The notes under the pieces were generated by a model. That model had not been told where the DNA came from. It saw only the letters and a program-made list of their open reading frames with translations, and made no database searches. Both the position numbers and the translations under genes were made by a program. From the IMG/VR virus record IMGVR_UViG_3300037725_000018, positions 62,001 to 126,000 of that record: a stretch of DNA of 64,000 nt, one strand, 5' to 3'. Positions within the stretch are counted from its first letter, which is position 1, and the number at the start of each line of letters is the position of its first letter. Shown in pieces: positions 1 to 64,000 of the stretch.

Positions 1-3000
1 ACGTTTATGTCTGTTTCTTTTTGAAGGTCTTCTTTTTCAATGCCTGTGTTCTTTGCCCGATATCTTTCTAAAAAGTGTGGTTCGAGAAGTGAGCCGTATG
101 TTAAGCTGCTTCTAGCGGGAATGATGTTTTGAAGCTGCTTAAAGAACGCTCGGTTAAACTGGTCAATGTAACGAAAATACGTGTTCCAGTCAATATCGTC
201 CGGGTACTTCTCCCAATATTTTTTGTTTAGAGATTCAAGTTCTTTGTATCTTTCGCGCCGAAGATTTTCCGGGTCTGCAAGAAGATCGTTTAGATCGTCG
301 TATCCAACCAAAGCGTTTATGTCTCTGTTGACCGCTTCATTTGGAGAGAAGTAGACTCCAATCTTGTTGCTGTCCTTTCTGTTTAGGTCAAACTCTCCAC
401 GCTCTCTTTTCTCTGTTGGGCTAAGAGATCCAAGAAGGTTAGACTCTTCGATTCGAACCTTCGTTGAAGAGTTTGATAGGCTCCCAATCTTTAAAGGCGT
501 TACGTAGTTTAACCTGTTGTAGTTAACGAAGTCTTCACTTATGTCAATGTAGCCGTTTTCGGTGATTGTTCCAAGGTACGGGTTCGTTTGATTTGGGCTT
601 TCATTTTGAAGATCGTTTTCAGAAAAGTCTAAGTTCACGTAAAGAAAGCGGTTTAAACCAACGCTAAGGTCTTTTCTTTCCGGCCCAAGAATAGACTCTT
701 TGTTATCGTAGTCGTACTTGTATGGGGCCAACACGTGCTCTTTGAACTTCGATTCGTTCAACTGCCGCCTCCATATCTTCACGTTATCTACCTCTCCACG
801 GAAAGACTCTCCAACAAAAAGCACGTCTCCGGAAGAAAGGTCAAAACTTGGGTCAAACGTAAAGTCTTCGAAGTACCAAGTTACGCCCTCGGAAGCTGTT
901 TTCGGGTCGTCAAACTCGTATGGCCCAAGTTCCCCAACCTTTCCAAGTCTTAAAGAAATAAAGTCTTCATCCGGGTTGTAATTAACGTTTAGAGAGTTGA
1001 AGTTTCCATCAAAAATGGGAACCTTGTCTACCCCTGTCCCCACAGAAAGAGTATCCCCACCAATGTTCATCTCGACGTAGCCAAACTCTTCTTTAACAGC
1101 CGGGGATGAAAACTTCTTTAAGTCTACGGTAAGAACGTCTCCACCTCCAGATTCAAGACGCAAAATTCGAAGATCCGAAGACCCTTTGTACTCTGTCCGG
1201 AAGCGAGCCTCGATGCTTTGAACTTTGTCGTCGGGGAACGTCCAATCGATTTCTACGTTTTGACTCCCCATAAATTCCAAAGCCGAAGTTTCGTCTTCGT
1301 ACTCGAAAAACCCCGGATCTGCCTCGGAACTTCCACCCCCATACTCTCGGATTGTAAGGCCGATCTTTGGAACCCCATACATCGAAAGAAGAGCTTGAAC
1401 AGACCTCCGTGTTCCCTTTGTTTTTCCAATGTACGGAACGTTATTTAGAACGCGCCTCCAAATTTGTTTTTGAACGTCTTCTGCCTCGTTTTCTCCACCA
1501 AGAAGAACTTTTTGAAGGTCTTGTTCGCTAAATCCGTTGTAAACTTCAAACCCGAAGCTGTTTGTGATAAACTGCGTCAAGTCTTTAGAAAGACTTTCTA
1601 CTTCATCTATGTCTTCGGAACGGTCTTTGATGTACTGGACATGTTTGATGTATGTGTAGATAATATCAAAGTAGTGGCCGATCATTGAAATGAAAAGCTC
1701 AAAGTTTTCATTTCTCTGGTCGGTCTTGATGTACTCCGGAAGGTTTGTTTGAAGGCTTGAATCGTTATTTCTGTCGTATAGGTCAGCCTCTTTTTTATAC
1801 TCTTCAAGGAAGTTTTGAACGGCTGTGTCACTTGTTGGAAGAAGGTCCCCATTTCCATCCCGGATCTCTTCAGACTCGAAAAGAAACGTTTCAAATCCGT
1901 CTAAGCCTTCAATAAGTGTTGATTTTCGGTCTTGAAGCCGTTGAAGTTTGTTTTGCTCGATAGGGTTGCTTGGGTTGGCTACAGACCCGGAAAAAACCAA
2001 AATTTCATCTATGTCTTGGTTGATGCTTTCGATAAGTCCAAGCTTGTACTCGAAATTTAAGACCCGTTCTTTCGCGCTTGAAAACTTTACGAAGTTTTCA
2101 AATTCAGAATAATCTACATTTAGGTCAACCGAATCTTCATTTTCAAAGATTTGCTCGATGGTTTCTCCACTTGTTTCTTCTTGGCTGTCAAGAAGCGATT
2201 CCCACGTTTGAACGCCTGTGTCTCTTAGGTCTGTCCCGTCTACATCCACAGAAAAGTCCGGTCCCCGAAGAACGGTTTTCGGCTCTTCTTCTCTTTTTTG
2301 CACAAAACGCACGCGATCTATGTACGCCGGGAAGACTTCTTCGTTTACCCAACACTCGCCTCCAGCTTCCACGTCTGGTGGAATTGTTTCATACGTCTTC
2401 AAAACAACAGAGTTTGGGTACTCTGGAAACGTTTGCCGATCAATCGTCCAGTTTACGACATGGAAAGCCGTGTCGTTTCCAAAATTAAGCACATAGCGGA
2501 ATTCTTTTCCGCTTGCGGGTTGGTTAAAGAAAGAGACGAAAGTTTCTTGAAACGGAATATCATACGCCTCAGAGCCAATAAGTTTCGGGCGAACCCGAAT
2601 CTCTTGCCTTGTTTGTGATATCTCGTCAACAACAAGTTTCATTCCAACCTCTGACCCCAAATTTTTGCGAAGAAGCTGCCTCCTTCTCGGTCCCCGGATG
2701 TTCGAGAAGTCTTGGGGAAGGCTCGGATAAAAGACCTTTCTTAGAAACTCATACTTCAAAATATAGCTTGTTTCATTGAGAAGATCAAGACCGTCTAAAT
2801 GCCTGTACGTCGGAAGAAGAAGTTTTCCTTCTTCGTCAATCTTAAACGAGTCTGTGTTTTTCCAGTCTACAAGTTGTCTGTCTTGGTTAAACACAGAAAT
2901 TTCAAGAAAGTCAGACGTTGTATCCCCGAAAAACGCAGTTTCTTTCCCGCGCCCGAACTTTTTTAAGTCCCGTTGAGATACAATTCTCCCTTTAAACGGT

Positions 3001-3050
3001 TCAAATGGGTTTTGATCTACCTGCGAAATGTTTTCTATATTTTGAAGCAT
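1..3050 (-). CDS. Large virion structural protein (baseplate/tail-associated), partial, over 1000 aa, runs off the window start
   Basis: ATG at 3050 (MLQNIENISQVDQNPFEPF). The same frame reads NVDYSEFENFVKFSSAKERVLNFEYKL near 2100 and FFKQLQNIIPARSSLTYGSLLEPHFLER near 100. It is absent from the ORF track, consistent with no stop inside the window, and sits in the baseplate cluster. Confidence 0.75.
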   Translation of the reverse strand, partial: MLQNIENISQVDQNPFEPFKGRIVSQRDLKKFGRGKETAFFGDTTSDFLEISVFNQDRQLVDWKNTDSFKIDEEGKLLLPTYRHLDGLDLLNETSYILKYEFLRKVFYPSLPQDFSNIRGPRRRQLLRKNLGSEVGMKLVVDEISQTRQEIRVRPKLIGSEAYDIPFQETFVSFFNQPASGKEFRYVLNFGNDTAFHVVNWTIDRQTFPEYPNSVVLKTYETIPPDVEAGGECWVNEEVFPAYIDRVRFVQKREEEPKTVLRGPDFSVDVDGTDLRDTGVQTWESLLDSQEETSGETIEQIFENEDSVDLNVDYSEFENFVKFSSAKERVLNFEYKLGLIESINQDIDEILVFSGSVANPSNPIEQNKLQRLQDRKSTLIEGLDGFETFLFESEEIRDGNGDLLPTSDTAVQNFLEEYKKEADLYDRNNDSSLQTNLPEYIKTDQRNENFELFISMIGHYFDIIYTYIKHVQYIKDRSEDIDEVESLSKDLTQFITNSFGFEVYNGFSEQDLQKVLLGGENEAEDVQKQIWRRVLNNVPYIGKTKGTRRSVQALLSMYGVPKIGLTIREYGGGSSEADPGFFEYEDETSALEFMGSQNVEIDWTFPDDKVQSIEARFRTEYKGSSDLRILRLESGGGDVLTVDLKKFSSPAVKEEFGYVEMNIGGDTLSVGTGVDKVPIFDGNFNSLNVNYNPDEDFISLRLGKVGELGPYEFDDPKTASEGVTWYFEDFTFDPSFDLSSGDVLFVGESFRGEVDNVKIWRRQLNESKFKEHVLAPYKYDYDNKESILGPERKDLSVGLNRFLYVNLDFSENDLQNESPNQTNPYLGTITENGYIDISEDFVNYNRLNYVTPLKIGSLSNSSTKVRIEESNLLGSLSPTEKRERGEFDLNRKDSNKIGVYFSPNEAVNRDINALVGYDDLNDLLADPENLRRERYKELESLNKKYWEKYPDDIDWNTYFRYIDQFNRAFFKQLQNIIPARSSLTYGSLLEPHFLERYRAKNTGIEKEDLQKETDIN

Positions 3051-3053
3051 CTG

Positions 3054-3308
3054 TTAAGAAATTTCTCGCGTCTGAATTTCTTCGTTAGACTCTTCGGAAA
3101 GCTCGGTAATTTCGGTGTTAACGGTTTTTCGAAGTTCTTCGTAATCATATGTTTGGCGAAGAAGGTCTACTTGAAGTCTTTCGCTTGGGGCTTGCTCTCC
3201 GTCATACTTGATCTCCCCCTTTGGATTACGCTCGTATTCCGATATTGGAGTGTTTTCGGTTTGAATAATTACGTCTTCAAGCCGGGGATCATCTGTTGGA
3301 ACTGCCAT
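3054..3308 (-). CDS. Hypothetical acidic protein in structural operon
   Basis: 84-aa ORF tightly packed between co-oriented genes. Confidence 0.7.
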   Translation of the reverse strand: MAVPTDDPRLEDVIIQTENTPISEYERNPKGEIKYDGEQAPSERLQVDLLRQTYDYEELRKTVNTEITELSEESNEEIQTREIS

Positions 3309-3699
3309 CGATTGTTACCGTTGTTGTTTTGTCTTCTTGCTCAATTTTTGGACCGTTAAAAACTCTGTTAAAATACCGTTTATAAATCCGATTTCTTCTA
3401 GGTTCTGCCCGGTACTTCACGCCTCTCATGCCTGAACTTTGAAGGAAGTCCCGAATGATTTTCATATTTGTGCGAATGATCTTCATCGGGTTCCCTTCAC
3501 CTGTAAGGTCGTTAAAGCCCCCTTCTTCGGTTTTGAAGCTCCAGTCTACGTATCCCCCGCCTACGTCTTTAAATATCGTTTCATAGCTATTCTCGCCGCT
3601 CTCAAAGCCGAACACAATCGGCCACCTTGCCCGAACTTTACTGTATGGGTAGGTGTCTTTTAAAGCGGCTTCAGCTAGAAGGTCGTTGAAGCGTATCAT
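3289..3699 (-). CDS. Hypothetical protein, MIxFxDLLxE paralogue family (candidate internal head protein)
   Basis: N-terminus MIRFNDLLAE; shares LT(G/N)EG and RxxxY motifs with 9359-9829 and 9826-10329. Confidence 0.7.
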   Translation of the reverse strand: MIRFNDLLAEAALKDTYPYSKVRARWPIVFGFESGENSYETIFKDVGGGYVDWSFKTEEGGFNDLTGEGNPMKIIRTNMKIIRDFLQSSGMRGVKYRAEPRRNRIYKRYFNRVFNGPKIEQEDKTTTVTIDGSSNR

Positions 3700-4715
3700 C
3701 GTGAAGAGACTTTGAATCTATTTGTGTTAGGGCTAAAGTCTACCGTTCGCCCATCGATGTGTTCAAACTGAAACTCGATAGAATAAAACCGCTCGGGCTG
3801 TACGTTTTTTAAGTCCACGTCAAAAAAGTACCCGTCTTCACCGAAGCTACATTTTGACTGCTCGCTAAACGGAATAACCCTTCTTCCATTTCGAAGGTCT
3901 TTGATCTGGTATTTTAAGTCCCCGTTTTCGATTCTTACCGGATCTTTGTCTCTTTGAAATTCTTCGACAAATTGCTGCTTGATATACTTTTCTTTAACAC
4001 TTAAACGAAACCTTTTAATTCCGTTTGGTCGATAGGTTCCCTCAATGTTTTTGATTTGGATCGTGGGGTTTGAGCCAATTCCAATAGACGTGCCTACCGA
4101 CGTGTCAATAAACGAGTCGTCATACTTTACGACAAGCTCTGGCACGTAAATTGTGTGCGTCTTATTGCCGAAGTATTTTAGCTCGTAATCAGTTTCATCA
4201 AACTCCGGGTCAGACTTTAAAAGAAACCCGTGGTTTTCAATGACATTTTCGATCCAAGCCATTACAATTGTTGTAACATCTAAAACAACATCTGTGTCTT
4301 GAAATTCGTCAAACGTTTTGAAATTGCCAAATGAAGAAATGAAGTCTCCACCGGGAGAGTCCCAATCCTCCGGGCCTCTACTTTCCCAAGAGACGCCTTC
4401 GGTCGTTTGAGGCTCGTTAAACTTCCGTCCTCTTCCGCGCTCGAAGTCTTTTTCTAACGGATGCACGTCAATATCGTATTCTGCGGGAACGTTTGACGCT
4501 TCCACGGTGTAAAGACGTAAGTCGGCCTCGAACATTTGCCCGGAAATTCCGCTTCCAATATAATTTTCAACACGCTCTAAGTCAAACTTCGATACGATTC
4601 GGCGCTCGAATCCATTTTCTCTTCCAAGCTCTAAAACCTCGTTGACCCCCACGTTTTGCGTTGGCCTGTCTTCATAGAGGGTCGAGTCTTTAAGTGGATT
4701 TAAAAAATGATACAT
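3696..4715 (-). CDS. DNRLRE/CBM96-like domain structural protein
   Basis: KDSTLYE..N.G..E.LE, W...GGDF, DVT..V.AW....NHGFLLK and P.LVV motifs. Confidence 0.6.
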   Translation of the reverse strand: MYHFLNPLKDSTLYEDRPTQNVGVNEVLELGRENGFERRIVSKFDLERVENYIGSGISGQMFEADLRLYTVEASNVPAEYDIDVHPLEKDFERGRGRKFNEPQTTEGVSWESRGPEDWDSPGGDFISSFGNFKTFDEFQDTDVVLDVTTIVMAWIENVIENHGFLLKSDPEFDETDYELKYFGNKTHTIYVPELVVKYDDSFIDTSVGTSIGIGSNPTIQIKNIEGTYRPNGIKRFRLSVKEKYIKQQFVEEFQRDKDPVRIENGDLKYQIKDLRNGRRVIPFSEQSKCSFGEDGYFFDVDLKNVQPERFYSIEFQFEHIDGRTVDFSPNTNRFKVSSR

Positions 4716-4727
4716 ACAGCTTTTTCT

Positions 4728-5111
4728 TTATTCGTCTTCAACTTCGTGCCACTGGTTGCACCATCCTTCCGGCTTTACTTTGCCGCGAATTTGCGAGCAA
4801 ATGTGGTCTCCAGTCGCAACTTCTTTATATAGATATTCACAGTTTAAACACTTCTGTTCTCCGCTGGCTTCGTCTACGTATTGAGAATCTTCTTTCGACA
4901 TTTTATAGGGTGGAGTTCCAGACCCCAACAACCAATAAAGAAGAATGTTTGTGCTTCTTTCATCCGGGTCCATGTTTTTGAACCGCTCTATGGCCTGCTT
5001 TACTTCTTCGGGGGCGTTTTTCCCGGCGTCTGGATACTCGTATTCTTCGGACAGAAGCTTTTTTACCTCTTCCTCAACAACTGAACGAAGTTTCTTTTTT
5101 GAAAGATACAT
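4728..5111 (-). CDS. HiPIP-like high-potential iron-sulfur protein domain with N-terminal extension
   Basis: C-terminal YVDEASGEQKCLNC...HICSQIRGKVKPEGWCNQW matches the HiPIP Cys pattern CxxC..C..GWC. Confidence 0.7.
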   Translation of the reverse strand: MYLSKKKLRSVVEEEVKKLLSEEYEYPDAGKNAPEEVKQAIERFKNMDPDERSTNILLYWLLGSGTPPYKMSKEDSQYVDEASGEQKCLNCEYLYKEVATGDHICSQIRGKVKPEGWCNQWHEVEDE

Positions 5112-5132
5112 GGTGTGGTTTTTGTATTTGTG

Positions 5133-7013
5133 TTATTTAGCACTTCCCTTTATATCTCGATCCGGAAACTTGATTTCGAAAACTGAAGGATCTAAAGAGG
5201 GATAAATGATATTGTCTTTTGTTGCCGATTCAATGTCGTATATATTGTCTGAGTAGTCGTCTCCAGTCTTGTTTGTAATTTCAAACCTCGAAACGTTTTG
5301 AACTCCGTCAATTTCGTTAAGCTCCCGGATCACTTGGCCGATAATGATCGGCTCTGCAAACCCTTGATTGTCTATGTCAAACAGGTCTCGAAGCTTCGCT
5401 AAACAACGGGCAAGAACTTGGTTTTTGTTATACGTAGAAAAAACCAAAACCTCAAAATTTATGCCAATATTGACCACGAACCCGTCTTTGATGTTCACCG
5501 CGTCTGTAAGCATCCGGAACTGCCGAAGGTAATTTTTCAAGTTCTGTTTGGTTGCGTCGTTTACAGGAGTAAGTTTTTTGTTATCGTCGTATCCTAAGAC
5601 GTAAAGGTTAATTGCAAGCGGGTTTTCCTCTGTTCGGTTTGTAGATCCGGTTTGAACTTCGTCGTTTGTCACATACGCCTTTGCCACCGAACCGTACCTG
5701 CTTGGCATGTTTAGGCTTCGAACCACGTAGTCTTCTTTTGTCACCGCCCGGTCTTGTGCAGAGAAAAAAGCCCGTGCGTTATTTTTGATTTCTTGAACGG
5801 ACTCCGGACCTCTACCTCCTGTTGCCGGAATCGGGTTTTGAACACTTAGGCTGTCTTGAACGTCTTGGACTTGCTGCTGTTTTGTTGAAGACAGAGCTTC
5901 AAAGTCTTGAACGTCAAAATCCACTTGGTCAACAACCGTCAAATCGCTTTTAGGAACGTTAGAGGACGCTCCACCTCCAGACGAATACTGGACCGTAAGC
6001 GTTGTGTTGTAAGGAACTTGTCCGTATGTATTCGTTTGAAGAAAGTTTGACGGGTCAAGCGGTTCTTCAAGCTGCTGTTCGGGAGTAAGAACCGGGTTTC
6101 CGATGTTTTGTGGGTTTGGAACGATTTCTTCGTTTGGTTTGTCCGAAGCTCCGGAGCCAAACTGAAGAAACACGTCTCCGCTTCTGTCTACTCTTTGGAT
6201 GAATCTTCTTGGGGTTCTTTCAAGTTTCAAAAGAGAACGAACGTCAACGTCGTCTGTGAAGTTCGGGTCAGTAACGTTTGTGTTCTTAAACTCTTGAAAC
6301 GTTGTTTCTTGTGCTAGATACGGCACTTCAAACCAACGGTTTCCATCCGAATCGGTCACTTCAAGAATGTCAATGAAATCGTCGTCTCGAATGAAAATCT
6401 TTTGATACGGCTCTGGAGAACCAAAATCAAATGTTCGCGTCCGAATTTCACCTGCAACAGCCGGAACCGTTTTTGAAAGCAAGTATTGAGTCGGTTCCCC
6501 GGAAATGTCCCGATTGAAAATTTCAACGTTCAAAGGGTCGTCAAACCGATCAATGGTAAAGTCTACTTCTCTTGTTGTCCGAAACGTAACGTCAGGGTTG
6601 CTTGAACTTGTAACGGTCATTCCCTGCTCGATTGTAGGAACCACCGAAAAGTCCGGTTCAAGTTCTCCGGTTTGGCTGTTGTTTCGAACGGGTGCGACAA
6701 CAAAAACTTCAATCTCTGTTTGTGCGGGTCTGTTTTGTTTGGGAGTATACCCAAGGACTTGCGCTAAGTCCCGGACGTTCTCTTCTTCTTCAGCGTATTG
6801 AATTAAGTTCTCTCTAAACTGCTGGTCTGTGTAGTAGGAAAGAACGTCACCAACATAAGATGAAAGCTCGATAAAGACATTTCCGATGCTTTCTTCGGAG
6901 AAGTCTTGATACGTCTCCGGGAAGTACGTCTTCGTAAATTCGATTAAACCGTCTTTGATTGAATCAAAGTCGCGGTTGAGATATCGAATGTCTTTTGAAT
7001 TTTCGTTGGGCAT
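5133..7013 (-). CDS. Baseplate wedge subunit (T4 gp6 / baseplate J-like)
   Basis: YLNRDFDSIK..L, DFSE.S.G..FIEL.SYVGDVLSYY, FGSG, GG.GPES..EIK.NA and QDRAVTKEDY motifs. Confidence 0.9.
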   Translation of the reverse strand: MPNENSKDIRYLNRDFDSIKDGLIEFTKTYFPETYQDFSEESIGNVFIELSSYVGDVLSYYTDQQFRENLIQYAEEEENVRDLAQVLGYTPKQNRPAQTEIEVFVVAPVRNNSQTGELEPDFSVVPTIEQGMTVTSSSNPDVTFRTTREVDFTIDRFDDPLNVEIFNRDISGEPTQYLLSKTVPAVAGEIRTRTFDFGSPEPYQKIFIRDDDFIDILEVTDSDGNRWFEVPYLAQETTFQEFKNTNVTDPNFTDDVDVRSLLKLERTPRRFIQRVDRSGDVFLQFGSGASDKPNEEIVPNPQNIGNPVLTPEQQLEEPLDPSNFLQTNTYGQVPYNTTLTVQYSSGGGASSNVPKSDLTVVDQVDFDVQDFEALSSTKQQQVQDVQDSLSVQNPIPATGGRGPESVQEIKNNARAFFSAQDRAVTKEDYVVRSLNMPSRYGSVAKAYVTNDEVQTGSTNRTEENPLAINLYVLGYDDNKKLTPVNDATKQNLKNYLRQFRMLTDAVNIKDGFVVNIGINFEVLVFSTYNKNQVLARCLAKLRDLFDIDNQGFAEPIIIGQVIRELNEIDGVQNVSRFEITNKTGDDYSDNIYDIESATKDNIIYPSLDPSVFEIKFPDRDIKGSAK

Positions 7014-7034
7014 TTTGTCTTTACCTTAGCAGAT

Positions 7035-7400
7035 TTACTCTTCTTCTAAAAATATTTGCATGAATTCAGATGTACCCGGCGTAAAGTCTGTCGTGAATTT
7101 TAGTTGAACCTCTACACCGTTTGTAACAAAATTGATTTGCAAGTTCTCAATTGTCAAATAGCTCATCCACCGCTCGGTTGCAGACCGAATTTCTTCTTCA
7201 ATCCGGTCGCGAGTCCTCTCGGTTTGATTCGAGTAGGTGAGCGTGTGAAGATTTGTTCCAAACTCCGGTTTCATAAGACGCTCTCCTTTCCGGGTAGAAA
7301 GAAGGTTAAACAGGTTGACACGGACCTGCTCTAGATCCGTGTCCGTCCTGTCAAAATATCCGTCTCGGCCTCTACGTAATGGATAATCCAGTCCAATCAT
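7035..7400 (-). CDS. Baseplate protein GPW/gp25 family
   Basis: NLLSTRKGERLMKPEFGTNL motif; adjacent to the gp6-like gene. Confidence 0.9.
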   Translation of the reverse strand: MIGLDYPLRRGRDGYFDRTDTDLEQVRVNLFNLLSTRKGERLMKPEFGTNLHTLTYSNQTERTRDRIEEEIRSATERWMSYLTIENLQINFVTNGVEVQLKFTTDFTPGTSEFMQIFLEEE

Positions 7401-7405
7401 TTATT

Positions 7406-8134
7406 TTATTGGCCGTTTTTATCTCTGTTAATTTCTGCCTTTTTCGCTTTCGAGCGTTTTGGTTGGCGCTGACGTTTTTTCTCTTCTGTAAGCCGTTGTT
7501 TGGCGTCTTCGGAAAGCGTTTGGTCGTCATTGAACATTCCCGGTTTCCAACTTTGGCTTACCTGTGAAGGGCTTGGGCCTTGTGCTCCACCTGCTCCAGC
7601 CGCTGGAGAGTGTCCTTTCTTGTTTTTCATTTTTTCATTTAGGTCTTTCCAACGATTTGTCAAGTTTTCATCAAGAGGAGCGGAGTGTTGGTTCATCGTC
7701 TCTTGAACTGGGTTTTGCCTGCCGCCACCTTGACGTTGCTGTTGCGGTTGGGCTTGCCCTTGACCCCCACCCCCAAAGTACTGCTGATCCATCATTTGTT
7801 TAAAACTTTGGCTTGGATCTTGCTGGGCGTTAATTTGCTGTTGGCCTTGATTTCCTTGCCTGTTGTGGGCGTTAAGCATCTGATCTGCCTGTTGACTTAC
7901 GCCACCACCTTGCTGCCCACCGCCTGCTTGACGTTGAGCATTTCTTCCGATTTCAGACTGTTTGCGGCGTTTCATGATGTTGTTGACCATTTCATCCCCG
8001 GATTGAGACGGGCCAGAGCCGTTCACCTCGTTTAAGACTTCACGAACAATCTGCTTTTTAAGCTGACCGCCCATTTTCTTAACTTCTTCTTTTACGATCT
8101 TGCGAATTACTCCTACTAGTTTTTTCTTGTTCAT
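7406..8134 (-). CDS. Gln/Gly-rich low-complexity hypothetical protein
   Basis: 242 aa; N-terminal KKLVGVIRKIVKEEVKK helix followed by Q/G-rich disorder. Confidence 0.7.
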   Translation of the reverse strand: MNKKKLVGVIRKIVKEEVKKMGGQLKKQIVREVLNEVNGSGPSQSGDEMVNNIMKRRKQSEIGRNAQRQAGGGQQGGGVSQQADQMLNAHNRQGNQGQQQINAQQDPSQSFKQMMDQQYFGGGGQGQAQPQQQRQGGGRQNPVQETMNQHSAPLDENLTNRWKDLNEKMKNKKGHSPAAGAGGAQGPSPSQVSQSWKPGMFNDDQTLSEDAKQRLTEEKKRQRQPKRSKAKKAEINRDKNGQ

Positions 8135-8193
8135 AATATTAATGTAAAGGTCTTATGAATATAGATAACTCTTGTGATTATATATAGAGGCTA

Positions 8194-8733
8194 TTATACA
8201 TATCCTGTCCACGGGTATGGGACCGGAACAGGTGCTCCGGTCGGTTGTGGGGTTAAGCTAATTGTCACTCCCGAAACAGTTTGAAAATGTGCCCGTATAG
8301 ACTGGATAAGTCCATCAATAAATATTTCTATTGATTCAGACTCTTGGGGAAGCGTATAGTTAAATGTTCCCGGAGACGTGACTTGATTGGACGTAACCTG
8401 AATGGAGGGGGGTGGAGGAACGGCAAACTCTAAAATAGCCCCGGTCCAATACGTAATCACCCCTGTTTGAAAAGCCGTTGAAATAGTTTGATATGCAGAC
8501 GCGGTTGTGTTTCCAAAGGCAGAGGAAAACGCTCCGGTAAGAGCGGTTTGAAGCCCTGCCGGGTTTGCTTGAACAACACCGTTTCCGTAAAGTTGATCTT
8601 GTCCACTTTTCACCAGAGAATCGTACCAACTTGTGATTTGGCGAGCCACTTGGGGAATCTGTGGGTCCGAATCAAGATTCCCTTCCAATATGTCCTTTAG
8701 GTCTTGCTCTTGAGACTGGAAATTTATTGGCAT
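8194..8733 (-). CDS. Hypothetical virion/baseplate-associated protein
   Basis: 179 aa, ends PVPYPWTGYV, structural cluster context. Confidence 0.6.
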   Translation of the reverse strand: MPINFQSQEQDLKDILEGNLDSDPQIPQVARQITSWYDSLVKSGQDQLYGNGVVQANPAGLQTALTGAFSSAFGNTTASAYQTISTAFQTGVITYWTGAILEFAVPPPPSIQVTSNQVTSPGTFNYTLPQESESIEIFIDGLIQSIRAHFQTVSGVTISLTPQPTGAPVPVPYPWTGYV

Positions 8734-9338
8734 ACGTTTTGATTGAAGTATTGAATCTCTTCTTCGTAGTGTCTTTTAATCATTTCTTCTGTCTCGGGGC
8801 TGTAAGTGACCGAACTTCTATTTCTTACGTTCTTGTTGTTGTGTGGAAAAGAATCTGTGTTAGAAATGCCCGTCGCCTCTTTTAAGACTCTTTCCAAGTT
8901 TTCAAATCCGTTCTTTCCGTGCCAAATTACATGGTCTACATCTTCACATTTCTCTCCCATATAATAGAAAAACCCGATGCGTCTAGGAATAAATTGCATA
9001 CTGTAATCTCCGCTCATGTTTTCGGTGTTATACGATAAATACCAATCCACATATTCTTTAAACGAATGGTCCTTTGCAAAATTGTAACACTTAGGGAACC
9101 ATTTTCTTCCGTTTCTTTTTTGGCAGTATTTATACCCGGAGTGAAGCCAGTCTACATGATTTCTTGCAATTGAAAACTTTGTGTAATCCCGGTATTTTTG
9201 CTCAACCTCTTTGACCGGGGCGTGTTTGTGTTTATATTTCTCTGTTCCTACGGATTGGTTTAGGAAATTCCGAAGCGAAGTTCCTCCGGTGTGTGGAACA
9301 TGAATAAAAATAAACTTTTTTTCATGGTTGATTCTCAT
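8724..9338 (-). CDS. Sulfotransferase family 2 protein
   Basis: FIFIHVPHTGGTS PAPS-binding motif, FSIARN..DWLHSGY, C-terminal Y.EEI.YF. Confidence 0.8.
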   Translation of the reverse strand: MRINHEKKFIFIHVPHTGGTSLRNFLNQSVGTEKYKHKHAPVKEVEQKYRDYTKFSIARNHVDWLHSGYKYCQKRNGRKWFPKCYNFAKDHSFKEYVDWYLSYNTENMSGDYSMQFIPRRIGFFYYMGEKCEDVDHVIWHGKNGFENLERVLKEATGISNTDSFPHNNKNVRNRSSVTYSPETEEMIKRHYEEEIQYFNQNVCQ

Positions 9339-9358
9339 TGTTTTCTTTTGTCTTGTGA

Positions 9359-9829
9359 TTATTTAATATCTACAAAAACCGTTCCGCTTTCTCTTCGAAC
9401 ATTTGCTTGCGGAAACTGTCTTCGAATAAATGCAAGATACAGTTTTTCCCGTTGCGTAACCGCATCTAGTGGGGTACTATGGTCTTTAGGAATCGGCATG
9501 AATTGAAACCCTTTTATCTCGAAGCCTTCTTTTTTCATGAAATCTAAAGCGTCTAAAGCTATTTTAATCGTAGTTGAAACCACCTTAAACTGCTTTCCTT
9601 CATTTGTGACCCCACCACCTTTTTTCGTCGTAAAATCAACTTCAAGGTATTTTGATATAGGAGATTTGTACACATTAGCTACATACGACCTATTTTCGGT
9701 TTTAAATCTGTATCGGAGGGCGATTTGCGTTCCATCGCGCATTTCCCGAATGTTTTCACTTACTCTTCGAAATTTATAGTAATCGGTCGTGTCTCCTATC
9801 TCTCTAAGCAAATCGTTGAATCTAATCAT
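9359..9829 (-). CDS. Hypothetical protein, MIxFxDLLxE paralogue
   Basis: MIRFNDLLREIGDT; VTNEG..FKVV.T; QRxKLY..FI..QFP.A. Confidence 0.75.
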   Translation of the reverse strand: MIRFNDLLREIGDTTDYYKFRRVSENIREMRDGTQIALRYRFKTENRSYVANVYKSPISKYLEVDFTTKKGGGVTNEGKQFKVVSTTIKIALDALDFMKKEGFEIKGFQFMPIPKDHSTPLDAVTQREKLYLAFIRRQFPQANVRRESGTVFVDIK

Positions 9830-10329
9830 TGCTGTTCCGGAATTACTGTTACTTCATTTCTTCTAACGTGAACCTCGGCGTTTGGAAATTGATTTTTAAT
9901 AAATTTGATATAAAGTCTGTTTCTTTGGTTTGTATCCACCCCTTCTTTTTCTGTGCCGGAAAACTTATAGCCTTTGTAAAACCGGGGAAATCTTCCTTCC
10001 CTCGCCATTTCTTCATGAAAATCTTTCACGATTGAAACGACCGTTCCAACGACCTTGAAAATGTTCCCTTCATTTGTAACGGCACTAAATGGAGTTCTGT
10101 TATCTGGAACTTGATCCCAACCAATTTCAAACATTACGCCAACCCGGTTATTCCACTTACTTTTTGAAAGCTCTACGGTATAGTCAAAATTTTCTGTTTC
10201 AAATTCGTAGATATAAAGTATGTGTGCTTCTTTTCTACCTGTAAGTTTGAACACGTCTTCTACATTTCGATATCGGTAGTGTCCACTTGTATCACCGATT
10301 TCTCTAAGCAAATCGCTAAACTTAATCAT
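9826..10329 (-). CDS. Hypothetical protein, MIxFxDLLxE paralogue (tandem duplicate)
   Basis: MIKFSDLLREIGDT; VTNEGNIFKVVGT; QRNRLYIKFIKNQFPNA. Confidence 0.75.
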   Translation of the reverse strand: MIKFSDLLREIGDTSGHYRYRNVEDVFKLTGRKEAHILYIYEFETENFDYTVELSKSKWNNRVGVMFEIGWDQVPDNRTPFSAVTNEGNIFKVVGTVVSIVKDFHEEMAREGRFPRFYKGYKFSGTEKEGVDTNQRNRLYIKFIKNQFPNAEVHVRRNEVTVIPEQQ

Positions 10330-11639
10330 TATTTCGTGAAGTTTCTTTCGCTAAGTGCCTGTTGTAACCGTTGCTGGATTTGTGCGTATTGGCTAGAGTT
10401 GATTGGTGGACCAGACGGGCCAACCGGAGTCGGGTGCGTTTCTTGTTGCAAGGCGTTTAGAAGGTCTGTTAAAATATCAACAAGCGTTTGCCCTAATACA
10501 ATCGGCTCGGATTGGTCTTCTTCTCCAAAGTACATTTCCGGGACCTCCCAAACAATCTTATCGCTTATGCTATTGAAAACGTCTCCCCCCACTTCTTTTT
10601 CAACAGAGCCTTCGATAGAAGCGGTTAGATTGCCCTCTATAGACCGTTCGACGTTTCCCTCTGTAAGATGTGTGCGGTTGCCCAAAACGTTTGACACAAC
10701 GTTTTTCTCAACGTCGAACGTAAAGTTAGACCGGGTTGTAAGGTTTATATCCCCGGACGCAAACTGCATGATTCGACCGCCGTTTTTGGCGTCCATCACA
10801 ATCCGGTCGGAAACGGTAATTACCTGTTTTCCGGAAAACTCGTTTGGTGGGTTCTCGATGCTTGAAAAGTGAACGTCAGAGTCTTCTGTAGACGGGGTAA
10901 GCTCAAATGTCTTATCTTCCCCCATTGTAATCGAAGCGGGGTCTTTGTTTATATCTTCACGAATTCTTTCTAAATCCTCTAAGTCCGAAGCCTCTTCCGG
11001 CTGCCCACACCGGAGCCGAACAACTGGTTTACCTGTCTCTGTGTTCGAGCCAAATCGGAGGCTGTTTGAAAATCGGCCTTCAAAAATAACGTCTCCCTCG
11101 TCGTGAACAAGAGGTTTAAAATTATTAGTCGCTTCGAAAGTTTCCCCCAACACAACATCGGAGTTTGACCCTTGGCTGTTTCCAAGCCCGGTGGACGCCT
11201 CTTGGTAGTTTTGGTTTTGACCAGAAGATCCCTTTTGAAGATCCGGGTCAATGCTAACAAACGGAAGCTCGTTGTGGTTTTGATTTAACCTGTAGTTTAC
11301 AACCCCAAGGTAGTAGTAGTTTCCCACAAACCGACCAACCAAAACCATTTCGTGACGAAGCGGATACTTTTGAACGTTCCCATTAAACGGCTTCGCATAG
11401 AAAAGCTGGTCTTCTGGTTTGTTGGTTTGGCTTTCGACAAACCGAAACTTCACCTTCCCAATATCTTCAAACCCTTGAAAGTCTTCGTGATCTTCGCTTC
11501 GAATCACGTCTACAACTTCTCCCGTTTCAAGCTCGAAAAACTCTTGTGCGGTGTTGTCCTGTGCAAGCTGCTGTTCAGTTCGAAGACCGGGGCTTCCAGT
11601 TGCTTGGTACCGTTTTTGCCTTGTCTTCTTGTATGCCAT
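10329..11639 (-). CDS. Baseplate hub/central spike protein (gp5/VgrG-like)
   Basis: N-terminal OB-fold-like region, EGD.IFEGRFSNSLRFG, 8-residue VxGN beta-helix repeats, C-terminal HPTPVGPSGPP. Confidence 0.75.
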   Translation of the reverse strand: MAYKKTRQKRYQATGSPGLRTEQQLAQDNTAQEFFELETGEVVDVIRSEDHEDFQGFEDIGKVKFRFVESQTNKPEDQLFYAKPFNGNVQKYPLRHEMVLVGRFVGNYYYLGVVNYRLNQNHNELPFVSIDPDLQKGSSGQNQNYQEASTGLGNSQGSNSDVVLGETFEATNNFKPLVHDEGDVIFEGRFSNSLRFGSNTETGKPVVRLRCGQPEEASDLEDLERIREDINKDPASITMGEDKTFELTPSTEDSDVHFSSIENPPNEFSGKQVITVSDRIVMDAKNGGRIMQFASGDINLTTRSNFTFDVEKNVVSNVLGNRTHLTEGNVERSIEGNLTASIEGSVEKEVGGDVFNSISDKIVWEVPEMYFGEEDQSEPIVLGQTLVDILTDLLNALQQETHPTPVGPSGPPINSSQYAQIQQRLQQALSERNFTK

Positions 11640-11641
11640 TA

Positions 11642-12142
11642 CTAGTTGCTTTCTTTCCTGTTTTGTTTAACCTGTTCTTTCGCGCTTTCTGCCTTTTGCT
11701 CTAACGCTTTAATTTCTTGATCGATCTTTGAAGAATCTTCACTTGCAGTTGAAGGTTTAGTGTCGTTTTTTGATTTTTTGTCTTCTCGGATCTCTTTTGC
11801 AAGGTCTTGAAGCTGCTTCTTTTCTTCGTCGGAAATCTTTCCACCACCGCCCATCGAGTCGAGTTCTTCCGCATTTCTCATTCCGGATGTTACAAGCCTC
11901 TGGACGATTGTTGCAACCTTCACAAGCTTCTCGTCGTTTTGAACGTCAATTTCAAGATACTCTTTTACAAGCGGAACCAAAATTGTAGCGTCGTTTACGC
12001 TGTCAATCATGTCGGAAAGCTCGTCAATGAGTTCCTCGATTTTTTCGGCTTTCCGGGTAGAGTTTTTATCGATTCGCTCTAAAAGGTCGGCAAAGCTTTG
12101 ATTTCCGTATATGTCTATACTATCTAAGTCAATCATTGGCAA
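11642..12142 (-). CDS. Conserved hypothetical coiled-coil protein
   Basis: 166 aa; LVPLVKEYLEIDVQNDEKLVKVATIVQR. Confidence 0.65.
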   Translation of the reverse strand: MPMIDLDSIDIYGNQSFADLLERIDKNSTRKAEKIEELIDELSDMIDSVNDATILVPLVKEYLEIDVQNDEKLVKVATIVQRLVTSGMRNAEELDSMGGGGKISDEEKKQLQDLAKEIREDKKSKNDTKPSTASEDSSKIDQEIKALEQKAESAKEQVKQNRKESN

Positions 12143-12175
12143 TTTTTGTTTGATGCATTTTATTACTGTCTATGC

Positions 12176-12189
12176 ATAAATATATAGCC
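12176..12189 (-). promoter_or_regulatory. Candidate late promoter CTATATATTTA
   Basis: Lies between a terminator and the structural operon; the TATATAT(T/A) core recurs at about 8180, 20045, 27415, 36320, 46605, 57105 and 58085. Confidence 0.45.
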
Positions 12190-12230
12190 AAAAAGAAAAG
12201 GCCCACCGGAAAAACCGATGAGCCTTCTTC
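12190..12230 (-). terminator. Rho-independent terminator
   Basis: GAAGGCTCATCGG-TTTTT-CCGGTGGGCCTTTTC hairpin followed by a T-run. Confidence 0.65.
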
Positions 12231-12430
12231 ACTTGTTTCGCAAATCAATCGTTTTGCATTTATCCTTGTTAAACTTTACAGAAGAAGATGCAAGATACTT
12301 AGCGTCACCGTCTTCAAGTATAAGCTTAACAGGGACGTTGTTTCTAATGCAACTGTTTATTTTTCTAGAAACTTGGGGGTATTCTTTTGACAGTCTTTTA
12401 GAAAGTTGTGACTCTGGCGCTTGCGGCATG

Positions 12431-13204
12431 TTAGAAAAATTCGTTTTCTTCTTCTCCTTCAGGCGTAATGGTTCCCTCTTCTTTAAATCGCTCGATGCAC
12501 TCGAAGTAGTGGTCTTTGAATTTCTTAACGACCTTTGTAATGTACTGTGCCTTTTCTACTCCGGAATACTCCCGGATCATAAGATAGAGGTTTCTCTTTT
12601 TAAACGTGTCAATGTTGTCTCTCTTTTTGAAGATATCAATAAGAGCGTTTGCAATTCGAATGTCCCGGTCTTTGTTGAATTCTTTGTAAATCCGTTTTTC
12701 CCAATGATCGATGAAGAGGTCCATGAACTCTTCAAGTTCTTCGCTCATTTCATTGTCCGGATCAATCGGAATTTGAAAGTCGTAATCCTCCTGATCGATG
12801 GACTGTTCTTTCTTTTGCTTTTTGTAGTTCTTCTTATTTAGGCTAATTCCTTTCGTGTAAGCGATGAACGAGTAGTACGAAAACGCCTTCCCTTTATCTT
12901 CATCGTAATTTGAAAGCTTTGAAACAAGGTGAGAGAGAATGCGCTGCTTGAAATCTTCTTTTGATACTTCATAATAGTCAAAAGAGTTCATGTTCACGAC
13001 GTACTCGACAAGCTTTTTAAACGGCTCTTTGATACGCTCCCGGTAAATGTTTGAACGCTCCCTCTGGTCGTCTGTAGCATTGTACTCTAAGATTGCATCA
13101 TCTACGTCTTCGGTGAAGTAGTAATCATCGTTTTCTTGGTTTTCATTTTCTTGAACTTGATCCGAAGATACAGTTCGAGTCTCTTTAACTTTCTTTGTTG
13201 ACAT
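12431..13204 (-). CDS. Phage sigma-factor-like protein (T4 gp55-like, putative late sigma)
   Basis: YYFTEDVDDAILEYN, and KLSNYDEDKGKAFSYYS resembling sigma region 2.3 (FD..KG..F.TY). Confidence 0.6.
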   Translation of the reverse strand: MSTKKVKETRTVSSDQVQENENQENDDYYFTEDVDDAILEYNATDDQRERSNIYRERIKEPFKKLVEYVVNMNSFDYYEVSKEDFKQRILSHLVSKLSNYDEDKGKAFSYYSFIAYTKGISLNKKNYKKQKKEQSIDQEDYDFQIPIDPDNEMSEELEEFMDLFIDHWEKRIYKEFNKDRDIRIANALIDIFKKRDNIDTFKKRNLYLMIREYSGVEKAQYITKVVKKFKDHYFECIERFKEEGTITPEGEEENEFF

Positions 13205-13275
13205 ATGGTATCTGTAAAATTTAAATGTTCATTCGTCCGTTCAAACCGGAGAAAGCAAGATTTGTTCCAAAACCT

Positions 13276-13569
13276 TTACTCTAAGTCAAGATCAATTTCT
13301 TCTTCATCATAAAATCCCATTCGATAAAGATCATACATGAGGCGCTTTAGACTTTTAAAAAAGAATCCAACCTCGTCGTCAGATTCAAAAGCTCCAATCC
13401 GGTCAAGACGTTCAAGTTGAGACTTGTTTTCTTCGATCCGGGTTGCAATCTGCTCGTACCATTCCTCGTAGAAAACAACCTTTTGGTTTAGGTTCCATGT
13501 GGCATATCCCAAAATCAGAGATATCCCGAAAAAAAGACCCGCAAGTATCGAAACAAATGTGTAAGACAT
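13276..13569 (-). CDS. Hypothetical membrane-anchored protein
   Basis: N-terminal TM helix; FESDDEVGFFF motif. Confidence 0.65.
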   Translation of the reverse strand: MSYTFVSILAGLFFGISLILGYATWNLNQKVVFYEEWYEQIATRIEENKSQLERLDRIGAFESDDEVGFFFKSLKRLMYDLYRMGFYDEEEIDLDLE

Positions 13570-13587
13570 GTTTTGAAAACTTAAAAC

Positions 13588-14241
13588 TTATTCATACATC
13601 GATCCGAAAACTTCATCAAAGTCCTTGCTTGCCTCGTCTTTCTTTGGATTTTCGTTTTCAGAAGAACTCTTTCTTCCATCCCCGTCATATACCTTATCGA
13701 TACCTTCGGTGCCCCCGGAAAGCTTCTTTCGAAGCATCTTATCAATCATGTGAAAGTATTTATCAAGCTGGTCTTTAGACGCCCCGGACATTTTTTTCTT
13801 GATAAAGACGTAATACTTGTCTCCGGGGTCAAGATCCCACTTGTTTGCAAGCTCTTCTGTCCGTTCTTCTCTAAGAGTTTCGATTGGTGGGTTTTGGTTT
13901 TTCCGGCTCTCCCTCTCAACGTCGTAATTCTCGTCACCTTCAAGAGCCTCGTCTTTTGTTTCTGAGGCAGTTTCTTCTTCGGAAGTGGCTTCGGTCGGGT
14001 CTTGATTTGAATCAGTTTCAAAACGGCTTTCAAGCCTTTCAAGATGCTCTTGGAAGTCTACCTCTTTTTCAATGGATTGTGCTTTATCAGTGACCCGCCG
14101 GATCACGTCCAAAGCATCTTCGGTGTTTAAATCAGAGAGGCTTTGGTTAACACGTGAATCGATTAGATCAGAAACTTCGTCAATCTTGTTTTCGATCCTT
14201 TGTTTTGAAGCTCGAATATATTTTTCGTTTGATGTTGTCAT
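13588..14241 (-). CDS. Hypothetical acidic protein
   Basis: 217-aa ORF in operon. Confidence 0.65.
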   Translation of the reverse strand: MTTSNEKYIRASKQRIENKIDEVSDLIDSRVNQSLSDLNTEDALDVIRRVTDKAQSIEKEVDFQEHLERLESRFETDSNQDPTEATSEEETASETKDEALEGDENYDVERESRKNQNPPIETLREERTEELANKWDLDPGDKYYVFIKKKMSGASKDQLDKYFHMIDKMLRKKLSGGTEGIDKVYDGDGRKSSSENENPKKDEASKDFDEVFGSMYE

Positions 14242-14265
14242 AACTCTTTTCTATCTTATGTATTC

Positions 14266-14523
14266 TTACTGCTCTTTAACTAACCGTTCTTTCTTTTGTT
14301 TCGAGTAACCTTTAATTTCATGCTCTCTTTTCAAAGCGGTGCTTCGAGTATGTCCATCTTCGGTGTACACAACTTTTGCCGGAAGCCTGCTTCGGACATA
14401 TTTACTTCCGGTTCCGTTTCGATGCTTTTCAATTCTCTTTTCAACGTCTTTGGTGATTCCACAATACAGAGAATCGTCTCGACACCGAAGAAGATAAACT
14501 TTCCACTCCTTTTTGTCTTTCAT
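14266..14523 (-). CDS. GIY-YIG nuclease (UPF0213/YhbQ-like)
   Basis: VYLLRCRDDSLYCGITKDVEKRIEKH, GSKYVRSRLP, ALKREHEIK. Confidence 0.9.
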   Translation of the reverse strand: MKDKKEWKVYLLRCRDDSLYCGITKDVEKRIEKHRNGTGSKYVRSRLPAKVVYTEDGHTRSTALKREHEIKGYSKQKKERLVKEQ

Positions 14524-14584
14524 GTATAAATACGTAATTTAATTTTGAAAAGACTCAATCCCCGGCAGGTTCACAAAAACTTCA

Positions 14585-16084
14585 TTACCAAAAGCTATGA
14601 TCGTTTACTTTTGTCTGTTCTTCTGTGATTTTGTTTGACGGGTCTTCATATAGGTCTCTTTTCACTTCCGGAAGGTTTGCCTTCACGTATTCGTTTCTCT
14701 TTTTTGAAATTTCTGCGCTTTCTTCGTCTTTTTCAATGAGAGTGCATGAAACGCCTTCAAGTTGAGCGGCAATACCTGTTGTTCCACTTCCGGCAAAGGG
14801 ATCTAAAACGTGACCGTCTTTTGGCGTTATAAGCCGCACAAGGTATCCCATAAGCTCGATTGGCTTGACCGTGGGATGTGTGTTTTTTTCAACTCCCAAG
14901 TGCCTGTCTTTATCGCCGTTGGCTTTCGGGCAATAGAAAAATCGTGAAGCGCCTCCAGAATCTCCGTGCTGGTTTTGGGGACTGGAAACACCTTCGATAA
15001 ACTCTGTGGAGGGGTCAGATTCGTAACCGGAAACTGCCTCTTTCATCGCTCCTGACTTGGTTTCTCCACTTTGATCATCAAGCATCACCGAAGCCCTTTC
15101 ATCGAGAAAAAGGTTTGCTGGATAACGCCCTTTATTTTCTACTGTGTGGAAAAATCGTGAAGCGCCTCCAGAATCTCCCCGATTTGATGGAGAATTTGGT
15201 TTGTTGTCTGGAACAAATCCTTCCACTTCATAACTTTTTTCATCTGAGTAGTCGTAGGTTTTGCCACCTTCATCAATCCCGCTTTGATCGTCAAGAATCA
15301 CCGACGCTCTATCATCGAGAATCAGATTTGCGGGGTAACGTCCGTCGTTTGACATGTTCCATTCTTTTCCTTCCATAGTGCCTTCGCCTCGCCCTTGATT
15401 TCCCATAAACTTCCCTTCACTAAATCCAGATCCGGTCGTGACGGAAATAGAATCTTGAGTTGTGATTCTACAACCGTCAATATTGATTGCACCTGTGCCG
15501 TGTTTTAGGACGGTTTCAACGACCGTTCCACTTAGAGGCTTCCGGGCAAGAACAATAGGCTCGTGAGCGGGTTTTAACGCAGTCCCCCAACCTTTCCATT
15601 TCTTTGCCTCTTCGGTGGCGGGGGCGGTGATGTCAACTTCTGTTTGCTCAACAGGCTCTCGGCTGATAGCCATATCCCCTTTTTTACCGTTACGTGAGAG
15701 ATCACGGCTAACAGTTTTTTGTCCGACCACCTCGCGCTCGACGCCTGCTGCCTTGTCGAGCGCCTTTGAAACGTCGTGGTTTTTTGGAAATCCTCCACCA
15801 TATATCCACATAAGCGTGTCTCGAATTTCAAATCCGGCGTCTTCAATTGCAACCATCATTCGGTGGTGGGTCCGTGTCCCTCCAAATGCCAAAAGATGTG
15901 CCCCCGGTTTAAGAACGCGGTACACTTCTTCCCAAAATTCTTGGTTGAAGGCAATCCCGGACTCGTCCCACCGCTTGCCCATAAATCCAAGCTCGTAAGG
16001 AGGGTCTGTCACACACGAGTCGAATGTGTTTTCATCTTGATTTTGAAGTTTGTTTAAAGAGTCTCCGCTAATAACATTTACCAT
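14585..16084 (-). CDS. Orphan DNA N6-adenine/N4-cytosine methyltransferase (beta class) with internal 71-codon duplication
   Basis: DPPY near the N-terminus; HPTVKP and DPFAGSGTT near the C-terminus. Confidence 0.92.
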   Translation of the reverse strand: MVNVISGDSLNKLQNQDENTFDSCVTDPPYELGFMGKRWDESGIAFNQEFWEEVYRVLKPGAHLLAFGGTRTHHRMMVAIEDAGFEIRDTLMWIYGGGFPKNHDVSKALDKAAGVEREVVGQKTVSRDLSRNGKKGDMAISREPVEQTEVDITAPATEEAKKWKGWGTALKPAHEPIVLARKPLSGTVVETVLKHGTGAINIDGCRITTQDSISVTTGSGFSEGKFMGNQGRGEGTMEGKEWNMSNDGRYPANLILDDRASVILDDQSGIDEGGKTYDYSDEKSYEVEGFVPDNKPNSPSNRGDSGGASRFFHTVENKGRYPANLFLDERASVMLDDQSGETKSGAMKEAVSGYESDPSTEFIEGVSSPQNQHGDSGGASRFFYCPKANGDKDRHLGVEKNTHPTVKPIELMGYLVRLITPKDGHVLDPFAGSGTTGIAAQLEGVSCTLIEKDEESAEISKKRNEYVKANLPEVKRDLYEDPSNKITEEQTKVNDHSFW

Positions 16085-16114
16085 AACGTTTTGTTCGATT
16101 TTGCATTTATACTT

Positions 16115-16441
16115 TTATCGGACCCGGATTCCCCCCGTATCTGTGCGGCTATATGTTCTTCGGTTTGGTCGGGTGTTTGAAACTCCGGAGTCTTCTTTTT
16201 CCTCTTCGCCCTTGGAAACGGCCTTGAAAAACGTTCGGACGCGCTCTTTTGTCTCTTTCTCTACGTCTAAAAGCTCGCTGTCTGTCATGTCAACATCTTC
16301 TTGATCTACAACTTCAAGAATTGAAGCCGGGGCCTCGTCGTTGTCAAGATAACTTCCTTTTCTATTAACAACTCCAAACTTCTCTGCCCAGCCAATACTT
16401 ACATAGTTTCCAGACTTGGGGTTTAGGATTTCCTCTTTCAT
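16115..16441 (-). CDS. Hypothetical protein
   Basis: 108-aa ORF in operon. Confidence 0.6.
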   Translation of the reverse strand: MKEEILNPKSGNYVSIGWAEKFGVVNRKGSYLDNDEAPASILEVVDQEDVDMTDSELLDVEKETKERVRTFFKAVSKGEEEKEDSGVSNTRPNRRTYSRTDTGGIRVR

Positions 16442-16463
16442 AGGCTTGTAAATTAAATTTTAG

Positions 16464-16943
16464 TTAATTTTTGATTTTTTCAAACGATGAGGGGTAGTCT
16501 AAGTCTTCACACGAGTCTGTTGTCGGTTTTGTTACAACCACATAGTCGTCTTTCATCCATGTTACACAAACAACTCCATCGTGGTTGGGGAAAACATGTT
16601 TTTCGGTAAGAGTTGGGTCGTCAATTTGATTCGGATAGCAGGACACAATGAGGTCTGCAGGCTCTGCCTCTTTTTGAATTTTAGACACTCCACGCTCTTT
16701 GAAGTGTTGAACCCAAACAGATATAGTGTCTCCGGTTATTGGCTCCTTGTTTTCATTAACTTCAATCAGATTAGCATACGCGCCTTCACAGCTTAGGCAG
16801 TTTAAGGCGTTCCACGTCTGTTTTCCATTTGGCTCTTTGAAATATCGTTGATTTACCTGTGGTCCAGTACATGAGACAAGAAACAAAAGAGCCAAAACAC
16901 AAGCTACACGGCCCCAAACTCTTTTACTTTTCACGTTCTTCAT
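16464..16943 (-). CDS. Putative lipoprotein
   Basis: Basic N-terminus, hydrophobic stretch, lipobox LVSC. Confidence 0.65.
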   Translation of the reverse strand: MKNVKSKRVWGRVACVLALLFLVSCTGPQVNQRYFKEPNGKQTWNALNCLSCEGAYANLIEVNENKEPITGDTISVWVQHFKERGVSKIQKEAEPADLIVSCYPNQIDDPTLTEKHVFPNHDGVVCVTWMKDDYVVVTKPTTDSCEDLDYPSSFEKIKN

Positions 16944-17184
16944 CAGCTTTCCAGTTCAAAAATCCATAAATCATAATCCCCATTGTGATGAATGAAGATA
17001 CTACAAATCCGTATTGTCCTGCAATATAAGCTATGATCCCCGCACAAAAAATTGATATCCCTTGAAATACAAATCCAAGCTTGTTCTTCCGAGAAAGAAG
17101 CCACATCCCAAAAAGCCCGAACACAAGGGATATCCAGTCTAATCCATAGTATACTTTAAAACTTTCAACAAGCAGTTCAAACAT
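16924..17184 (-). CDS. Short PnuC-like (nicotinamide riboside transporter-like) 3-TM protein
   Basis: LDWIS..FGL.GMWLL..K..LGF and IYGFLNWK motifs. Confidence 0.55.
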   Translation of the reverse strand: MFELLVESFKVYYGLDWISLVFGLFGMWLLSRKNKLGFVFQGISIFCAGIIAYIAGQYGFVVSSFITMGIMIYGFLNWKADEEREK

Positions 17185-17210
17185 ATTTGAAGCAGAAACA
17201 CTTTTGGTTG

Positions 17211-17250
17211 TGGACCCGGTAGGACTTGAACCTACGACCTTCGTGTTATG
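17211..17250 (-). pseudogene. 3' half of a split resident tRNA(CAT), probably Ile2
   Basis: CATAA-CACGA-AGGTC-GTAGG-TTCAAGT-CCTAC-CGGGTCC-A; truncated at the anticodon. Confidence 0.85.
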
Positions 17251-17297
17251 TAACTTTTCATAGGTCCAATGATATATATTAAAAAAGGGATAACATA

Positions 17298-17828
17298 ATG
17301 AAAAATAGAAACAATTATGAAGTTCAAAAAAAACGTGCGAAGTACCGTAAAATGATGCTTATTGAAAAAGCGGGTGGCGAGTGTAAAAAGTGTGGATATA
17401 GTAAAAACATAGCAGCACTTGATTTTCACCACACTAAAGATAAGAAATTTAGATTAGACTCCAGACACCTTTCTAATTCATCTTGGGATAGAATTTTAAG
17501 AGAGTTTGAAAAGTGTATTTTACTATGTGCAAACTGCCATAGAGAACACCACAACCCGAATTTTACAAAAGATAAAGTAAAATTGGAGTTAGACGAAACC
17601 TACAATCCAAAAAAGTCCACTGAAAATAGATGTTCCGAATGTGGCACTATAATATCATCTAAAGCTAAAATGTGTGTTCCATGTTTTCGTAAAAGTCGTG
17701 AAAAAATCAAATGGCCGGAAACATCTTGGTTAGAAGAAAAAGCTTTAGAATATTCTTTTTCTGCTTTATCAAGACGTTTGGGGGTTTCCGGTAACGCAAT
17801 TCGTAAACGAATTAAAAATCATAAATAA
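17298..17828 (+). CDS. HNH homing endonuclease
   Basis: CKKCG..LDFHH..CILLCANCHREHH, a second CxxC/CxxC zinc finger and a C-terminal HTH; AT-rich; the only clear plus-strand gene. Confidence 0.85.
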   Translation: MKNRNNYEVQKKRAKYRKMMLIEKAGGECKKCGYSKNIAALDFHHTKDKKFRLDSRHLSNSSWDRILREFEKCILLCANCHREHHNPNFTKDKVKLELDETYNPKKSTENRCSECGTIISSKAKMCVPCFRKSREKIKWPETSWLEEKALEYSFSALSRRLGVSGNAIRKRIKNHK

Positions 17829-17837
17829 TCTTCGTCG

Positions 17838-17909
17838 TTGGCCCGATGGGATTCGAACCCATAACCAGTCGCTTATGAGGCGAACGCTCAACCATTGAGC
17901 TACGGGCCA
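17838..17909 (-). tRNA. tRNA(CAT), Ile2 or Met
   Basis: Cloverleaf TGGCCCG/CGGGCCA, loop CTCATAA, TTCGAAT T-loop. Confidence 0.85.
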
Positions 17910-18174
17910 AAATGTATATGCTACGGGTCCTTTCGCTACTTTATGTATTCGACAAATTCAAAAACCGTGCTTGAAGATTTTGCCTTTTCAATCAAACCGG
18001 GAAGGCTGTTTGTATCGTCAACCCGTGTCCAATCGGTCTTTTCCTCTTGACCTTTGTTAGACACTCCAACCCAAGTTGTTCCCATGTTTGTTGAAACTCC
18101 TGTGCAACTACCCGGTGGCTTCTGGCAAGGAGACGTTCCGATCTTTATCGTTCCATCGCTTTTTTCGAAGATTC

Positions 18175-18750
18175 TCATGTCCACATCCACGGAATAAGTT
18201 TTGCGATTCGTTCGTATGCTTCTTGGTCTTTTAATCTAATTCGGCGTTCAAGGCGTGAAGCTTTTGTTTTATAGACTTTTCCTTTGTCTGTTCGCTTGTA
18301 GCCTTGCATTTCTTCAAGCTTTGTGTTTTCTTGTCCCAAAGGAATTCTTTGGTTTCTTTCCATTTCCCTGTATTCGGAGATCACGTCAAGAAGACGCTCC
18401 CGGTCTTCTTTAAACCATTTATACACGCGGTAAGCAGTTCGGTAATACCCGTTTGAACGGCTTGAATTTGCGTTTTGATCCAAAGCGGACAAAACTTCCT
18501 CTTCGGTTTCCGCTCGCCGCGTAGAGCTTTCTTGCTCTTCTACAAACTTGAAGAATTGCTTTTTCATAACAGTTGGCAAACGGTCGGAAGGCTCTGCCCA
18601 CATTCCAACCGGAACGTCTGTTCGGTACAGGTGTGTTCGGGTTTTAAAGTTTGACCGAAATATGCGGAAGGCTCTACGTATTCCACTTGTTTTAGCGTTG
18701 GAAAGAAAATACTTCAAGCCTTCCCACCACATTCGAATCCAATAGATCAT
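18175..18750 (-). CDS. Hypothetical protein
   Basis: 191-aa ORF. Confidence 0.6.
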   Translation of the reverse strand: MIYWIRMWWEGLKYFLSNAKTSGIRRAFRIFRSNFKTRTHLYRTDVPVGMWAEPSDRLPTVMKKQFFKFVEEQESSTRRAETEEEVLSALDQNANSSRSNGYYRTAYRVYKWFKEDRERLLDVISEYREMERNQRIPLGQENTKLEEMQGYKRTDKGKVYKTKASRLERRIRLKDQEAYERIAKLIPWMWT

Positions 18751-20307
18751 GGCAAGTTAAAAATTGTGTTTAGCTTGCAGATAGAAGGCTGTGTGTTGCT
18801 ATTCCATTTCCCGCTTGCTTATGTCACAACGGCGAATTTCCAGTTCATCGGGATCATACCCTTCATATTGAACCAAATCCCGTTTAAGATCCAATACCGT
18901 GCCTGAAACCATTGATTCTACCGGGGTTCCGTTGGCAAGATAAACGTATCCCGCATGAACCGGATAGTTATTTTCAAGAACGGTTTCAGTTTCGTAAATC
19001 ACGCCTTCATCTTTGCTCATTGGTCTTTACTGTTTAGTTGAGATACAGTTTCACTTTCGTTAAAACGCTTTCTCCTCGCCTTTGGTGAAAACACCGAAAC
19101 CCCACGTGTGGGGGAATACTTTCGCCAGAGAGTATTGCCCCAACGAAAGCGTTCCCCCACCGAAAGGGAACCAAAATTCACCTTCTCCTTATTGTTATTA
19201 GTCTTCATTGACCACCTCGAACTTGTCGTTTGGGACCCAAAGCGTAACGTTGTCCGAACGCTTCAAAAGCGTGTACACGTTGTCTTCGGAAAGAACCGTG
19301 CAAACCTCATGCTTTTCAAACGTCACGTTTCCGAATCCGTACGTGTCGTTCATCTTAACCTTTTGCGTACTCATAAGTTTTAAGGTGTTTGTGTCGTGAA
19401 AGTTAGTTGTGAAAAAGGCCCGCCCCCAAGTAGCTAACCTAAGCTACAACCTCTCGCTTCTTCTGGTCTTCCCGCTCGATCCGGGCACGCTTCCGTGCAA
19501 CCTCCTGAATTTCGTCTTCGTAGTCGTCTACCATACCGGACTCGAAGAACTTGGAAGTCACGTCCACGTCCCGGACGTTTCCGTCTTGAAGCGGATTGAC
19601 GGAAAGCAGGTCAACGGTTTCCCCGTCGAACCGTCCGCGAATCTTGTATGCGTTATCGCTGGTCTTGAAAGTAAAAACAGTCATTGTACTTTGTAACTTG
19701 ATTTTGCCTTGTGTTAGTGAATGGGGCTTCCCCCGTTGATCCACCCTTTTTAATGATCTCGGTTAAGAAGGGTTCCAATGTTCTCTGTGAAATTTGTGTG
19801 ACCGCGCAATTCGTTTATCTTCTCCTGCACGTCCAGCTCAATTGATTTTGTTGAATAATCTGTGGATTCAAGTAAGCTCTTGGCCGCTTTAAGCCTTTTG
19901 AGATTATCCGCAGTTTCTAGTAGCTTATTTAGTTTCATTTTCCTTTGTGATTTTGTAATTGACTTCTATTAAATGGCCGTATGCATTTATTTCATCTACT
20001 CTGCAAAACTTGACCTTTGTTGTGTCCTTTGCATTGTTATAAATATATACGTCGCTAGAAGATACAAGATGATCTTCGTATATGTACTTTACCTTAGATT
20101 CGTTTTTAATAACGGTGTACTCGCTGCGTGGGAGACAATTTTTTTCGGTATGTCAAGGCTCAAAATATGTCCCAACCGCAAGCGCAGAGAGGATAACAAA
20201 AAACACGGCAACGCCGTTTTCTTTCTTCCCAATCACCCCAAATACAAGCCCGATTATAAAGGCTACGGAAAAAATTATTAGCCAAAGGCCAAGTACAAAC
20301 ATAATTT

Positions 20308-21312
20308 TTATAGGTTATTTACAGATTTAAACCTTTCTACCGCCACTTCTCTACCTTCCTGCAAAAGAAACGTGTGATACTCTTCAGTTGTTTCAAATTG
20401 GTCTTTGAAACGCCCAAGAGCCGTTCCAAGTTCTTTTCCCGTCAAGTTCGAATGATTCATGGCGACGTTTCCGTTAAACACTTCACGGGCTTTCTCGCGC
20501 CTTCTGTGCTCTTTTTCAAGCCGGGTTTCCCAAGCGTTTAGGTCCACTCCGGTCATTGAAAGAACCTTTTCTTTCATATGGCTTTTTGAAGGCCGGGTCT
20601 TGTTTTGACTTTTAGGAACGCTTTCAAGATACTTCATCCACTTCTGGTAGGTCTTTCTTTTTGTGTCCCGGTGCCTCTGGTCTGCCGTTAAATTTTCGGA
20701 CACGAAAGCCTTTCTATGAAAATACTTCGAACCTACGACGTATTCGAAAACTTCTTCTAGGTCTTCAAAACCTTTCTTGAACCGATCCCATGAAAACCCA
20801 AGAAGCCCAAATGCAGTTTCCGGGTCGGTCGTAACTGCAAGTTCTCCAAGCTTTACGCTTTTGTCTTCGGTATAATGCGTGTACCGAACGCCTTGAAACC
20901 CATGCTTTAGGCCAACCCACCGGGCAACCTTTCCCATAAGGTTCCCAAGGTCGTTATAGGCAAAAAACGCCTTTGCCATGTCCCACCACTTATGCCGCAT
21001 AAACACAAGGTCAAGTTGAAATGGGGCTCCTTTAACGGATGTGTAGTCTAAAGACACAACGTTTCCGTTGTTGAACGTTTCTTTTGGCCCAAGGGAGTTA
21101 ACAAGCTTCCATTTGTCAACAGCAGGTTTCCGGACAAGAACATCCATATCCCCGTGACTTGACTTTGAGTGATATGGGCGAACAAAATGATAATCGGTTT
21201 CTTCGGAAAGTCCAAACCTACGGCTAAACTGGTTTGATAGCTTCTGTTGTGTCCGGTAAAAATCAGAACTAAGAAGCCTCTCTGTATGTGTATCAAGTGC
21301 GTTTCCACCCAT
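20308..21312 (-). CDS. Nucleotidyltransferase-superfamily protein
   Basis: MGGNAL start, SHGDMDVLV (hGDhD) and FQLDL third acidic motif. Confidence 0.65.
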   Translation of the reverse strand: MGGNALDTHTERLLSSDFYRTQQKLSNQFSRRFGLSEETDYHFVRPYHSKSSHGDMDVLVRKPAVDKWKLVNSLGPKETFNNGNVVSLDYTSVKGAPFQLDLVFMRHKWWDMAKAFFAYNDLGNLMGKVARWVGLKHGFQGVRYTHYTEDKSVKLGELAVTTDPETAFGLLGFSWDRFKKGFEDLEEVFEYVVGSKYFHRKAFVSENLTADQRHRDTKRKTYQKWMKYLESVPKSQNKTRPSKSHMKEKVLSMTGVDLNAWETRLEKEHRRREKAREVFNGNVAMNHSNLTGKELGTALGRFKDQFETTEEYHTFLLQEGREVAVERFKSVNNL

Positions 21313-21797
21313 GTCTTCTTTGCCATTTGTTGTTAAAACCGTTCACCATTTTATATTACTGCCTCACTTCTTCGGTGTTCCCGCCTTCGCAACGAAAACT
21401 TACAGGTAACGTAAAACTCTTGGCTTGATATAGCTATTGTAGTAGTAACGCACGTCAATCGGAATTGGATATTTTCCATTGTTGTGATAATAGCATATTG
21501 GGCTTGAAATCTTAAACACAACTATATTTTTCTTTCTAGACCACCGTTTAAAGTCTGAATTGCTTAAACCAGTATCATCTTCGTTAGACACTATTACCAT
21601 TGTTAAGGTGTTATCAAATTGTAGAGTCTTCATTTAGAAAGTCAAATTTGCGCTTCGCCTCATCTAGAGAAAGCTTGTTTAAGTCTTGAAAATCCGGTAC
21701 TTCGTAATAGTAGATTACAGAAACTTCTCGCCTTTTTTACGCTTTTTGGATAAAGTGTAGTCATTTTTTTGTTTGTTTTTTAATTGATAAATTCTTG

Positions 21798-22934
21798 TTA
21801 AAGAGTTCCTTCTGCAGCTTCAATGAGAACCTCTTTATCTTCGATTCCAGTTCGAAGCTGAAAGCTATGTGCCCGTTCGATCATTTCTCCAAACTTCGGG
21901 CCGGGTTTGTGCCCACGATCAATGAGGTCTTTCCCTTGAACAATCGGGTCAACTTCTACGCCTGTATCCCGAAACCACCGAAAATCTCCCAAACGAATGG
22001 CGCAAATAACCTTCTTAAAGTCTTTAAAGCGGTCTCCAAGTCTGTGTTGAAGCATTCTTACCTCAAAAGGGGTAGGGTTCGGGCTTGACGTTTGAATCGT
22101 TTCTAAACCCTTCTGGAAAGCCTTAACGCGACTTACCAAATTATTTGAAAGTTTGAGGCTTTCTCCAAGAGCCTCCGGGTCTTCCGCGTTTAAAAGAAAC
22201 GTTTCCATCCGGAGACGTTTCGGGGCCGAATCAATGGCAATCTTTCGAAAAACGTCCGTTTCCGGAAATCCAAAGTCTTCAAGAAGCCCAACCTTTTCCA
22301 TAATCGAAAGAAACCGGGAAGGTTTTTTGTCTTTAAACGCCTTCTTAACTTCCATGACCACCCGCTCGACGGAAACCACATTGGAAACGTCCGGGCCGAA
22401 TCGCTTCATCATTTGAAACGTTTCCGGTTCAATGTCAAACCCGAACCTTCCGGCAAACCGGGCTGCGCGAACAATCCGAAGGAGGTCTTCTTTGAACCTG
22501 CGCTTCGGAGCCCCAACGGTTTTTACAATGCCGTTTTGAAGGTTTTCTTTTCCCCCAAAGGGGTCAACAAGGTTTCCACTTGCGTCTATTGCCATTGCGT
22601 TGATTGTGAAGTCCCGGCGAGAAAGGTCCGTGGAAATGTCGTTTGCAAACTCTACGGTTGCTCTACGTCCATCAGTGGACACGTCCTTTCGAAAGGTTGT
22701 GATTTCAAACGGGAAACCATCGACCACGGCTGTAACTGTTCCGTGGTCTACCCCGGTCTTTTTGACGGGAACGCCTCTCTTCTCACACTTTTGAACCACA
22801 GTTTTCGGAACATCAGATGTTGCAAGATCAATGTCGTCAAACTCGCGGCCAAAAATTGAGTCCCGAACGCACCCGCCAACCGCATGAATATCGGAAAGAA
22901 AGTCAAACGTGTCAAGCGCCTCGTTTACTGTCAT
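21798..22934 (-). CDS. cca: tRNA nucleotidyltransferase (CCA-adding enzyme, class II)
   Basis: VGGCVRD, DIDLAT, EITTFR, DLSRRDFTINAMA, RFKEDLLRIVRAARF. Confidence 0.9.
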   Translation of the reverse strand: MTVNEALDTFDFLSDIHAVGGCVRDSIFGREFDDIDLATSDVPKTVVQKCEKRGVPVKKTGVDHGTVTAVVDGFPFEITTFRKDVSTDGRRATVEFANDISTDLSRRDFTINAMAIDASGNLVDPFGGKENLQNGIVKTVGAPKRRFKEDLLRIVRAARFAGRFGFDIEPETFQMMKRFGPDVSNVVSVERVVMEVKKAFKDKKPSRFLSIMEKVGLLEDFGFPETDVFRKIAIDSAPKRLRMETFLLNAEDPEALGESLKLSNNLVSRVKAFQKGLETIQTSSPNPTPFEVRMLQHRLGDRFKDFKKVICAIRLGDFRWFRDTGVEVDPIVQGKDLIDRGHKPGPKFGEMIERAHSFQLRTGIEDKEVLIEAAEGTL

Positions 22935-22962
22935 TGTTTTTTTTTTTTGTTTAGATTAAAAC

Positions 22963-23002
22963 AAAAAACGTGGAAACAGGCCATGCAAGACCCATTTCCA
23001 CG
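22963..23002 (-). terminator. Rho-independent terminator
   Basis: CGTGGAAA...TTTCCACG stem followed by TTTTTT. Confidence 0.65.
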
Positions 23003-23041
23003 CCAATGCCCTGTAGGAGGTGATTACAAGAGCAATTTGAT

Positions 23042-23608
23042 TTAGCCGATCATCGGTCCATCGGTGCGAATCACGTCGTACGTCTCACCGAACATGGTGA
23101 TTTCGTCAACGTTTTCAAGGCGATAGTCCCGGAGAATCACCCGGTCTTCAACGCCTTGCCGACTAGAACCGGACGAAGAATAAAGGTACTCTTCGATTTC
23201 TTCCCGGTCGATTTCGTTCCAGTTTTCATCGTAGTAAGTGGACGTTGCCGATTCCACCTTGACTTCAAGGTAAAACCGCTCTTCACCGTTCTTGACGTGT
23301 CGCACAAGCGGCGTTCCGTCAACCCGGCTACCCCACCGACGCGGTTCCGGTTCAAAATCCGGCTCGACGCCTTCTCGCTCCCTCTGGTTGTTCACAGAGT
23401 TTGCGTAGACGAAATTAACAAGCCCCCGAACTTCCGAAACTTTTCGGACGGTGCAATTTCCGTCTTCGTCGTGATACTCGTTGTAAGGAGTACCCCGACC
23501 ATTGACGGTTTTCCGCATACGCGGCGTTGTCACCGTTCGGAACGAAACGAACGACGCCCGTGAAGGCACGTTTTCAAGAACCGCTCGCAAGTCTTCAAGG
23601 CGAATCAT
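23042..23608 (-). CDS. Conserved phage hypothetical protein
   Basis: 188 aa with YANSVNNQREREG motif; own promoter and terminator. Confidence 0.7.
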   Translation of the reverse strand: MIRLEDLRAVLENVPSRASFVSFRTVTTPRMRKTVNGRGTPYNEYHDEDGNCTVRKVSEVRGLVNFVYANSVNNQREREGVEPDFEPEPRRWGSRVDGTPLVRHVKNGEERFYLEVKVESATSTYYDENWNEIDREEIEEYLYSSSGSSRQGVEDRVILRDYRLENVDEITMFGETYDVIRTDGPMIG

Positions 23609-23660
23609 AACTTCAAAAGTTTTTTGTGACCGTTTCTGTTAACCCCTTCCCTCCCTGACG

Positions 23661-23694
23661 CAATACTTACACGCAGGGAAGAAAGGCTGGTTTC
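23661..23694 (-). promoter_or_regulatory. Promoter of the recurring G(G/A)AAC-N16/17-NRT(T/G)WA class
   Basis: GAAAC-N16-CGTGTAA; near-identical copy at 61080-61108. Confidence 0.65.
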
Positions 23695-24356
23695 GCTTTG
23701 TATGTGAAGACGGGGTGAAGGTTTTATGAAGACCCTTCAATGTCGGTTTCAGAAAAGTCAACCCCCAACATAAAAGACTGCACTTCCCCGATGTTCATAA
23801 ACACATACTTTCGACCGGACGGTTTAATTTCGACGTATGCCCGTTCGATCCGGTTGTTTTTAAAAAGACGTTCAACTCCGGATAGGTCGTTTATAAGGCT
23901 GTCTACGTCTTCAAAACCGTTAATTTGAAGCATTCCGGTTTTGTTTGACGTAACCTCATTTACGACCAAATTTCCGGTTTCGTATCTTGAAAGATCGCTC
24001 ATAACAGGGAAAGGTTTTTTAATTGAGCTTGTGGTTTTCGATTCCAAAACGCCCAAGAGCACCGGACGCTAAACGCTGTTCCCGCTTCGTTTCAAACTCC
24101 ATCCGGTGAAACTCTTTATCGGACGGATGAGGATACGATGCATACGGAATAACGTCTTCTCCAGTATGCGTCGAAATAATGTCTGCCGCATTGTCCAGAT
24201 CGTCAGCGGGAACGTCAAGGTAGTAGTGAGCAGAAGAGTTCATCGGCTTGCTTTTTTATTAAAAGTGGTTCTTTGTCTATCTACCGTATAAAATGCGAAA
24301 GGCCGGGAGCGGTTCCCGGCCTTTCGGTGAAGATTCTATTAAGTGTTTTTCGTTCT

Positions 24357-24902
24357 TTATTGGACAAGTCCTTCTCTACCTACAGTCTTTTGGACATAAT
24401 CATACATCCCAATCCCGCTTGACACGCCTGCGTTTAGGCTTCGAACACTTCCAAACTGCGGGATGGATACAATATGGTCGCAAAGGTCAAGAACATTTTC
24501 GGACAAACCATTTCCTTCGCTTCCGAAAACCAAAAGAGGGTTTTCCGGCCAATCAAAAGAACGCAGGTCTTCGGTTTCGTAGTTTGAAAGTTGGTTTTCA
24601 AACCCAACCCATGTAAATCGGGTTTTCAAAAGACGGGCTTCAATTGGTACCTCGATGTGTTGCACGTCTGTATAATGATAGGTGCCAACCGCCCCGCGCT
24701 TGTCCCACTGCCTCTTTCCTACGTAAAAAACTCTTTGCGCCCCAAACGCATTTGCGTTTCGGACCAAGCTTCCGATATTAAAGTCTCCTTCCCAATTTTG
24801 CATCAAAACGGCAAAACCGTTGTTGTTTTCGGAAAGGTGCTTACGGATCTTTTCAGTTTCGTGGGATCGAAACTGGTCAAGTACGTTTCTGTTTGCTGAC
24901 AT
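24357..24902 (-). CDS. TrmH/SpoU-family RNA 2'-O-methyltransferase
   Basis: NIGSLVRNANAFG, LVFGSEGNGL and SIPQFGSVRSLNAGVS SPOUT motifs. Confidence 0.92.
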   Translation of the reverse strand: MSANRNVLDQFRSHETEKIRKHLSENNNGFAVLMQNWEGDFNIGSLVRNANAFGAQRVFYVGKRQWDKRGAVGTYHYTDVQHIEVPIEARLLKTRFTWVGFENQLSNYETEDLRSFDWPENPLLVFGSEGNGLSENVLDLCDHIVSIPQFGSVRSLNAGVSSGIGMYDYVQKTVGREGLVQ

Positions 24903-25648
24903 ATGAATTGAAGTAACCGTTTTGTTATAAAGAAAGCGCGTTCTTAAAAGTGCTCAAATGGCTTCGACTCTGAATGCCCGGTACTTAACCGATTTTTAGC
25001 CCAACCCAAAACGTATTTTGGATCTTCGTCATTTGAAATTGTGGTTAGGTTCACGACAGGAATAGCTTTGCCTTCTAAGCCTGACCGATACTCTTTGAAC
25101 TCTTCATAATTTGAGTTTTCATCAAACACAACAAGCATAAGCAGAAACCTTCCATTTACGTGATTTTGAAAAACTCGCGGTCAATTTCTCCCATAACGTA
25201 CGTTCCGTTTGAAGTGTCAAACTCGACGTAGGTTCTTCGAATTCCGGTCTTCACATTCCCGGCGTCGTATTCTTTCTTTTCTATAGAGTTGACGGTATAT
25301 TCACTGCCGCCAAGGGTGATTGTAACCGTTTTTCCATCATCAAGAGCCTGCTTTAATACTTCAAACATGTTCGTTATATGTATTTATTTATAATTGTTTT
25401 GGTCTTTCTGTAAGTAGGGACAAACGTTCTTGGCAGAAAACCTCTACCCTCTTGCTTTGGAAACTTTTGAACACAAACAAAACTGTCTTCTTCTTCAACC
25501 TTAAAGTCAAGAATGCAGAGAGGAAAAACTATATCCACTTTCCATCTTGTGCCACCATCTTCAGGATCGACCCGAACTGTAAGTCCGATTTCTTCTTTTA
25601 TCGAATCTTCAAGGTCTTCAAAAACGATAATCATACCTGACAAGTTAT

Positions 25649-25726
25649 TGGTACACTTGGGAGGACTCGAACCCCCAACCCCGGCATTAGAAGTGCCGTG
25701 CTCTAATCCAGTTGAGCTACAAGTGT
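25649..25726 (-). tRNA. tRNA-Arg(TCT)
   Basis: Cloverleaf, loop CTTCTAA, encoded CCA. Confidence 0.92.
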
Positions 25727-26003
25727 ATTTTTTTCATTGACTTTTTTGAAACTGGTTCCACCTGTCGGCCCATTCTTTGAAAGCTTGCCCGATCTCTTTT
25801 TCGTCTTCGGTTTTGTTACCGCAGACAAAAACGTTTTGTTCCCTGTCTACGGAGAGAATTTCTTCCCCTTCCGGGGATTTAAGGTCAAACGGGAAGATGT
25901 CCCAATACACACTTTCTTTATCGATTTTGACCTTGTTAAATTCAAAAACCTCTTTGTCATTAGACATGATCTATGAATTTGGATTTGTAATTGGGTTAAT
26001 ATG

Positions 26004-26076
26004 AGCGGGTGATGGGATTCGAACCCACGACCTTCTGCATGGCAAGCAGACGCTCTAACCACTGAGCTACACCCGC
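26004..26076 (-). tRNA. tRNA-Gly(GCC)
   Basis: Cloverleaf, loop TTGCCAT. Confidence 0.92.
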
Positions 26077-26216
26077 TGGCTCCTATTTGGTATAGCGCCG
26101 GGGGGCGCTCCATTAATGAGAAATCCTTAATGGCTCCACCTTTCTTTACTGTAAGGTCCGTGTGGCCGCGATCTTTTTACTAACTCGACACGCCTTCCGG
26201 TTGGCAAATCAAGCGT

Positions 26217-26540
26217 TCAAAAAGATTCGTTTGAAAAAATGATTTCATCCGGGTCTACATATACCGTTCCATCCCATCGGATATACACGCGCCTTTCTCC
26301 ATTTGTTCCTAAAGCCCGGTACATTTTTTTAAGCGTGTAAGAGCTATTTAGCTTTCCGGTGTTTAAATCTTTTTTTACAACCCTCGTTCCATTTGTGGCA
26401 TAGTATTTGACTTCAACAGTTTCAAGCCAAGCAAAAGTTCTATCTTCGTTTATAAGGCGAACCGGACGCCACGCAAACCACTTATGCCAGCCTTTTTCTA
26501 TCTTAGCAATTCGGTCTACGAAACTCTCTACGCCATTCAT
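26217..26540 (-). CDS. Hypothetical protein
   Basis: WHKWFAWRPV...AWLETV motif. Confidence 0.6.
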   Translation of the reverse strand: MNGVESFVDRIAKIEKGWHKWFAWRPVRLINEDRTFAWLETVEVKYYATNGTRVVKKDLNTGKLNSSYTLKKMYRALGTNGERRVYIRWDGTVYVDPDEIIFSNESF

Positions 26541-26595
26541 TTTTGACTTTTTGACTTTTTGACTTTAAGGGGTCTTTAAAAACTGAAAAATGCTG

Positions 26596-26667
26596 CTGCT
26601 CCGGATGGATTCGAACCATCACTGACGGGTCCAAAGCCCGTTGTCCTGCCAATTAGACGACGGAGCA
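26596..26667 (-). tRNA. tRNA-Gln(TTG)
   Basis: Cloverleaf, U1-A72, loop CTTTGGA. Confidence 0.9.
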
Positions 26668-26676
26668 GTGATTGAG

Positions 26677-26964
26677 TTACATTTCGTTTTCAGAGTCAAA
26701 AGAACGAACAAGAGCGTCTTTAACAACGTGAAGACTGTTCGGGCCTTCAAACTTGTACTTTTCTTCGAAGCGGTCAGTTCCAAGAGCTTCTATCGATTCG
26801 TAAAAAACGCCTCGAAAGAAAGAACTTGTTACTGCCATTACAAAATCCGGGAAAACGAACTTGTAACTTTGATTGTCTTTGTCAAGTGTTGAAAGCCCAT
26901 AAGATTCTCGGAAGCTTTTCCCGTTTTCATAGCCGCTAAAAATCGTTGCATCTTCAGGGATCAT
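26677..26964 (-). CDS. DUF4325/STAS-like protein
   Basis: FSG.ENG..FR and VTSSFFRGVFYESI..LG..F..KY.F motifs. Confidence 0.6.
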   Translation of the reverse strand: MIPEDATIFSGYENGKSFRESYGLSTLDKDNQSYKFVFPDFVMAVTSSFFRGVFYESIEALGTDRFEEKYKFEGPNSLHVVKDALVRSFDSENEM

Positions 26965-27188
26965 TTTTTGTCTTGGATTTTAAAAATCGTTTAAGAGCAT
27001 AATGGGCGTCTAATTCCAATGCTGCTTTTGTTTCTGATGAAACGCCGTCTCTCTTAGAGCCAAGCAAAGAGCTAATGAACGTTTTAACATCACTTTTTTG
27101 ATTGGCTCGAACTTTAATTTGATTTTGAACAACTTTTTTTACTTCGTCCATTTAGATGTTATATATCAATTTAAAAGATAAAATAAGG

Positions 27189-27263
27189 TCGGGTGAGTTG
27201 GATTTGAACCAACGGCTCCCTGCTCCCAAAGCAGGTGCTCTGGCCTGACTGAACTATCACCCG
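27189..27263 (-). tRNA. tRNA-Pro(TGG)
   Basis: Cloverleaf, loop TTTGGGA. Confidence 0.92.
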
Positions 27264-27419
27264 ATGTTTCCGTGAGACCTGTTTAACTAAAAACCCTTGC
27301 ACTCCCACAGGTCATGGGGGGACCAATTCGCCACGTTCGGTGACATAGCCGTATTCTTATCGACGGAAAGCGAAGATTTCGGCGTCGGGATTATCACGTG
27401 TCTACCAATAATATATAGC

Positions 27420-27557
27420 AGATTGCCAATTTTAACGCCTTATTTGGCGAATGCGTTTAAGTGTTTTCTTCACCTTTAAAAGAACTTTCAATCAAGTCCT
27501 TCTTGGAATCGAACCAAGGTATCCGTATATTTAAGGATAAATTGCTGTAGGCAATCT
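27420..27557 (-). ncRNA. ACAGCA-motif RNA 1 (Y-RNA-like, degenerate permuted tRNA domain)
   Basis: Stem AGATTGCC/GGCAATCT, TACAGCAA, T-arm CTTGG-TTCGATT-CCAAG followed by a closed acceptor-like hairpin. Confidence 0.7.
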
Positions 27558-27559
27558 TG

Positions 27560-27633
27560 CGATCCCTCCCGGATTCGAACCGGGGACCTCTTCCGTGACA
27601 GGGAAGCATCCTAAACCACTAGACCAAGGGACC
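27560..27633 (-). tRNA. tRNA-Asp(GTC)
   Basis: Cloverleaf, loop CTGTCAC. Confidence 0.92.
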
Positions 27634-27881
27634 GTTTCATTCTTCAATCGCTTCCATCCAAACGGACGGTTCGTTTACCGTAAACCGAACAACGGTTCCG
27701 TCTTCAAATTTTAATCGAACGATATTTCCAGAATTTGCAAACCGCTTTGTAATCGTTGTTGATTCAACGGTTTTTCCTTCCATCCAATCGGCAATTTCTT
27801 CTTGGTAGTTTGAAACCATCTTCTGTATATTTGTTAACAAAAGCGCAAAGAATTAGTTCCTACTTTATAGAACTTTAAAAC

Positions 27882-27943
27882 AAACTGCTTTTTCTTTTTT
27901 TTGATATATGTAATCAAAGAGAAAAGTTGCTGTTAGCAGCTTT
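27882..27943 (-). ncRNA. ACAGCA-motif RNA 2 (minimal, no tRNA domain)
   Basis: Stem AAGCTGC/GCAGTTT, TAACAGCAA, then a simple AT-rich hairpin. Confidence 0.6.
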
Positions 27944-27944
27944 G

Positions 27945-28018
27945 TGTGGGTGGTGGGGATCGAACCCACAGCCTCCTGCTTGGAAGGCAGGCTATCTAGC
28001 CAATTGATATACACCCAC
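27945..28018 (-). tRNA. tRNA-Gly(TCC)
   Basis: Cloverleaf, loop CTTCCAA. Confidence 0.9.
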
Positions 28019-28023
28019 AAAAC

Positions 28024-28139
28024 AGGCTACACAAGAAAAGTGTGCTACCATTACACCATACGGGTTAAACCCGCACTTGGATTCGAACCAAGACCTTCTG
28101 CTTATAGGCAGATAAAAGTATGTCTGCTGCAGGTAGCCC
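28024..28139 (-). ncRNA. ACAGCA-motif RNA 3 (circularly permuted tRNA-like domain)
   Basis: Stem GGGCTAC/GTAGCCT, CTGCAGCAG, anticodon-like hairpin, T-arm, acceptor TGCGGG/CCCGTA closed by TTTAA, D-arm GTGTAATGGTAGCAC. Confidence 0.8.
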
Positions 28140-28200
28140 TATGTTTATCGTACGTCTATATATAGACTTTAGAAGCACTTGGTTCCGTAAGTCTATATAT

Positions 28201-28467
28201 TCACTTGTTCTTAACTTGGACTACAACTTCGTCCGAGTTTGAAACATATGCGTAAATTGCATATCCTAAATTACCGAGACCGAATGTGAACCACACAGTT
28301 AGTATGAACCAGATGAAATGAACAAACCCGGACCCGTAACTGTTCTTTCTAACCCTAACGTGTTTATCACTTTGTTCGGATACGGAATAGCCTTGGATTT
28401 GGTAATCGTCTACTTTGTTGTGAAGTTCTTCTTCGGTAGAGACTTTTCTAATTCTAACGTTTGGCAT
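28201..28467 (-). CDS. Small membrane protein
   Basis: HFIWFILTVWFTFGLGNLGYAIY TM hairpin; own promoter. Confidence 0.65.
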   Translation of the reverse strand: MPNVRIRKVSTEEELHNKVDDYQIQGYSVSEQSDKHVRVRKNSYGSGFVHFIWFILTVWFTFGLGNLGYAIYAYVSNSDEVVVQVKNK

Positions 28468-28548
28468 AACTGTATTTTAGTTTATAAATGATAGGAAGTT
28501 AAAATTTAGATGAATATATTTGTTCATCTGTTACTTTTATGCTATTCG

Positions 28549-28621
28549 GGTGAGTATCCGGATTTGAACCGGAACTAAGGCGACCACAACGCCTCGTGCT
28601 ACCAATTACACCATACCCACC
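28549..28621 (-). tRNA. tRNA-His(GTG)
   Basis: Cloverleaf, G-1:C73, loop TTGTGGT. Confidence 0.92.
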
Positions 28622-28679
28622 ATGTTTGGCGATTGTTTCACGCCAAACCGTCGCACGCAACCACGTGAACGGAAATATG

Positions 28680-28753
28680 TAACACGGGTGGGACTCGAAC
28701 CCACTAAAGACAGCTTGAAAGACTGCCTACGCGACCGCTTTGTATTCCGTGTC
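28680..28753 (-). tRNA. tRNA-Glu(TTC)
   Basis: Cloverleaf, loop CTTTCAA, atypical A8A9 and D-arm. Confidence 0.82.
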
Positions 28754-28761
28754 AAATATTG

Positions 28762-28834
28762 CACGGGTACTAGGACTTGCACCTAGATCCCCGGTTTTGG
28801 AGACCGGGATGTTTCTAAATTCCACCATACCCGT
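28762..28834 (-). tRNA. tRNA-Trp(CCA)
   Basis: Cloverleaf, loop CTCCAAA, T-loop TGCAAGT. Confidence 0.85.
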
Positions 28835-28849
28835 GTACCAATTCTAATT

Positions 28850-29155
28850 CTAATAGTCTTCGAAGCGGTCGTGAACCTTAATCGGATCATCGGAAGGAAA
28901 CCGCTTGTCGCTGGAATAAATGAAGTTTCCACCGAACATCGGTCCCCGCTTTCCATCCGGAGTTTCAACCGGAACTGCGTACGTGACCGTTTTACCGAAC
29001 ACGGTCTTTTCGGCAATCCGAACGGCAGGGGAATCTTCGGAAGGCTCAAACGGCCCTTCGGCGTTTACGATTACAACCGAGTCAACACGGCTCGTAACAC
29101 CGCCGTTGGTCGTGTCCGCTCCGTTTCGAGAATAAACGTTTGCGCGAATACCCAT
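28850..29155 (-). CDS. Conserved phage hypothetical protein
   Basis: TNGGVT, MFGGNFIYSSD.RF and I.VHDRFE motifs; preceded by a GGAAC promoter. Confidence 0.75.
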   Translation of the reverse strand: MGIRANVYSRNGADTTNGGVTSRVDSVVIVNAEGPFEPSEDSPAVRIAEKTVFGKTVTYAVPVETPDGKRGPMFGGNFIYSSDKRFPSDDPIKVHDRFEDY

Positions 29156-29262
29156 AGCTTCAAGTGTCTTTGATTGGGGTTTCCTTTCTTAACTTCACTA
29201 TATTCAATGCAACGCAAAGGAATTGGTTCCGAAAGAAACGGCACTTCACAAAAGCTTCATAC

Positions 29263-29541
29263 TTACTCTGTGCTATCGGAAACTTCGTCAAACGCTTCAT
29301 CTAAACTCTGCTCTTCCGGAGAGGCAAAACCTTTTTCGTCGCCACTGCTTCTTACGTCCCGTTCAACGCGCCAAATGTCGTTTACAGGGTACTTATACAC
29401 TTTTCCGTTTAGGTCCTCGATGCAGTAAAAACTTCCTTTCTCGTACGTGTTAACCGCTCCGTGATAGACCTTTTGAAAAGAAGACTTCAATTGAACTTTT
29501 ACTGTATGTGTATCTTGTTTTTCGTAACTATGCTGACTCAT
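29263..29541 (-). CDS. Hypothetical protein
   Basis: NTYEKGSFYCI and KYPV..IWRV motifs. Confidence 0.6.
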   Translation of the reverse strand: MSQHSYEKQDTHTVKVQLKSSFQKVYHGAVNTYEKGSFYCIEDLNGKVYKYPVNDIWRVERDVRSSGDEKGFASPEEQSLDEAFDEVSDSTE

Positions 29542-29568
29542 ATTGGCTTTTTACTACGGGTGAATGTG

Positions 29569-29641
29569 TGGAGCCAGTCGGATTCGAACCGACAACTTGA
29601 ACCGTGCAAAAGTTCCGCTCTACCGTTAGAGCTATGGCCCC
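29569..29641 (-). tRNA. tRNA-Ala(TGC)
   Basis: G3:U70, loop TTTGCAC. Confidence 0.92.
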
Positions 29642-29708
29642 ATAAGTCAAGGGTGACTCTACCAAAGTCCATTTAATCGGCAACTTACCGACCCTTGAAA
29701 AATAAAAC

Positions 29709-29829
29709 AGACTGCAATTGATTTAGTGCTCTGCCAGTTGAGCTACCCGTCCAAAAGCGGACGGGGTAGGACTCGAACCTACAACCTCTCCTTCCATGTA
29801 GGATATCAATGGATTGCTGTATGCAGCCT
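29709..29829 (-). ncRNA. ACAGCA-motif RNA 4 (circularly permuted tRNA-like domain)
   Basis: Stem AGGCTGCA/TGCAGTCT, TACAGCAA, T-arm GTAGG-TTCGAGT-CCTAC, acceptor CCCGTCC/GGACGGG closed by GCTTTT, then TA-GCTC-AACTGGCA-GAGC D-arm. Confidence 0.85.
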
Positions 29830-29902
29830 TGGAAATCAACATTTCTTTTTTATCTTGGCACTATTATATATGCTCTATCTATGTAAATGTTTCAAGTTTC
29901 CC

Positions 29903-30088
29903 TTATTCTTCATCTTTTTTCATGTCTTCTATGAACAACTTCGAAGCTACCTTCGCTTCTTCCACAGACTTTTCCGGCGTGCCGCCAATTCCCGACATAC
30001 CCGGAAGGTCCGGAGAAGTTGTTACGTAGCACTCGTCTTTTGAGTTCCACCGTGTTTTAAACCGAACATCTTTTATGCTTTCAATCAT
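29903..30088 (-). CDS. HicB-like antitoxin domain (orphan)
   Basis: WNSKDECYVTTSPDLPGMSGIGGTPEKSVEE. Confidence 0.75.
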   Translation of the reverse strand: MIESIKDVRFKTRWNSKDECYVTTSPDLPGMSGIGGTPEKSVEEAKVASKLFIEDMKKDEE

Positions 30089-30295
30089 TGTTTTTTAAGG
30101 TCTTGAATGACTTCGTACGTAGAAGGACGATATTTTTCTCCGGAAAACCCAAACGTGTAAGAAAGCTCTTCACGTTTATCCATCACACGGTCAAGTAAAC
30201 TATCCCATAGCACTTTGGCTTCTTCTTTTGTCAAATCTACATTTTTTTCTTCTACAAAATCTACGTACCAGTCTTCAAAATCGTTCATATCACTT

Positions 30296-30751
30296 TTACT
30301 TTTGGTTTTTAAATCTCCACACGTGAACATTTTCAGGCAAAACCTCAACTGCGGGTTCTACCTTTGAAACTTTAAGCCCACCGTTTCCGATCCCCGGATA
30401 ATTTAGGTCAAAACGTTTGTCCGAATTCCGGTTCGCAATCTGTCTAAGCAAAAGAGCAGACTTTGCAATCAAAGAAAGATCGGCCTCTTCTTTAAAGTGT
30501 GTTTTTACTTGAAAGGCCACAATCTTGTTTGAAGAGGTTACAAGTCCATACGAACCCAAGTCCCCGCACTTGTTTTGAATCTTCTCTCCAAGCCTTCTGT
30601 CAAGGCCCTCGAACCTATCTCTTGCGGTTTTGGCAATCCCACGCCCCATAACAACCGCACCATTTTTTTTGATGAAGCTGTTTGTTGTTATGCAGAAGGC
30701 GTCGGTTTCTTCATAAACGCTCCACATGTCTCCAAATTCGTAGGTAGGCAT
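30296..30751 (-). CDS. Macro-domain (ADP-ribose-binding/hydrolase) protein
   Basis: GDMW, ITTN..IKKNGAVVMGRGIA, FQVK.H, PGIGNGGL. Confidence 0.85.
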   Translation of the reverse strand: MPTYEFGDMWSVYEETDAFCITTNSFIKKNGAVVMGRGIAKTARDRFEGLDRRLGEKIQNKCGDLGSYGLVTSSNKIVAFQVKTHFKEEADLSLIAKSALLLRQIANRNSDKRFDLNYPGIGNGGLKVSKVEPAVEVLPENVHVWRFKNQK

Positions 30752-31152
30752 AAGCTGTTTTTAAATGAACACGTGTAGAAGAATCGAAAGTACGGTTGCG
30801 GCCCCGGTAGCGATAAACCAAATAGCTTGTTTGTTGAAAAGTCTGTTTGACTCTTTCAAAATATCTTCTGCTTTTCGTCTAACTTCGCGACGTTTTGAAA
30901 GTTGGTTGTAAATGTGGGAGATTCCTTTCCCGCCATAGAACGTTGAAAATGCCGTTCCAACAAAACAAGAAATAACGCCAAATGGAATCGTTCCGGTAAC
31001 AAGAGAAGCTAAAATTGTCGAGAAGCAAAAAATCAACAGGGTAAACATCAACACAAAAGAAAGTGAAACTGCTATAAGGAGCGACAGTATCTTTTCGGTT
31101 CTCATAATAGTCTTGTAGGTAACTGGTTTATAGTGGGCACGTGATAAAGATG

Positions 31153-31228
31153 TACTCCCGGCGGGATTTGAACCCACGATCTCCAATTTATAAGATTGGG
31201 GCTTTATGCCAGACTAAGCTACGGGAGT
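31153..31228 (-). tRNA. tRNA-Ile(TAT)
   Basis: Cloverleaf, stem CCAAT/ATTGG, loop CTTATAA. Confidence 0.88.
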
Positions 31229-31560
31229 ATCCCACCTTTTTGCGTTTTACCCGATCAGCTTTCGCTTTCCTGCGTTTTCGTATTCCTCTTTCTCTTTCTG
31301 TACGCCTTGAAGGATCATCCGGATTCGATCACGAAGAACCCCACTTGTAGCGGAAAGGGGGATAGAGATCCAAAATAAAAAGAAATTGGTAATGAAGAAC
31401 CCAACCCAATATGGGCGTCCCTGCGGACGTTGGAAAACGTAGGTTTCAACGGACATATAAAGTGTCCAAAGAGTTGCGATAGTAAGAAGAACTACAGATA
31501 GCGTGTTCATTTTTTCTTTTGGTTTCTTTAGATTTAAAAGTTTCAACTTATAGCAAACGT

Positions 31561-32220
31561 TCACCCGTACTGGCTTACGCCTTCAAACATATCATACCGA
31601 AGCTTCGCATATGGAAGTGTGTCGATATCGGAAGGCTTAGGATGGGTGAACATGATTCCTTCTACATAGGCATTGTTTTCATGCGCCTCTTGAAAAGACG
31701 TTCCGTGAAACGTCGAATAAAACAGAGGAATCAACCCGTTTTCAAACCAGCTTTCAATTGCGTCGAACGTCTTCGGGTACTTTCCCCAACTTTCGTATTG
31801 AAGCTTTCTTCGGCTATAAGAGCTAAAAGGAATCCAGATGTGTTCGTTTAGGTCATAAGGGTTTCCTTGAACTTTCGGGCCAACGACTTCCCCAAAGTGT
31901 TGACCGTCTGTTAGCGTTTCAACATACCCACGATCTACAGAATTTCGAATTGCATCTGTGATCCTACGGTCCCCATGAAAAGCAGGAACCCGGTTCTTTC
32001 GGTTCATAACTTGAACAATTTGCCCGTTTTGAATCAAAACAGACACGTTTGTTCCGTCAATTTTTTCAATTGCCATTGTACGCGGATCATTAAAAACCCA
32101 ATCGTAGCTATTGCCGTTGTCGTCTGTGTTTACTTCGTCAACGACAAAGTATCCACCGTTTCGCTCTTCACGAACAAACGGCGAATGAATCTTCGGCATG
32201 TCTCGCATAAAAGACTGCAT
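31561..32220 (-). CDS. RNA ligase-like nucleotidyltransferase (start moved off the tRNA-Ile overlap)
   Basis: EKIDGTN (KxDG), GEVVGPKVQGNP, EGIMF and AKLR ligase motifs. Confidence 0.8.
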   Translation of the reverse strand: MQSFMRDMPKIHSPFVREERNGGYFVVDEVNTDDNGNSYDWVFNDPRTMAIEKIDGTNVSVLIQNGQIVQVMNRKNRVPAFHGDRRITDAIRNSVDRGYVETLTDGQHFGEVVGPKVQGNPYDLNEHIWIPFSSYSRRKLQYESWGKYPKTFDAIESWFENGLIPLFYSTFHGTSFQEAHENNAYVEGIMFTHPKPSDIDTLPYAKLRYDMFEGVSQYG

Positions 32221-32269
32221 ATAGAATTGACGTAGCCTTTTAATTAAGCAAATATAAAGAGAGTTTTTG

Positions 32270-32343
32270 TTGTCCCGGTAGGATTTGAACCTACGGCACA
32301 CGATGTATCAGACCGATGCTCTACCAGACTGAGCTACGGGACA
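32270..32343 (-). tRNA. tRNA-Ile(GAT)
   Basis: Cloverleaf, loop CTGATAC. Confidence 0.88.
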
Positions 32344-32681
32344 ATACTACTTTTGCTATCTATTGAATTGCTTCCTCGTTGAACTTACTAGCGGGTTCGC
32401 GGCTCACAATGACATTTGCTTCGTCGTCTTCGTACTGCATGTATTCCGCGTCAACCGCGTTCATAAACTCGTAAGCTTCCGGGTAGTGGTCTTGCATCGT
32501 AGAAGATGAAAGAATTCCACTCTTTCCGTCGCCGTTGTTGGACACGTGATAGACAACCATGATCTTGAGGCTTTTTGATTAGCGGTTAGCTTTCTTTCCT
32601 CGCAAATGCACCTATTACATGCGGAAAACCGCGTTGTGTTTCAAATAAAAGTGTGAAGCCTCTTTGAAGATATTTGATCTG

Positions 32682-32765
32682 TGTTGGTGGAGGGATTCGA
32701 ACCCACACGGTATGAAAACCACAAGATCCTAAATCTTGCGCGTCTACCAATTTCGCCACACCAAC
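32682..32765 (-). tRNA. tRNA-Leu(TAG)
   Basis: Class II cloverleaf, loop TTTAGGA. Confidence 0.92.
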
Positions 32766-32863
32766 ATTGAACCCCAAGCTTTCATTTACGTGTCTGAATG
32801 TGAACTTGGGGTTCTTGATACTTTAGGCCGCAAAGACGGCTCTTTTGGTCCATACCCAACTTT

Positions 32864-32905
32864 CTCTTTTCCATATGGAGTTCCCTCTTTTCCATATGGA
32901 GTTCC
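32864..32905. repeat. 21-bp tandem duplication (encodes GTPYGKE x2)
   Basis: CTCTTTTCCATATGGAGTTCC twice. Confidence 0.9.
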
Positions 32906-33191
32906 GGTTTCAAAATCCAAATCGGATTTGAAAATAAGATAGAGAACTGCAGAAACAAAAAGTAAGAAAAGGTATGGTCCGGTCATTTTTGATTTAAATC
33001 GAGAGAACAAGGATTGCAATGATGAAAAGAACCACCACAAGAACGCCAAGTCCAAGTGCAACCTTGGAAATTGTGTTCTCGGTAAGCTCATCTTTTACGT
33101 CTTCGAAGCTGTCTAGATCGTTTGGTTCTTGCATAATAAAAGGCGTCTAAGCTATAAGAATGGATTCTAAGGCGTAACAGTTAACGTTTAG

Positions 33192-33277
33192 TACCGGAGA
33201 CGGGACTCGAACCCGTACGCCCGTTAAAGAGCATCAGATCCTTAATCTGACCTGTCTTCCAATTCCAGCACTCCGGT
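33192..33277 (-). tRNA. tRNA-Leu(AAG)
   Basis: Class II cloverleaf, TCAGA-TTAAGGA-TCTGA. Confidence 0.88.
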
Positions 33278-33286
33278 ATAAATGAC

Positions 33287-33574
33287 CGATTTTTTTCGTT
33301 TGGCGGCTCAACAAATTTAAATGGCGCTAGACGCCAGCATAATTCATTGTCCACATACTGTACAAATCATGAAAATTAATGAACAAACAATCACAAGATA
33401 CTCTTTACGGAAGTAAATCACTCTTCCGGTTGAGCCGCCAAACGAAAAAAACCGATCAAGATTCCCTCTGGTTGGTGGCTCAACATATGCCATAGCATGA
33501 ACACCAATTCACAATACTAATAAATTTACGGAAGTAAATCACTCTTCCGGTTGAGCCACCAACCGGAGGGAACC
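33287..33574 (-). ncRNA. Two tandem long-stem RNAs (33287-33454 and 33460-33574) with an identical 33-nt core
   Basis: Terminal inverted repeats of about 25 bp; shared TTTACGGAAGTAAATCACTCTTCCGGTTGAGCC at 33404-33436 and 33525-33557. Confidence 0.7.
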
Positions 33575-33633
33575 TATTCCCTCCTTTTTACTCACTTGGG
33601 TTTAACTTACGTCGTGCCCAAGTGTTTCAAAGA

Positions 33634-34059
33634 TTACTCGACTTCAATCTTCTTCGTGACCTCTTCATCTTGACCACTCTTAGGAACAGAAACGGTCAAG
33701 ACTCCACGGTCAAGAGAAGCGGAAATCGAATCCGCTTCCATACTTGGTTGAAGCCGAATGCTCCAAGAACGGCTTACCTGTGATTGACCACGGATTACCG
33801 TTCCTTCGTTGCCTGACTCTTTTTCGGTCGAGTCAGACATTTGGACTCTCAAAACGTTGTCTTTGGTTACTTCAACGCTTACGTCTTCCCGGTCAATTCC
33901 GGGAACATCAAAACCGATTTCATATCGGTCGTCATATTCGACAATCCGATAATCACTTCGGTTTTGGCGAGTAAGTCCGTTGAAGATATCATCAAAGAAA
34001 TTATCGAAACGAGAGATTCGGTTGTTTCGATTCATCGTAGGGACAACAGAGTTTGTCAT
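33634..34059 (-). CDS. Small heat-shock protein (Hsp20/alpha-crystallin)
   Basis: DVPGIDREDVSVEV and ISASLDRGVLTVSVPK. Confidence 0.92.
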   Translation of the reverse strand: MTNSVVPTMNRNNRISRFDNFFDDIFNGLTRQNRSDYRIVEYDDRYEIGFDVPGIDREDVSVEVTKDNVLRVQMSDSTEKESGNEGTVIRGQSQVSRSWSIRLQPSMEADSISASLDRGVLTVSVPKSGQDEEVTKKIEVE

Positions 34060-34189
34060 GGTTGGTTCTTATGGTTTTTTGGTTCATTCATGAACTCCAC
34101 TGATTTATGTATACGACATTTGAGCAGCGTGGAGCGTGCTGCCCAAAACTCTTGGTAAAATCCGGTATTTCAAAGAAACAAAGTTGTTG

Positions 34190-34263
34190 TAGCGGGAAGT
34201 GGATTTGAACCACTGGCCTTCGGGTTATGAGCCCGATGAGCTTCCAAACTGCTCTATCCCGCA
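34190..34263 (-). tRNA. Initiator tRNA-fMet(CAT)
   Basis: 1:72 mismatch, three G-C pairs in the anticodon stem, loop CTCATAA. Confidence 0.9.
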
Positions 34264-34344
34264 ATGTGTGTTAATATATATCTTCTAAACCGAAATTTGT
34301 TTCGGCTTTTATATGAAGACTCTATAAATCATCACTAATGTTTG

Positions 34345-34417
34345 CTTCGGGGGTAGGATTCGAACCTACAGCAACACGGTTAACAGCCGTGCGTTCTACC
34401 AATTGAACTACCCCGAA
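34345..34417 (-). tRNA. tRNA-Asn(GTT)
   Basis: Cloverleaf, loop CTGTTAA. Confidence 0.92.
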
Positions 34418-34837
34418 GTGTAATGTGTCTTACTTGTTTCCTTGTTTCCGTGTTTTCTCTTCATTCTTCTATACCAACGGGTGTTTTCATTGGTCTTTGC
34501 GACTTTCCCGCTTCCAGAACACACGTCACAACCGTCTCCGCTGCATTTAGGGCAAGTGACAGACTCTTTATTTTTGTATTTCATACTTCCGGTTATAGGT
34601 TATTTTGACTTTGAAATAGCGTATCGAAAGTTGCTTGCATTTTCTCCGTTTTCTTCTATCCAACCACTTGCTTGAACCCACTTCCCTTTGATTGGGTTCC
34701 AAAGAAGGTCTTCTTTGTATACAGTTTCATCCGAACTTAATTTTCTATACCCCTTTGGAATCTCGTTGGGGAAGGGATGTTTCAAAGAAGGAATGCCCAT
34801 TTTAAAAGCGGTTTTCAATTTGAACGTATTTAAAAGA

Positions 34838-34913
34838 TGGTAGCCGGGGTGGGGCACGATCCCACAACATTCGCCTTGTAAGGACGATGTTCTTCCAATT
34901 GAACTACCCGGCT
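34838..34913 (-). tRNA. tRNA-Val(TAC)
   Basis: Loop CTTACAA, atypical T-loop ATCGTGC, encoded CCA. Confidence 0.88.
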
Positions 34914-34935
34914 GTGTATATGTCTTTTCTTCGTG

Positions 34936-35008
34936 TAACCCCGGCAGGAATCGAACCTGCAACTAGACGGACATGAACCGTCTGCTCTACCGATTGAGCT
35001 ACGGAGTT
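34936..35008 (-). tRNA. tRNA-Met(CAT), atypical loop
   Basis: GACGG-TTCATGT-CCGTC (G37, U38). Confidence 0.82.
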
Positions 35009-35091
35009 ATTCAAGCCATTCAGCCAACTCGTAAACAAAGAAGAAGAAAGCTGGAACGACAATGATAATTGTAACCAAAGTTTGAATCATG

Positions 35092-35166
35092 AGCCGTGTG
35101 AGGGATTTGAACCCCCGGCATGCTCATTACAAGTGAGCTGCTCTGGCCAGACTGAGCTAACACGGC
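35092..35166 (-). tRNA. tRNA-Thr(TGT)
   Basis: Cloverleaf, loop CTTGTAA. Confidence 0.92.
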
Positions 35167-35288
35167 GTGTTTGCGGGATTCGAACCCGCGATTCCTTTTC
35201 AGGCTGGTTTCCCGGCACCGCTTTGTTTTGCTATACCGAACACCGTCATGTCCGGTTTGCCTTCTACGTAGAAAACAACTTTCACATT

Positions 35289-35366
35289 TGGAGACCCCGG
35301 TGGGATTCGAACCCACGTCAACCACGTTAACAGCGTGGCGCTCGAACCTAACTGAGCTACGGAGTC
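35289..35366 (-). tRNA. tRNA-Asn(GTT), second copy
   Basis: Loop CTGTTAA, encoded CCA. Confidence 0.9.
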
Positions 35367-35377
35367 TTAAATAAAAG

Positions 35378-35451
35378 TAACACGGGCCGGACTCGAACCG
35401 ACTAGAACATGATTGAAAGTCATGCTACGCGACCGCTTTGTATTCCGTGTC
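35378..35451 (-). tRNA. tRNA-Glu(TTC), second copy
   Basis: Loop CTTTCAA; acceptor and D-arm identical to 28680-28753. Confidence 0.82.
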
Positions 35452-35472
35452 ATATCAAGTCAACTGGTTTTG

Positions 35473-35546
35473 TAAGGGTGGTGGGACTCGAACCCACTAT
35501 CCACAGATTAAAAGTCTGTTGCTTATGCCACTTAAGCTTCACCCCT
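35473..35546 (-). tRNA. tRNA-Lys(TTT)
   Basis: Loop CTTTTAA. Confidence 0.9.
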
Positions 35547-35620
35547 ATGTTTTTTTAACCCACCTTTTTACACGTAGAGAGTAAAAACCTGTTTCATGAA
35601 AAGCAATTAAACTCAATTTG

Positions 35621-35694
35621 CACGGCTGACGGGATTCGAACCCGCGACCTCTTCCGTGACAGGGAAGCATTCTAGACCACTGAACTACAGCCGT
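35621..35694 (-). tRNA. tRNA-Asp(GTC), second copy
   Basis: Loop CTGTCAC. Confidence 0.9.
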
Positions 35695-35702
35695 GTACTT
35701 AG

Positions 35703-35856
35703 GAGAATGTTGCATCCACCACCTTAGCGGGATTCGAACCCGCGACTACCGCAATCTAGCGCGGCACTCTGACCTACCTGAGTTATAAGGTGTCACCAAC
35801 GGCGGTGGGATTCGAACCCACAGATACCGATCAAGCACCGTTACAGCAACATTCTC
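35703..35856 (-). ncRNA. Double tRNA-like RNA enclosed in an 11-bp stem
   Basis: GAGAATGTTGC/GCAACATTCTC encloses an anticodon-less mini-tRNA and a cloverleaf (35719-35792) with a 6-nt loop. Confidence 0.7.
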
Positions 35857-36112
35857 TTATTATACATTGTCCTTGATTCCGGCCTACAAGGACTATAACA
35901 CACGCTTTATAAATCCGGACGTGTGGGTTCGGCTATAAACGCCTACGGGAAGTCACCGTGCTGGCGGTTTCCTGTCCCGCTCTTCTACAAAGGCCAGCAC
36001 CTTTGGAAGCAACCGTTCATAAGTATTAAAGAACGTCTTTCTCTCTTAACTTCACTACAGTAAACAACTCTGCTTGGAAGTTGTTTCGTGAAGGTCGCTT
36101 AAAGAAATTTTG

Positions 36113-36187
36113 TACTCCGTCACGGATTTGAACCGTGGTTTCATGGATGAGAACCATGCGTCCTTAGCCAGACTAGACGAACGGAGC
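36113..36187 (-). tRNA. tRNA-Glu(CTC)
   Basis: Loop TTCTCAT. Confidence 0.9.
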
Positions 36188-36192
36188 ATGTA

Positions 36193-36296
36193 AGACATAA
36201 AGCATTAGGATTCGAACCCTGTTTTTTAAGGCTTCGGCACCACATTTTACGGATTCGAACCGCGCCGGGTGCGACCATACCAACCACTTTATGTCT
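36193..36296 (-). ncRNA. Structured RNA with two T-loops in a 10-bp closing stem
   Basis: AGACATAAAG/CTTTATGTCT; GGTTCGAATCC twice. Confidence 0.6.
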
Positions 36297-36380
36297 CAAC
36301 AAGTCATGTTGGTTTTTATATATAGGCTCTAACCGATAAAGTTTCAATCCGTTTGGTTATGAAATTTTTACCTGTATGTG

Positions 36381-36456
36381 TAAGGGTAGAGGGATTTGAA
36401 CCCCCGACTCACGGATTAAAAGTCCGTTGCTCTAGGCCAGACTGAGCTATACCCCT
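36381..36456 (-). tRNA. tRNA-Lys(TTT), second copy
   Basis: Loop CTTTTAA. Confidence 0.9.
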
Positions 36457-36480
36457 AAGTGGACACGTGCTTTGAAATTA

Positions 36481-36651
36481 TTGACAAGCGGTGTGCTTTT
36501 ACGCCAAATCGCGAGAGTATTAATCACAGGACGCCTTACCAGTTACGGGGTGCGCTCTCACTTCGTTGACAGCCATCTATTTTCACATACGCGGTCAACG
36601 GCGAACTCTTTAAAGGATGGATGCTTCTAATCCCACCTTCCGCTTTGTCAA
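36481..36651 (-). ncRNA. 23S rRNA H43/H44 (L11-binding domain) mimic RNA
   Basis: GGTGGGA-TTAGAAGCA-TCCATCC-TTTAAAGAGT...GCGTAAAAGC-ACAC closed by TTGACAA..GCGG/CCGC-TTGTCAA. Confidence 0.75.
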
Positions 36652-37009
36652 CAGTTTCAAAAGAACAACGCTTCTTTCTTATTTCCAATATGCTTTACTG
36701 CGTTTTATCAAGTTTGATCCGTAGTTTTTATGAAGAAACTGTTAATTATTATCAACTCAAGGCCATATTTAGTTCATTCGAATAAGGAACGCTTGGCGAA
36801 TCTTTAGGTCCCGGTACCGCTTCTTATACTGCTCTCGAAGAACGGGGTTCGGCTCACTTTTGAAACTCTCTTTCGTTTCTTCAATGGCTTCACCAAGCTC
36901 GCCAGCCTTGTTGTAGAGGTCTTTGGTAGCTTTGCTTTTGCCAATGATGTTCATAATCAAGCTTTTTTGTGTGAAAGGATCTCTCTCTTTATCCACAGGC
37001 TTTAATGCG

Positions 37010-37300
37010 TTAGCTTGTCTGCCGTTCCGGAATCGTCATTTCAATCTCGACTTTCACATCATCTTCAATCTCTTTGTTTACAGAAAGCTTAATTCCACCG
37101 GAAGCCACATACGTTTGGTCAGAATCTTCGCTTACGTCAAGGTGCCTGTAAAGTTGATCAATGGTTTCTATAATCTTGTCTTCATCGGGAACTTTCATCT
37201 TCCCCCATGAATGAAGTAGTTTCCAATCTAAGTGTTCATAGATTGGTTGGACTTTTTTTGCAAACGAGCGAACACGTTTCCTACTAAGTTTGTCTTCCAT
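37010..37300 (-). CDS. Hypothetical protein
   Basis: 96 aa; LDW..W..VP..I..TI..L and ASGG. Confidence 0.6.
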   Translation of the reverse strand: MEDKLSRKRVRSFAKKVQPIYEHLDWKLLHSWGKMKVPDEDKIIETIDQLYRHLDVSEDSDQTYVASGGIKLSVNKEIEDDVKVEIEMTIPERQTS

Positions 37301-37351
37301 ATTATGTGCGGTTTTTGGGTTACAACAGGTTTGTTATATGACCCGCGACTG

Positions 37352-37430
37352 TGGTTCTCCCGGTAGGACTCGAACCTACGCATACAGAGATTAAGAGTCT
37401 CCAGCTCTGACCTGACTGAGCTACGGGAGA
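37352..37430 (-). tRNA. tRNA-Lys(CTT)
   Basis: Loop CTCTTAA, encoded CCA. Confidence 0.9.
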
Positions 37431-37431
37431 A

Positions 37432-37675
37432 TGTGGGCGGGAGTTGCACCCGCCTCTTTGGTTATGGCTACTTCGACCACCGATTCCGGTAAAAACGCAA
37501 GGTCTTTTCGACCTTTTTTGCCTTCCTTCGGTGATCCGGTTCGTTACGGTTGGTTTCCTGCTTACGCTTCCCGCAACCGTGGCGACTCGGGTTGGCGTGA
37601 AAGGCGCAGCAAACTCCCCGGTAATGGGCCGCAACGCTAACCTTTTGGTCAGGATGCTTCCGATTAACCTGCATA
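37432..37675 (-). ncRNA. GC-rich multi-stem RNA of about 240 nt ending in a T-arm-like hairpin
   Basis: Stems ACGGTTG/CAACCGT, AAGGTC-GAAA-AGACCTT and GGCGGG-TGCAACT-CCCGCC; abuts tRNA-Lys. Confidence 0.55.
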
Positions 37676-37734
37676 TCAATTCACCTTCTTGGCTTTCTTT
37701 GATAACGCACCCCTTTAAATGGAGCCTTTCGAAA

Positions 37735-38187
37735 CTAGTTTCGTGAAGCTTTTGTGAACGTTACGTTAGAAAGGTCAACACTTGAACCTTTTAGATACCC
37801 CTTCAAAACTTCTTTGCTTGGCTCGTCACAAGAGTAACGGATCTCTACTTCTCCGTGCTTTTTGACCTCATCTACAACGCCGGAAAACGAATTCGCAGAA
37901 TCAATGCTGTCAAAAAAGATCACTTCTGGCTCGTCTTCAACAAACCGAACGTCTTCGATGCTTTCAGGGAAGTATCCACCCCCGGTCATTTCACGAGATG
38001 AAAACCATCTATAACTCACTTCTTTTTCTTCGTAAGAAGAGACGTTGCCGTTAGCCTTTTCTAAAATAATGTTCATCATTCTAGAAATTGCTAGATCATC
38101 ATAATCGTAAACGAGATACCCGTCTACGTAGACCGCGTTCCAACTATCAGAAAATACTCGCACTATATCGTGACCCTCATTTTTCAT
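37735..38187 (-). CDS. Hypothetical protein
   Basis: 150-aa ORF in operon. Confidence 0.6.
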   Translation of the reverse strand: MKNEGHDIVRVFSDSWNAVYVDGYLVYDYDDLAISRMMNIILEKANGNVSSYEEKEVSYRWFSSREMTGGGYFPESIEDVRFVEDEPEVIFFDSIDSANSFSGVVDEVKKHGEVEIRYSCDEPSKEVLKGYLKGSSVDLSNVTFTKASRN

Positions 38188-38448
38188 AACGTGTGGTTTT
38201 TTACGTGTTTTTGAATTTCAAGAAACGTGAGGCTTTTCAAATCAATCTTGTCAAACCGGGTAGAACTTACAATAAACGAATAGCCATGTTCCCCCTCTTT
38301 TACCCTTACTAAGTCAAAATCATTTATATTGGAGGTCGTTACCTTTAGGTTGCTTGAAAGCCTATCATATAGGCCGACAACTTCATACCATTCTCCTTTA
38401 TTTAAACCCTTTAAACTATCTGTGGAACACCTTAGCTTCATGACGCAA

Positions 38449-38853
38449 TCAATTTTTGTTTCTAGTAGACGCAGAGTAAGCGGGGCCAATAAGCTCGGAA
38501 AGTTTATACTCTACAAACTTGTCGTCTTTTCCCACATCTTCGATGATAAGAAGATCGTCGCAAAATTCCGACAACGTGTGTTGACAAAGACCACACGGCG
38601 CTTCTCCAGTCTGGTTTTGGGCAGACACCGCCAACATATCAAAATTTGTGTGGCCGTCTTCAACCGCTTTGAAAGCGGCAAGCATTTCCGCATGAACAGA
38701 CGTAGACCTTCCGGAAACCTCTACGTTACAGCCCCCATAAGTGTTGTTATTGACTAAAACAGCAGCACCAACTTTGTACCCGCTATATTTGGCATATGCC
38801 TTTTCTTTAAATTTTCTAGCCACTTTTACTAACCGTAACTTTTGATCTTTCAT
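38449..38853 (-). CDS. cdd: Cytidine deaminase
   Basis: AYAKYSGYKVGAAVL, GCNVE, HAE and PCGLC zinc motifs. Confidence 0.92.
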   Translation of the reverse strand: MKDQKLRLVKVARKFKEKAYAKYSGYKVGAAVLVNNNTYGGCNVEVSGRSTSVHAEMLAAFKAVEDGHTNFDMLAVSAQNQTGEAPCGLCQHTLSEFCDDLLIIEDVGKDDKFVEYKLSELIGPAYSASTRNKN

Positions 38854-39104
38854 TTTTTCGAGTTCTTAAAAATTCGTTTCCAAACGTCTTCAATAAGCGG
38901 GGAAAGGTCTTCATTTTCTAAAACCGAAGTTACGTGACTAATAACCTCTCTTTCCCGGCACTTATCTTCAGTTTCAACACCGTTTTCTTCTTTGATTCTT
39001 TGTATTTCGTCTACAATAAGCTGGCGTTGATCTAGAAGCTTGACAATTCGTTGGTCTACATCGTCAATCTTTTCTCTGTGCTCTTCAATTCGGTTTTTAC
39101 TCAT
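38850..39104 (-). CDS. Chorismate mutase type II (AroQ)
   Basis: REKIDDVDQRIVKLLDQR..IQRIK..D..REREV. Confidence 0.85.
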   Translation of the reverse strand: MSKNRIEEHREKIDDVDQRIVKLLDQRQLIVDEIQRIKEENGVETEDKCREREVISHVTSVLENEDLSPLIEDVWKRIFKNSKK

Positions 39105-39619
39105 ATTTGGCTATTTGACTTTTTAATGAGAACTTTATCTTTTGTGTCATATCTGTACGTTAGGGAGAAAGGCAAAATGGAAAATGTTCCTTGAAAATCA
39201 AGTTCATCGACGTATTTTTCGCCTCTTCCTTTTTTTAGGTACGCAATTGTAACGTGTGGATCATAGTCAAACCGGATTTCGTTTTTTCTTTGCTTACAAA
39301 AGCTATGCTCTTCTTTAAGGCGACCGGACTTAACGTTGAACTTTAAAACATCAAACCAAGGGTTTTCAAAAAGCCCAACCCCGGTAATTTTTAAATTTGG
39401 AAATTCAAACTTGTTTTCATTTTCAACGATCCAGTCTTTTTCATCATTTATCCAACCGTAAAAGACGGTACAATGTGGAAAAAGCTCGTATCCGTATGTG
39501 TCTGCTTTTCCGTATACGTCTTTTTCATCGACGGTTTGAAGAATCGAAAGCCAACCGTCCCACTTCAAATCATACATTAAACAGCCTTTTGGAGACCGAC
39601 GTTTTTCTTTGGTTTTCAT
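39101..39619 (-). CDS. 2H phosphoesterase (Acb1/T4 gp57B-like or 2'-5' RNA ligase-like)
   Basis: Two HxT motifs: PHCTVFYG and PHVTIAY. Confidence 0.8.
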   Translation of the reverse strand: MKTKEKRRSPKGCLMYDLKWDGWLSILQTVDEKDVYGKADTYGYELFPHCTVFYGWINDEKDWIVENENKFEFPNLKITGVGLFENPWFDVLKFNVKSGRLKEEHSFCKQRKNEIRFDYDPHVTIAYLKKGRGEKYVDELDFQGTFSILPFSLTYRYDTKDKVLIKKSNSQI

Positions 39620-39629
39620 GTTTTTATCT

Positions 39630-40289
39630 TTACTTTTGAACAGTTCGTTTAACCCTTTGATCTTTAGGCTTTTCAAGAAGATAAAAGGTTCCCTTCTCTC
39701 GAATAAAGTGCTTAGAGTGAAGTTCCATATTCACCCGGACAAAATCTTGACCTTCAACCTCTTCTTTCTCTGCCACTTCATCAACGGTTTCGCCGTGCGG
39801 TTTAAAATAGAAGATTTGAAATTCTTCGTTGGAAAGCTCTTCCTCGTCGTAAATGATTTGCGTTAGGTCGTCCATGTTGCTAATGTTGTACTTTTCGTCT
39901 ACGGCGTCGTATTGATCTCTAACCCGCTCTTGAAGATCATCAATCCAACTGCCAAGGTTGTTGATCTCTTTTACTTCTACCGGGTCTTGATCGGCAAACA
40001 CAAAAGAGCCAAAACAGGAAAAATCTGTTCCGTCCGGGTTCCCGTCTTCATCTACGGTGAGGTGCTCTTTCTCGGAAAGGCTAAAGACGTAAGCTTTTCC
40101 CTTGTCTTTATTTCTTTCTGCAAAATCTTCAATGTCTTCAACAATGTAGTTACGCGGAAGGTAATATTCATCACCTATCTTCACATAGTTTTGATCTTGG
40201 ACAACTTCAATGTCCATGTTCATCCCAAGATCGATAAGCATATCTTCATCTAAAGGATTTTGCTGCTGTTTTTCAATAAGCTCAAACAT
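39630..40289 (-). CDS. Hypothetical acidic protein
   Basis: 219-aa ORF. Confidence 0.6.
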   Translation of the reverse strand: MFELIEKQQQNPLDEDMLIDLGMNMDIEVVQDQNYVKIGDEYYLPRNYIVEDIEDFAERNKDKGKAYVFSLSEKEHLTVDEDGNPDGTDFSCFGSFVFADQDPVEVKEINNLGSWIDDLQERVRDQYDAVDEKYNISNMDDLTQIIYDEEELSNEEFQIFYFKPHGETVDEVAEKEEVEGQDFVRVNMELHSKHFIREKGTFYLLEKPKDQRVKRTVQK

Positions 40290-40336
40290 ATACTGTTATT
40301 GGTTGTTTTAATTGAATATAAATAACGCAAGATGCA

Positions 40337-41812
40337 TTACACGCGAACCATGTCGTAACGATCATCCATGATCGTATTCAACGTAATTTGAATCGGGGTA
40401 ATGTTTTGGCCGGAAAGAATGTTCTTCATAATTGACGGGCTAAATCCGCTCACAAGAGCAGCTCCGCTTTCGGAAAACCGAACCGGATTATTCCCGCTAT
40501 CATCTAGGTTCCAAAACACAATGTTTGGGGCTTCGTATCCAGCTTTTTCGTACTTCTCCCGGACCATGTTCATCGCAGACACCGAACGCCCATCAATATT
40601 GTATGAATCAAACTGCATGTCGGACATAACAAGAATTGTTTCCGGCATTTGGTTTTCGGGTACGTTTCTGCTTTTTGCAAAGGAAAGCAAGCTTTCAAAC
40701 ATCGCAGAAATGTTTGTATTCATTCCCCAAGAAATTTCGTTTAGGCTTTCTACCCGATCTCGGAGATTTGAGCCTCCGATTTCAACGAAACTTGGGTTTT
40801 CGCTAAACGTCACAACCCGGTTTTGAAATGGTCCGGTGTTGTGCTCTGCCGTGTAAAGTCCAAGCCCGATAGCAACGTCAATCGGCCTTGTGGACGAGTT
40901 AGAGTTATAGGAAGCAGTCATGCTTCCGGACACGTCAACAACGGATAGAACATTATCTTCCATCCACACAGGAAGGTTCTTCCACTGCCCTTCAAGTTGC
41001 TTTAGCTCTTTGTCTCCGATAGAAGAGCCGCTTCCAAAAGCATTTCGGGATTGAAGAATGGGCTTGACAATTTCATGTGGAAAAATCGCCCCCGCACTCA
41101 TTTTTGTGTCTGTAGATTCGTCAAGCACGTCGTCTAGGTAAGCTTCAAAACGATCTTCGTCGTTTCGAACAAATGCATTCCGATACTTCCGGATTGCTTG
41201 AGATGGAACAGACTCGTAATCAATGCTATCCCAATTTTCTTCGCACATGTCCTGTTCAACTACGTCACGAAGACCGGACACAAGCTTTCTGTACCGCTTA
41301 GAGCGGTTTCCTACACTTCCACTATCAAACATGTGGTCACGGAGATCCGTAAACATGTCGTGGTCGGACTTGCCTTCAGACGGTGCCCACTTCGCCGCAA
41401 GACTGTCTCCGGACTCCAAGGCTTTTTCATAAAAATTCAAAGCGTCTTCATACACTTCGGTTCCCTTCGTTGAGTGAAGAACATCGTCCCAACGCCCGTA
41501 TTCGGGAATTAGATCAAGGTTTTTTCGGGCCGTTTCTGGATCGTTCTCTGCAAGCCACCGGAACATAATCCGAAACGTTCGCCGCTCTCCTTGTCCCCCG
41601 CGAATGTCGCGGTTATAGAAAAGTGACCGAAGAGCACCTTCCTTCGTTTCTTGATACGCCTTTCGAAAAAGGTCTTCGATGTATTCCGGGTCTTTTGAGC
41701 GAGACGCGCCCATAGAGAAGAAAAGATCCACAAGGTCTTTGCCGCTTGTGGAATGGGTCTTCATCCCATTTTCGGTCGTCTCGTCGTAAATTCCGGTTAG
41801 AATCTTGTTCAT
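40337..41812 (-). CDS. DUF2828-family helical plus vWA protein (Ro60/TROVE-like architecture)
   Basis: TTENGM, RDIRGGQGER, YGRWDD, AKWAP, MIDAS DVSGSM, WGMNTN, SDMQFD, VFWNL, VSGFSP. Confidence 0.9.
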   Translation of the reverse strand: MNKILTGIYDETTENGMKTHSTSGKDLVDLFFSMGASRSKDPEYIEDLFRKAYQETKEGALRSLFYNRDIRGGQGERRTFRIMFRWLAENDPETARKNLDLIPEYGRWDDVLHSTKGTEVYEDALNFYEKALESGDSLAAKWAPSEGKSDHDMFTDLRDHMFDSGSVGNRSKRYRKLVSGLRDVVEQDMCEENWDSIDYESVPSQAIRKYRNAFVRNDEDRFEAYLDDVLDESTDTKMSAGAIFPHEIVKPILQSRNAFGSGSSIGDKELKQLEGQWKNLPVWMEDNVLSVVDVSGSMTASYNSNSSTRPIDVAIGLGLYTAEHNTGPFQNRVVTFSENPSFVEIGGSNLRDRVESLNEISWGMNTNISAMFESLLSFAKSRNVPENQMPETILVMSDMQFDSYNIDGRSVSAMNMVREKYEKAGYEAPNIVFWNLDDSGNNPVRFSESGAALVSGFSPSIMKNILSGQNITPIQITLNTIMDDRYDMVRV

Positions 41813-41917
41813 GGCGATAATTTATAACTTTAGTTTCGTTAATAGTAAAAAGCTTCTTCTCTTTCTCTAACCTCTAAAACAAAAAAACGAAGGGATGGTT
41901 CCAAGTTCAAACACTCT

Positions 41918-42373
41918 TCACAACACGTTTTGAACAGAAGCTATTTTAGAATTGTAGTAAGAAGATTCTCCTGTAACTTCTTCTCCCGCCCACGAAGGAA
42001 CATCTTCATCTGTATTTTCCATTTCAAGAAGAATTAGATCCCGGTCTTCAAAAAAGTCTACGCTAACAGACCCGGTTTCAGTTTTAAGGTAATACCGTTT
42101 CTTTTTAAGCCCGGACACCGCAGACTTTTTTAATTCTCTGTACTGGTGCTTGTTAATCACCGTTTCATTTTCTTCCCGGCAGTGGGCATACCCGCCTTGT
42201 TTGACCGTAAGCCGATAAGACTCTCCACCGTTTCTTTTTCGAATCCGAACTTCCGGGTCACTTTGGCTTATGTAGTACTGCTCAATTTCAACAGTTTTCT
42301 CAACGTCTTCTCGGCTTACTTTCGAATTCCAATCATCTTTTGAAACCAAAAACTTTCTTTCTTTTTCGACCAT
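41918..42373 (-). CDS. CYTH-domain triphosphate tunnel metalloenzyme
   Basis: EKERKFLV, IEQYY, VRIR, LTVK, W.G.EVT..YYN. Confidence 0.9.
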   Translation of the reverse strand: MVEKERKFLVSKDDWNSKVSREDVEKTVEIEQYYISQSDPEVRIRKRNGGESYRLTVKQGGYAHCREENETVINKHQYRELKKSAVSGLKKKRYYLKTETGSVSVDFFEDRDLILLEMENTDEDVPSWAGEEVTGESSYYNSKIASVQNVL

Positions 42374-42402
42374 AACACTTGAATATAACTTTTATGAATA
42401 AA

Positions 42403-43686
42403 TTACCACCAAACCTTCTTGTTCACGTTTTCAACCGAACCTTTTCGGTCGTACGTCCAAAGGTAAGCGGTTTTTGGAACTCCAGTCCATCCGTTTTGCC
42501 ATTCGTATTTTCCGGAGTTTGTAACGCTTCGCATAAACTGGACATTTAGGCCAACAGAGTCTTTTGAGCGAAGGAATTGATACTGTTCTTCGTTGTGAAT
42601 ATCTCCAAGGAAGGCTTTTCGAATGCCCCCCTTTGTATTTGCCCAAATATCTGTTGCCTCTTCCGCAAAGTTTGAAGGGAGGCGCTGCATCTTTGAACGA
42701 GTCTTGCAATGGTATCCGTGAGCCATAAGGAATCCACATTTTCCAAACCTATAATACTTGCGCTCTTTCCGGGAATAGTCAATATTCACATGCGAAGTAG
42801 AGCTAAACGCATGTTTTAAAAGCATCCCCAAAAAGAAGTCCAAGTCTTCGTCGTGGTTCCCGTAAATCACCGGAACGGTAACAACCGGAAACTGCTCGGC
42901 TGCGTACCGGAGAACTTCAATGAGCATTTCCGACCCGGTTTCAAAACTCTCTTGAAACGGCACAATGACCCGTTGAGGCGTTCCACGCTTTGTTGTGTTT
43001 CGGTCGTCGTTTACCGTCCAAAAGTCCGATCCAACCGGGAAGAAAAGCCGTTTAACGCCTTTTTCTTTTGCCTCGTCAATAAGTCGTATAGATTTTTCTT
43101 TAAACGTCTGGACGTTGTCTTCAATCGTATCGTCTGTGTCGTATCCAGTTTCAGACGCCAAAACAACTTTGTCAATATGGGCGTCGTGAAGTCCAATAAC
43201 TCCACAAAAGTCTTTTGGGTTGGAAGGAGTCGGTTTATCAATTTTCGGCGTTGATATGTTTTCGAGCCGATCCGAAAAATACTTCGTTATGTGTTCGAAA
43301 TCTGAACGGTAGTCAGACCGGACCTTCACAGAAAACTTTGTGCTTCCGTCTGCACCTTCCCAAATCGTGTATTTGGAAACTTCTTCTTCGTCAAGCCCGT
43401 GCTGGTTTAAAAACCGTTGAAGCGGCGTAAGGTTTGAATCGTCTTCATCTGAAACGTTGGAAGGGGGAGCTGGCTTAACTTCACCTTCATACGTAGTCTC
43501 CGGGCTTTCTTCATCCCGAACCTTTTCTCTTACTTTAGACCGGATCTTTTGTACCTGAGTTTCGTCTACGTTGTCGGAGGCAAACATGTCTTTAATTTTG
43601 CCTACCCCCCACTTTAGGTATCCGGTGTTTTCTTCAAGGTACTTTCGAAGTTCTTCCGCGCTAAGATGCTTTTTTTCTCTTCCCAT
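42403..43686 (-). CDS. Calcineurin-like metallophosphoesterase
   Basis: DAH, GSD, GNHD, AHG and GDIH motifs. Confidence 0.85.
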   Translation of the reverse strand: MGREKKHLSAEELRKYLEENTGYLKWGVGKIKDMFASDNVDETQVQKIRSKVREKVRDEESPETTYEGEVKPAPPSNVSDEDDSNLTPLQRFLNQHGLDEEEVSKYTIWEGADGSTKFSVKVRSDYRSDFEHITKYFSDRLENISTPKIDKPTPSNPKDFCGVIGLHDAHIDKVVLASETGYDTDDTIEDNVQTFKEKSIRLIDEAKEKGVKRLFFPVGSDFWTVNDDRNTTKRGTPQRVIVPFQESFETGSEMLIEVLRYAAEQFPVVTVPVIYGNHDEDLDFFLGMLLKHAFSSTSHVNIDYSRKERKYYRFGKCGFLMAHGYHCKTRSKMQRLPSNFAEEATDIWANTKGGIRKAFLGDIHNEEQYQFLRSKDSVGLNVQFMRSVTNSGKYEWQNGWTGVPKTAYLWTYDRKGSVENVNKKVWW

Positions 43687-43815
43687 TTGATATAAATCTG
43701 TTTGAAACTTGTGTATATTGGTAGGTCATTCGGAGAAGTAACTTTGTTTTATAGATAGTTTAGGGTGTAGATAATACGGCAACTGCATGTTAAAATTCAT
43801 ACAGACTTCATCTTG

Positions 43816-43907
43816 CGGTAGGAGTGGGGGACGATCCCACAAGGCCATATTTCAGGTTCGGCACCTTTCCAAGATGCTACAGTCGCCAACTATCTGTTTG
43901 CCCTACC
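43816..43907 (-). tRNA. tRNA-Ser(GGA)
   Basis: Class II, loop TTGGAAA, T-loop ATCGTCC. Confidence 0.82.
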
Positions 43908-43917
43908 ATGTATGTAG

Positions 43918-43989
43918 TAGCCACGTGGAGAATCGAACTCCAACTCTCCTGCACGTCAAGCAGGCGCTTTTCCGTTAAGCTACGTGGCT
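43918..43989 (-). tRNA. tRNA-Val(GAC)
   Basis: Loop TTGACGT. Confidence 0.88.
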
Positions 43990-44188
43990 ATGGGTTTGGA
44001 ACTCCCCAACTGGCAAGTTCCAATTTCCACGTCACAACGTCGATTTCTTCGTCGTAATCGAAACCCAAAACGTAGTAATACTTTCTTCCGATTTCAATCG
44101 CGTAACACTTCTTCAAAGCGTCAGAAAACTTGTTGAGCGTTTTCGTCTGGCTTAAAGAAACATCAATCCACTTCTTCGTCATTCTTTT

Positions 44189-44701
44189 TTAGTGAAACAC
44201 ATATGGCTTCCAAGATTCATCTAATGTACCCATATTTTTGAAGATCGAGAAGTATGTTGGTCGGTAAATATCCAAGTCCTCTTTTCCGGTTCCAAGAATA
44301 TCTTCGACCTCCGAAAGCGGCTTGTCTCCTTTCGTTTGGTTGCAACTTTTGCAAGCGGTCACAAGATTTTTCCACGTGTTCTTTCCACCTTTACTTTTTG
44401 GTTTGACGTGATCTAGCGTAAGATTATCTTCACTTCCGCAGTACACGCACTCGTGATTATCTCGCTTGTAAATGTTTGAGCGGGTAAGGCTTACGTTGCC
44501 TCGGGGACGCTGCACGTACTGTTCAATCACCCGGACAATGGAAGGGGCATAAATTTCTGTAGATGGAGAGCGAAGAACCGTGTTTTCATAGCGGTTGATA
44601 ACTTCTACCCGGTTTTTAAACTCCAACGTAAATCCTCTCTCAATAGGAACAACGTAAAGTGGTGTGTAATCTTTATTTAGAACAAGTGTCTGCTTATTCA
44701 T
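44189..44701 (-). CDS. HNH endonuclease (McrA-like HNH family)
   Basis: LVLNKDYTPL, RD..CVYCG, LTLDHVKPKSKGG..W.NLVTAC..CN..K. Confidence 0.92.
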   Translation of the reverse strand: MNKQTLVLNKDYTPLYVVPIERGFTLEFKNRVEVINRYENTVLRSPSTEIYAPSIVRVIEQYVQRPRGNVSLTRSNIYKRDNHECVYCGSEDNLTLDHVKPKSKGGKNTWKNLVTACKSCNQTKGDKPLSEVEDILGTGKEDLDIYRPTYFSIFKNMGTLDESWKPYVFH

Positions 44702-45063
44702 GGCTTAACCATTATCTTGTTAGCTCGCTTGTATGAATTAGTTAATTGGTTGCTTTGATTAGATGTTGTTGTGACTATATTCTAAAGTCCTTGTTCCACT
44801 TTCAGTTTCAAATTCCCAACAAATTGAAATAAGACCCCTTGCCCATTTTCCCTGCGAATAGTTATCTACTAGCCTTGCCCATTCTTCCATAGGAAGACTG
44901 TCAAATGGAAGGGTCAATTCTGTTTTTGAATCCGCATAAAAAGGCCCATCGTATTTTTTGGTCTTCTTTTTGTCTCCCGGTAAACGGTACTTGATGGTCA
45001 AATGTTCTTTGTGTATCTTAATCATTTTTATATATCTCAACCGGGAAAAAAGTAGCAATAAAG

Positions 45064-45147
45064 TACCTCCGGTGGGACTCGAACCCACACGCCTCAAAGG
45101 ACACCGAATTTTGAATTCGGCACGTCTGCCGATTCCGTCACGGAGGC
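45064..45147 (-). tRNA. tRNA-Leu(CAA)
   Basis: Class II, loop TTCAAAA. Confidence 0.92.
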
Positions 45148-45817
45148 TTTCGTTTCTATTCTTCTTGTGTGTGCTTTGAGCAACCAAATTCGCTCCCGTC
45201 TTCTCCTGCTGGAGGGTTGAACGGGTACTTCAGACCTCCAAACTCTTGCGAAAGTTCTTTGTTCCCGCAAAGAGGAACGCCTTCTTGAACTTCAAAGAAA
45301 ACGCATGTTTCGCATGTATCGTTCATAGCAAACTCACCTTTTGACTTTTGATTCATTGATTAGCTATTCTTCATCCCAATACTTTTCCGTGAACTCTTTG
45401 AACTCTTCTTTGTCCTCTTCCCAATCCCCGCTCCAGTTTGGAAATACTTTTTGAAAGCCAATGTATCCTAAACGGGAACGAAGCTTTTCGTACTCTACTT
45501 CAAGAGTTTTTTCTTCATCGACCGGAACCAAACTTGAATGTGAAATAAGTCTTTCCACAGACCCGGCAGAAGACTTCGTTCTTCCGGTTTCAACGTTTTG
45601 CAAGATGTATCGCTTCAAAGTTATTGTTTCCCCGGCTTTTGATCCACGTCTTGCCTCTTTCTTCGTTTCTTGAACGTGAACTTCATATACTCTTTCTCCG
45701 TCTGTAAACCTATCTCCAACCTCGATCATAACAGTTTTTTGTTTTATGTTCGTCAATTATAAACGGTCTGAATTGTACCATTGTTTTTCATGTAACCGAA
45801 AAGTTAACGATGAAAAA

Positions 45818-45860
45818 GGTAGCCCCGGTGGGGATCGAACCCACACTGAACAGTTTTTAA
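45818..45860 (-). pseudogene. 3' half of a split resident tRNA-Leu(TAA)
   Basis: T-TAA-AA-ACTGT-TCAGT-GTGGG-TTCGATC-CCCAC-CGGGGCT-ACC. Confidence 0.85.
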
Positions 45861-45949
45861 TGGTACTCCCGGAGGGACTCGAACCCCCAATCCATATTTC
45901 AGGCGTCTGATCTTAAGTCAGAAGTGTATTCCAATTCCACCACGGGAGC
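45861..45949 (-). tRNA. tRNA-Leu(TAA)
   Basis: Class II cloverleaf, TCTGA-CTTAAGA-TCAGA, encoded CCA. Confidence 0.92.
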
Positions 45950-45957
45950 ATATACTT

Positions 45958-46572
45958 TTAGTTCATGTTAATGCTGTTTTCATCTATCAAACGTTTACAT
46001 CTATAATAATTTCCACCTTTCGCTGCTAATCCTACTTCTAACAATGCCTGTCTTATATTATCGTTTCGTTTCAAAGATGAAATCAATGTTGAATCACTCA
46101 CCTTTTTGCTTCCGGTATTTATATTTCTTCCTCTAAAGTAACTTGTCTGTGAATGGCAGTTGGGACAGAGAAGTCTCAAATTTTCAACACGGTGGTCTAG
46201 GCTATTGCCGTTTATGTGATCTATTTCTAAAGTTATGGGTTTTCCATTCCATGTATCCGATAAACCGCACTCATAACACTTTTCTTTCAAAATGCCTTTT
46301 TTTAATGCAAATTTTTTAACATACGCTCCCGGAAGATTAGAGTTCTTTTGAAAAACTTCTTCCTTTGATTTCAGCAGTTTTCCTTTTGACCAATCTCTTT
46401 TGCCATCAAAGTGAGAAAGGTCTTTTTTTCCCTCTTCATAAGCTTTTTTCAGACCATTGCTATTCTTCTTTTTAACTTATGGACACTTTTGATATGTTTC
46501 TTCGCAACATTTTTTTCCATTACTTAAAACATACCTTGCTTCTCTATCGCAACCATAATCGCACTTATTCAT
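45958..46572 (-). pseudogene. HNH homing endonuclease with premature in-frame TAA at codon 32
   Basis: ATG at 46572 (MNKCDYGC...KCP*VKKK) is in frame with CYECG..LEIDHINGNSLDHRVENLRLLCPNCH; TAA at 46477-46479. Confidence 0.8.
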
Positions 46573-46631
46573 TATACCTACTTTTTTAATTCATTCGCGG
46601 ATATATAGTAGGTATACGAAAGTTTTAATGG

Positions 46632-46664
46632 TTAAACTGCCTCTTCCGGTTGGGCTACAGGGCC
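46632..46664 (-). pseudogene. 5' half of the split tRNA-Leu(TAA)
   Basis: GGCCCTG-TA-GCCCAACCGGAAGAGGCAGTTT; GGCCCTG pairs with CGGGGCT and GCAGT with ACTGT of the 3' half. Confidence 0.8.
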
Positions 46665-46902
46665 GTAAAAATTATTCGAGAGTATGACTTCCACTTCCGG
46701 TAGAAAAGTAAACAAGTTCTCGGACTGAAAAAGGTTTGATTTCTATGTCAAACCGATCATCCCAATCTTCAACGTACCAGCACTTCCTATAAAGAGTGTT
46801 TAAAATCGCATCAGAGTTCGGACCGGATGTTAAAAGAGGTTTGTTAACTTCGGCCTTAAACGCTTCCTCAGAATCTTCGATTATAACAAGCATAGGTGGT
46901 TT

Positions 46903-47346
46903 TTAAAGTTTAATGTAGGCATACGCAAGCCCACAGGCGGTCAAAAACCCAAGTGCAAACGGGTTGTCAATGGGAATAGGTGTACTACAAATATTAGGGT
47001 CAATAGCACATGCTTGTCTACATTTAATATCACTTGGGTTGTTTTCACAATATTCAGCACATTTTTGTGAATTTCCATTTCCGTTGATAATTCCGTTACA
47101 AGCGTTTTTACTTCCCTTCCCCTTTCCATTATTCCAAGTTACAGGTCCGGGCGTGTAATCACCTGAAAGCCCACTAGAGCGTTCACGTTGGCTTCTATCG
47201 GGCGTTTGGCGTTCGGCCCGTGTGGTACCAAAGGAACTGTCTTCACTTGGCTCTGCCCAACTTGGAAGGTTCTGTGCGTTTGCCGGGGCAAAAAGCAGTA
47301 TAAGTGAAAAAATGCAAACGATCTGTTTTATTGGTTTCTTTTTCAT
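46903..47346 (-). CDS. Secreted protein with PID-CTERM-like sorting signal
   Basis: Signal peptide (ANA-Q), AQNLPSWAEP, C-terminal PIPIDNPFALGFLTACGLAYAYIKL. Confidence 0.65.
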   Translation of the reverse strand: MKKKPIKQIVCIFSLILLFAPANAQNLPSWAEPSEDSSFGTTRAERQTPDRSQRERSSGLSGDYTPGPVTWNNGKGKGSKNACNGIINGNGNSQKCAEYCENNPSDIKCRQACAIDPNICSTPIPIDNPFALGFLTACGLAYAYIKL

Positions 47347-48184
47347 TTTGTTTGTGATATGTATACACGCTTTATGCAAAAAAATCAAGCACAAGAAGCG
47401 TCATGGCAATTGAAGTTTGCCCGTTCCAGTAAAAGTACAAAGCGATGTTTTCTACGATGTAAGTGCTGTAGCTTTCGATTGTCTTAATCATCGGTTTTCG
47501 TTTTTTGTTGTGAAAGGCTCTCTCTATTTGTTTGTAACTACGCTCCTTCTTCAATGTTCCACCGGACAATCATTTCACAAAAGGGGTGAAAGAATCATAA
47601 GCTCTTTAATTTTTTCCGGGTTCAAGGTCGTTTCGTAAACTTTTTCCCACTTATCTGCGTACCTAACTTTTCTTTTGGGCACATTGATGATTATGTCCAC
47701 AAAATCGAAGTCTTCATCATCGTATGCGGCGGGGTTTGACTTCGTTTTTTGTTCGTAAAGGCCCCGGTTTGACCGGACACAAGAAGCCTCTTTTTTGTCT
47801 TCGATCAAAATGAGCATTTTCTACATCACTCTTGTAAGTAGCCAAAGCTTAACAGGGCCTTCAAAATAGTCAAGGTGCTCTAACGTTTCTTTTACCTCTT
47901 CTTTAACCCGTTCAAGTTTATCAATTGAATATCCAACATCTTCGTCTTCGGTGTACTTAGACCTACCGCTTAGATGTTTTCCAATGTACACGTCTTTTGA
48001 ATCGTGTCCCCGGTGTGGTTCCCCGTAAAAAACGGCTGTGTACCCGTCTAAATCGTCATTATCTTCAATGTCCGGGTAGTAAAGGTTATCGTAATCCTCT
48101 CTGCTGTCGTTTTCTATCTTTACGCCTACCAAAAGCGTATGCCGTTTATACATTCCCATAGCTTTGAAAACCGTTTGTGTTTAT

Positions 48185-48213
48185 AAAAAAAGGGTGGCGT
48201 TTGCCACCCTTTT
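48185..48213. terminator. Rho-independent terminator (potentially bidirectional)
   Basis: AAAAAAAGGGTGGC-GTTT-GCCACCCTTTT. Confidence 0.75.
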
Positions 48214-48230
48214 TGTTTCAATTGAACGTG

Positions 48231-48701
48231 TTAGCTCACCTGCTCGGTGTGCTTGCAATTCGGGTAATTGTTGCAACCGTAAAACTCTCCGTACTTCCCA
48301 TCCCGCTTGACCATAGGGCCGTGGCCGTGAGGGCAATCCGGACCAAGAAGATCCCGCCAATTTTCAAGGCGGCTTGCAAGGTTTTTGCGCCAAGTCTTGA
48401 TCCGGTTCACGCGCTTGGTTCCCCCAACGCGCTTGATTTCACCGTCACCATCTTTCATGAAGATTCCAACGCGAATTGCGTCCTTTCCACGACCACGGGC
48501 AGAACCGTCTTTGATGGACGTGTAAACCCGAACGGTAAGCGGAATGCCTTCTTCAGAACGGTGAAAGCGTCCGTACACCTTCTCTTTCGTTCCGGCAACG
48601 TCAACGGGAAGAAAACCTCGGTCGGAAAGAAATTCATCCATTTCCGACTCCGAAATGTTTGCGTAACTGCGAGCACTCATTGGTCTTTGGTTTTTTGTCA
48701 A
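48231..48701 (-). CDS. Protein with C-terminal topoisomerase-type zinc ribbon
   Basis: CPHGHGPMVKRDGKYGEFYGCNNYPNC; R..G.DAIRV motif. Confidence 0.75.
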   Translation of the reverse strand: MTKNQRPMSARSYANISESEMDEFLSDRGFLPVDVAGTKEKVYGRFHRSEEGIPLTVRVYTSIKDGSARGRGKDAIRVGIFMKDGDGEIKRVGGTKRVNRIKTWRKNLASRLENWRDLLGPDCPHGHGPMVKRDGKYGEFYGCNNYPNCKHTEQVS

Positions 48702-48728
48702 GGGGCGTCCTTTGTCAAATCCACTACG

Positions 48729-49457
48729 TTACACGCGAGCAAGCTTTCTCTGTTTCAAAACCTTGTGTGAAGATTCTGTGTAATCAATGGCGATTCTCTC
48801 TATCCCACTTTTTGAAATTTCAGAAATCGTCGGATGAATCTTTTTGTTCTTTTCCCACGCTTTTTCTGCTTTTTCTGTTTGAATGCCGGAGGCGTAAAGC
48901 CGAAGGTCGAAACAATTTCCAAGAATTTTCGCCATTGTTTCATAGAGCATAGAGCCGATCCCTTTTCTTCGGTGCTCTTCTTCTACGCAAATATAATCTA
49001 CAATAGGCTTGCCCACATGAAAATCAAAGAATTCTTCGTATTTTTCCCAATACCTCTCCTTTAGCTTTTTAACGTATTCCCAAAAAAGCGTCCTCTTTTC
49101 TTCTTCGGTCTTTTTAGAATACTGCTTTCGGTTATTTGAGATCCATTTGTCCCAAGATTCAACCTCTTTAGAGAACCCGGACGTATACGCTGCAATTGGA
49201 CCATTCATCTCCCGATCCGGGCGAATCACAGACTTTACGTCTCGTAGCCAACGAATAAAGCCAAAGTCCCCGGAATACTTCTCTTCCCAAGTTTCTTCTG
49301 GAACGTAAGAAACTTTAATGTGTCCGACGCTGGTTTTGGGATTTATGAACTTTGGGTGATCTAACTTCCCGTAAGCTTCAAGCGAATGGACGACCCAACC
49401 CCGGTCGTCAATTTCTTTCTCTTCGGTGAACTCAAATTCAACACCTGAGAGATTCAT
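48729..49457 (-). CDS. GNAT-family acetyltransferase (start moved off the tRNA-Ser overlap)
   Basis: ICVEEEHRRKGIGSMLY acetyl-CoA motif A. Confidence 0.75.
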   Translation of the reverse strand: MNLSGVEFEFTEEKEIDDRGWVVHSLEAYGKLDHPKFINPKTSVGHIKVSYVPEETWEEKYSGDFGFIRWLRDVKSVIRPDREMNGPIAAYTSGFSKEVESWDKWISNNRKQYSKKTEEEKRTLFWEYVKKLKERYWEKYEEFFDFHVGKPIVDYICVEEEHRRKGIGSMLYETMAKILGNCFDLRLYASGIQTEKAEKAWEKNKKIHPTISEISKSGIERIAIDYTESSHKVLKQRKLARV

Positions 49458-49483
49458 CGTTTCATCGGGTTTGTTCAAAAGAG

Positions 49484-49574
49484 CGGAGGGGGAGGGATTT
49501 GAACCCCCGTGACTATATTTCAAGCCAACTCCCTTAGCAGGGGAGCGCGATAAGCCGAACTCTGCCACCCCTCC
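49484..49574 (-). tRNA. tRNA-Ser(GCT)
   Basis: Class II, loop CTGCTAA. Confidence 0.92.
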
Positions 49575-50225
49575 TTGTCAACTTCAATACATAAACCTAT
49601 TCTCGCTTTTCAAGTTTCAAGAATCAAAGTGCTTCACAGCCTTTTCATACGAAGAAGAGCCTTTTGGAATTTCAATCCAGTTTTTTTCAAAACGCACGCT
49701 TTCGCATCTAGGTCTGTAGTTTCTTCGGTAGACTTCCCCGGTTTCTTTACAATACTTCACGTCCATTAAAAGTAGTTCTTTTTGTCCCCCGCTTACAGAC
49801 TTCACCGGAAGAGGAACCTTTTTGTATTCCCAATCCCGACCCCTATGCTTGCGGTTTTGTTTGTTTTTAGGGTGTATGTATTCAAAGACAAGGTTAATTG
49901 CAAAAATACCTGCAGAGGCTAAAACAACTACCGATCCCAAAAGGATAAAAAGGGTAAGATACGGTTCCATAGTCTATGTGTTAAGCCGGGTGTCCATAAA
50001 TTGATTGAAAGGATCTGTACAAACGCCGCTCTACATTTTGAACCCATTCTCTGTACTGAAACTCTTCGGCAATCAAATCGTCTTCAATAACTGAATCTGC
50101 AGCTTCGTTGACATTGATGTATGTATTAATTTCTTCGTCAACAAAAAGCTCGCCGTCTTCGATGTGAAACTTAGTTTCGGGATGATTCAATCGAAGGTCT
50201 TTCAAAAGAGATTCGTGATTATACG

Positions 50226-50771
50226 TCATTTTTGTTTCGGATTTAAATTTCTTTTAAAGTGTTTGCGGTTGAAAAACATTAAAAGACGCGCAAGAAAGTT
50301 CCGGATAGGTCCACGGTCATGCAAAAGCACAATTTCAAGAAGACGGCGTCCATCGGTTTTATAAGCCTTCCCGTTTCTGTCAATCCCTTTATTGGGGGTT
50401 AACGAACCCATTAAGATTTTCGCGTTTACAAACAGGAAGGCAAAGGAAATAGCGGACATAAACCCGTAGAAAATGCTTCCAGCCATAAAAAGCGAAAAGA
50501 AAAAGTTTACCGATTCTGCAAAAAGAGAGAACAAAATGTAAGTAAAAATCGGCCCGGAAGCCACGATCATGAGGGTGTCATTAACTGGAAGTCTTCTTGG
50601 GACATTAAAGCCTATGCACCCACTTTTTCCACTTGAAGAAATATGAAGATAGTCCGGGATGTTTCCTGTGCATATAGATCCAAAGTAATGCCCAACCTCG
50701 TGAAACGCAACCGAAATTAGATAAAACGGATAAAGAAGAAGTTCAATAAAGTTTTTTATCTTTGTTTTCAT
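50226..50771 (-). CDS. M50-family (site-2) membrane zinc protease
   Basis: HEVGH in a TM segment, VASGP, LTP..TDG. Confidence 0.75.
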   Translation of the reverse strand: MKTKIKNFIELLLYPFYLISVAFHEVGHYFGSICTGNIPDYLHISSSGKSGCIGFNVPRRLPVNDTLMIVASGPIFTYILFSLFAESVNFFFSLFMAGSIFYGFMSAISFAFLFVNAKILMGSLTPNKGIDRNGKAYKTDGRRLLEIVLLHDRGPIRNFLARLLMFFNRKHFKRNLNPKQK

Positions 50772-50809
50772 ATTGTAACTGGCTTTAATTGCTAATGTAA
50801 ACTTGGTAA

Positions 50810-50896
50810 CGGAGAGCGGAGGCATCGAACCTCAAGATTTTTCAATCTCCATCTGATTTCGAATCAGCGATAGGTGCCAAACCTACGTCACTCTCC
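50810..50896 (-). tRNA. tRNA-Ser(CGA), atypical
   Basis: Loop TTCGAAA, long variable arm, extended D-stem. Confidence 0.75.
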
Positions 50897-50900
50897 ACAG

Positions 50901-50975
50901 AGGACGGGGTAGGATTTAAACCTACATAGTTGGAGTTGCAATCCAACGCCTAAAGTCAGGTTCGGCCACCCGTCC
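50901..50975 (-). tRNA. tRNA-Cys(GCA)
   Basis: Loop TTGCAAC, U73, T-loop TTTAAAT. Confidence 0.82.
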
Positions 50976-51180
50976 TTTCCTTTTACTTGTACTCTTCGCT
51001 TTCTTCTACAAGCTCAGAGTCCCAATCTTTAATTGAAGAGCGGGGAATTCCGTGAGCAAGTTCAAGCCCGGTTAGGATCTTATCAACGTCTTCGATCCAG
51101 ATTCCGCGCTTTTCAATGATATTTCCGTTTTTCTTCTCCACTCGAACGTTAATAAAAGGCATATAATTAAGTTGGGTAAG

Positions 51181-51606
51181 TTATGATTGATTGATGATCG
51201 AATCCACGTGCGTAAACTTCTTTACACGCTTTGGGTGCTTCTTTTCGTCCCAAGGGTGAGGAACAATTATTGGCTTGATTCCTTCGGCAAGGTCTACAAG
51301 ATTAAGCTCATTTACACTATCATCAAAATGCATAACGGAGCCTAGGCTTTGAAGTTTCTCCGCTTTAAGTGAACCATTTGTGAAATGAATATCTTCTACC
51401 GGAAGGTCGTGCTTGTCAGCAAAATCGAAAACGTCTTTTGAGTGAATCTTGTTTCTTGAAGTTACGATATGAACAGTATGCTCTCTAGCCAAGTTTCGAA
51501 GAAGGTCCAGAATTTTTTCGTTTGCGTGAAGCGAAGAAACCCAAAACCCGTCTTCAAGTTTCGGCTCTGTCAACGTATCATCGAAATCGAACGTGACTAC
51601 AGCCAT
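51181..51606 (-). CDS. HAD-superfamily phosphatase
   Basis: FDFDDTL, IVTSR, K, HFDD motifs. Confidence 0.85.
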   Translation of the reverse strand: MAVVTFDFDDTLTEPKLEDGFWVSSLHANEKILDLLRNLAREHTVHIVTSRNKIHSKDVFDFADKHDLPVEDIHFTNGSLKAEKLQSLGSVMHFDDSVNELNLVDLAEGIKPIIVPHPWDEKKHPKRVKKFTHVDSIINQS

Positions 51607-51877
51607 TAGCTTTTCGGTTTTTTAATCTAAAGGGTATATTTTACTTCCTTCTTTACGCTGTTAATACCGTGTCGAGACTTAATTGTTTCACCACTTATAG
51701 AATACACAGCGTCACAAATAGAGAGAATTTCAAAAGAAACCAACCGGGCCGCAACTTCAATACTTGGATTTGGATTAAAAAAAGCCGAACGTCTTTTGGG
51801 TGAAGAAACCTCTTCAATTTGTTTATTACCAAATAAAAGAATCATAACTTACGTGAAGATTTTAAAATGCAGAAATG

Positions 51878-51949
51878 TGGAGCCAGTAGGATTCGAACCT
51901 ACAACATTCTGTATGCCATACAGACACTCTACCGTTGAGTTATGACCCC
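51878..51949 (-). tRNA. tRNA-Ala(GGC)
   Basis: G3:U70, loop ATGGCAT. Confidence 0.9.
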
Positions 51950-52291
51950 ATTTGGGGCGAACCGGGGGGCTACTCCGGCGTTTAACGGTTGATCTTTAAT
52001 CGCTCCCTACCCAACCCGCTAAGACAGATCAACTTGATTAATCGTCGCTTTCAGACGTTAGATACCATTCGCCAATCACGTGTTCTTTTTCTACGACAAA
52101 CCTACTTGGAGTCACCGTCTTTTCACGAAGACAACTTTTTGCCGCATTTTGTTTTACAATGTCACGAACTTGTCGTGGAACATTTTGAAGCGTGCGTTCT
52201 GCCTCTTCTGTAAATACAACCTTGTCTTCACCAGCAACGTCTGTCATCTTCATCACCCCTTTGTTTTTGAATTTTAGTTAGAGTAAAGTAG

Positions 52292-52373
52292 TGGATGGAG
52301 TAGGAGTCGAACCTACACAGCCAGAGGCGACAGATTTACAGTCTGCGGGGCTCGCCAAGTGCCCAGCCCATCC
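52292..52373 (-). tRNA. tRNA-Tyr(GTA)
   Basis: Class II, loop CTGTAAA. Confidence 0.9.
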
Positions 52374-52757
52374 GTTTATTCATTCATATGTAATAGCCTA
52401 CAAGTTTTTTTGTTCCCAGATCAAGAACGCGCTTTTAGTTTTAATCTGTATTTAACACGTCAATCATATTTTCAATGCCTTCAACGTTTAAAGATACCGC
52501 GTCAATGTTTTCAAACATCGAAAGCACATTAGGTTTAATGAGAGACAGGTAGAATTTTTCTCCACCAACTACAATTGCGGTTTCGTCTTCTAAGAACGTG
52601 AAATCCAATCCGGGATTTCGATGTTTTAAAACCGCAACCGTGCAGTAGTCTAGATTTTCTCTTCCTATGTCTTCTACAATTTTTTTTTCTTGATCTGTGA
52701 GTTTTGATTTTGAGATTTCTTCAATATTGAAGTTCACTTGATTAGTTATTTGTGGGA

Positions 52758-52799
52758 TGATTGCTATGTTCGCCGTCTTGATTGCTATGTTCGCCGTCT
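52758..52799. repeat. 21-bp tandem duplication
   Basis: TGATTGCTATGTTCGCCGTCT twice. Confidence 0.9.
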
Positions 52800-52988
52800 T
52801 GAACGCGACGAACCACAACTCGCTTATCTTCCCCTCCAACGTTGACGTTGCGTTCGTCAACTTTCTTTGAACAACGCTTCCCCTTAGCGTACTCTATAGC
52901 CTGCTTTACGCCTTTTACAAGTTTGTTGAAATTATTTTCATCCATTTTTTAAAAACGTTTTGTGTCCGAAATACACGTGTTTAAAAAG

Positions 52989-53062
52989 TAACCCTAGGAG
53001 GACTCGAACCCCCACTCTCCGCGTCCGTAGCGCGGCGTCGTATCCAGTTGGACTATAGGGTT
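52989..53062 (-). tRNA. tRNA-Arg(ACG)
   Basis: Loop CTACGGA. Confidence 0.9.
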
Positions 53063-53074
53063 AAAGGATTGTTG

Positions 53075-53148
53075 TACGCCCGGAAGGATTCGAACCCTCA
53101 ACTTTCTGATCCGAAATCAGAAGCTCTATCCAGTTGAGCTACGGGCGC
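53075..53148 (-). tRNA. tRNA-Arg(TCG)
   Basis: Loop TTTCGGA. Confidence 0.9.
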
Positions 53149-53234
53149 ATAATTTAAGAAAAAATTCTTGTTAACGGCTAAGTACAAGTCTTATTTGTAT
53201 TCACCAATAAGTATCTCTTAAAGAGGCTAATGTT

Positions 53235-53795
53235 TCAAGAGTGGTGGTTTTTTTCAAATGGATTGTCTACCGGGCTTGATTTTTCACATGTGGTTAGGAC
53301 CTCTTCTAAACTTACAGGTCGGTAGTTCCAAGAGTCAACGCCAACATCAATTCTATTTTTTCCCGTAAGCTTGTGTCCGGTGTGTTCATGCCCGTGCAAA
53401 TGAATGGCGCTATAGTGCCGTTTGTTCCACATTTCAATCGGGTAGTGAAAAAGAACAATCGTTTTCGGGTGCTTCGAATTTTCTTGAGGAATCGTTAGCT
53501 CTTTGTAGTTTTGAAAAGATGCAAACTCGCTACGAACGCTTGAAGTCGGTCGGTCATGATTGCCCGTAACCAGATGAACATTTCCATTCAAAACGTCGAG
53601 AAGGCTTCGAACGCGATTTGAATCTCCAAAGGTTAGGTCGCCCAAGTGATAAATATCATCGCCGCTTGAAACCTCTCTATTCCAGTTTTCAATTAAAGTG
53701 GAGTTCATCTGCGAAACCGATTTGAAAGGTCTTTCCGCATAATTGATGATATTTCGGTGATCAAAATGGGTATCACTTGTGAAGTACGTAGCCAT
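53235..53795 (-). CDS. Calcineurin-like metallophosphoesterase
   Basis: FTSDTHFDH, HLGD, GNHD, FHYP, HLHGH.H, DVGVD. Confidence 0.92.
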   Translation of the reverse strand: MATYFTSDTHFDHRNIINYAERPFKSVSQMNSTLIENWNREVSSGDDIYHLGDLTFGDSNRVRSLLDVLNGNVHLVTGNHDRPTSSVRSEFASFQNYKELTIPQENSKHPKTIVLFHYPIEMWNKRHYSAIHLHGHEHTGHKLTGKNRIDVGVDSWNYRPVSLEEVLTTCEKSSPVDNPFEKNHHS

Positions 53796-54041
53796 TCAGT
53801 TTTCTTCTAGATACTTTTCAAATTCGTCAAGAAGCTCCGGGTAGTCAGAAGGAGAACCCTTGTCTAGAAAGTAAAACAAAGAGTAAAAATTCATTTCATC
53901 TGCAATCTGTTTTACCCCTTGTCTATCAAACATGTTCGTCTTTCCAGAATTTTTTACCTTTTTCATCTGGCTAAGAACAAATGTTCGCCTCTGATTTGAA
54001 TCAAATATTTCACTTCTGTAAACCGGATGCATGGTTTTCAC
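53796..54041 (-). CDS. DUF5049-like protein
   Basis: SGKTNMFD..V..IA..M.F..L motif. Confidence 0.6.
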   Translation of the reverse strand: MKTMHPVYRSEIFDSNQRRTFVLSQMKKVKNSGKTNMFDRQGVKQIADEMNFYSLFYFLDKGSPSDYPELLDEFEKYLEEN

Positions 54042-54460
54042 CTCACTTGAAAATTTTCGCTAAAGCATAAACGCAAAAGTCAAAAGAAGAACAATCAAGC
54101 TTGCAAGGAAAGCGATAAATGTCTTCGTAAGCTTTGCGCCAGTTGTATTTTGGTTGTGACGGGCAGAGACGTCCAAAAAATCTGCCATAAGGAAAGACAA
54201 GAGCATCCCTGCCGCCACAAGAATTTGAGTTAAATTGATTGGTTAATTCGGATTTCTCCGTACGTTCGAAGGTCTTCATATGCTTCAAAAGCTACGTCTT
54301 CAAATTGAATATAGCTTTTGATTGTAGACTTAGGCGTTGAAATCACCGTTCGGTTTCCAGTGTCATGATTAGAAACCCGCGTCCACCCGTGAACTCGAAC
54401 GACACCCGGATTTGGTTTGTGAACTAGGGTTCGATTTTAGTGTGAAAAAGTTATCAAAAG

Positions 54461-54551
54461 AGGTAGGAGGGGGATTCGAACCCCCGTGACCGTATTGCAG
54501 GCCAGTCGGTTTTCAAGACCGATGCAATAAACCAGACTCTGCCATCCTACC
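54461..54551 (-). tRNA. tRNA-Ser(TGA)
   Basis: Class II, loop CTTGAAA. Confidence 0.92.
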
Positions 54552-55261
54552 TTGTCAAATATGAATGCTAAATCTTGTTAATGATTTTCATCGCCTGCTT
54601 GTGAAGCCATTTCCGGATGTAACGCTTGAGGATCTTCTTCGGGCTTAGAGAAGCCCAAGTCTCAATGTCGGAAATGTGCTTTCTAATTTTGTAAATTTTG
54701 CTTGAAAGACTCATAACAGTCTGAAAGCTGTTTCTTTCCTAATGCATTTAGGTAAACGCCGCCTCCTTTACGCTGTTCCCTTCTCGCAAGTGTGATATAC
54801 GGAGTTTACAGCCTCTTCACATTTTTTACAATAGAAACCATTTCCAAAGCCCAAAATTACAACGTTGGGATTCCCGGAAACAAGACGGTTAATAATCTTT
54901 TTCGTTTTGATCGCGCAAGTCTGAAAGAAGTTTTGTGTTTCCTCGATCATAGTCTTTTCTTGCTTGTTCAATTAGGTCGTTTAGTCTTCCTTGCCGAACA
55001 TTTTCTTCAATTTGAATGTCCCACTCGTCTTTTGCTCCTAGCTCTTCGTAAATGTCTCTCGCAATATCGTAGAATTTCGAGTCACAAAGCTTTGCTTCCG
55101 AAAGAAGAACATAAAACGCAAGACGCATGTTAGCGATTTCCCGGAGAAGAAGGTCGTTTTCTTCGTTCGGTGGCGGGTTCTTTCTTTGGTTTTTCTCCTT
55201 GATTTTTTCTGCTTTCAAAATGTAATTTTTGACCCTCTCTAGCTTTTCTCTGTCCATCCTA

Positions 55262-56014
55262 TCACTCATTTCTTTTTTTGACTATGTGTTGTAGAATATA
55301 ATTTTTAGTTTCAAAAGCAAGGCTTCTGTCGTTGGAAGTAACGTAGCCGAGCCTTCGCGTGTTCCCGACCCCTGCCTCCGGGTTTCCGTTTGAGTCTACA
55401 GTTACGATAGACTCTGCGCCTTTGATTGTTCTGTTTAGAACTCGAAGCATTTTTTGGTTCACGTCGTACTTTCCCGGACTCCCAAAAAACGGAACGCAAA
55501 CTCCGTGACCGCTCTTTTTCATTTTCTGCATCTGGTCGCTGTTTCGAAGATGAACTTCGATGATCTTGTCTCCGATGAACTCGAAGTTAAGATTCCCTGT
55601 ATATCCGACAAGATATTTTGAAGTCCAGCTTTTTGCTACCGTTAGATCCGGGTTTTTGATCTCTTCCCAACAGGAAAACACATCCTTCTTTTTATCGACT
55701 CTAAGGGCAAACACGTCACTTACAGAGCCGTTTTTAAGCGAGCAGTCAAACGTCCAATGCTTTCCCTCTAAATACTCGCTCCAAAAAAGGCCGGGATGAA
55801 GCCTTCCCTTTACAGGGGAGTTTGCTTTAAACGATTTCGCTCCTAAAGAATACAGGTTCGTAATCGGTTTGTAAAAAACCGGATAGTTTTTTGGCTCAAC
55901 GCCTGCAGGGGCGCAAGTTATGTTTTGCGTCTTTGAAAGCCAAAGCTTGTTGTATACAAAGTTGTAACCGGGATTTTGAATCCATGCTTTACCGTCTGTT
56001 TCTTTTGACCTCAA
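55262..56014 (-). CDS. ATP-grasp-like hypothetical protein
   Basis: YPVFYKP, WSEYLEG, N.EFIGDKIIEVHLR. Confidence 0.55.
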   Translation of the reverse strand: MRSKETDGKAWIQNPGYNFVYNKLWLSKTQNITCAPAGVEPKNYPVFYKPITNLYSLGAKSFKANSPVKGRLHPGLFWSEYLEGKHWTFDCSLKNGSVSDVFALRVDKKKDVFSCWEEIKNPDLTVAKSWTSKYLVGYTGNLNFEFIGDKIIEVHLRNSDQMQKMKKSGHGVCVPFFGSPGKYDVNQKMLRVLNRTIKGAESIVTVDSNGNPEAGVGNTRRLGYVTSNDRSLAFETKNYILQHIVKKRNE

Positions 56015-57112
56015 CGCTCTTGACTGAATTTAAATGCCACTACATAGTTAACCTCTTTCCCACTTACTAATATGTAGCTTTTCAGGGTAGTAAAAATTCA
56101 CCTTCGCAGAAGCGTTTGAAACTCTACATGGTTTTCTGGTCTTAACGACCGTTTCGTAAATTACGCTTCCGGAGTCAAGGTGTTTGAAGTTTGTATGTGT
56201 GTGGTGATGTTTTTCGATAAGATCAGAATCTACTTTCAACGACCAACTATAAAAATCGTCTTCAAGTTTAACGTTGTCAACAAAAAATCCAATCCACCAA
56301 AGCCCGGAAACCGTTTTTCCGGGGCCAACAAGCAGTTTTGGGTCAAAATCTATGCTACAAGGTGTGGCCTTTTTAAAGTACAGAATGTCTTTTTCGGCTT
56401 TAAGTTTATCCATTTCTTCTTTACTTTAGGCGATTTACCACTTTCTTTCTCCACTCGTTTGTAAGAAGGTCTGCCCGGAGGATATCATCTTCGGTAGGTG
56501 GACTACATGTGACCCCGTGAGTCATTGAACTCCATTTTTCCTGAATTCGAAAAAGAGTACGTTCAAGCCACTGGTCAACGTTTTCTTCTTCGATTTCAAA
56601 CTCAAAACGCCCATACGGGTGTCCATCAATGTAGTACGAAACAAGATACTTTGCGTCTTCTTCTTCTGACATTTTACTTGTTGTAATCTGTTTGTTAATG
56701 TTATCTACAAGTCTTTCAATGCGTGTAATTTAATTAGTCTACTACCATCTTGTTTCTTACATATGAATGATTGCCGTTTATTTAAAGGGTATTTTACAGA
56801 AGGTTTGCAAGAACATTGTTTACTAATCGTCAAATACGGTAGGCCAGAGTTCTTCAGGAGTGTTTGGGTCTTTCTTTCGTTCTTCTACGATTTTTTTAAA
56901 CCGTTTATTCATACCTTCTTTAAAGTGTTTGTAGAATTTTTTTCTTTCCTGTTTGGTTTCGGAAACAATATATGCGTATATTAGAGACAGAGCTTCAAAT
57001 ATTACTTCAAACTCCGGTTCAGGGATAGAATTTTCCTCCATAAATATAATTTCAAAAGGATAAGTGATGCATAAGCTTTTGAGATATTAATGCGATGCAA
57101 TAATATATAGGT

Positions 57113-57509
57113 TCAAAGTAGTAGAAAATATGAAAGTAAAGTGAGAATACTAATGAATGACCTCCCATTGGTAATCCCCCGAACGAGTTCTGCGTTTACG
57201 TATCGAAAAATCTTTTTCTCTATCGAAAGTCCCGCATATCCGGTGAACCTTCGATTTTCTCTTTCGTGAAGAGACTTACTATTTTCATAAAACCCAACAA
57301 TGTAAGTATCGTTAAACCCAATTTCAACACCCGGATTAACTTCGTTGTAGCCCTTACTACGGTCGGTATGGTAGCTACTAAACATAATAGAGACAGAAGT
57401 TATCTCTTGTGTGGGAGCCGGATTGACCGACGCCAAAAAAACAAATTTCAAGAGAACAGAAAAAACCTCTTCACGATACTTTGTAACTGATTTAAAGTTT
57501 TGTTGCCAT
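57113..57509 (-). pseudogene. Degraded PagP-like outer-membrane beta-barrel gene
   Basis: SYH....YNEVNPGVEIG and GFYENS motifs; the nearest ATG (57509) is out of frame and the C-terminus runs into AT-rich sequence. Confidence 0.4.
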
Positions 57510-57515
57510 GTTTTG

Positions 57516-57588
57516 TGCTACCGGGTGGAGTCGAACCACCGACACCTAGAGCTTCAATCTAGTGCTCTACCAACTGAGCTACGGCAGC
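57516..57588 (-). tRNA. tRNA-Phe(GAA)
   Basis: Loop TTGAAGC. Confidence 0.92.
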
Positions 57589-57891
57589 ATGTGTGATTTA
57601 TGTCCAATTTTTTGCCTTTTTGTGTGCCTTTGTAATAAACATTTTTCGGGAACGTATCGAGCAATCTTCATAAACATACCGTTCAAGCCGACGATGTTGA
57701 CTGGCAAACTCTTCAACGTATGCTTTAAAGTCTTCCCGGCTTTTAGCACGGTTGGCTTTTGCCGCTTGAACCGCAACCATGTTTATTAGCTCTTCTCGGT
57801 CTGTCATTTTTTTTCGTGTGTTTCTCTTTGTTAACTCACTCTATAAAACCGCAATCTCGACATGTTGTTCCAAAATCAAATGTGAAGAAAT

Positions 57892-57926
57892 AAAAAAGCC
57901 CCGATCCGCGCCAAACGAACCGGGGC
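57892..57926 (-). terminator. Rho-independent terminator
   Basis: GCCCCGGTTCG...CGGATCGGGGC-TTTTTT. Confidence 0.8.
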
Positions 57927-58078
57927 AAGCTGTCGCCTATGCAACGTAAGCCAACCAGTCATGGCACGAAGGTCACATTCCCATCCCGAACGCTTGAAAA
58001 GCGTGAGAAGCGGTAAAAACGCTGTTGAAATTTCTGGTTTTGAAAGGTCATGACAGTTAGCTGAATTTGCATAATGTG
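57927..58078 (-). ncRNA. Independently transcribed rod-like small RNA (6S-like architecture)
   Basis: Nested stems TATGCAA/TTGCATA, AGCTAAC/GTTGGCT and GTCATG/CATGAC; CTATATATT upstream and a terminator downstream. Confidence 0.6.
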
Positions 58079-58593
58079 TTAATATATAGGTCCAACGCCC
58101 GATTTTTTCAGTTTAATGAACGATCTCCCATTTGTATTCTCCAGAACAGGTCCTGCGTTTAAACGTTTTCAAAGAAAAACACGGAAGAGAAAGCCCAACC
58201 TTCTCGCAAGATTTTTTAATCCCGCTTCGAAACTTAGAAGGAACTGCTTTCCCGTTAACGTAATCCGGCTCTTTATGAAAGAAAAAACAGGTCCCGTCCT
58301 CGTCTACGCCAATGTATCTGTGCCAGCTTTCAATTTCTCTTTCAATTCCAAGTTCATTCATCGCATTTTTTCTTCTATTTTGCTAGAAAGTTTTGACTTT
58401 GAAACTTCAAACCCTCCAAGTCTAGTGTACCAGTCAAGCCCAATCTCACTGCTCAAAAGTCTTTTAGAAATCCTATACTTGTCGGGTTTGATAGGATCGG
58501 GCTTAATTAGATAATCGCCTTCAGAAGTGCCATTCAAAATAGCAGAGGAAACATCACCTTCTGAAATTTCTGTTCTTTCAATTATAATGAACA

Positions 58594-58944
58594 TCAAACC
58601 GCGTGTCTATTAGAATGAACATCGCCACCGCACTTCGGGCAAACAGGGTTTCCATCTTCGTCCCTATTTACGTCACCAGAATCAAACATCTGGTCCCAAC
58701 CGCAACGGCGATCCTCTTTTTTCACCTTTCGAATGTGTTTGCAATACCCGTTTTCGTCGGTGCCGTTTTGAAACTTATACGAACTACACGTGCAAGACCA
58801 ATCGTTTTGATACTTATCTTCCCGATGGTGATCGGGACCAAACTTCACCGTGTATGTCTTTGAAGAGCTTGAAGACTCTACTCCCGTAGAAAACGTTCGA
58901 GCCGTGTTGCAAGCCCACTTGTGAACAACCGTATTCGCTGGCAT
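58594..58944 (-). CDS. SWIM zinc-finger protein
   Basis: WSCTC...CKH plus CPKCG. Confidence 0.85.
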   Translation of the reverse strand: MPANTVVHKWACNTARTFSTGVESSSSSKTYTVKFGPDHHREDKYQNDWSCTCSSYKFQNGTDENGYCKHIRKVKKEDRRCGWDQMFDSGDVNRDEDGNPVCPKCGGDVHSNRHAV

Positions 58945-59064
58945 AGCTTAAAAAAGGTGTGTTTGTTCTCTTCTCTATTTCACTTTCTGTAACGGCGCAG
59001 GGTAAGTTTTGTTTCCTACTTTACAAAAACTTAATTCATGAAATTCATGGCTTCACCATTTAAG

Positions 59065-59709
59065 CTATTTATTAAGCTCGTTTGGTTCAACCTCTTTTCG
59101 AAGCCAATCTTCATCGGTTTGCACGTGATCGGGACGAACCCATTTCGCTAAATGCAGACTAAAGTCTTCAAAATCAAACCCCGAAACAGTTCGCATTACA
59201 TAACCCTCTACCGGATCTTCGGATGTTTCATTCAAACGCTTCTCGTTGAACTTTCGGATCTTACTTTCATCATACATCCCCCGCCAAATAACAGGGACGT
59301 GATTTAAATCCAAGAGGCCACACCACTCCACAGTTTTATCCCAACTTAGGCACTTGTTTTCTTCGTTCCAAATGGAAAACACGTAGAAGTATGAATCCAG
59401 ATTTTCATACTTGATGGAGTGTTTTGCGTACACGTTTTCCCCACAAATTCGCCACCCGTCCGGAAGTTGGTGCCCAACCCTTCCGGCTGTCTTTCCTGCC
59501 CATGTGCGGGAGGGGTGATACGGCGTCTGTAGGCTTCGTGCATGGTATTCGCCGTTGGAGTAGATGGTTGTGTTTTCACCGTCCATCTTCTCCGTTAAAA
59601 TGACTTCACGGCCTTCAAAAAAGCTAACGTCTTCATGGTAATCATCGTCTCTGTGCTTTTCAGGAGACCACGGAACGTGTTTGGTTGAAGGGTACTTTTG
59701 CTTTTTCAT
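59065..59709 (-). CDS. RNA ligase (Rnl2-like nucleotidyltransferase domain)
   Basis: KYPSTKHVPWS, TEKMDGEN, GEN, FYVFSIW, EGYV and AKWVR motifs. Confidence 0.88.
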   Translation of the reverse strand: MKKQKYPSTKHVPWSPEKHRDDDYHEDVSFFEGREVILTEKMDGENTTIYSNGEYHARSLQTPYHPSRTWAGKTAGRVGHQLPDGWRICGENVYAKHSIKYENLDSYFYVFSIWNEENKCLSWDKTVEWCGLLDLNHVPVIWRGMYDESKIRKFNEKRLNETSEDPVEGYVMRTVSGFDFEDFSLHLAKWVRPDHVQTDEDWLRKEVEPNELNK

Positions 59710-59875
59710 GGGTCTAACTTTAAAATGAGCCTTCTTACTACTTCGGGTTTTTGTGTTGAAGCTTCTCTGTTGCAAATGTAAACCGAATCCGTGTCGTATG
59801 TAAAAAACTTCGTGGCAACGGACTTGTTCCTAGCAACAACAACGATCATGTTATTTAAATTTCAACCAGACACTT

Positions 59876-59909
59876 AAAAAAATGGGGGCAAGCTTTTTGG
59901 CTTGCCCCC
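59876..59909 (-). terminator. Rho-independent terminator
   Basis: GGGGGCAAGC...GCTTGCCCCC followed by ATTTTTTT. Confidence 0.75.
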
Positions 59910-59937
59910 GGTATTGATTCAAATGTTTGGCGCGTTT

Positions 59938-61035
59938 TTAAAGGCCAAACGGATTCGGAACGACGTTTTCGCAATCAAGAGTCTTCTTTTCAAGAAGATC
60001 CCCGGCTCGGCGTTGAAGCCGCACTTGATCTCCGTCCGCAATATTGAATCCATCGGACGTGTAATCGTGACTTGCAAACCGGGTAATCCCGTTAATCACG
60101 TCCCAAACGGACACGTCGGTTAGAGCGTTCTTACGTTGCGTGATCGACATGTCCCGAACGTTTGGAGAGTTATCAAGGGAAGCATATGCGTCTCGAATGT
60201 GGGCAACCGGAATAAGCTTTTCAACCACCGCATTCGGCCCGTCCTCTGCCTTGTATTCATTAATAAGGCTTCGGGACTTCATTACTTCGTCCACGCTTGC
60301 GCGTGTGTTTGCGGCCCGGTCAATGTAATCGGGCAGGTCCTCTCGAATGAAGCCGTTTTGGGCTAGGGTGTCAAACTTCTCGAAGAAGCTTTCCATGTTG
60401 CGGTCGTCAAGCCCGGAAATGCTGTAATCGGAATCGTACGTTCCGATAAGCTGGTTAGTACACCACAGCCGCTCAATTTGCGGGAGAAACTTCATTTCTC
60501 CACGGTCCATCATGAACGTCATTCCCGTACTAAACATTTCATCTTCCATGCCTTGAAAACCTGTAAGGTCAAGCTGTTTGTTTGCCTTCACGCTAACAGC
60601 GACCTTATTGCTTCCCGCAAGAAAATTGTTGTCGAAAAGGTCAAGCCCGTAACGGTCCATCATACGCTCTACAAGGTCGAAAAACCCTTCGGCGGTAATG
60701 TGATTCATGTCCGTGCTAAAACCGGACACAGACCCGTTCTTGCGGTCAAGAGCAACGGACACGTTAAGGCCCTTCTTGTTTGCAAGCCCGGAACGAAGTG
60801 CCCGGATAAGGCCAACACGTGCGTCGTCTCCAAGGACCTCTTCAACGTGATTTCCAAACTTGTTGGACATACCAACAATGTCGTGAAGATCCTCTACGGC
60901 AGACCGTTCCATTTGAAGGTTCTTGCCTTCAACCGAAACAGAGTTTAGACTTTCAAGATCAACATTTGAAAGCTCTGTTTCGTAGTATACAGGCTGCTCG
61001 TCAATTGCGGTTTGCTTAAAGCTGGAGTAATCCAT
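59938..61035 (-). CDS. DUF932-like protein
   Basis: RLWCTN motif and SVWDVINGITRFASH. Confidence 0.6.
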   Translation of the reverse strand: MDYSSFKQTAIDEQPVYYETELSNVDLESLNSVSVEGKNLQMERSAVEDLHDIVGMSNKFGNHVEEVLGDDARVGLIRALRSGLANKKGLNVSVALDRKNGSVSGFSTDMNHITAEGFFDLVERMMDRYGLDLFDNNFLAGSNKVAVSVKANKQLDLTGFQGMEDEMFSTGMTFMMDRGEMKFLPQIERLWCTNQLIGTYDSDYSISGLDDRNMESFFEKFDTLAQNGFIREDLPDYIDRAANTRASVDEVMKSRSLINEYKAEDGPNAVVEKLIPVAHIRDAYASLDNSPNVRDMSITQRKNALTDVSVWDVINGITRFASHDYTSDGFNIADGDQVRLQRRAGDLLEKKTLDCENVVPNPFGL

Positions 61036-61079
61036 ATTGAAGTGTTTTGGTTTTGGGTTTCTTCGTTTAATGCACTAAG

Positions 61080-61108
61080 TTACACGCAGGCAAGAAGAGT
61101 TTTGTTTC
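61080..61108 (-). promoter_or_regulatory. Promoter of the G(G/A)AAC-N16/17 class
   Basis: GAAAC-N17-CGTGTAA upstream of the 61035 start. Confidence 0.65.
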
Positions 61109-61169
61109 ATGAAGAGTATGTGAAGGGTTGGCGGCTTTTATCACCAACCCTTCACCACATCTGTTTTAT

Positions 61170-62252
61170 TTAGTTGTTGTTCCACGTTCGACGTTCAAGC
61201 CCGTAACGGTCCACAAACTTTTGAACGTAGTATCGGGAAACGGATTCGGGAATGATTCCACGGTCCCGAAGTGCCCGGTGCGTTGCAGACACGTTGCCGT
61301 TGTTTTCGTTTAGAACCTCTCTCGCAACGTCTACGTCAAGGTCTTCCATAATGTCATACTCTTCCCCGCCCGTAGACGAACTTTCGTTAGAAGCGTTCTC
61401 TGAGGCTTGAGTGGACTCTCCATTTTCGGACGTTCCGTTAAGAAGGTCTTCAATGGAATCGAAGTTATTTTTCTTTTCGTTTCTCTTCCGCTCTTTTTCG
61501 GCAAATTCACGGGCTTCGTCGTGGGTTTTCTTTTTGTGCTCGTCAAACTCGATGCTACTGTTCGTGATTTGAAAATACAGCCGTTCGTTTCCGTTTCCAC
61601 GCCGATTTTTGTCAAACATCATATACCGTTCTTCCCCATCCCACCGAAGCATAAGGCTTGCGGTGATAAGGTGCTTTAGCATGTTTGACCCGGTAAATTC
61701 ACCGGACTTGTTTACCTGTTGGATAAGGCCGAAAGAAGTGTAGTACACATCCCCGTCTACTTCCACCCCTTCGGTCATGTCGTACATGAGGTTGATCAGA
61801 TTAAGAATCGTTGACTTTTTTGTGGACGTGTTCATCGAATAGGCAAATTCAAGAAACGCGGCCCAACTGTCAACGACCACATAATCATACCCTTTTTGAA
61901 GCTCTTCTTCAAAGTCTTCAACCGGGTTACTTCCGGTTCGTGTATCCACGTACCAAACAGGAATGTCCGCAAACTCCGGAAACCTACGTGTCATGTATGC
62001 CACGTCATTCTTCCGCATTTCAGCAGATACAAACAGGACATTATATCCCGCTTCATTCATGTTCGATAGCATGTCCATCGTAAACGTAGACTTTCCGATT
62101 CCCGGATCACCGAAAATCATCGTAACCGTTCCACGGGAAAGCCCACCATCTGCGGACAGGAAATCATCCAGAACATCATGCCCGGTCGAAAGAGGCTCCC
62201 AAAGCTTAGGATCAATCGTTTCATTCGAAATCTTCGTCGTCTCTACAGACAT
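61170..62252 (-). CDS. RecA-superfamily ATPase (RadA/Sms-like N-terminal domain) with C-terminal HTH
   Basis: GDPGIGKST, FVSAE, VVVDS, NKSGEFTGSNMLKH, KNR. Confidence 0.85.
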   Translation of the reverse strand: MSVETTKISNETIDPKLWEPLSTGHDVLDDFLSADGGLSRGTVTMIFGDPGIGKSTFTMDMLSNMNEAGYNVLFVSAEMRKNDVAYMTRRFPEFADIPVWYVDTRTGSNPVEDFEEELQKGYDYVVVDSWAAFLEFAYSMNTSTKKSTILNLINLMYDMTEGVEVDGDVYYTSFGLIQQVNKSGEFTGSNMLKHLITASLMLRWDGEERYMMFDKNRRGNGNERLYFQITNSSIEFDEHKKKTHDEAREFAEKERKRNEKKNNFDSIEDLLNGTSENGESTQASENASNESSSTGGEEYDIMEDLDVDVAREVLNENNGNVSATHRALRDRGIIPESVSRYYVQKFVDRYGLERRTWNNN

Positions 62253-62821
62253 AAAAGGACGTTGGCGTTTGTGATTGGTTGCTTTCTTTTAAATCCAATC
62301 TTTCAAACAAGCCTTTTTTAAAACAGTTCCGATTTCAAATGTGAAGCTTCTGTTTAGAAACTTAGGTTCGTTTAATCTTCATCATCTTCATTGTCGTCAT
62401 TTTGGGAGCGGCTTTTGTCATTTGCCATAGCCCGAAGCTTTTTTGAATCTTGCCTGCTCTTCCAATACTTCTTTTGACTTTCTTCAGAAGCGGTGCCTTT
62501 GAGCTTTTGCTTCATTTGATCGGTCTTCCCTTCTTTTTCTGCCTGCTCTTTTTTTTCTTTGAACTTATCAAAAAAATCTGACATTATACTACGTTACATG
62601 TTTTTAGATGTTATTTTATCAATTTAAAAGTAAATTTTCTCTCTGTATGCGGCTTCTAATAGCATATACTCGTTGAGAATATGTATACTTTACTTTGTCA
62701 TTTATATATTTTGAATTAATTGTGAAGAAGAATATACTTCTTTCTCTAAGACTTAATATTTCAAGGTCTGGGAACTCGCTGGATTCATTTTCAGTTAGTA
62801 TAACAATAGCCATCGCTGTTA

Positions 62822-63280
62822 TTAGCCATATCTGTTTTTAATTTTGTCTTTAAGCCCAAGACCACGGTTTACATCCACGATCATGTTTCTGACTCGACCC
62901 GAATGGTTTTTCCATCCGGGCTTTTCGGTGTCTTCACCATTGAAGATTTTTTGAATAGCAAACGCGGTTGCCGGGGACCTGCTTTGCCCCGCTTGACAAT
63001 GAACGAAAATATTTTCAGCTTGTGCTTTGTGTTTGTTTACAAAATCAAGAATCTTTCGGGCGTGATACTTTTGAATTGGAAGAAAACGCCCACCAAAGTC
63101 GTCTTCGGAATCGTGAAAGCTTACATAGAGAACGTCCACAAACGCTTCTTCATTAAGGCTGGCGTTTTCAATATCCGGAGAAGATATAGAAATCATAATC
63201 GTATTCAACGGAACGTCTTCTTTTGTTAGACGTTCTGCTTCTCCACGATTAAAAACCCGGATACTTTTAAACTTTTTCAT
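62822..63280 (-). CDS. Dual-specificity/tyrosine protein phosphatase
   Basis: HCQAGQSRS (CX5R) and FHD general-acid loop. Confidence 0.88.
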   Translation of the reverse strand: MKKFKSIRVFNRGEAERLTKEDVPLNTIMISISSPDIENASLNEEAFVDVLYVSFHDSEDDFGGRFLPIQKYHARKILDFVNKHKAQAENIFVHCQAGQSRSPATAFAIQKIFNGEDTEKPGWKNHSGRVRNMIVDVNRGLGLKDKIKNRYG

Positions 63281-63329
63281 AGAATATAGACATTAATATT
63301 TGAATTGAAAACAGATAAAAATTTTATAG

Positions 63330-63743
63330 TGGACCCGGCGGGATTCGAACCCGCGTCCGCAGCACCTTTGCAACATCGGTTGTCACAGTCTTAGAATGGT
63401 CTTTATTTTTGACCGACAGACTATTGTATTAGACCACACAAAAGTTTGTGGGTTTTATTTCAACCCGCTATCGGACTTGTTTTACGTTCTGCCTACCAAG
63501 CAAAACAAGTTGAAGCCCAGTAGGAATATCCGATGGTGTGTGCCTTACTCTCTATCGGAGTCGAGAAGTAAGGCTGCAGTTACGCCGCAAGAGAAGCGCC
63601 GAAGTGCTCCTCCATGTTGACGCCTGCAGGAACGCGGTTAACGTTGCCAAGTATTGATTCCGTCAGTTATTTTATGCCCACCTAACGGTAAGGGCAGACT
63701 GCCGACCTTGCTCCGCGTGCTACGTCGAAGCCGTGTCAGGCCC
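63330..63743 (-). ncRNA. ssrA: tmRNA
   Basis: 5' GGGCCTGACACGGCTTCGAC, 3' GGACGCGGGTTCGAATCCCGCCGGGTCCA, G3:U70; tag frame 63648-63580 GNVNRVPAGVNMEEHFGASLAA*. Confidence 0.92.
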
Positions 63744-63884
63744 ATTATGTGAAAGAACCAAGAGGGATTAGACCTTACCGAAACTGAATCGGGGTTGCCC
63801 CTTTGCCTCTTTTTGCGTGTAACTAAATGGTGCTGAAAACAAGTTGTTCCCCGCGAAATAAATCTTCATAGAACCTTTAAAGAG

Positions 63885-63956
63885 TGGAGGATAGGGGAAT
63901 CGAACCCCTAACTCTGCCGTGCAAAAGCAGCGTGTTTCCGTTAGCACCAATCCCCC
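63885..63956 (-). tRNA. tRNA-Ala(TGC), second copy
   Basis: G3:U70, loop TTTGCAC. Confidence 0.88.
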
Positions 63957-64000
63957 ATGTCAAAACTTAATACCAGAAAAAACCGTTACATAGATGATCA

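Follow-up and report, generated by a model that had tools for sequence, protein, structure and literature searches.

The stretch of DNA analyzed here, referred to as the window, comprises 64,000 nucleotides (positions 62,001 to 126,000) of the IMG/VR record IMGVR_UViG_3300037725_000018, from a tidal-flat phage of roughly 223 kb. Within it, a tRNA(CAT) gene is interrupted by a short segment that contains a second, complete tRNA(CAT) and an HNH endonuclease gene, with the elements arranged as follows:

17920..17930, minus strand: 5' remnant of the resident tRNA(CAT), GGACCCGTAGC, i.e., acceptor strand, U8, A9 and G10-C11 (positions 1-11)
17910..17919, minus strand: 10-nt spacer between the remnant and the carried tRNA, forming the left end of the cassette
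17838..17909, minus strand: carried, intact tRNA(CAT), with a U1-A72 first pair, anticodon loop CTCATAA and discriminator A
17298..17828, plus strand: HNH endonuclease gene, 176 aa
17251..17297, no strand assigned: 47-nt leader between the HNH start codon and the resident 3' piece
17211..17250, minus strand: 3' piece of the resident tRNA(CAT), i.e., anticodon CAT, 3' anticodon-stem strand, variable loop, T arm, acceptor strand and discriminator A (positions 34-73)
17251..17919, no strand assigned: the inserted cassette as a whole, 669 nt

The carried tRNA was identified by ARAGORN and scores 69.4 bits (E 1e-14) with the Rfam tRNA model, against a family threshold of 29. It folds as a canonical cloverleaf, with a 7-bp acceptor stem, D, anticodon and T arms, and a 7-nt anticodon loop with U33, and has one U27-C43 mismatch at the top of the anticodon stem. 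It is 62% identical to the resident tRNA, from which it differs in every anticodon-stem pair and in the D loop, while its acceptor and D-arm resemble those of the tRNA carried at a locus labeled L128, discussed below. No donor with this exact tRNA was found in IMG/VR.

The HNH protein matches PHROG HNH families at 3e-22 and 2e-21, and has an N-terminal HNH/zinc motif, a second CxxC...CxxC finger and a C-terminal helix-turn-helix, the last supported by a weak hit. It has 496 homologues; in 16 homologues, H44, H45, N79, H81, H85 and eight Cys, among them C29, C32, C77 and C80, are invariant, so that the nuclease looks intact. However, comparison with solved structures returned the McrA HNH motif only weakly (E 0.004), and a fold search with a good AF2 model (pLDDT 84) gave only weak HNH-domain matches (E>0.2), so that no specific structural relative was identified. 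The gene has no paralogue in the window and is transcribed opposite to all its neighbors; almost every other gene and all the tRNAs lie on the minus strand. Its GC content is 0.33, and that of the whole cassette 0.347, against 0.43-0.44 in the flanks, which, along with the divergence of the carried tRNA, points to a foreign origin. A scan for promoters and terminators around the cassette returned nothing above chance, and no promoter-like site was found for the HNH gene.

The 5' remnant is the only exact copy of this 11-mer in the 64 kb, where about 0.33 matches with up to one mismatch are expected by chance. tRNAs with the same acceptor stem are common in phage contigs, although none is close to the resident, and for this reason the 11-mer is generic for this class of tRNA. 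What ties it to the 3' piece is instead the covariation at the two acceptor positions where the remnant differs from the carried tRNA (G1 and A3), for which the 3' piece has the matching partners (C72 and T70), together with the existence of an uninterrupted allele. The latter is present in eight contigs from eight samples or runs (loci L120-L124, L295, L301 and L302), one of them from the window's own sample, which are collinear with the window at about 88-91% identity and have neither the HNH gene nor a second tRNA. Their breakpoints against the window fall exactly at 17920 and 17250, and these two positions are joined, skipping 669 nt, through 23 nt that complete a normal 74-nt tRNA(CAT) (for example, L122:1492-1565). 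The same joint was recovered in sequencing runs X5 and X7. Since the empty allele contains 23 nt that the cassette allele lacks, the cassette allele is the derived one. The ancestral locus held one intact tRNA(CAT) between an 84-aa gene and a PnuC-like gene, and in the lineage of the window 669 nt replaced tRNA positions 12-33.

The arrangement is not an assembly artifact, because 100% identical contigs bearing the cassette come from independent JGI and Logan assemblies, and the depth is flat (269x) across the cassette in run X1. Other searches were less productive: a DNA search of cultured phages gave only generic tRNA-level matches and no relative of the locus; exact searches of IMG/VR with the 3' piece and with the carried tRNA, as well as a search with two flanking proteins, returned only the window's own contig; and a first metagenome scan for the 3' piece gave nothing, because that collection evidently lacks these samples.

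These findings confirm the original prediction with regard to the position of every element, and its proposal that a mobile segment with an HNH gene and a whole, sequence-divergent tRNA(CAT) was inserted into a resident tRNA(CAT) gene and destroyed it. However, the claim that the gene is split at its anticodon needs to be corrected: 23 nt were lost, only the 3' junction lies at the first anticodon base, and the event is therefore a replacement and not a clean split. As for the further proposals, that the tRNA gene is the target of the nuclease has only family-level support, while the resistance of the carried tRNA to cleavage and its ability to compensate for the loss are inferences.

The family-level support is drawn from the genomic context of the relatives of this enzyme. 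The five closest homologues (50-66% identity) are all next to a tRNA(CAT) gene, and 62 of 80 IMG/VR relatives have a tRNA within 400 nt. At the locus labeled L129, the HNH gene is beside a tRNA(CAT) whose anticodon loop holds a group I intron (81 bits), and nine metagenome relatives lie inside group I introns within tRNA genes (55-83 bits). Interestingly, the same layout of 5' piece, spare tRNA, HNH gene and 3' piece recurs independently and without an intron: in L128 and L149, with a canonical tRNA(CAT) between matching pieces; in L150 and L135-137; and in L141/143/144/172/197/142/134/231, with a non-canonical tRNA-like RNA. In these cases the 3' junction is always in the anticodon arm, from stem position 30 to the anticodon, and the HNH stop codon is often the TAA of CTCATAA, whereas the 5' junction varies between positions 11 and 29.

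Taken together, we favor, with reasonable but not full confidence, a free-standing homing endonuclease aimed at the anticodon arm of the tRNA gene, which carries a replacement tRNA instead of a self-splicing intron. In this view, which is inferred from context, the HNH enzyme recognizes the DNA of tRNA genes and cuts in or next to the anticodon arm, as would be expected also of its relatives that reside in group I introns at that same site. A break in the resident gene was then repaired from a donor in which the HNH gene lay next to its own tRNA(CAT), and this repair was illegitimate, because no homology or microhomology is seen at either junction, so that the endonuclease gene and the neighboring tRNA went in together. 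The interrupted gene could then no longer be cut, because the site is gone, while the carried tRNA is presumed to be uncut and to take over decoding, which would make the insertion nearly neutral for the phage. Once established, the cassette could spread among related phages by ordinary homing through the long flanking homology. The stumps are still 100% identical to the intact allele while the flanks differ by 6-16%, which fits a fairly recent event.

Some observations weigh against parts of this scenario. With no homology or microhomology at either junction, the founding event cannot be reconstructed. All eight contigs of the variant haplotype are empty, including those reached through the variant's PnuC-like and 79-aa proteins, and all the cassette-bearing contigs are 100% window-type, although both types co-occur in several samples (runs X5 and X7, and sample 3300037725); thus, there is no sign of ongoing homing into the co-occurring relative, at least at the level of contigs, which would hide rare recombinants. 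The amino-acid identity of the two tRNAs, elongator Met or Ile2, could not be decided: both have anticodon CAT, A37, A38, A73, C4-G69 and U12-A23, but only the carried one has C29-G41, which is listed as an E. coli Ile determinant (PMC9976931), and the names given to similar phage tRNAs in databases are mixed. Moreover, the window also has a tRNA-Ile(TAT) and two other CAT tRNAs, so compensation may not have been needed.

Among the alternatives, the one that survives best, although unlikely, is a passive insertion, in which a fragment of the tRNA cluster of another phage, which happened to hold a tRNA and a free-standing HNH gene with some other target, was pasted into this gene by random illegitimate recombination. 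The lack of homology at the junctions and the absence of recombinants among the contigs are compatible with it, and HNH genes are common between phage tRNA genes in general, as in Salmonella phage SPLA5a. However, the same layout recurs in unrelated contigs with different tRNAs and different HNH-tRNA order, the 3' junction is repeatedly in the anticodon arm, and relatives of the enzyme are intron-encoded at tRNA anticodon loops. In addition, a tRNA gene is about 0.1% of the window, so a chance hit is unlikely.

It is also doubtful that the pieces still work, for instance as a half-tRNA or tRNA-like molecule acting as a decoy for anticodon nucleases or as a primer, with the layout kept by selection. 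The leader holds GGACCTATG (17267-17259, minus strand), which resembles the 5' end of another tRNA(CAT), compare the 5' ends GGACCTATAGC... of the split tRNAs in L141-L144, and whose GGACC at 17267-17263 can pair with the 3' acceptor strand; we read it, by inference only, as a possible scar of an earlier insertion site. Both pieces of the resident gene are fully conserved against the intact allele, and the window encodes RNA-ligase-like and phosphatase-like proteins inside the tRNA cluster. Nevertheless, the Rfam tRNA model gives only 22.6 bits for 17211-17267, below the threshold, the D arm and the anticodon stem are absent, and the conservation, known from a single cassette-bearing haplotype, is equally explained by a recent insertion. 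Nor do the two pieces form a split, trans-joined tRNA, because positions 12-33 are absent from the window.

A decayed group I intron, which once spliced from the anticodon loop and then lost its ribozyme and part of the 5' exon, is very unlikely: relatives of the HNH do lie in such introns, and the 3' junction is within three nucleotides of the classical intron site after U36 seen in L129, but no group I signal was found in 16800-18300 even at E<=10, the HNH gene is on the strand opposite to the tRNA, the insert contains a complete foreign tRNA, and the uninterrupted allele in close relatives has no intron. Finally, even though tRNA genes are the classical targets of integrative elements, which carry tRNA sequence, a miniature integrase-type island is contradicted by the anatomy of the locus, because there is no integrase or recombinase in or next to the 669 nt, where the HNH gene is the only ORF with a family match, there are no direct repeats at the ends, and the tRNA is not restored.

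Several known systems share features with this locus. T4 SegB is also a free-standing endonuclease among phage tRNA genes, its recognition site includes conserved tRNA-gene sequence (the T-psi-C motif), it is absent from close relatives, and it transfers itself together with neighboring tRNA genes into endonuclease-less phages (PMC2330249). However, SegB belongs to the GIY-YIG family, is intergenic, and transfers by homologous co-conversion of a shared region, leaving no broken tRNA, whereas here the cassette sits inside the presumed target gene, 23 nt are lost, and both stumps remain. Endonuclease-bearing group I introns in tRNA anticodon loops have the anticodon arm as their target, including that of CAU tRNAs, with an insertion point within a few nucleotides, and the relatives found here share the HNH domain; in the window there is no detectable ribozyme, the ORF is on the other strand, part of the exon sequence is deleted, and any rescue of function comes from a second gene and not from splicing. 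In intronless and collaborative (trans) homing, as for SegF, mobE/I-TevIII and F-CphI with the psbA intron (PMC3984707, PMC2790892, PMC6083498), the endonuclease gene lies beside a gene whose allele in the donor is immune and travels with it, and L129 looks like the collaborative form. In those systems the immune allele replaces the sensitive one by homologous gene conversion, while here the presumed immune copy and the endonuclease gene were inserted into the presumed sensitive copy of a heterologous locus. In fractured genes, an endonuclease gene divides an essential protein gene into two pieces flanked by split inteins (PMC2677866), and compensation is by protein trans-splicing of the halves, whereas here the target is an RNA gene, the halves are probably dead and a whole spare gene is supplied. 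Lastly, integrative elements and prophages that land in tRNA genes also bring tRNA sequence that keeps the host supplied, but use an integrase and att repeats and rebuild the gene from a duplicated 3' segment, none of which is present here.

Homing endonucleases can occupy essential genes only if the damage is undone, and the textbook solutions are self-splicing introns and inteins. This locus, with its empty-site allele in hand, appears to document a third solution for an RNA gene, with the endonuclease arriving together with a complete spare tRNA and leaving the old gene as two stumps. No description of a split tRNA gene with a carried tRNA was found in the literature searched, although this does not prove that the layout is undescribed. 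Because relatives of the same enzyme use the intron solution at the same site, the two strategies can be compared within one protein family. The finding would also give a concrete mechanism for the rapid, patchy turnover of tRNA genes in phage tRNA arrays, genes that are now known to matter in the contest with bacterial anticodon and tRNA nucleases (for example, SegB and tRNA-Tyr, PMC13096335), and it offers a natural nuclease family likely to recognize defined tRNA-gene sequences.

More tentatively, it is possible that large phages harbor a widespread, so far undescribed class of intron-less homing cassettes that invade tRNA genes at the anticodon arm and bring their own replacement tRNA, which in some lineages is a non-canonical tRNA-like RNA with an Ile anticodon and no 5' D arm. 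Endonuclease-driven replacement, rather than duplication or capture from the host, would then be a main motor of tRNA-gene turnover in phage tRNA arrays, and carrying a spare would be an alternative to riding in a self-splicing intron for colonizing essential RNA genes. A second cassette, tRNA-Leu(taa) plus HNH, for which an empty site was sought without success, is carried by all the relatives found, at 94% and 76% protein identity.

The window is part of IMGVR_UViG_3300037725_000018, a 223-kb viral contig from tidal-flat metagenomes, and carries 40 tRNA genes and a tmRNA, all on the minus strand, as are almost all of its protein genes. When the region is read in tRNA sense (minus strand), the following elements are encountered:

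17930-17920, minus strand: the 11-mer GGACCCGTAGC, a 5' tRNA piece.
Ten bases of spacer.
17909-17838, minus strand: a 72-nt tRNA(CAT), called by ARAGORN and scoring 69.4 bits with Rfam.
17298-17828, plus strand: a 176-aa ORF.
A 47-nt leader.
17250-17211, minus strand: a sequence that is exactly the 3' part of a tRNA, from the first anticodon base to the discriminator.

The ORF encodes an HNH endonuclease: PHROG HNH families match it at 3e-22 and 2e-21, and the catalytic His/Asn residues and eight cysteines are invariant among its homologues. In addition, a helix-turn-helix tail gives a weak Pfam hit, the AF2 model has a pLDDT of 84, and the GC content of the gene is 0.33 against 0.43-0.44 on either side. 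The 11-mer occurs once in the window, and where it differs from the carried tRNA (G1, A3), the 3' piece has the complementary C72 and T70; therefore, the two pieces belong together and not to the carried gene.

The decisive result is that an empty site exists. When contigs of four tidal-flat runs were aligned to 15500-19500, a joint from 17250 to 17920, which skips 669 nt and holds 23 other letters, was found in runs X5 (depth 7.9) and X7 (depth 12), and the X7 contig, of 1214 nt, spans both flanks. A search with the 84-aa flanking protein then found an 88%-identical cluster, whose contigs (L120-L124, L295, L301 and L302) come from eight samples or runs, with L123 deriving from sample 3300037725, the window's own. 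These contigs are collinear with the window over up to 5.6 kb at 86-91% identity, and the alignment breaks exactly at 17920 and 17250. Between the 79-aa gene and the PnuC-like gene they hold a single canonical tRNA(CAT) (for its sequence, L122:1492-1565), whose first 11 and last 40 nt are identical to the pieces of the window and whose middle 23 nt (positions 12-33) are what the window lacks, and they have no HNH gene and no second tRNA. The empty allele contains sequence that the occupied allele lacks, so the occupied allele is the derived one, in which 669 nt replaced 23 nt. Cassette-bearing contigs from other assemblies are 100% identical to the window, and depth is flat across the cassette in run X1, which excludes a chimeric assembly. 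Contigs of the variant haplotype also skip or replace about 132-144 nt at 15616-15761, inside the 499-aa N6/N4 DNA methyltransferase gene (14585-16084), an indel polymorphism in a repetitive part of the protein.

Regarding the origin of the cassette, the carried tRNA is only 62% identical to the resident, no closer than the window's other CAT tRNAs are, and it is foreign rather than a duplicate; nothing in IMG/VR has its 5' half. The HNH protein has 496 homologues, and all five of the five closest are tied to a CAT tRNA. The locus L128 (66% identity) shows the same theme with the inner order reversed, namely an 18-20-nt 5' tRNA piece, the HNH on the opposite strand, an intact tRNA(CAT) whose acceptor and D arm resemble the carried tRNA of the window (both U1-A72), nine bases, and then a 3' tRNA piece whose acceptor strand pairs with the 5' piece. 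In L129 (65%; 707-1561) the HNH, again on the opposite strand, lies just upstream of, and head-to-head with, a tRNA(CAT) whose anticodon loop is interrupted after U36 by a 194-nt group I intron (Rfam 81 bits), an arrangement that resembles collaborative homing. Finally, L130, L131 and L133 (59-50%) have the HNH directly beside an intact tRNA(CAT) in tRNA clusters.

In the wider family, 62 of 80 IMG/VR loci with 30-55% identical relatives have a tRNA within 400 nt. In many of them the ORF runs into a 3' tRNA piece, and its stop codon is often the TAA of the anticodon loop CTCATAA. In a cultured Seunavirus, Salmonella phage SPLA5a (OR413583.1, 13811-14364), an unannotated HNH ORF related to this family fills the gap between tRNA-Tyr and tRNA-Ile and overlaps the start of tRNA-Ile. 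We required a T arm plus acceptor strand downstream, a fully pairing 5' acceptor strand followed by U8 upstream, and the HNH between them; among 167 loci, 32 such cases were found, including the window, and three kinds of case emerge.

The first kind comprises group I introns: nine of the twelve metagenome cases tested have a group I ribozyme (55-83 bits) after a shortened HNH ORF inside the tRNA. These endonuclease-bearing introns (L246:3138-3448, L255:601-900, L284:3189-3451, L289:3176-3431, L279:906-1140, L249:3193-3481, L266:975-1246, L281:3188-3442 and L273:1169-1411) come from soil and freshwater metagenomes, lie mostly in tRNA genes of the TCC...GGAG type with an anticodon-loop context that in L289 suggests GTT (Asn), and each carries an HNH ORF related to the N-terminal domain of that in the window. 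The second kind consists of cassettes without a ribozyme that hold a canonical tRNA between the pieces: the window, L128 and L149, all CAT, together with L150 and L135-137, which were found by inspection, and L256, which holds a tRNA-Ile(tat). The third kind also lacks a ribozyme but holds a conserved non-canonical tRNA-like RNA, and includes L141, L143, L144, L172, L197, L142, L134 and L231. In the second and third kinds, the 3' junction falls in the anticodon arm, from stem position 30 to the anticodon itself, while the 5' junction varies from position 11 to 29.

This tRNA-like RNA (L141:2348-2424, L144:2348-2424, L142:2318-2394, L134:2231-2308, L139:2041-2117 and 3283-3359, L153:2181-2258, and L231 near 2700) travels with HNH cassettes inside split tRNA(CAT) genes. 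It has a 7-bp acceptor stem, a T arm, and a hairpin with a 7-nt loop carrying TAT or GAT (Ile anticodons), but no D arm on the 5' side; after the hairpin come the motif TAGAAAGGG and a D-loop-like TTGGTTA. In seven sequences, 15 of 21 predicted pairs show compensatory changes, although neither ARAGORN nor Rfam calls it a tRNA. Moreover, in two unrelated contigs, L149 (3078-3615) and L231 (2306-2615), a tmRNA gene lies immediately next to a split tRNA(CAT)/HNH cassette; the phage-encoded tmRNA of the window is at 63327-63743 (91 bits).

These data establish an insertion that destroyed a tRNA(CAT) gene and brought in an HNH gene plus a different, complete tRNA(CAT). The layout described in the original prediction is confirmed, whereas its interpretation, that a selfish element destroys its target and compensates with a divergent, cleavage-resistant tRNA, is partly supported, with the enzymology inferred in the absence of biochemical evidence. 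We infer that the HNH is a homing endonuclease that recognizes tRNA-gene DNA and cuts in or near the anticodon arm, and its intron-borne relatives would be expected to do the same. The constant 3' junction and the variable 5' loss fit a break at the anticodon arm with resection or illegitimate joining on the 5' side. It could be speculated that the build of the enzyme (N-terminal nuclease, zinc-finger linker and C-terminal helix-turn-helix) would allow binding on the conserved T-arm side and cutting at a distance. On this reading, the occupied allele is immune because the site is gone, and the carried tRNA, which differs from the resident in all five anticodon-stem pairs, the D loop and the variable loop, is presumed to be both immune and functional. 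Neither junction shows homology, so the founding event is inferred to have been illegitimate, while later spread among strains would use the long flanks. However, the two haplotypes co-occur in several samples, yet all eight variant contigs are empty and all occupied contigs are window-type, so that no ongoing homing is seen at the level of contigs, which hide minority forms. Flank identity peaks at 94-99% within about 150 nt of the tRNA and falls to 84-90% beyond, which could be a co-conversion tract or simply conservation. The leader holds GGACCTATG (17267-17259), which resembles the 5' end of split tRNAs elsewhere, and L128 has a T-arm fragment in front of its carried tRNA; both are read as possible scars of earlier host sites.

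As for amino-acid identity, which is open for both tRNAs, the resident and the carried tRNA both have features listed for E. coli tRNA-Ile (C4-G69, U12-A23, A73), but only the carried one has C29-G41 (PMC9976931). The window also has an initiator-like CAT tRNA (34190-34263), with a 1:72 mismatch and three G-C pairs in the anticodon stem, a second CAT tRNA (34936-35008, minus strand) with the unusual anticodon loop TTCATGT (G37, U38) and an A1-U72/A2-U71 acceptor end, and a tRNA-Ile(tat), and the lost gene could be either elongator Met or Ile2.

Among the alternatives, random pasting of a tRNA-cluster fragment is made unlikely by the recurrence of the layout and by the junction pattern. A function for the stumps cannot be excluded, but it rests only on a sub-threshold score (22.6 bits). 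A decayed intron is contradicted by strand, content and the lack of any ribozyme signal, and an integrase-type element is excluded by the anatomy.

The closest known systems are T4 SegB, a free-standing endonuclease in a tRNA cluster that recognizes tRNA-gene sequence and carries neighboring tRNA genes along (PMC2330249), intronless and collaborative homing (PMC3984707, PMC2790892, PMC6083498), and the so-called fractured genes, in which an endonuclease gene splits a protein gene and split inteins repair the product (PMC2677866). What differs here is that the endonuclease gene sits inside the RNA gene without any splicing device, and that a whole spare gene travels with it, a layout for which no description was found in the full-text literature searched.

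A second cassette of the same theme is present in the window at 45818-46662 (minus strand), with the following parts:

about 46662-46630: a 5' tRNA piece.
Next, on the tRNA strand: an HNH ORF of another family (PHROG phrog_10822, 4e-36), broken in the window by an in-frame stop near 46478 but intact (204 aa) in the relatives L296/L297.
45949-45861: an intact tRNA-Leu(taa).
about 45850-45818: an orphan T arm plus acceptor piece, whose acceptor strand can pair with the 5' piece.

Relatives at 94% and 76% protein identity all carry this cassette, L299/L300 hold a different, 75-nt tRNA(taa), and no empty site was found. A third HNH endonuclease ORF (PHROG phrog_16726, 2e-34) lies at 44189-44701 (minus strand), between tRNA-Val(gac) and tRNA-Leu(caa), and the relatives L296-L300 have it too, as 75-aa or 170-aa versions.

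Further tRNA stumps or tRNA-like RNAs may exist in the window, as T-arm-like motifs (stem, TTCRANYC loop, stem) occur on the minus strand outside any called tRNA near 36252, 36209, 35809, 35177, 29770, 28080 and 27506, some of them followed by acceptor-like strands. Two sub-threshold Rfam matches were also obtained on the minus strand, one tRNA-Sec-like (50810-50897; 40.6 bits, threshold 47), directly next to tRNA-Cys, and one YrlA Y-RNA-like (29699-29822; 40.5 bits, threshold 69), which contains one of the orphan T arms. ARAGORN reports a separate tRNA at 35719-35792 (minus strand) with a two-base anticodon ("ag"). Lastly, RNA-ligase-like (31561-32301; PHROG 9e-9) and phosphatase-like (30296-30751; 1e-19) ORFs lie on the minus strand inside the tRNA cluster, and they may form a tRNA repair pair.

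What the first reader, a model, noticed from the sequence alone, without database searches (positions are those of the whole stretch)
21355..62330. At least 12 copies of an ECF-sigma-like promoter, G(G/A)AAC-N16-NRT
Seen on the minus strand: G(G/A)AAC at 21377, 23690, 24312, 29226, 34299, 36083, 41898, 52412, 57867, 59011, 61104 and 62326. Each is followed after 16 nt (17 in one case) by CGTGTA, CGTTA, TGTTTA, CATTTT, GGTTTT or similar, often with CTTCA(C/T)A further upstream. Known: GGAAC-N16/17-CGTT is the typical ECF sigma consensus, unlike sigma70 TTGACA or the Bacteroidota TAnnTTTG. Inference: early transcription uses a host stress (ECF) sigma or an unusual primary sigma. The phage M50 site-2 protease (50226-50771) could help release such a sigma from its anti-sigma.
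Basis: partly seen in the sequence, partly recalled or inferred. Interest (0 to 1): 0.6.

Follow-up and report, generated by a model that had tools for sequence, protein, structure and literature searches.

The report
ECF-like early promoter family in jumbo phage
An uncultured 223-kb phage from tidal-flat sediment drives its pre-late genes from about 40-50 copies of one conserved promoter module that looks like a bacterial stress-sigma (ECF) promoter, and it is unknown which sigma factor reads it.

Summary
The motif is real and larger than reported. All 12 listed sequences are at the stated places: 8 are strong members and 4 are weak. The window holds 15 strong copies and the 223-kb genome 41 confident ones.

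The refined module is [TTAACAAA-N2-]CTTCACA-N9-tTG(G/A)AACc-N16(17)-(g)C(G/A)T(G/T)TAA. A conserved start region and leader follow, and the -35 G lies a median 75 nt before the start codon. Sites are about 85% intergenic at 18 bits or more and co-oriented with the gene below. They precede replication, nucleotide and RNA-repair genes, small ORFs and tRNAs.

A second motif, CTATATAT(A), precedes tail sheath, portal, tail fibre and endolysin genes, so it marks late genes.

The module is conserved in two related phages, often before orthologous genes.

The phage's only sigma-like gene (window 12431-13204) is closest in fold to T4 gp55. It lies 64 nt downstream of one of these promoters and most likely reads the late motif.

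The ECF-like motif is therefore the pre-late promoter class, probably read by host RNA polymerase with a host ECF-type sigma. That step is inferred, not shown. No host or RNA data are available. The M50 protease link is unsupported.

The parts
13241..13270 (-). E-class promoter (no upstream box); -35 G at 13268, 64 nt before the start of the sigma-like gene
   Evidence: 17.0 bits, spacer 16
12431..13204 (-). Phage sigma-like protein (257 aa). It has a sigma region-2 fold plus a C-terminal helix-turn-helix domain and is closest in fold to T4 gp55. It is the proposed reader of the late CTATATAT promoters.
   Evidence: Orthologs in LR756508 (53%) and Mel-JY01 (36%) partly match TIGR02937. At least 497 relatives. 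AF2 mean pLDDT 76.9. VIA-align best match 7d7c_F (gp55), Z 10.7; sigmaE 1or7 Z 9.4
19749..19792 (-). E-class promoter with TTTCACA box
   Evidence: 16.2 bits, box 9.5, 92 nt to CDS; the ortholog in L060 also has one
23667..23709 (-).
   Evidence: 21.3 bits. The orthologous 188-aa gene is also preceded by an E site in LR756508 and in L060
24289..24332 (-).
   Evidence: 17.0 bits; hairpin plus T-run; Pfam SpoU
29203..29232 (-).
   Evidence: 15.6 bits, conserved leader downstream
32615..32658 (-).
   Evidence: 18.2 bits, box 13.9
35568..35597 (-). E-class promoter 49 nt before tRNA-Lys
   Evidence: 15.5 bits
36060..36089 (-).
   Evidence: 13.9 bits
37715..37759 (-). E-class promoter with box
   Evidence: 17.3 bits
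41875..41904 (-).
   Evidence: 18.1 bits; Pfam
48729..48772 (-).
   Evidence: 20.5 bits, box 13.8, 76 nt to CDS
54752..54781 (-). E-class promoter without box
   Evidence: 16.5 bits
57844..57887 (-).
   Evidence: 16.1 bits; terminator at 57926-57898
61080..61125 (-).
   Evidence: 20.1 bits
62303..62346 (-).
   Evidence: 16.4 bits; Pfam; the LR756508 ortholog also has an E site
21355..21381 (-).
   Evidence: 4.7 bits
34275..34318 (-).
   Evidence: 2.8 bits, box 9.9
52390..52416 (-).
   Evidence: 11.0 bits
58988..59015 (-).
   Evidence: 11.3 bits
12180..12187 (-). Late-class motif CTATATAT just downstream of the sigma-like gene (contrast class)
   Evidence: the L060 relative has the same arrangement
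8180..8187 (-). Late-class motif CTATATAT inside the baseplate module
50226..50825 (-). Small membrane protein (199 aa) with HEVGH; sub-threshold M50B-like metalloprotease
   Evidence: Pfam PF13398, 24.4 bits against a cut-off of 26; sequence; no solved relatives

Best explanation
The G(G/A)AAC-N16-CGTGTAA elements are the phage's pre-late (early/middle) promoters. There are at least 41 copies, perhaps about 50.

A full module has four parts:
- an upstream box, TTAACAAA-N2-CTTCACA, centred near -47 and present in about half of the sites;
- a bipartite core with ECF-type -35 (tTGGAACc) and -10 (gCGTGTAA) elements 16 or 17 nt apart;
- a conserved start region (aGTG);
- a conserved leader of about 30-55 nt.

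In about a quarter of the copies the -35 lies inside the hairpin of the upstream gene's terminator. These copies are compact terminator-promoter cassettes, like the PeSLs of T4-type phages.

Proposed working (inferred): bacterial RNA polymerase carrying a group-4 (ECF-type) sigma that the phage does not detectably encode, most likely a host ECF sigma, starts transcription here from the beginning of infection. One of these promoters lies 64 nt upstream of the phage's own gp55-like sigma gene (window 12431-13204). That sigma then redirects the polymerase to the single-element CTATATAT(A) promoters of the structural and lysis genes.

Shown: the motif, its statistics, its placement, its gene classes, its conservation in relatives, and the sigma fold.

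Inferred: promoter activity, timing, and the identity of the sigma.
For: Motif and statistics:
- 39 sites above 16 bits against about 3 per strand in shuffles; 28 of them are intergenic.
- The 32 intergenic sites above 15 bits have a co-oriented gene or tRNA 32-312 nt downstream in the listing (my reading of that listing, not a separate count).
- The -35 G lies a median 75 nt before the start codon (interquartile range 66-82.5); the spacer is 16 nt in 35 and 17 nt in 6 of 41 sites.

Gene classes:
- Downstream genes include a RecA-like recombinase, RNA ligases, SpoU methylase, a DNA-polymerase-like protein, small ORFs and tRNAs.
- CTATATAT precedes tail sheath, adaptor, portal, tail fibre and endolysin genes.
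- No sigma70-type or Bacteroidota sigmaA-type motif is enriched, so E is the only non-late class found.

Conservation:
- The same three-part motif occurs in LR756508.1 (CGTGTAAT is enriched upstream of its genes) and in Logan contig L060.
- 6 of 15 orthologous gene pairs keep an E site, against 3.5% of all LR756508 genes.

The sigma:
- The genome has no Sigma70_r2 or TIGR02937 match, and the sigma-like gene has no paralog.
- That gene is closest to T4 gp55 (Z 10.7).
- Its family also occurs in Flavobacterium phage immuto, Microcystis phage Mel-JY01, Rhodothermus phage RM378 and 14 MAG contigs. Those examined lack E but have AT-rich late-type motifs.
- Immuto's early promoters are of its host's sigmaA type. 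By analogy, early promoters follow the host and the shared sigma follows the late motif.
- The late-motif variant (TATATAT against TATTTA) goes with the variant of the sigma region-2 helix (A[YW]TKG against AKNY[CL]), while E is the same across both.

ECF hallmarks (AAC, CGT, spacer 14-17) are as described in PMC5758882.
Against: - No transcription start site or RNA data exist; no listed run holding the sequence is on record as RNA.
- The host is unknown.
- The strict motif is not enriched in 401 sampled Bacteroidota genomes: 0-5 per genome, the same as the reversed-pattern control.
- Relying on a normally sequestered stress sigma for the first transcripts of a lytic phage has, to my knowledge, no established precedent.
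- CGT proper is present in only about half of the -10 elements. The invariant letters are T, T and A, so the -10 is ECF-like rather than canonical.
- An E promoter directly before the sigma-like gene is also what sigma autoregulation would look like.
- That protein's region 2 resembles sigmaE almost as well as gp55 (Z 9.4 against 10.7).
Confidence: 0.5

Rival explanations
1. The phage's own sigma-like protein (window 12431-13204) reads the E promoters. It would act as a two-domain ECF-like sigma that autoregulates from the E promoter 64 nt upstream of its gene. The late motif would then be read by something else.
For: - Its orthologs match the ECF model TIGR02937 over region 2.
- One relative is named sigma24 family by JGI.
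- The model has a C-terminal four-helix helix-turn-helix domain that could bind a -35 element.
- sigmaE region 2 aligns at Z 9.4, rmsd 3.9.
- An E site precedes the gene, as for autoregulated ECF sigmas.
Against: - The best structural match is the T4 late sigma gp55.
- The family is present in immuto, Mel-JY01 and 14 MAG contigs that lack E.
- In LR756508 and L060 the gene has no E site before it.
- E is identical across phages whose sigma recognition helix differs, while the late motif varies with that helix.
- If this sigma were needed for E, nothing detectable could start the first round of transcription.
Confidence: 0.15
2. E is the housekeeping promoter type of an uncharacterised host lineage that barely uses Shine-Dalgarno sites. 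The phage simply copies its host's primary-sigma consensus, as immuto does for Flavobacterium.
For: - E is the only non-late class and must work at time zero.
- Immuto's early modules are built the same way around its host's sigmaA consensus.
- tTGGAA/tTGAAA overlaps a TTGACA-like hexamer.
- Shine-Dalgarno-like sequences precede only 12 of 384 genes, which points to an unusual host group.
Against: - No described primary sigma has an AAC/CGT bipartite consensus with a 16-nt spacer. This is my own knowledge; PMC5758882 gives the ECF hallmark.
- In the group around Bacteroidota, including Chlorobaculum, the RpoD motif is TTG/TAnnTTTG-like (bioRxiv 10.1101/172254).
- The sigma family's MAG contigs are mostly Bacteroidota, and 401 Bacteroidota genomes show no excess of the strict motif.
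Confidence: 0.15
3. An undetected phage factor reads or enables E. It could be a highly diverged or virion-delivered sigma. It could also be a MotA/AsiA-like appropriation of the host sigma that uses the CTTCACA box as its DNA site.
For: - The CTTCACA box, often with TTAACAAA, sits at a fixed 9 +/- 1 nt from the -35 in 23 of 41 sites and is sometimes duplicated at 11-nt spacing. This looks like a protein-binding site.
- Phage sigmas are often too diverged for family models (PMC7826278).
- About 80 proteins are shared with LR756508 but not with the phages that lack E.
Against: - No candidate was found: Pfam and TIGRFAM searches, a profile search for paralogs, and PHROG scans of 20 shared proteins gave no regulator.
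- Half of the sites, including strong ones, lack the box.
Confidence: 0.15
4. The elements are not promoters. They would be terminators, recombination cassettes or operator sites that happen to resemble a bipartite promoter.
For: 12 of 41 overlap hairpins and 6 are terminator-like. The cassettes are long repeats between small ORFs, as PeSLs are (PMC4122927).
Against: 29 of 41 have no hairpin. Two blocks at a fixed 16/17-nt spacing, strict co-orientation, and a fixed distance to start codons are promoter properties. PeSLs themselves contain promoters.
Confidence: 0.05

Closest known systems
ECF (group 4) sigma-dependent promoters, e.g. Bacillus subtilis sigmaW (TGAAAC ... CGTA) and the GGAAC-N16/17-CGTT type
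   Same: AAC in the -35, a CGT-like -10, a 16/17-nt spacer, and close adherence to consensus (PMC5758882).
   Different: - The -10 is extended to (g)C(G/A)T(G/T)TAA, with T, T and A as the invariant letters.
- There is an added CTTCACA box at about -47 and a conserved leader.
- At least 41 copies sit in one phage genome.
- No cognate sigma or anti-sigma has been identified.
PeSLs (promoter-early stem-loop), the composite terminator/promoter cassettes of T4-type phages (PMC4122927, PMC2839356)
   Same: Short conserved cassettes that combine a terminator hairpin and an early promoter. They are repeated between small variable ORFs and are found in a T4-related myovirus lineage.
   Different: The promoter part is ECF-like rather than sigma70-like. 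In the hairpin-bearing copies the -35 lies inside the hairpin rather than beside it. A role in recombination was not tested here.
T4 transcription cascade: early/middle promoters, then the gp55 late sigma reading TATAAATA
   Same: There are two promoter classes. The late one is a single AT-rich octamer before structural and lysis genes. A gp55-like sigma gene lies downstream of a pre-late promoter.
   Different: The sigma is longer (257 aa) and has a C-terminal helix-turn-helix domain. Partners like gp33 and gp45 were not sought. The pre-late class is not sigma70-like.
Early promoter modules of Flavobacterium phage immuto (seen here)
   Same: Highly repeated early modules with a conserved leader before small ORFs, in a phage that carries the same sigma family.
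   Different: Immuto's core is the Bacteroidota sigmaA type (GTTG-N20-TATATTTAG), not AAC/CGT.
phiEco32 gp36, a phage-encoded ECF-family sigma (recalled from memory, not checked here)
   Same: A phage that uses ECF-family sigma chemistry.
   Different: In phiEco32 the phage encodes the sigma, and as I recall the promoter is a single element for middle and late genes. Here no phage ECF sigma is found and the motif is bipartite and pre-late.

Membership tests
ECF sigma-dependent promoter | Conserved AAC in the -35 element | tested here: met
   G(G/A)AAC: G, A, A and C each about 93% in the 19-site model, and kept in sites found without that model's upstream box
ECF sigma-dependent promoter | CGT-type -10 element | tested here: inconclusive
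   First position C 50%, second G 60% or A 26%, third T 93%. The motif extends to TkTAA. It is CGT-like but not strictly CGT
ECF sigma-dependent promoter | Narrow spacer (14-17 nt) | tested here: met
   16 nt in 35 and 17 nt in 6 of 41 sites
ECF sigma-dependent promoter | A cognate ECF sigma (sigma2 + sigma4) that reads it | not testable with these tools
   None is detectable in the phage. The host is unknown. No excess of the strict motif in 401 Bacteroidota genomes
ECF sigma-dependent promoter | Transcription starts a few nt downstream of the -10 | not testable with these tools
   No listed run holding the sequence is on record as RNA
PeSL-type composite terminator/promoter cassette | Terminator stem-loop joined to an early promoter, repeated between small ORFs | tested here: met
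   12 of 41 sites have a hairpin over the -35 and 6 have a T-run. Sites are intergenic between small ORFs. This holds for a subset only
PeSL-type composite terminator/promoter cassette | Sigma70-type early promoter | tested here: not met
   TTGACA-N16-18-TAnnnT has 9 matches, 3 of them intergenic, which is no enrichment
Bacteroidota sigmaA promoter (TTTG / TAnnTTTG) | TAnnTTTG at -7 enriched upstream of genes | tested here: not met
   30 intergenic matches against 23.7 expected, mostly on the plus strand opposite the predominantly minus-strand genes. Immuto does show this motif
T4 gp55-like late sigma (for the gene at 12431-13204) | Sigma region-2 fold closest to gp55 | tested here: met
   7d7c_F: Z 10.7, 122 residues aligned, rmsd 5.5. 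Other sigma2 domains score Z 8-9.9, so the margin is small
T4 gp55-like late sigma (for the gene at 12431-13204) | Single AT-rich -10-type late promoter before structural genes | tested here: met
   CTATATA: 30 of 42 matches intergenic against 5.8 expected. It lies upstream of tail sheath, portal, tail fibre and endolysin genes. No conserved -35 is seen
T4 gp55-like late sigma (for the gene at 12431-13204) | Co-activators like gp33 and the sliding clamp gp45 | not tested
   Not searched
Site-2 protease / peptidase M50 (ORF 50226-50825) | HExxH zinc motif in a membrane helix | tested here: met
   HEVGH at residues 42-46 in a hydrophobic stretch
Site-2 protease / peptidase M50 (ORF 50226-50825) | Family model above its curated threshold | tested here: not met
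   PF13398 M50B-like: 24.4 bits against a cut-off of 26. Pfam reported no other family, including no PDZ domain. No solved site-2 protease was found by sequence
Site-2 protease / peptidase M50 (ORF 50226-50825) | Cleaves an anti-sigma factor | not testable with these tools
   No anti-sigma factor or host is known

The most novel reading that the evidence does not exclude
A lytic jumbo phage of a host that barely uses Shine-Dalgarno sites (probably Bacteroidota) runs its whole pre-late programme on a host ECF (stress) sigma rather than on the housekeeping sigma. That programme spans at least 41 promoters, including those for its tRNA arrays and for its own late sigma. The phage would thus hijack an envelope-stress response that infection itself may trigger. 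The promoters are packed into terminator hairpins as mobile cassettes.
Probability: 0.35. Interest if true: 0.75.

Novelty: new variant of a known kind. Interest (0 to 1): 0.55.

Why it matters
Phage early promoters are expected to copy the host's housekeeping consensus. Here, a related group of at least three large uncultured phages uses a different, ECF-type bipartite consensus for all non-late genes, and none of them has a detectable ECF sigma of its own.

If a host ECF sigma reads these promoters, this would be a new take-over strategy in which the phage depends on, or provokes, a stress sigma. It would also give a ready set of about 40 natural promoter variants for studying an ECF sigma's specificity.

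If instead a phage factor reads them, a new sigma or sigma-appropriation system remains to be found.

In either case the motif is a practical marker. It can be used to annotate transcription units in these phages. It can also be used to look for their host, by searching candidate host genomes for the same motif before an ECF sigma/anti-sigma operon.

Tried and rejected
- **Phage-encoded classical sigma.** Sigma70_r2 gave no match. TIGR02937, r4 and r4_2 gave only helix-turn-helix hits. Those hits belong to two GIY-YIG homing endonucleases, so this was rejected.
- **Paralogs of the sigma-like gene.** A profile search of all ORFs and of the six frames found none.
- **Close relatives in IMG/VR.** The RecA-like protein found nothing. 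The three-part DNA pattern gave 4 single hits, which I estimate to be about chance level.
- **Transcription start mapping.** No listed run holding the sequence is on record as RNA; all listed holders are tidal-flat DNA assemblies.
- **Host from protein look-alikes.** The Atlas search on the CCA-adding enzyme was uninformative, with Pseudomonadota clusters commonest.
- **Relatives of a virus record.** The genome search refuses this.
- **Strict motif in the host phylum.** 401 sampled Bacteroidota genomes gave 0-5 matches each, equal to the control. Five MAGs holding sigma-family contigs were also at chance.
- **Regulator among proteins shared with LR756508 only.** Twenty were scanned against PHROGs. 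They were metabolic or of unknown function, with no regulator.
- **Sequence search of solved structures.** Nothing useful for the sigma-like profile or the M50-like protein.
- **Sigma70 and Bacteroidota sigmaA consensus scans.** No enrichment.
- **First structure job.** It failed and was rerun.

Full report
**Context**

The window is bases 62001-126000 of a single 223,357-bp IMG/VR virus record that CheckV rates complete. The DNA recurs in several tidal-flat metagenomes, and no listed run holding it is on record as RNA.

Almost all genes lie on the minus strand. The window carries 40 tRNA genes and a tmRNA. Only 12 of 384 predicted genes have a Shine-Dalgarno-like sequence, as in phages of Bacteroidota-like hosts.

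By its baseplate wedge protein, the nearest deposited relatives are:
- the 484-kb uncultured phage LR756508.1 (51% identity);
- Microcystis phage Mel-JY01 (46%);
- Flavobacterium phage immuto (39.5%).

**The observation**

The pattern as written is too loose to mean much: 94 matches against 53 expected.

I seeded a model on sites with TTCA(C/T)A 8-10 nt upstream of G(G/A)AAC. The spacing there peaks sharply at 9 nt, in 15 of 45 cases. I refined the -10 block iteratively and then scanned the genome with the -35 and -10 blocks only.
- Above 16 bits there are 27 minus-strand and 12 plus-strand sites, against about 3 per strand in Markov shuffles.
- 28 of these 39 lie in the 13.8% of the genome that is intergenic.
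- Many sites not used for training were recovered. They carry the same downstream sequence, and often the upstream box, although neither was part of the scan.

Seven strong sites in the window had been missed.

**Anatomy**

An alignment of 41 confident sites gives this consensus:

[TTAACAAA-N2-]CTTCACA-N9-tTG(G/A)AACc-N16-(g)C(G/A)T(G/T)TAA-N3-aGTG

A purine-rich leader (AAGGAAA) and an A/C-rich tract follow.

- The spacer is 16 nt in 35 sites and 17 nt in 6.
- The upstream box is present in 23 of 41 sites.
- The -35 G lies a median 75 nt (interquartile range 66-82.5) before the start codon.
- The 32 intergenic sites above 15 bits have a co-oriented gene or tRNA 32-312 nt downstream in the listing. 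This is my reading of that listing, not a separate count.
- In 12 of 41 sites a hairpin overlaps the -35. Six of these have 10-12-bp G+C-rich stems followed by a T-run, so they look like the terminator of the upstream gene, with GGAAC at the junction of arm and loop. This recalls the composite terminator/promoter cassettes (PeSLs) of T4-type phages (PMC4122927).

**Two promoter classes**

Word statistics on intergenic DNA revealed a second motif, CTATATAT(A). CTATATA has 30 of 42 matches intergenic, against 5.8 expected. It precedes the tail sheath, head-tail adaptor, portal, tail fibre and endolysin genes, so it marks late genes.

The ECF-like class, called E here, precedes different genes:
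- a RecA-like recombinase, two RNA ligases, a SpoU methylase and a vWA/DUF2828 protein;
- a DNA-polymerase-like protein;
- blocks of small ORFs on both strands, and tRNAs.

Neither TTGACA/TATAAT nor the Bacteroidota TAnnTTTG is enriched. E is therefore the only non-late class I could find.

**Conservation**

- The strict pattern GRAAC-N16/17-CGTGTAA occurs 8 times here and 6 times in LR756508.1. In that phage the E sites cluster at 380-448 kb. CGTGTAAT is among the most enriched upstream words there, and a CTTCA(C/T) box sits at the same distance.
- A Logan contig (L060) whose sigma-like protein is 58% identical also has E sites, with box and leader.
- Of 15 E-driven genes with an LR756508 ortholog, 6 have an E site upstream there too, against 3.5% of all its genes. 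By my binomial estimate the probability of this by chance is about 1e-5.
- The 188-aa gene at window 23042-23608 keeps its E promoter in all three phages.
- E is not found in immuto, in Mel-JY01, or in 14 MAG contigs that carry the sigma family.

**Who reads E?**

The phage genome gives no Sigma70_r2 or TIGR02937 match. The region-4 hits are helix-turn-helix repeats of two GIY-YIG homing endonucleases.

In LR756508 and Mel-JY01, however, TIGR02937 partly matches a syntenic ORF about 4 kb from the baseplate wedge gene. Its ortholog here is window 12431-13204: 53% and 36% identical to those two, with at least 497 relatives in metagenomes.
- An AlphaFold model (mean pLDDT 76.9) matches almost only sigma factors. 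The best match is T4 gp55 (Z 10.7), followed by region-2 domains, including sigmaE at Z 9.4.
- It also has a C-terminal helix-turn-helix domain.
- It has no paralog in the genome.
- It lies 64 nt downstream of an E promoter.

Four points assign this sigma to the late motif rather than to E:
1. Its best fold match is gp55.
2. The family also occurs in immuto, Mel-JY01, Rhodothermus phage RM378 and 14 MAG contigs. In immuto and Mel-JY01 I found AT-rich late-type motifs, and no E in those phages or the MAG contigs.
3. Immuto's early promoters are plainly of the Flavobacterium sigmaA type (GTTG-N20-TATATTTAG, with a conserved leader). In this lineage, early promoters follow the host.
4. The late-motif variant (TATATAT here and in L060; TA(C/T)TTA or TATTTATA in LR756508, Mel-JY01 and immuto) goes with a variant of the sigma's region-2 helix. 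E, by contrast, is the same in phages of both variants.

None of this is proof. An E site before the sigma gene is also what autoregulation would look like.

**What remains**

E must be read from the start of infection by something the phage does not detectably encode. Its AAC/CGT-like bipartite form with a 16-nt spacer is the ECF hallmark (PMC5758882). In Chlorobaculum, a relative of Bacteroidota, RpoD promoters are Bacteroidetes-like, and a separate ECF-like motif with AAC exists (bioRxiv 10.1101/172254). Bacteroidetes average 22.5 ECF sigmas per genome (PMC7826278). Ten of the 14 MAG contigs that carry the sigma family are binned with Bacteroidota.

A host ECF sigma is therefore my leading reading, at moderate confidence. 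The strict motif is not enriched in 401 sampled Bacteroidota genomes. This argues against E being an abundant promoter type in that phylum, but it cannot exclude a small regulon or an unsampled host.

**The M50 idea**

ORF 50226-50825 has an HEVGH motif in a hydrophobic stretch and a sub-threshold Pfam M50B-like hit (24.4 bits against a cut-off of 26). Pfam reported no other domain, and no solved site-2 protease is related by sequence. Nothing links it to a sigma/anti-sigma pair.

**Verdict**

"ECF-like pre-late promoter" is supported. "Host ECF sigma" is plausible but unproven. The protease link is speculative. Novelty: a new variant of known kinds, namely an ECF-type promoter and a PeSL-like cassette within a gp55-type cascade.

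Noticed in passing
window 8180-8187, 12180-12187, 57103-57110, 58082-58089 (minus strand); 26 copies genome-wide: A second conserved motif, CTATATAT(A), is a single AT-rich element upstream of tail sheath, portal, adaptor, tail fibre and endolysin genes. It is probably the late promoter, analogous to T4 TATAAATA. Relatives have variants: CTA(C/T)TTA in LR756508, TATATTTATA in Mel-JY01 and TATTTATAAT in immuto.
   Followed up: yes
window 12431-13204 (-): An unannotated sigma-like protein family (at least 497 metagenomic relatives, typically about 238 aa) sits in the baseplate module of distant T4-like phages that infect mostly Bacteroidota. Its best fold match is T4 gp55, and it has an added C-terminal helix-turn-helix domain.
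   Followed up: yes
window, about +15 to +45 from each E-class -10 (e.g. 23625-23660, 29160-29195): The E-class leaders are conserved: a purine run (AAGAGAGGGAA) followed by a C-rich run and then ACCAAA. Several could form a short GGGG-loop-CCCC stem-loop. This lies too far (25-35 nt) from the start codon to be a Shine-Dalgarno site. LR756508 leaders share ACCAACC.
   Followed up: partly
upstream of many CTTCACA boxes (e.g. genome 158400, 171510, 201070, 202590; outside the window): A further element, TTAACAA(A), lies 2-3 nt upstream of CTTCACA. The CTTCACA box is sometimes duplicated at 11-nt spacing (genome 173061/173072 and 173953/173964). This looks like a protein-binding array.
   Followed up: partly
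genome 219563 (-) and 219594 (+), outside the window: Two E-class promoters lie back to back and overlap on opposite strands, forming a divergent pair between a minus-strand and a plus-strand gene.
   Followed up: no
window 17837-63956: There are 40 tRNA genes for all 20 amino acids, plus a 415-nt tmRNA (63329-63743) with an unusually long predicted tag. One tRNA-like gene has an odd anticodon loop (35719-35792).
   Followed up: partly
window 21798-22934, 24357-24902, 31561-32220, 59065-59709; genome 138929-139900: An RNA repair and maturation set is scattered among the tRNAs: a CCA-adding enzyme, a SpoU methylase, two RNA ligases and a polynucleotide-kinase-like ATPase.
   Followed up: partly
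genome 16271-17371 (-) and 23152-23985 (+), outside the window: Two GIY-YIG homing endonucleases; the first carries up to four tandem helix-turn-helix repeats, the second NUMOD3 plus a single C-terminal one. They explain the only Sigma70 region-4 hits in the genome.
   Followed up: yes
late region, genome 24-60 kb (outside the window) and window 4-14 kb: The word (A)TAAGTTA is enriched in intergenic DNA: TAAGTTA has 18 of 30 matches intergenic against 4.1 expected. It often lies just after a stop codon or 15-25 nt downstream of CTATATAT. Its function is unknown.
   Followed up: no
L009 (MW353176.1, 62.3-77 kb): Flavobacterium phage immuto has about 20 near-identical early modules: AAAGTTGC-N20-TATATTTAG-GTATCAATAATTAAAAC. 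This is a Bacteroidota sigmaA-type promoter with a fixed leader. The 242-feature record carries only CDS and tRNA annotations in the parts I retrieved.
   Followed up: partly
whole genome: Shine-Dalgarno-like sequences precede only 12 of 384 genes here and 32 of 676 in LR756508, against 64 of 216 in the cyanophage Mel-JY01. This suggests a Bacteroidota-like host for the first two.
   Followed up: partly

What the first reader, a model, noticed from the sequence alone, without database searches (positions are those of the whole stretch)
27420..29829. Family of four ACAGCA-motif RNAs carrying circularly permuted tRNA domains: candidate new Y-RNA class
Seen: four elements among the tRNAs (27420-27557, 27882-27943, 28024-28139, 29709-29829) share a 7-8 bp terminal stem of different sequence, followed on the 5' strand by an unpaired (U/C)(A/G)CAGCA motif. 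In 28024 and 29709 the payload is a tRNA in permuted order: anticodon-like hairpin, variable loop, T-arm, acceptor stem sealed by a short loop, U8-R9, D-arm. Element 27420 is a degenerate version and 27882 is motif only. Known: bacterial YrlA Y RNAs join a Ro60-binding stem to a T-arm/closed-acceptor/D-arm tRNA mimic. Differences here: another conserved motif, a retained anticodon-like hairpin, and multiple modular payloads. Inference: a protein-binding handle presents interchangeable tRNA-shaped decoys or adaptors.
Basis: partly seen in the sequence, partly recalled or inferred. Interest (0 to 1): 0.9.

Follow-up and report, generated by a model that had tools for sequence, protein, structure and literature searches.

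The report
Phage Y-like RNAs for Ro60-like protein
The four flagged sequences are real members of a widespread, apparently undescribed family of small phage RNAs that share a conserved "handle" and sit beside genes for a Ro60-shaped protein (DUF2828), so they are most likely that protein's own version of Y RNAs, often carrying tRNA-shaped cargo.

Summary
All four elements lie on the minus strand, the strand of the tRNAs. Each has a 7-8 bp terminal stem followed by unpaired N-(A/G)CAGCA(A/G). E3 and E4 carry a circularly permuted tRNA body.

A covariance model built only from other phages ranks these four as the top four hits in the window. The same handle occurs in multiple copies in many uncultured phage contigs. 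It also occurs in cultured phages of Escherichia, Listeria, Staphylococcus, Enterococcus, Bacillus, Campylobacter and Mycobacterium. There it is always on the same strand as a DUF2828/DUF7788 gene and usually within a few hundred bases of it.

The window's DUF2828 protein (40337-41812, minus) is predicted to fold like Ro60. Canonical YrlA-type RNAs instead sit beside TROVE genes. No Rfam family reaches its threshold; YrlA scores 29-48 bits against a cut-off of 69.

Best reading: a new Y-RNA-like class in which a DUF2828-binding handle presents tRNA-like or hairpin cargo. Binding, expression and function are untested.

One lead remains open: the handle closely resembles dictyostelid Class I RNAs.

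The parts
29706..29830 (-). E4. Handle (8 bp plus UACAGCAAUCC bulge), 6-bp second stem, 7-nt-loop hairpin, T arm, closed 7-bp acceptor, U-A, D arm. Long, permuted-tRNA class.
   Evidence: Fold. YrlA RF02553 alignment at 40.5 bits, below the cut-off of 69. R1 22.5 bits and R2 21.4 bits. Aligned with 16 homologues in which the T, acceptor and D stems covary.
28021..28140 (-). E3. Handle GGGCUAC/GUAGCCU plus CUGCAGCAG, hairpin, T arm, closed acceptor (3-nt loop), D arm. It ends 2-5 nt before tRNA-Gly(UCC).
   Evidence: Sequence. R2 12.8 bits, rank 4 in the window. Its handle is shared with L001 2990-3105(-). Weakest member.
27879..27943 (-). E2. Short class: handle plus AACAGCAAC plus a plain A/U-rich hairpin. 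It starts directly after tRNA-Gly(UCC).
   Evidence: Fold. R2, which contains no window sequence, scores it 43.0 bits, E 2.6e-6.
27417..27558 (-). E1. Handle plus UACAGCAAUU, then hairpin, canonical T arm, 8-bp closed stem and two further hairpins (a degenerate tRNA-like payload). It starts 1-2 nt after tRNA-Asp.
   Evidence: Fold z-score -3.8. R2 27.1 bits, E 0.004.
40337..41812 (-). DUF2828 + DUF7788/vWA protein (491 aa): predicted Ro60-fold protein and candidate partner of the handle.
   Evidence: Pfam E 1.6e-41 and 1.2e-52. AF2 model pLDDT 87.5. The top 8 Foldseek PDB hits are all Ro60/TROVE. hhalign against a TROVE profile gives 97% probability.
27944..28018 (-). tRNA-Gly(UCC), flanked directly by E3 upstream and E2 downstream. 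Its processing would define E3's 3' end and E2's 5' end.
   Evidence: for position. The processing role is inferred.
27559..27633 (-). tRNA-Asp(GUC), immediately upstream of E1.
21798..22934 (-). CCA-adding enzyme (context: RNA maturation and repair genes in the same region).
   Evidence: Pfam PolyA_pol E 1.2e-27.
31561..32301 (-). RNA ligase family protein (context).
   Evidence: Pfam PF09414 E 6.4e-8.

Best explanation
The four elements are small non-coding RNAs of a conserved phage family.

How they are made (inferred): they are transcribed with the tRNA array and released by tRNA-processing cuts.

Two modules:
1. A handle. It is a 7-10 bp terminal stem whose sequence varies but whose pairing is kept. 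Its ends are conserved, (A)AGR at the 5' end and YCU at the 3' end, followed by G/U-U. An unpaired N-ACAGCAA-Y stretch follows directly after the 5' strand. An A-rich stretch often lies before the 3' strand.
2. A variable payload. It can be a plain hairpin (E2), a degenerate tRNA-like body (E1) or a circularly permuted tRNA body with a sealed acceptor stem (E3, E4). In other phages it can also be a native-order tRNA body or a whole tRNA.

Proposed mechanism: the handle is the docking site for the phage's DUF2828/vWA protein, which has the ring-plus-vWA fold of Ro60. Together they form a Ro60/Y-RNA-like particle. The payload, which cannot be aminoacylated when the acceptor is sealed, then acts as an adaptor or decoy. 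It would bring the ring to tRNA-recognising factors, or divert them. Candidates are processing and repair enzymes or host anticodon nucleases.

Shown:
- the family exists;
- the stem covaries;
- the RNAs lie next to DUF2828 genes on the same strand;
- the protein's predicted fold is that of Ro60;
- they are distinct from TROVE-linked YrlA.

Inferred:
- direct binding;
- release by tRNA processing;
- the adaptor or decoy role;
- any link to counter-defence.
For: 1. Family. Model R1 finds 42 hits at E<=0.1 in 987 kb, confined to 14 of 100 loci. Model R2, built without window sequences, puts the four elements at ranks 1-4 in the window.

2. RNA-level pairing. Of 447 stem cells, 94.4% are paired against 67% in shuffles. 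There are 128 double-change cells against 34. Slid controls give 33-49%. G-U pairs are present and hits fall only on the tRNA strand.

3. Partner.
- tblastn of the window's DUF2828 protein hits 6 of 121 loci, and all 6 have handle RNAs beside the gene. Fisher p = 2e-4.
- In 6 of 7 cultured phages sampled, 2-6 hits lie next to the DUF2828 gene. All 21 hits with E<=0.5 are on its strand.
- Bas63 gp130 is a DUF2828 homologue (37% identity, E 5e-96). Handle RNAs lie 0.3-1.2 kb downstream of it.

4. Fold. The AF2 model has pLDDT 87.5. Its top 8 PDB matches are all Ro60/TROVE (E 7e-9 to 4e-6, TM 0.45-0.63). hhalign against a TROVE profile gives 97%.

5. Specificity. All 8 TROVE-positive ORFs found beside canonical-handle permuted-tRNA RNAs (9 such ORFs were tested; the other, in L014, is a helicase) sit in loci with no handle hits.

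6. Precedent. Rsr/Ro60 with YrlA (tRNA-like) and YrlB (PMC4201824). Bas63 gp130 was reported as Ro60-like, as a counter to the Ppl defence, and as possibly paired with undetected Y RNAs among its tRNAs (bioRxiv 10.1101/2024.10.10.617714).
Against: - No expression, end-mapping or binding data exist for any member.
- In this window the DUF2828 gene is 10.5-13 kb from the RNAs, not adjacent.
- KVP40 has the gene but only a weak hit (15.8 bits) in the 9.4 kb examined.
- E3 scores poorly and E4 only marginally.
- In the preprint, gp130 countered Ppl when expressed in a T7 context without the Bas63 tRNA array. The protein may therefore act without these RNAs.
- Some payloads are complete tRNAs. This fits a role for the handle in precursor handling at least as well as a decoy role.
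- Stem statistics come from alignments selected or fitted for pairing.
Confidence: 0.7

Rival explanations
1. They are ordinary members of the known YrlA / Y RNA family and bind a canonical Ro60 (TROVE) protein.
For: RF02553 aligns E4 end to end at 40.5 bits, local E 5e-8. It also hits long-class relatives at 29-48 bits. The T arm, closed acceptor and D arm are laid out as in YrlA.
Against: - Every hit is below the gathering score of 69, and the score comes from the tRNA-like part.
- E1, E2, E3 and all short-class members get no YrlA hit.
- The handle differs from the canonical one seen next to TROVE genes.
- No TROVE domain was found among the 20 largest ORFs of the window.
- The neighbouring gene elsewhere is DUF2828, not TROVE.
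Confidence: 0.07
2. They are tRNA precursors. The handle is a leader-trailer pairing that directs cutting and, for the permuted ones, re-ligation by the phage RNA ligases. The permuted genes would then mature into working tRNAs, as in permuted tRNA genes of red algae.
For: - Some relatives nest a complete, high-scoring tRNA in the handle: L049 8868-8938 at 63 bits and 7282-7355 at 52 bits.
- Many anticodon-like hairpins in relatives have a canonical 7-nt loop with U33.
- The window encodes two RNA ligase family proteins and a CCA-adding enzyme.
Against: - The short class (E2 and dozens of relatives) has no tRNA part at all, yet keeps the handle.
- In E4 the hairpin loop is ACAUGGA, with no U33. 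In E3 the loop has 6 nt.
- Joining the ends would not restore an anticodon stem, because a second helix and the motif lie between them.
- No bulge-helix-bulge motif is present.
Confidence: 0.1
3. They are cis-acting elements of the DUF2828 or tRNA operon, such as autoregulatory protein-binding sites or processing and stability signals, rather than free-standing trans-acting RNAs.
For: They are tightly adjacent to the gene and on its strand in most phages. No terminators or strong promoters of their own were detected around the window's copies.
Against: - There are many copies per genome, spread among the tRNAs.
- In the window they lie 10-13 kb from the gene.
- Closed terminal stems with conserved ends that abut tRNA ends suggest excised, stable RNAs.
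- This rival still implies that the protein binds the handle.
Confidence: 0.1
4. They are DNA-level repeats, such as miniature inverted-repeat elements or recombination scars from tandem tRNA genes, with no RNA function.
For: They have terminal inverted repeats, occur in multiple copies and lie within recombination-prone tRNA arrays. The permuted layout could arise from two adjacent tRNA copies.
Against: - Stem sequences differ between copies while pairing is kept.
- G-U pairs occur.
- Hits fall on one strand only.
- The single-stranded motif is conserved across phages of Firmicutes, Actinobacteria, Proteobacteria and Campylobacter.
- No target-site duplications were seen.
Confidence: 0.03

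Closest known systems
Bacterial Y RNAs YrlA and YrlB with Rsr/Ro60 (Rfam RF02553; Chen et al. 2014, PMC4201824)
   Same: - A terminal-stem protein-binding module is joined to a tRNA-like module with T arm, loop-closed acceptor and D arm.
- Shorter sibling RNAs lack the tRNA part.
- The RNAs are encoded next to a ring-plus-vWA protein gene and are also found in phages.
- E4 aligns over the full YrlA model.
   Different: - The handle's sequence and shape differ: a one-sided ACAGCAA bulge and AGR/YCU ends.
- The neighbouring protein is DUF2828/DUF7788, not Pfam TROVE.
- Scores stay below the family threshold.
- There are many more copies per genome, and payloads include native-order and complete tRNAs.
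- The RNAs are embedded in phage tRNA arrays.
Dictyostelid Class I RNAs (Rfam RF01414; Kjellin et al. 2021, PMC7919456)
   Same: - About 60 nt long and multi-copy.
- Start AAG and end CUGU.
- A 6-bp terminal stem is conserved in pairing but not in sequence.
- An 11-nt motif, CCUUACAGCAA, follows directly after the 5' strand, and the rest is variable.
- The window's copies read cAAG-stem-(U/C)UACAGCAA ... stem-CUGU.
- RF01414 gives its only phage hits exactly on these elements: E1 17.9 bits, E4 13.2 bits, L087 4528-4582 29.4 bits.
   Different: - All scores are below the gathering score of 41.5, and most phage elements are not hit at all.
- The organisms are eukaryotic, with their own promoter element.
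- The known direct binder is the RRM protein Rnp1A.
- I could not test whether dictyostelids encode a DUF2828 protein.
Bas63 gp130 'Ro60-like' counter-defence protein (PhageMaP preprint, 10.1101/2024.10.10.617714)
   Same: gp130 belongs to the same protein family as the window's DUF2828 protein. The authors guessed that some 'tRNA genes' downstream might be Y RNAs. The handle RNAs found here lie in exactly that stretch.
   Different: The preprint did not identify the RNAs. The elements are not the annotated tRNAs: they lie in the gaps between them and under small 'hypothetical protein' calls on the opposite strand.
T4 stable RNAs species 1 and 2 (rnaC, rnaD)
   Same: They are small stable RNAs of unknown function inside a phage tRNA cluster.
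   Different: The handle model does not match them (best hit in the T4 region 13.3 bits, located elsewhere).

Membership tests
YrlA (Rfam RF02553) | Score at or above the curated gathering score (69 bits). | tested here: not met
   E4 scores 40.5 bits. E1, E2 and E3 get no hit. Relatives score 24-48 bits.
YrlA (Rfam RF02553) | tRNA-like module: T arm, loop-closed acceptor stem, U8-R9, D arm. | tested here: met
   Present in E4 and E3. The stems covary across 17 homologues. E1 meets it only in part. E2 does not.
YrlA (Rfam RF02553) | Encoded near, and bound by, a TROVE-domain Ro60 orthologue. | tested here: not met
   No TROVE domain in the 20 largest ORFs of the window. Elsewhere the neighbouring gene is DUF2828. 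TROVE genes neighbour a different handle type. Binding cannot be tested with these tools.
Ro60 / TROVE protein family (for the DUF2828 protein) | Pfam TROVE (PF05731) sequence match. | tested here: not met
   Only DUF2828, DUF7788 and a weak VWA_2 match. No PDB sequence hit.
Ro60 / TROVE protein family (for the DUF2828 protein) | Alpha-helical repeat ring followed by a vWA domain with a metal-binding motif (the Ro60 fold). | tested here: met
   The Foldseek top 8 hits are all Ro60, aligned over about 510-570 columns. hhalign gives 97% over the end of TROVE plus vWA. D293, S295, S297, T366 and D398 are invariant; reading them as a DxSxS-type metal site is my inference. This rests on a predicted model, not a solved structure.
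Dicty_Class_I_RNA (Rfam RF01414) | Score at or above the gathering score (41.5 bits). | tested here: not met
   Scores of 13.2, 17.9 and 29.4 bits on three elements. No hits on six cultured-phage loci.
Dicty_Class_I_RNA (Rfam RF01414) | AAG start, short covarying terminal stem, ...UACAGCAA motif next to the 5' strand, CUGU end, about 60 nt. | tested here: met
   Read directly in E1, E2 and E4 and, with one change, in E3. The definition is from PMC7919456. Only the short class matches the size.
Dicty_Class_I_RNA (Rfam RF01414) | Dictyostelid origin with the DUSE promoter element about 60 nt upstream. | tested here: not met
   The window is a 223-kb phage contig with a tmRNA and 40 tRNAs. No search for a DUSE-like motif was run.
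Permuted tRNA genes that mature into tRNAs | Joining the transcript's ends restores a continuous, canonical tRNA; a processing motif lies at the junction. | tested here: not met
   In E4 a 6-bp helix, an 11-nt motif and the 8-bp stem lie between the D arm and the hairpin. The hairpin loops are non-canonical in E3 and E4.
New handle-RNA family defined here (models R1 and R2) | Covarying terminal stem plus ACAGCAA-type 5' bulge, scored by a model that contains no window sequence. | tested here: met
   The four elements are ranks 1-4 in the window. E3 is weak, at E 2.8.
New handle-RNA family defined here (models R1 and R2) | A DUF2828 gene in the same genome. | tested here: met
   Window 40337-41812.

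The most novel reading that the evidence does not exclude
The handle (AAG, covarying stem, UACAGCAA bulge, CUGU end) may be an ancient, portable docking signal for DUF2828-type Ro60-like proteins in both viruses and eukaryotes. The abundant Class I RNAs of dictyostelid amoebae, whose function and main partner are still unclear and which were thought unique to that group, would then be the eukaryotic counterpart of these phage RNAs. A DUF2828 protein would be their missing partner. DUF2828 genes are reported in plants and other eukaryotes. I did not verify whether dictyostelids have one.
Probability: 0.25. Interest if true: 0.9.

Novelty: new variant of a known kind. Interest (0 to 1): 0.82.

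Why it matters
DUF2828 proteins are very common in large phages. They occur in 711 of 50,697 phage records and gave more than 5,000 database hits. These include Felix O1-like, Listeria, Staphylococcus, Campylobacter and mycobacterial phages used in research and therapy. Yet the protein has no known ligand.

One member, Bas63 gp130, has been reported to overcome a bacterial defence system. Finding the RNA half of the particle has three consequences:
- It turns a 'domain of unknown function' into a testable ribonucleoprotein.
- It explains unannotated gaps, and spurious small ORFs, in phage tRNA arrays.
- It shows that the Ro60/Y-RNA design, a ring protein plus a modular RNA with a tRNA mimic, has at least two parallel versions with different docking codes.

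The variety of payloads offers a natural experiment on what tRNA mimicry is for. The resemblance to dictyostelid Class I RNAs, if real, would link a phage system to a long-standing eukaryotic puzzle.

Tried and rejected
- A simple stem-plus-CAGCA descriptor is not specific. 7-bp closures occur at 17% of control sites and at 40% if G-U pairs are freely allowed. Extra window candidates at 48114, 37917 and 23912 lie in coding sequence and were dropped.
- Close relatives of this phage could not be found, so E1-E4 could not be compared with their orthologues. Neighbouring small proteins are not conserved in LR756508.1. A protein-anchored scan returned only the same contig plus distant, non-syntenic hits.
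- T4 rnaC and rnaD are not members.
- The Rfam Class I model does not generalise to phage elements.
- PDB sequence searches with the DUF2828 protein and with its profile found nothing. Only the fold comparison worked.
- Literature searches for DUF2828, UCP015417, PF11443, Ro-like phage proteins and Y RNAs in phage tRNA clusters found no description of these RNAs. Avesson et al. 2011, which reports the four Class I-binding proteins, and the supplements of Chen et al. 2014 were not available.
- The promoter and terminator scan around the elements was uninformative.
- I could not determine whether dictyostelids encode DUF2828.
Full report
**Setting**

The window is part of a 223,357-bp uncultured phage contig, IMGVR_UViG_3300037725_000018. 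It carries 40 tRNA genes and a tmRNA, all on the minus strand, and has no close relative among deposited phages.

Pfam finds several RNA-related genes in the tRNA-rich stretch:
- a CCA-adding enzyme at 21798-22934;
- two RNA-ligase family proteins at 31561-32301 and 59065-59775;
- a 491-aa DUF2828 + DUF7788/vWA protein at 40337-41812.

**The observation**

| Element | Coordinates | Terminal stem | What follows the 5' strand | Position |
|---|---|---|---|---|
| E4 | 29829->29709 | AGGCUGCA / UGCAGUCU | UACAGCAAUCC | 67 nt before tRNA-Ala |
| E3 | 28139->28024 | GGGCUAC / GUAGCCU | CUGCAGCAG | ends 2-5 nt before tRNA-Gly |
| E2 | 27943->27882 | AAGCUGCU / AGCAGUUU | AACAGCAAC | starts right after tRNA-Gly |
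| E1 | 27557->27420 | AGAUUGCC / GGCAAUCU | UACAGCAAU | starts 1-2 nt after tRNA-Asp |

Three of the four stems contain a G-U pair, which would be a mismatch on the other strand.

Folding results:
- E4's minimum-free-energy fold is exactly the proposed one: stem, 11-nt one-sided bulge, 6-bp helix, hairpin with a 7-nt loop, T arm, 7-bp acceptor closed by a 6-nt loop, U-A, D arm.
- E1 has a canonical T arm and a closed 8-bp stem among other hairpins (z-score -3.8).
- E2 is the handle plus one A/U-rich hairpin.

**Is it more than chance?**

A bare stem-plus-CAGCA descriptor is not convincing. It finds 12 sites against 5.4 in shuffles, and a 7-bp closure is found at 17% of control sites. Related sequences settle the matter.

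A collection scan for the permuted order alone (T loop, 20-32 nt, D arm) used neither motif nor handle in the pattern. It returned 120 phage loci. Most are tandem tRNAs. The true permuted-tRNA RNAs fall into two handle types:
- one with canonical YrlA-like handles;
- one with the window's handle (L001/LR756508.1, L008, L012, L024, L037, L049, L074, L098, L113).

These loci carry several further copies each, including many 55-80 nt elements built like E2.

Model R1 was built from 23 short elements. It finds 42 hits at E<=0.1 in 987 kb, confined to 14 loci.

On 56 distinct hits the terminal stem behaves as follows:
- 94.4% of cells are paired, against 67% after shuffling;
- there are 128 double-change cells, against 34;
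- with the partner slid by 1-3 columns, pairing falls to 33-49%.

These alignments were selected or fitted for pairing, which inflates the numbers, but the contrast is large.

Model R2 was rebuilt from 61 hits and contains no window sequence. It ranks E2, E1, E4 and E3 as hits 1-4 of the whole window on both strands, at 43.0, 27.1, 21.4 and 12.8 bits. E3 is marginal on its own. It shares its handle with an LR756508.1 element that has the full motif.

For the long class, 17 aligned members show compensatory changes in the T stem, the 8-bp closed acceptor and the D stem.

**What sits next to the RNAs**

In the loci from the collection scan:
- tblastn with the window's DUF2828 protein hits only 6 of the 121 loci.
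- In all 6, handle RNAs lie beside the gene on the same strand, often within 80-320 nt.
- The association of the gene with R1 hits is 5 of 6 loci against 13 of 115 (p = 2e-4). The 'negative' loci are only fragments of their contigs.

As a control, 8 of 9 ORFs tested beside canonical-handle RNAs are Pfam TROVE proteins (the ninth, in L014, is a helicase). Those loci have no handle hits.

The protein is common: 711 phage records contain it. I fetched about 9 kb around the gene in seven cultured phages and searched with filters off. The model found 2-6 hits directly next to the gene in six of them:
- Staphylococcus phage S-CoN_Ph8;
- Bacillus phage FADO;
- Campylobacter phage NCTC12673;
- Listeria phage AG20;
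- Mycobacterium phage Clautastrophe;
- Enterococcus phage iF6.

All 21 hits with E<=0.5 are on the gene's strand. KVP40 gave only a weak hit.

Each positive phage has short members, and at least four of them (Bacillus FADO, Enterococcus iF6, Mycobacterium Clautastrophe, and Bas63 below) also have a long permuted-tRNA member. This mirrors YrlB and YrlA.

In E. coli phage Bas63 (MZ501086), gp130 is a DUF2828 homologue (37% identity, E 5e-96). At least four handle RNAs lie 0.3-1.2 kb downstream of it. They sit in gaps of the tRNA array and under small opposite-strand 'hypothetical protein' calls.

**The protein**

Sequence searches against solved structures find nothing. An AlphaFold2 model from a 34-sequence alignment is confident (pLDDT 87.5, pTM 0.85).

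Its eight best PDB matches are all Ro60/TROVE proteins: frog, human, Deinococcus Rsr and Thermus phage phiLo Ro60. They align over about 510-570 columns, with E from 7e-9 to 4e-6 and TM 0.45-0.63.

A profile-profile comparison with TROVE proteins from the control loci gives 97% probability over the end of the TROVE region and the vWA domain.

Invariant residues D293, S295, S297, T366 and D398 fit an intact metal-binding site in the vWA domain. This is my inference. Many invariant Arg and Lys residues lie in the helical part.

Annotators already label mycobacteriophage homologues 'Ro-like RNA binding protein' and RefSeq labels the family 'RNA-binding protein'.

**How it most likely works**

The shown facts fit a Ro60/Y-RNA-type particle with a different docking code.
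- The ring-shaped DUF2828 protein would bind the handle, that is, the covarying stem with conserved end pairs plus the single-stranded ACAGCAA.
- The rest of the RNA would be cargo.
- The cargo is often tRNA-shaped but cannot be charged, because the acceptor end is sealed or replaced by the handle. In relatives it frequently keeps a canonical anticodon loop.

An adaptor or decoy for tRNA-recognising proteins is therefore the most economical reading.

The position of E3, tRNA-Gly and E2, and of tRNA-Asp and E1, suggests release by RNase P and 3' tRNA processing. This is inferred.

A preprint reports that Bas63 gp130 counters the Ppl defence system. It speculated about undetected Y RNAs among the downstream tRNAs. 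That gives a possible biological role. However, gp130 worked there in a T7 background, so the RNAs may not be required for that effect.

The permuted layout could have arisen from two tandem copies of one tRNA gene captured between handle halves. This too is inference.

**Rivals**

- Ordinary YrlA: not supported by score, handle or neighbouring gene.
- Permuted tRNA precursors that mature into tRNAs: contradicted by the short class, and by the extra helix and motif between the D arm and the hairpin. Complete tRNAs nested in handles in L049 keep a precursor-handling role alive.
- Cis-regulatory sites: possible alongside the main reading.
- DNA repeats: unlikely, given covariation, G-U pairs and strand specificity.

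**Comparison with known families**

The closest known system is Rsr/Ro60 with YrlA and YrlB (PMC4201824). These RNAs work like it by every structural criterion I could test, but they fail its membership tests: score, TROVE partner and handle.

Unexpectedly, the handle matches the published definition of dictyostelid Class I RNAs almost point for point (PMC7919456):
- start AAG;
- a 6-bp stem conserved in pairing only;
- the motif CCUUACAGCAA right after the 5' strand;
- a variable remainder;
- end CUGU;
- about 60 nt;
- many copies.

The Rfam Class I model's only hits in these phage sequences fall on handle RNAs. They are weak (13-29 bits against a threshold of 41.5) and most elements are missed. 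I could not check whether dictyostelids have a DUF2828 gene. This stays a lead.

**Novelty**

Searches of the available literature found no description of these RNAs. Rfam 15 has no family that reaches threshold on them.

The kind of system, a Ro60-like ring with a modular Y RNA that includes a tRNA mimic, is known. The docking motif, the protein family and the range of payloads are new. I therefore rate it a new variant of a known kind, of high interest because it is widespread, present in tractable laboratory phages and immediately testable.

Noticed in passing
window 28158-28165 (-), 27411-27418 (-), 8180, 12180, 36318, 46601, 57103, 58082 (all -): The octamer CTATATAT occurs 10 times against 0.32 expected, 8 of them on the minus (gene) strand and apparently in intergenic spots. 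One lies 19 nt upstream of E3 and one just after E1. It is a candidate phage promoter element, which would give E3 its own transcription start.
   Followed up: partly
window 35719-35792 (-): ARAGORN reports a tRNA of undetermined identity with a two-base 'anticodon (ag)'. Rfam scores it as a tRNA at 50.2 bits. It may be an unusual anticodon loop or a tRNA-like RNA.
   Followed up: no
L037 5852-6477 (-), L049 7558-8229 (+), L054 1898-2494 (-); L049 12269-12780 (+): ROOL RNAs (296-323 bits) and a GOLLD RNA (152.8 bits) lie in the same phage tRNA arrays as the handle RNAs. Several large and small structured RNAs therefore share this genomic niche.
   Followed up: no
L122 (Bas63) 37749-37901 and 37913-38023 (-); L128 (Staphylococcus phage S-CoN_Ph8) 5471-5560 and 5690-5818: Small annotated 'hypothetical protein' CDSs overlap handle RNAs and are probably mis-annotations. 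In Bas63 they lie on the opposite strand.
   Followed up: partly
L049 7258-7371 and 8842-8951 (+); L043 135-234 (-); L086 6807-6900 (+): Some family members enclose a complete, high-scoring tRNA (52-63 bits), or a native-order tRNA body that lacks only the acceptor stem, inside the handle. The handle therefore tolerates any topology of tRNA cargo.
   Followed up: partly
L043 2485-2850 (-), L086 11228-11566 (+); window 63327-63743 (-): Phage-encoded tmRNAs, of the two-piece 'permuted' type in L043 and L086, accompany these tRNA arrays. The window's tmRNA encodes a 22-residue tag.
   Followed up: no
L124 (Listeria phage AG20) 6755-8062; window 31561-32301 and 59065-59775: RNA ligase or 'tRNA splicing ligase' genes lie within a few kb of the DUF2828 gene in Listeria phage AG20, and two RNA-ligase family genes lie in the window. 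This echoes the Ro60-RtcB association seen in bacteria.
   Followed up: no
L163 (T4) about 4060-4085 (-), within rnaD: T4 species 2 RNA contains ...CACAGCAGAAAC... near its 3' part but lacks the handle geometry. It is not a member by the model.
   Followed up: yes
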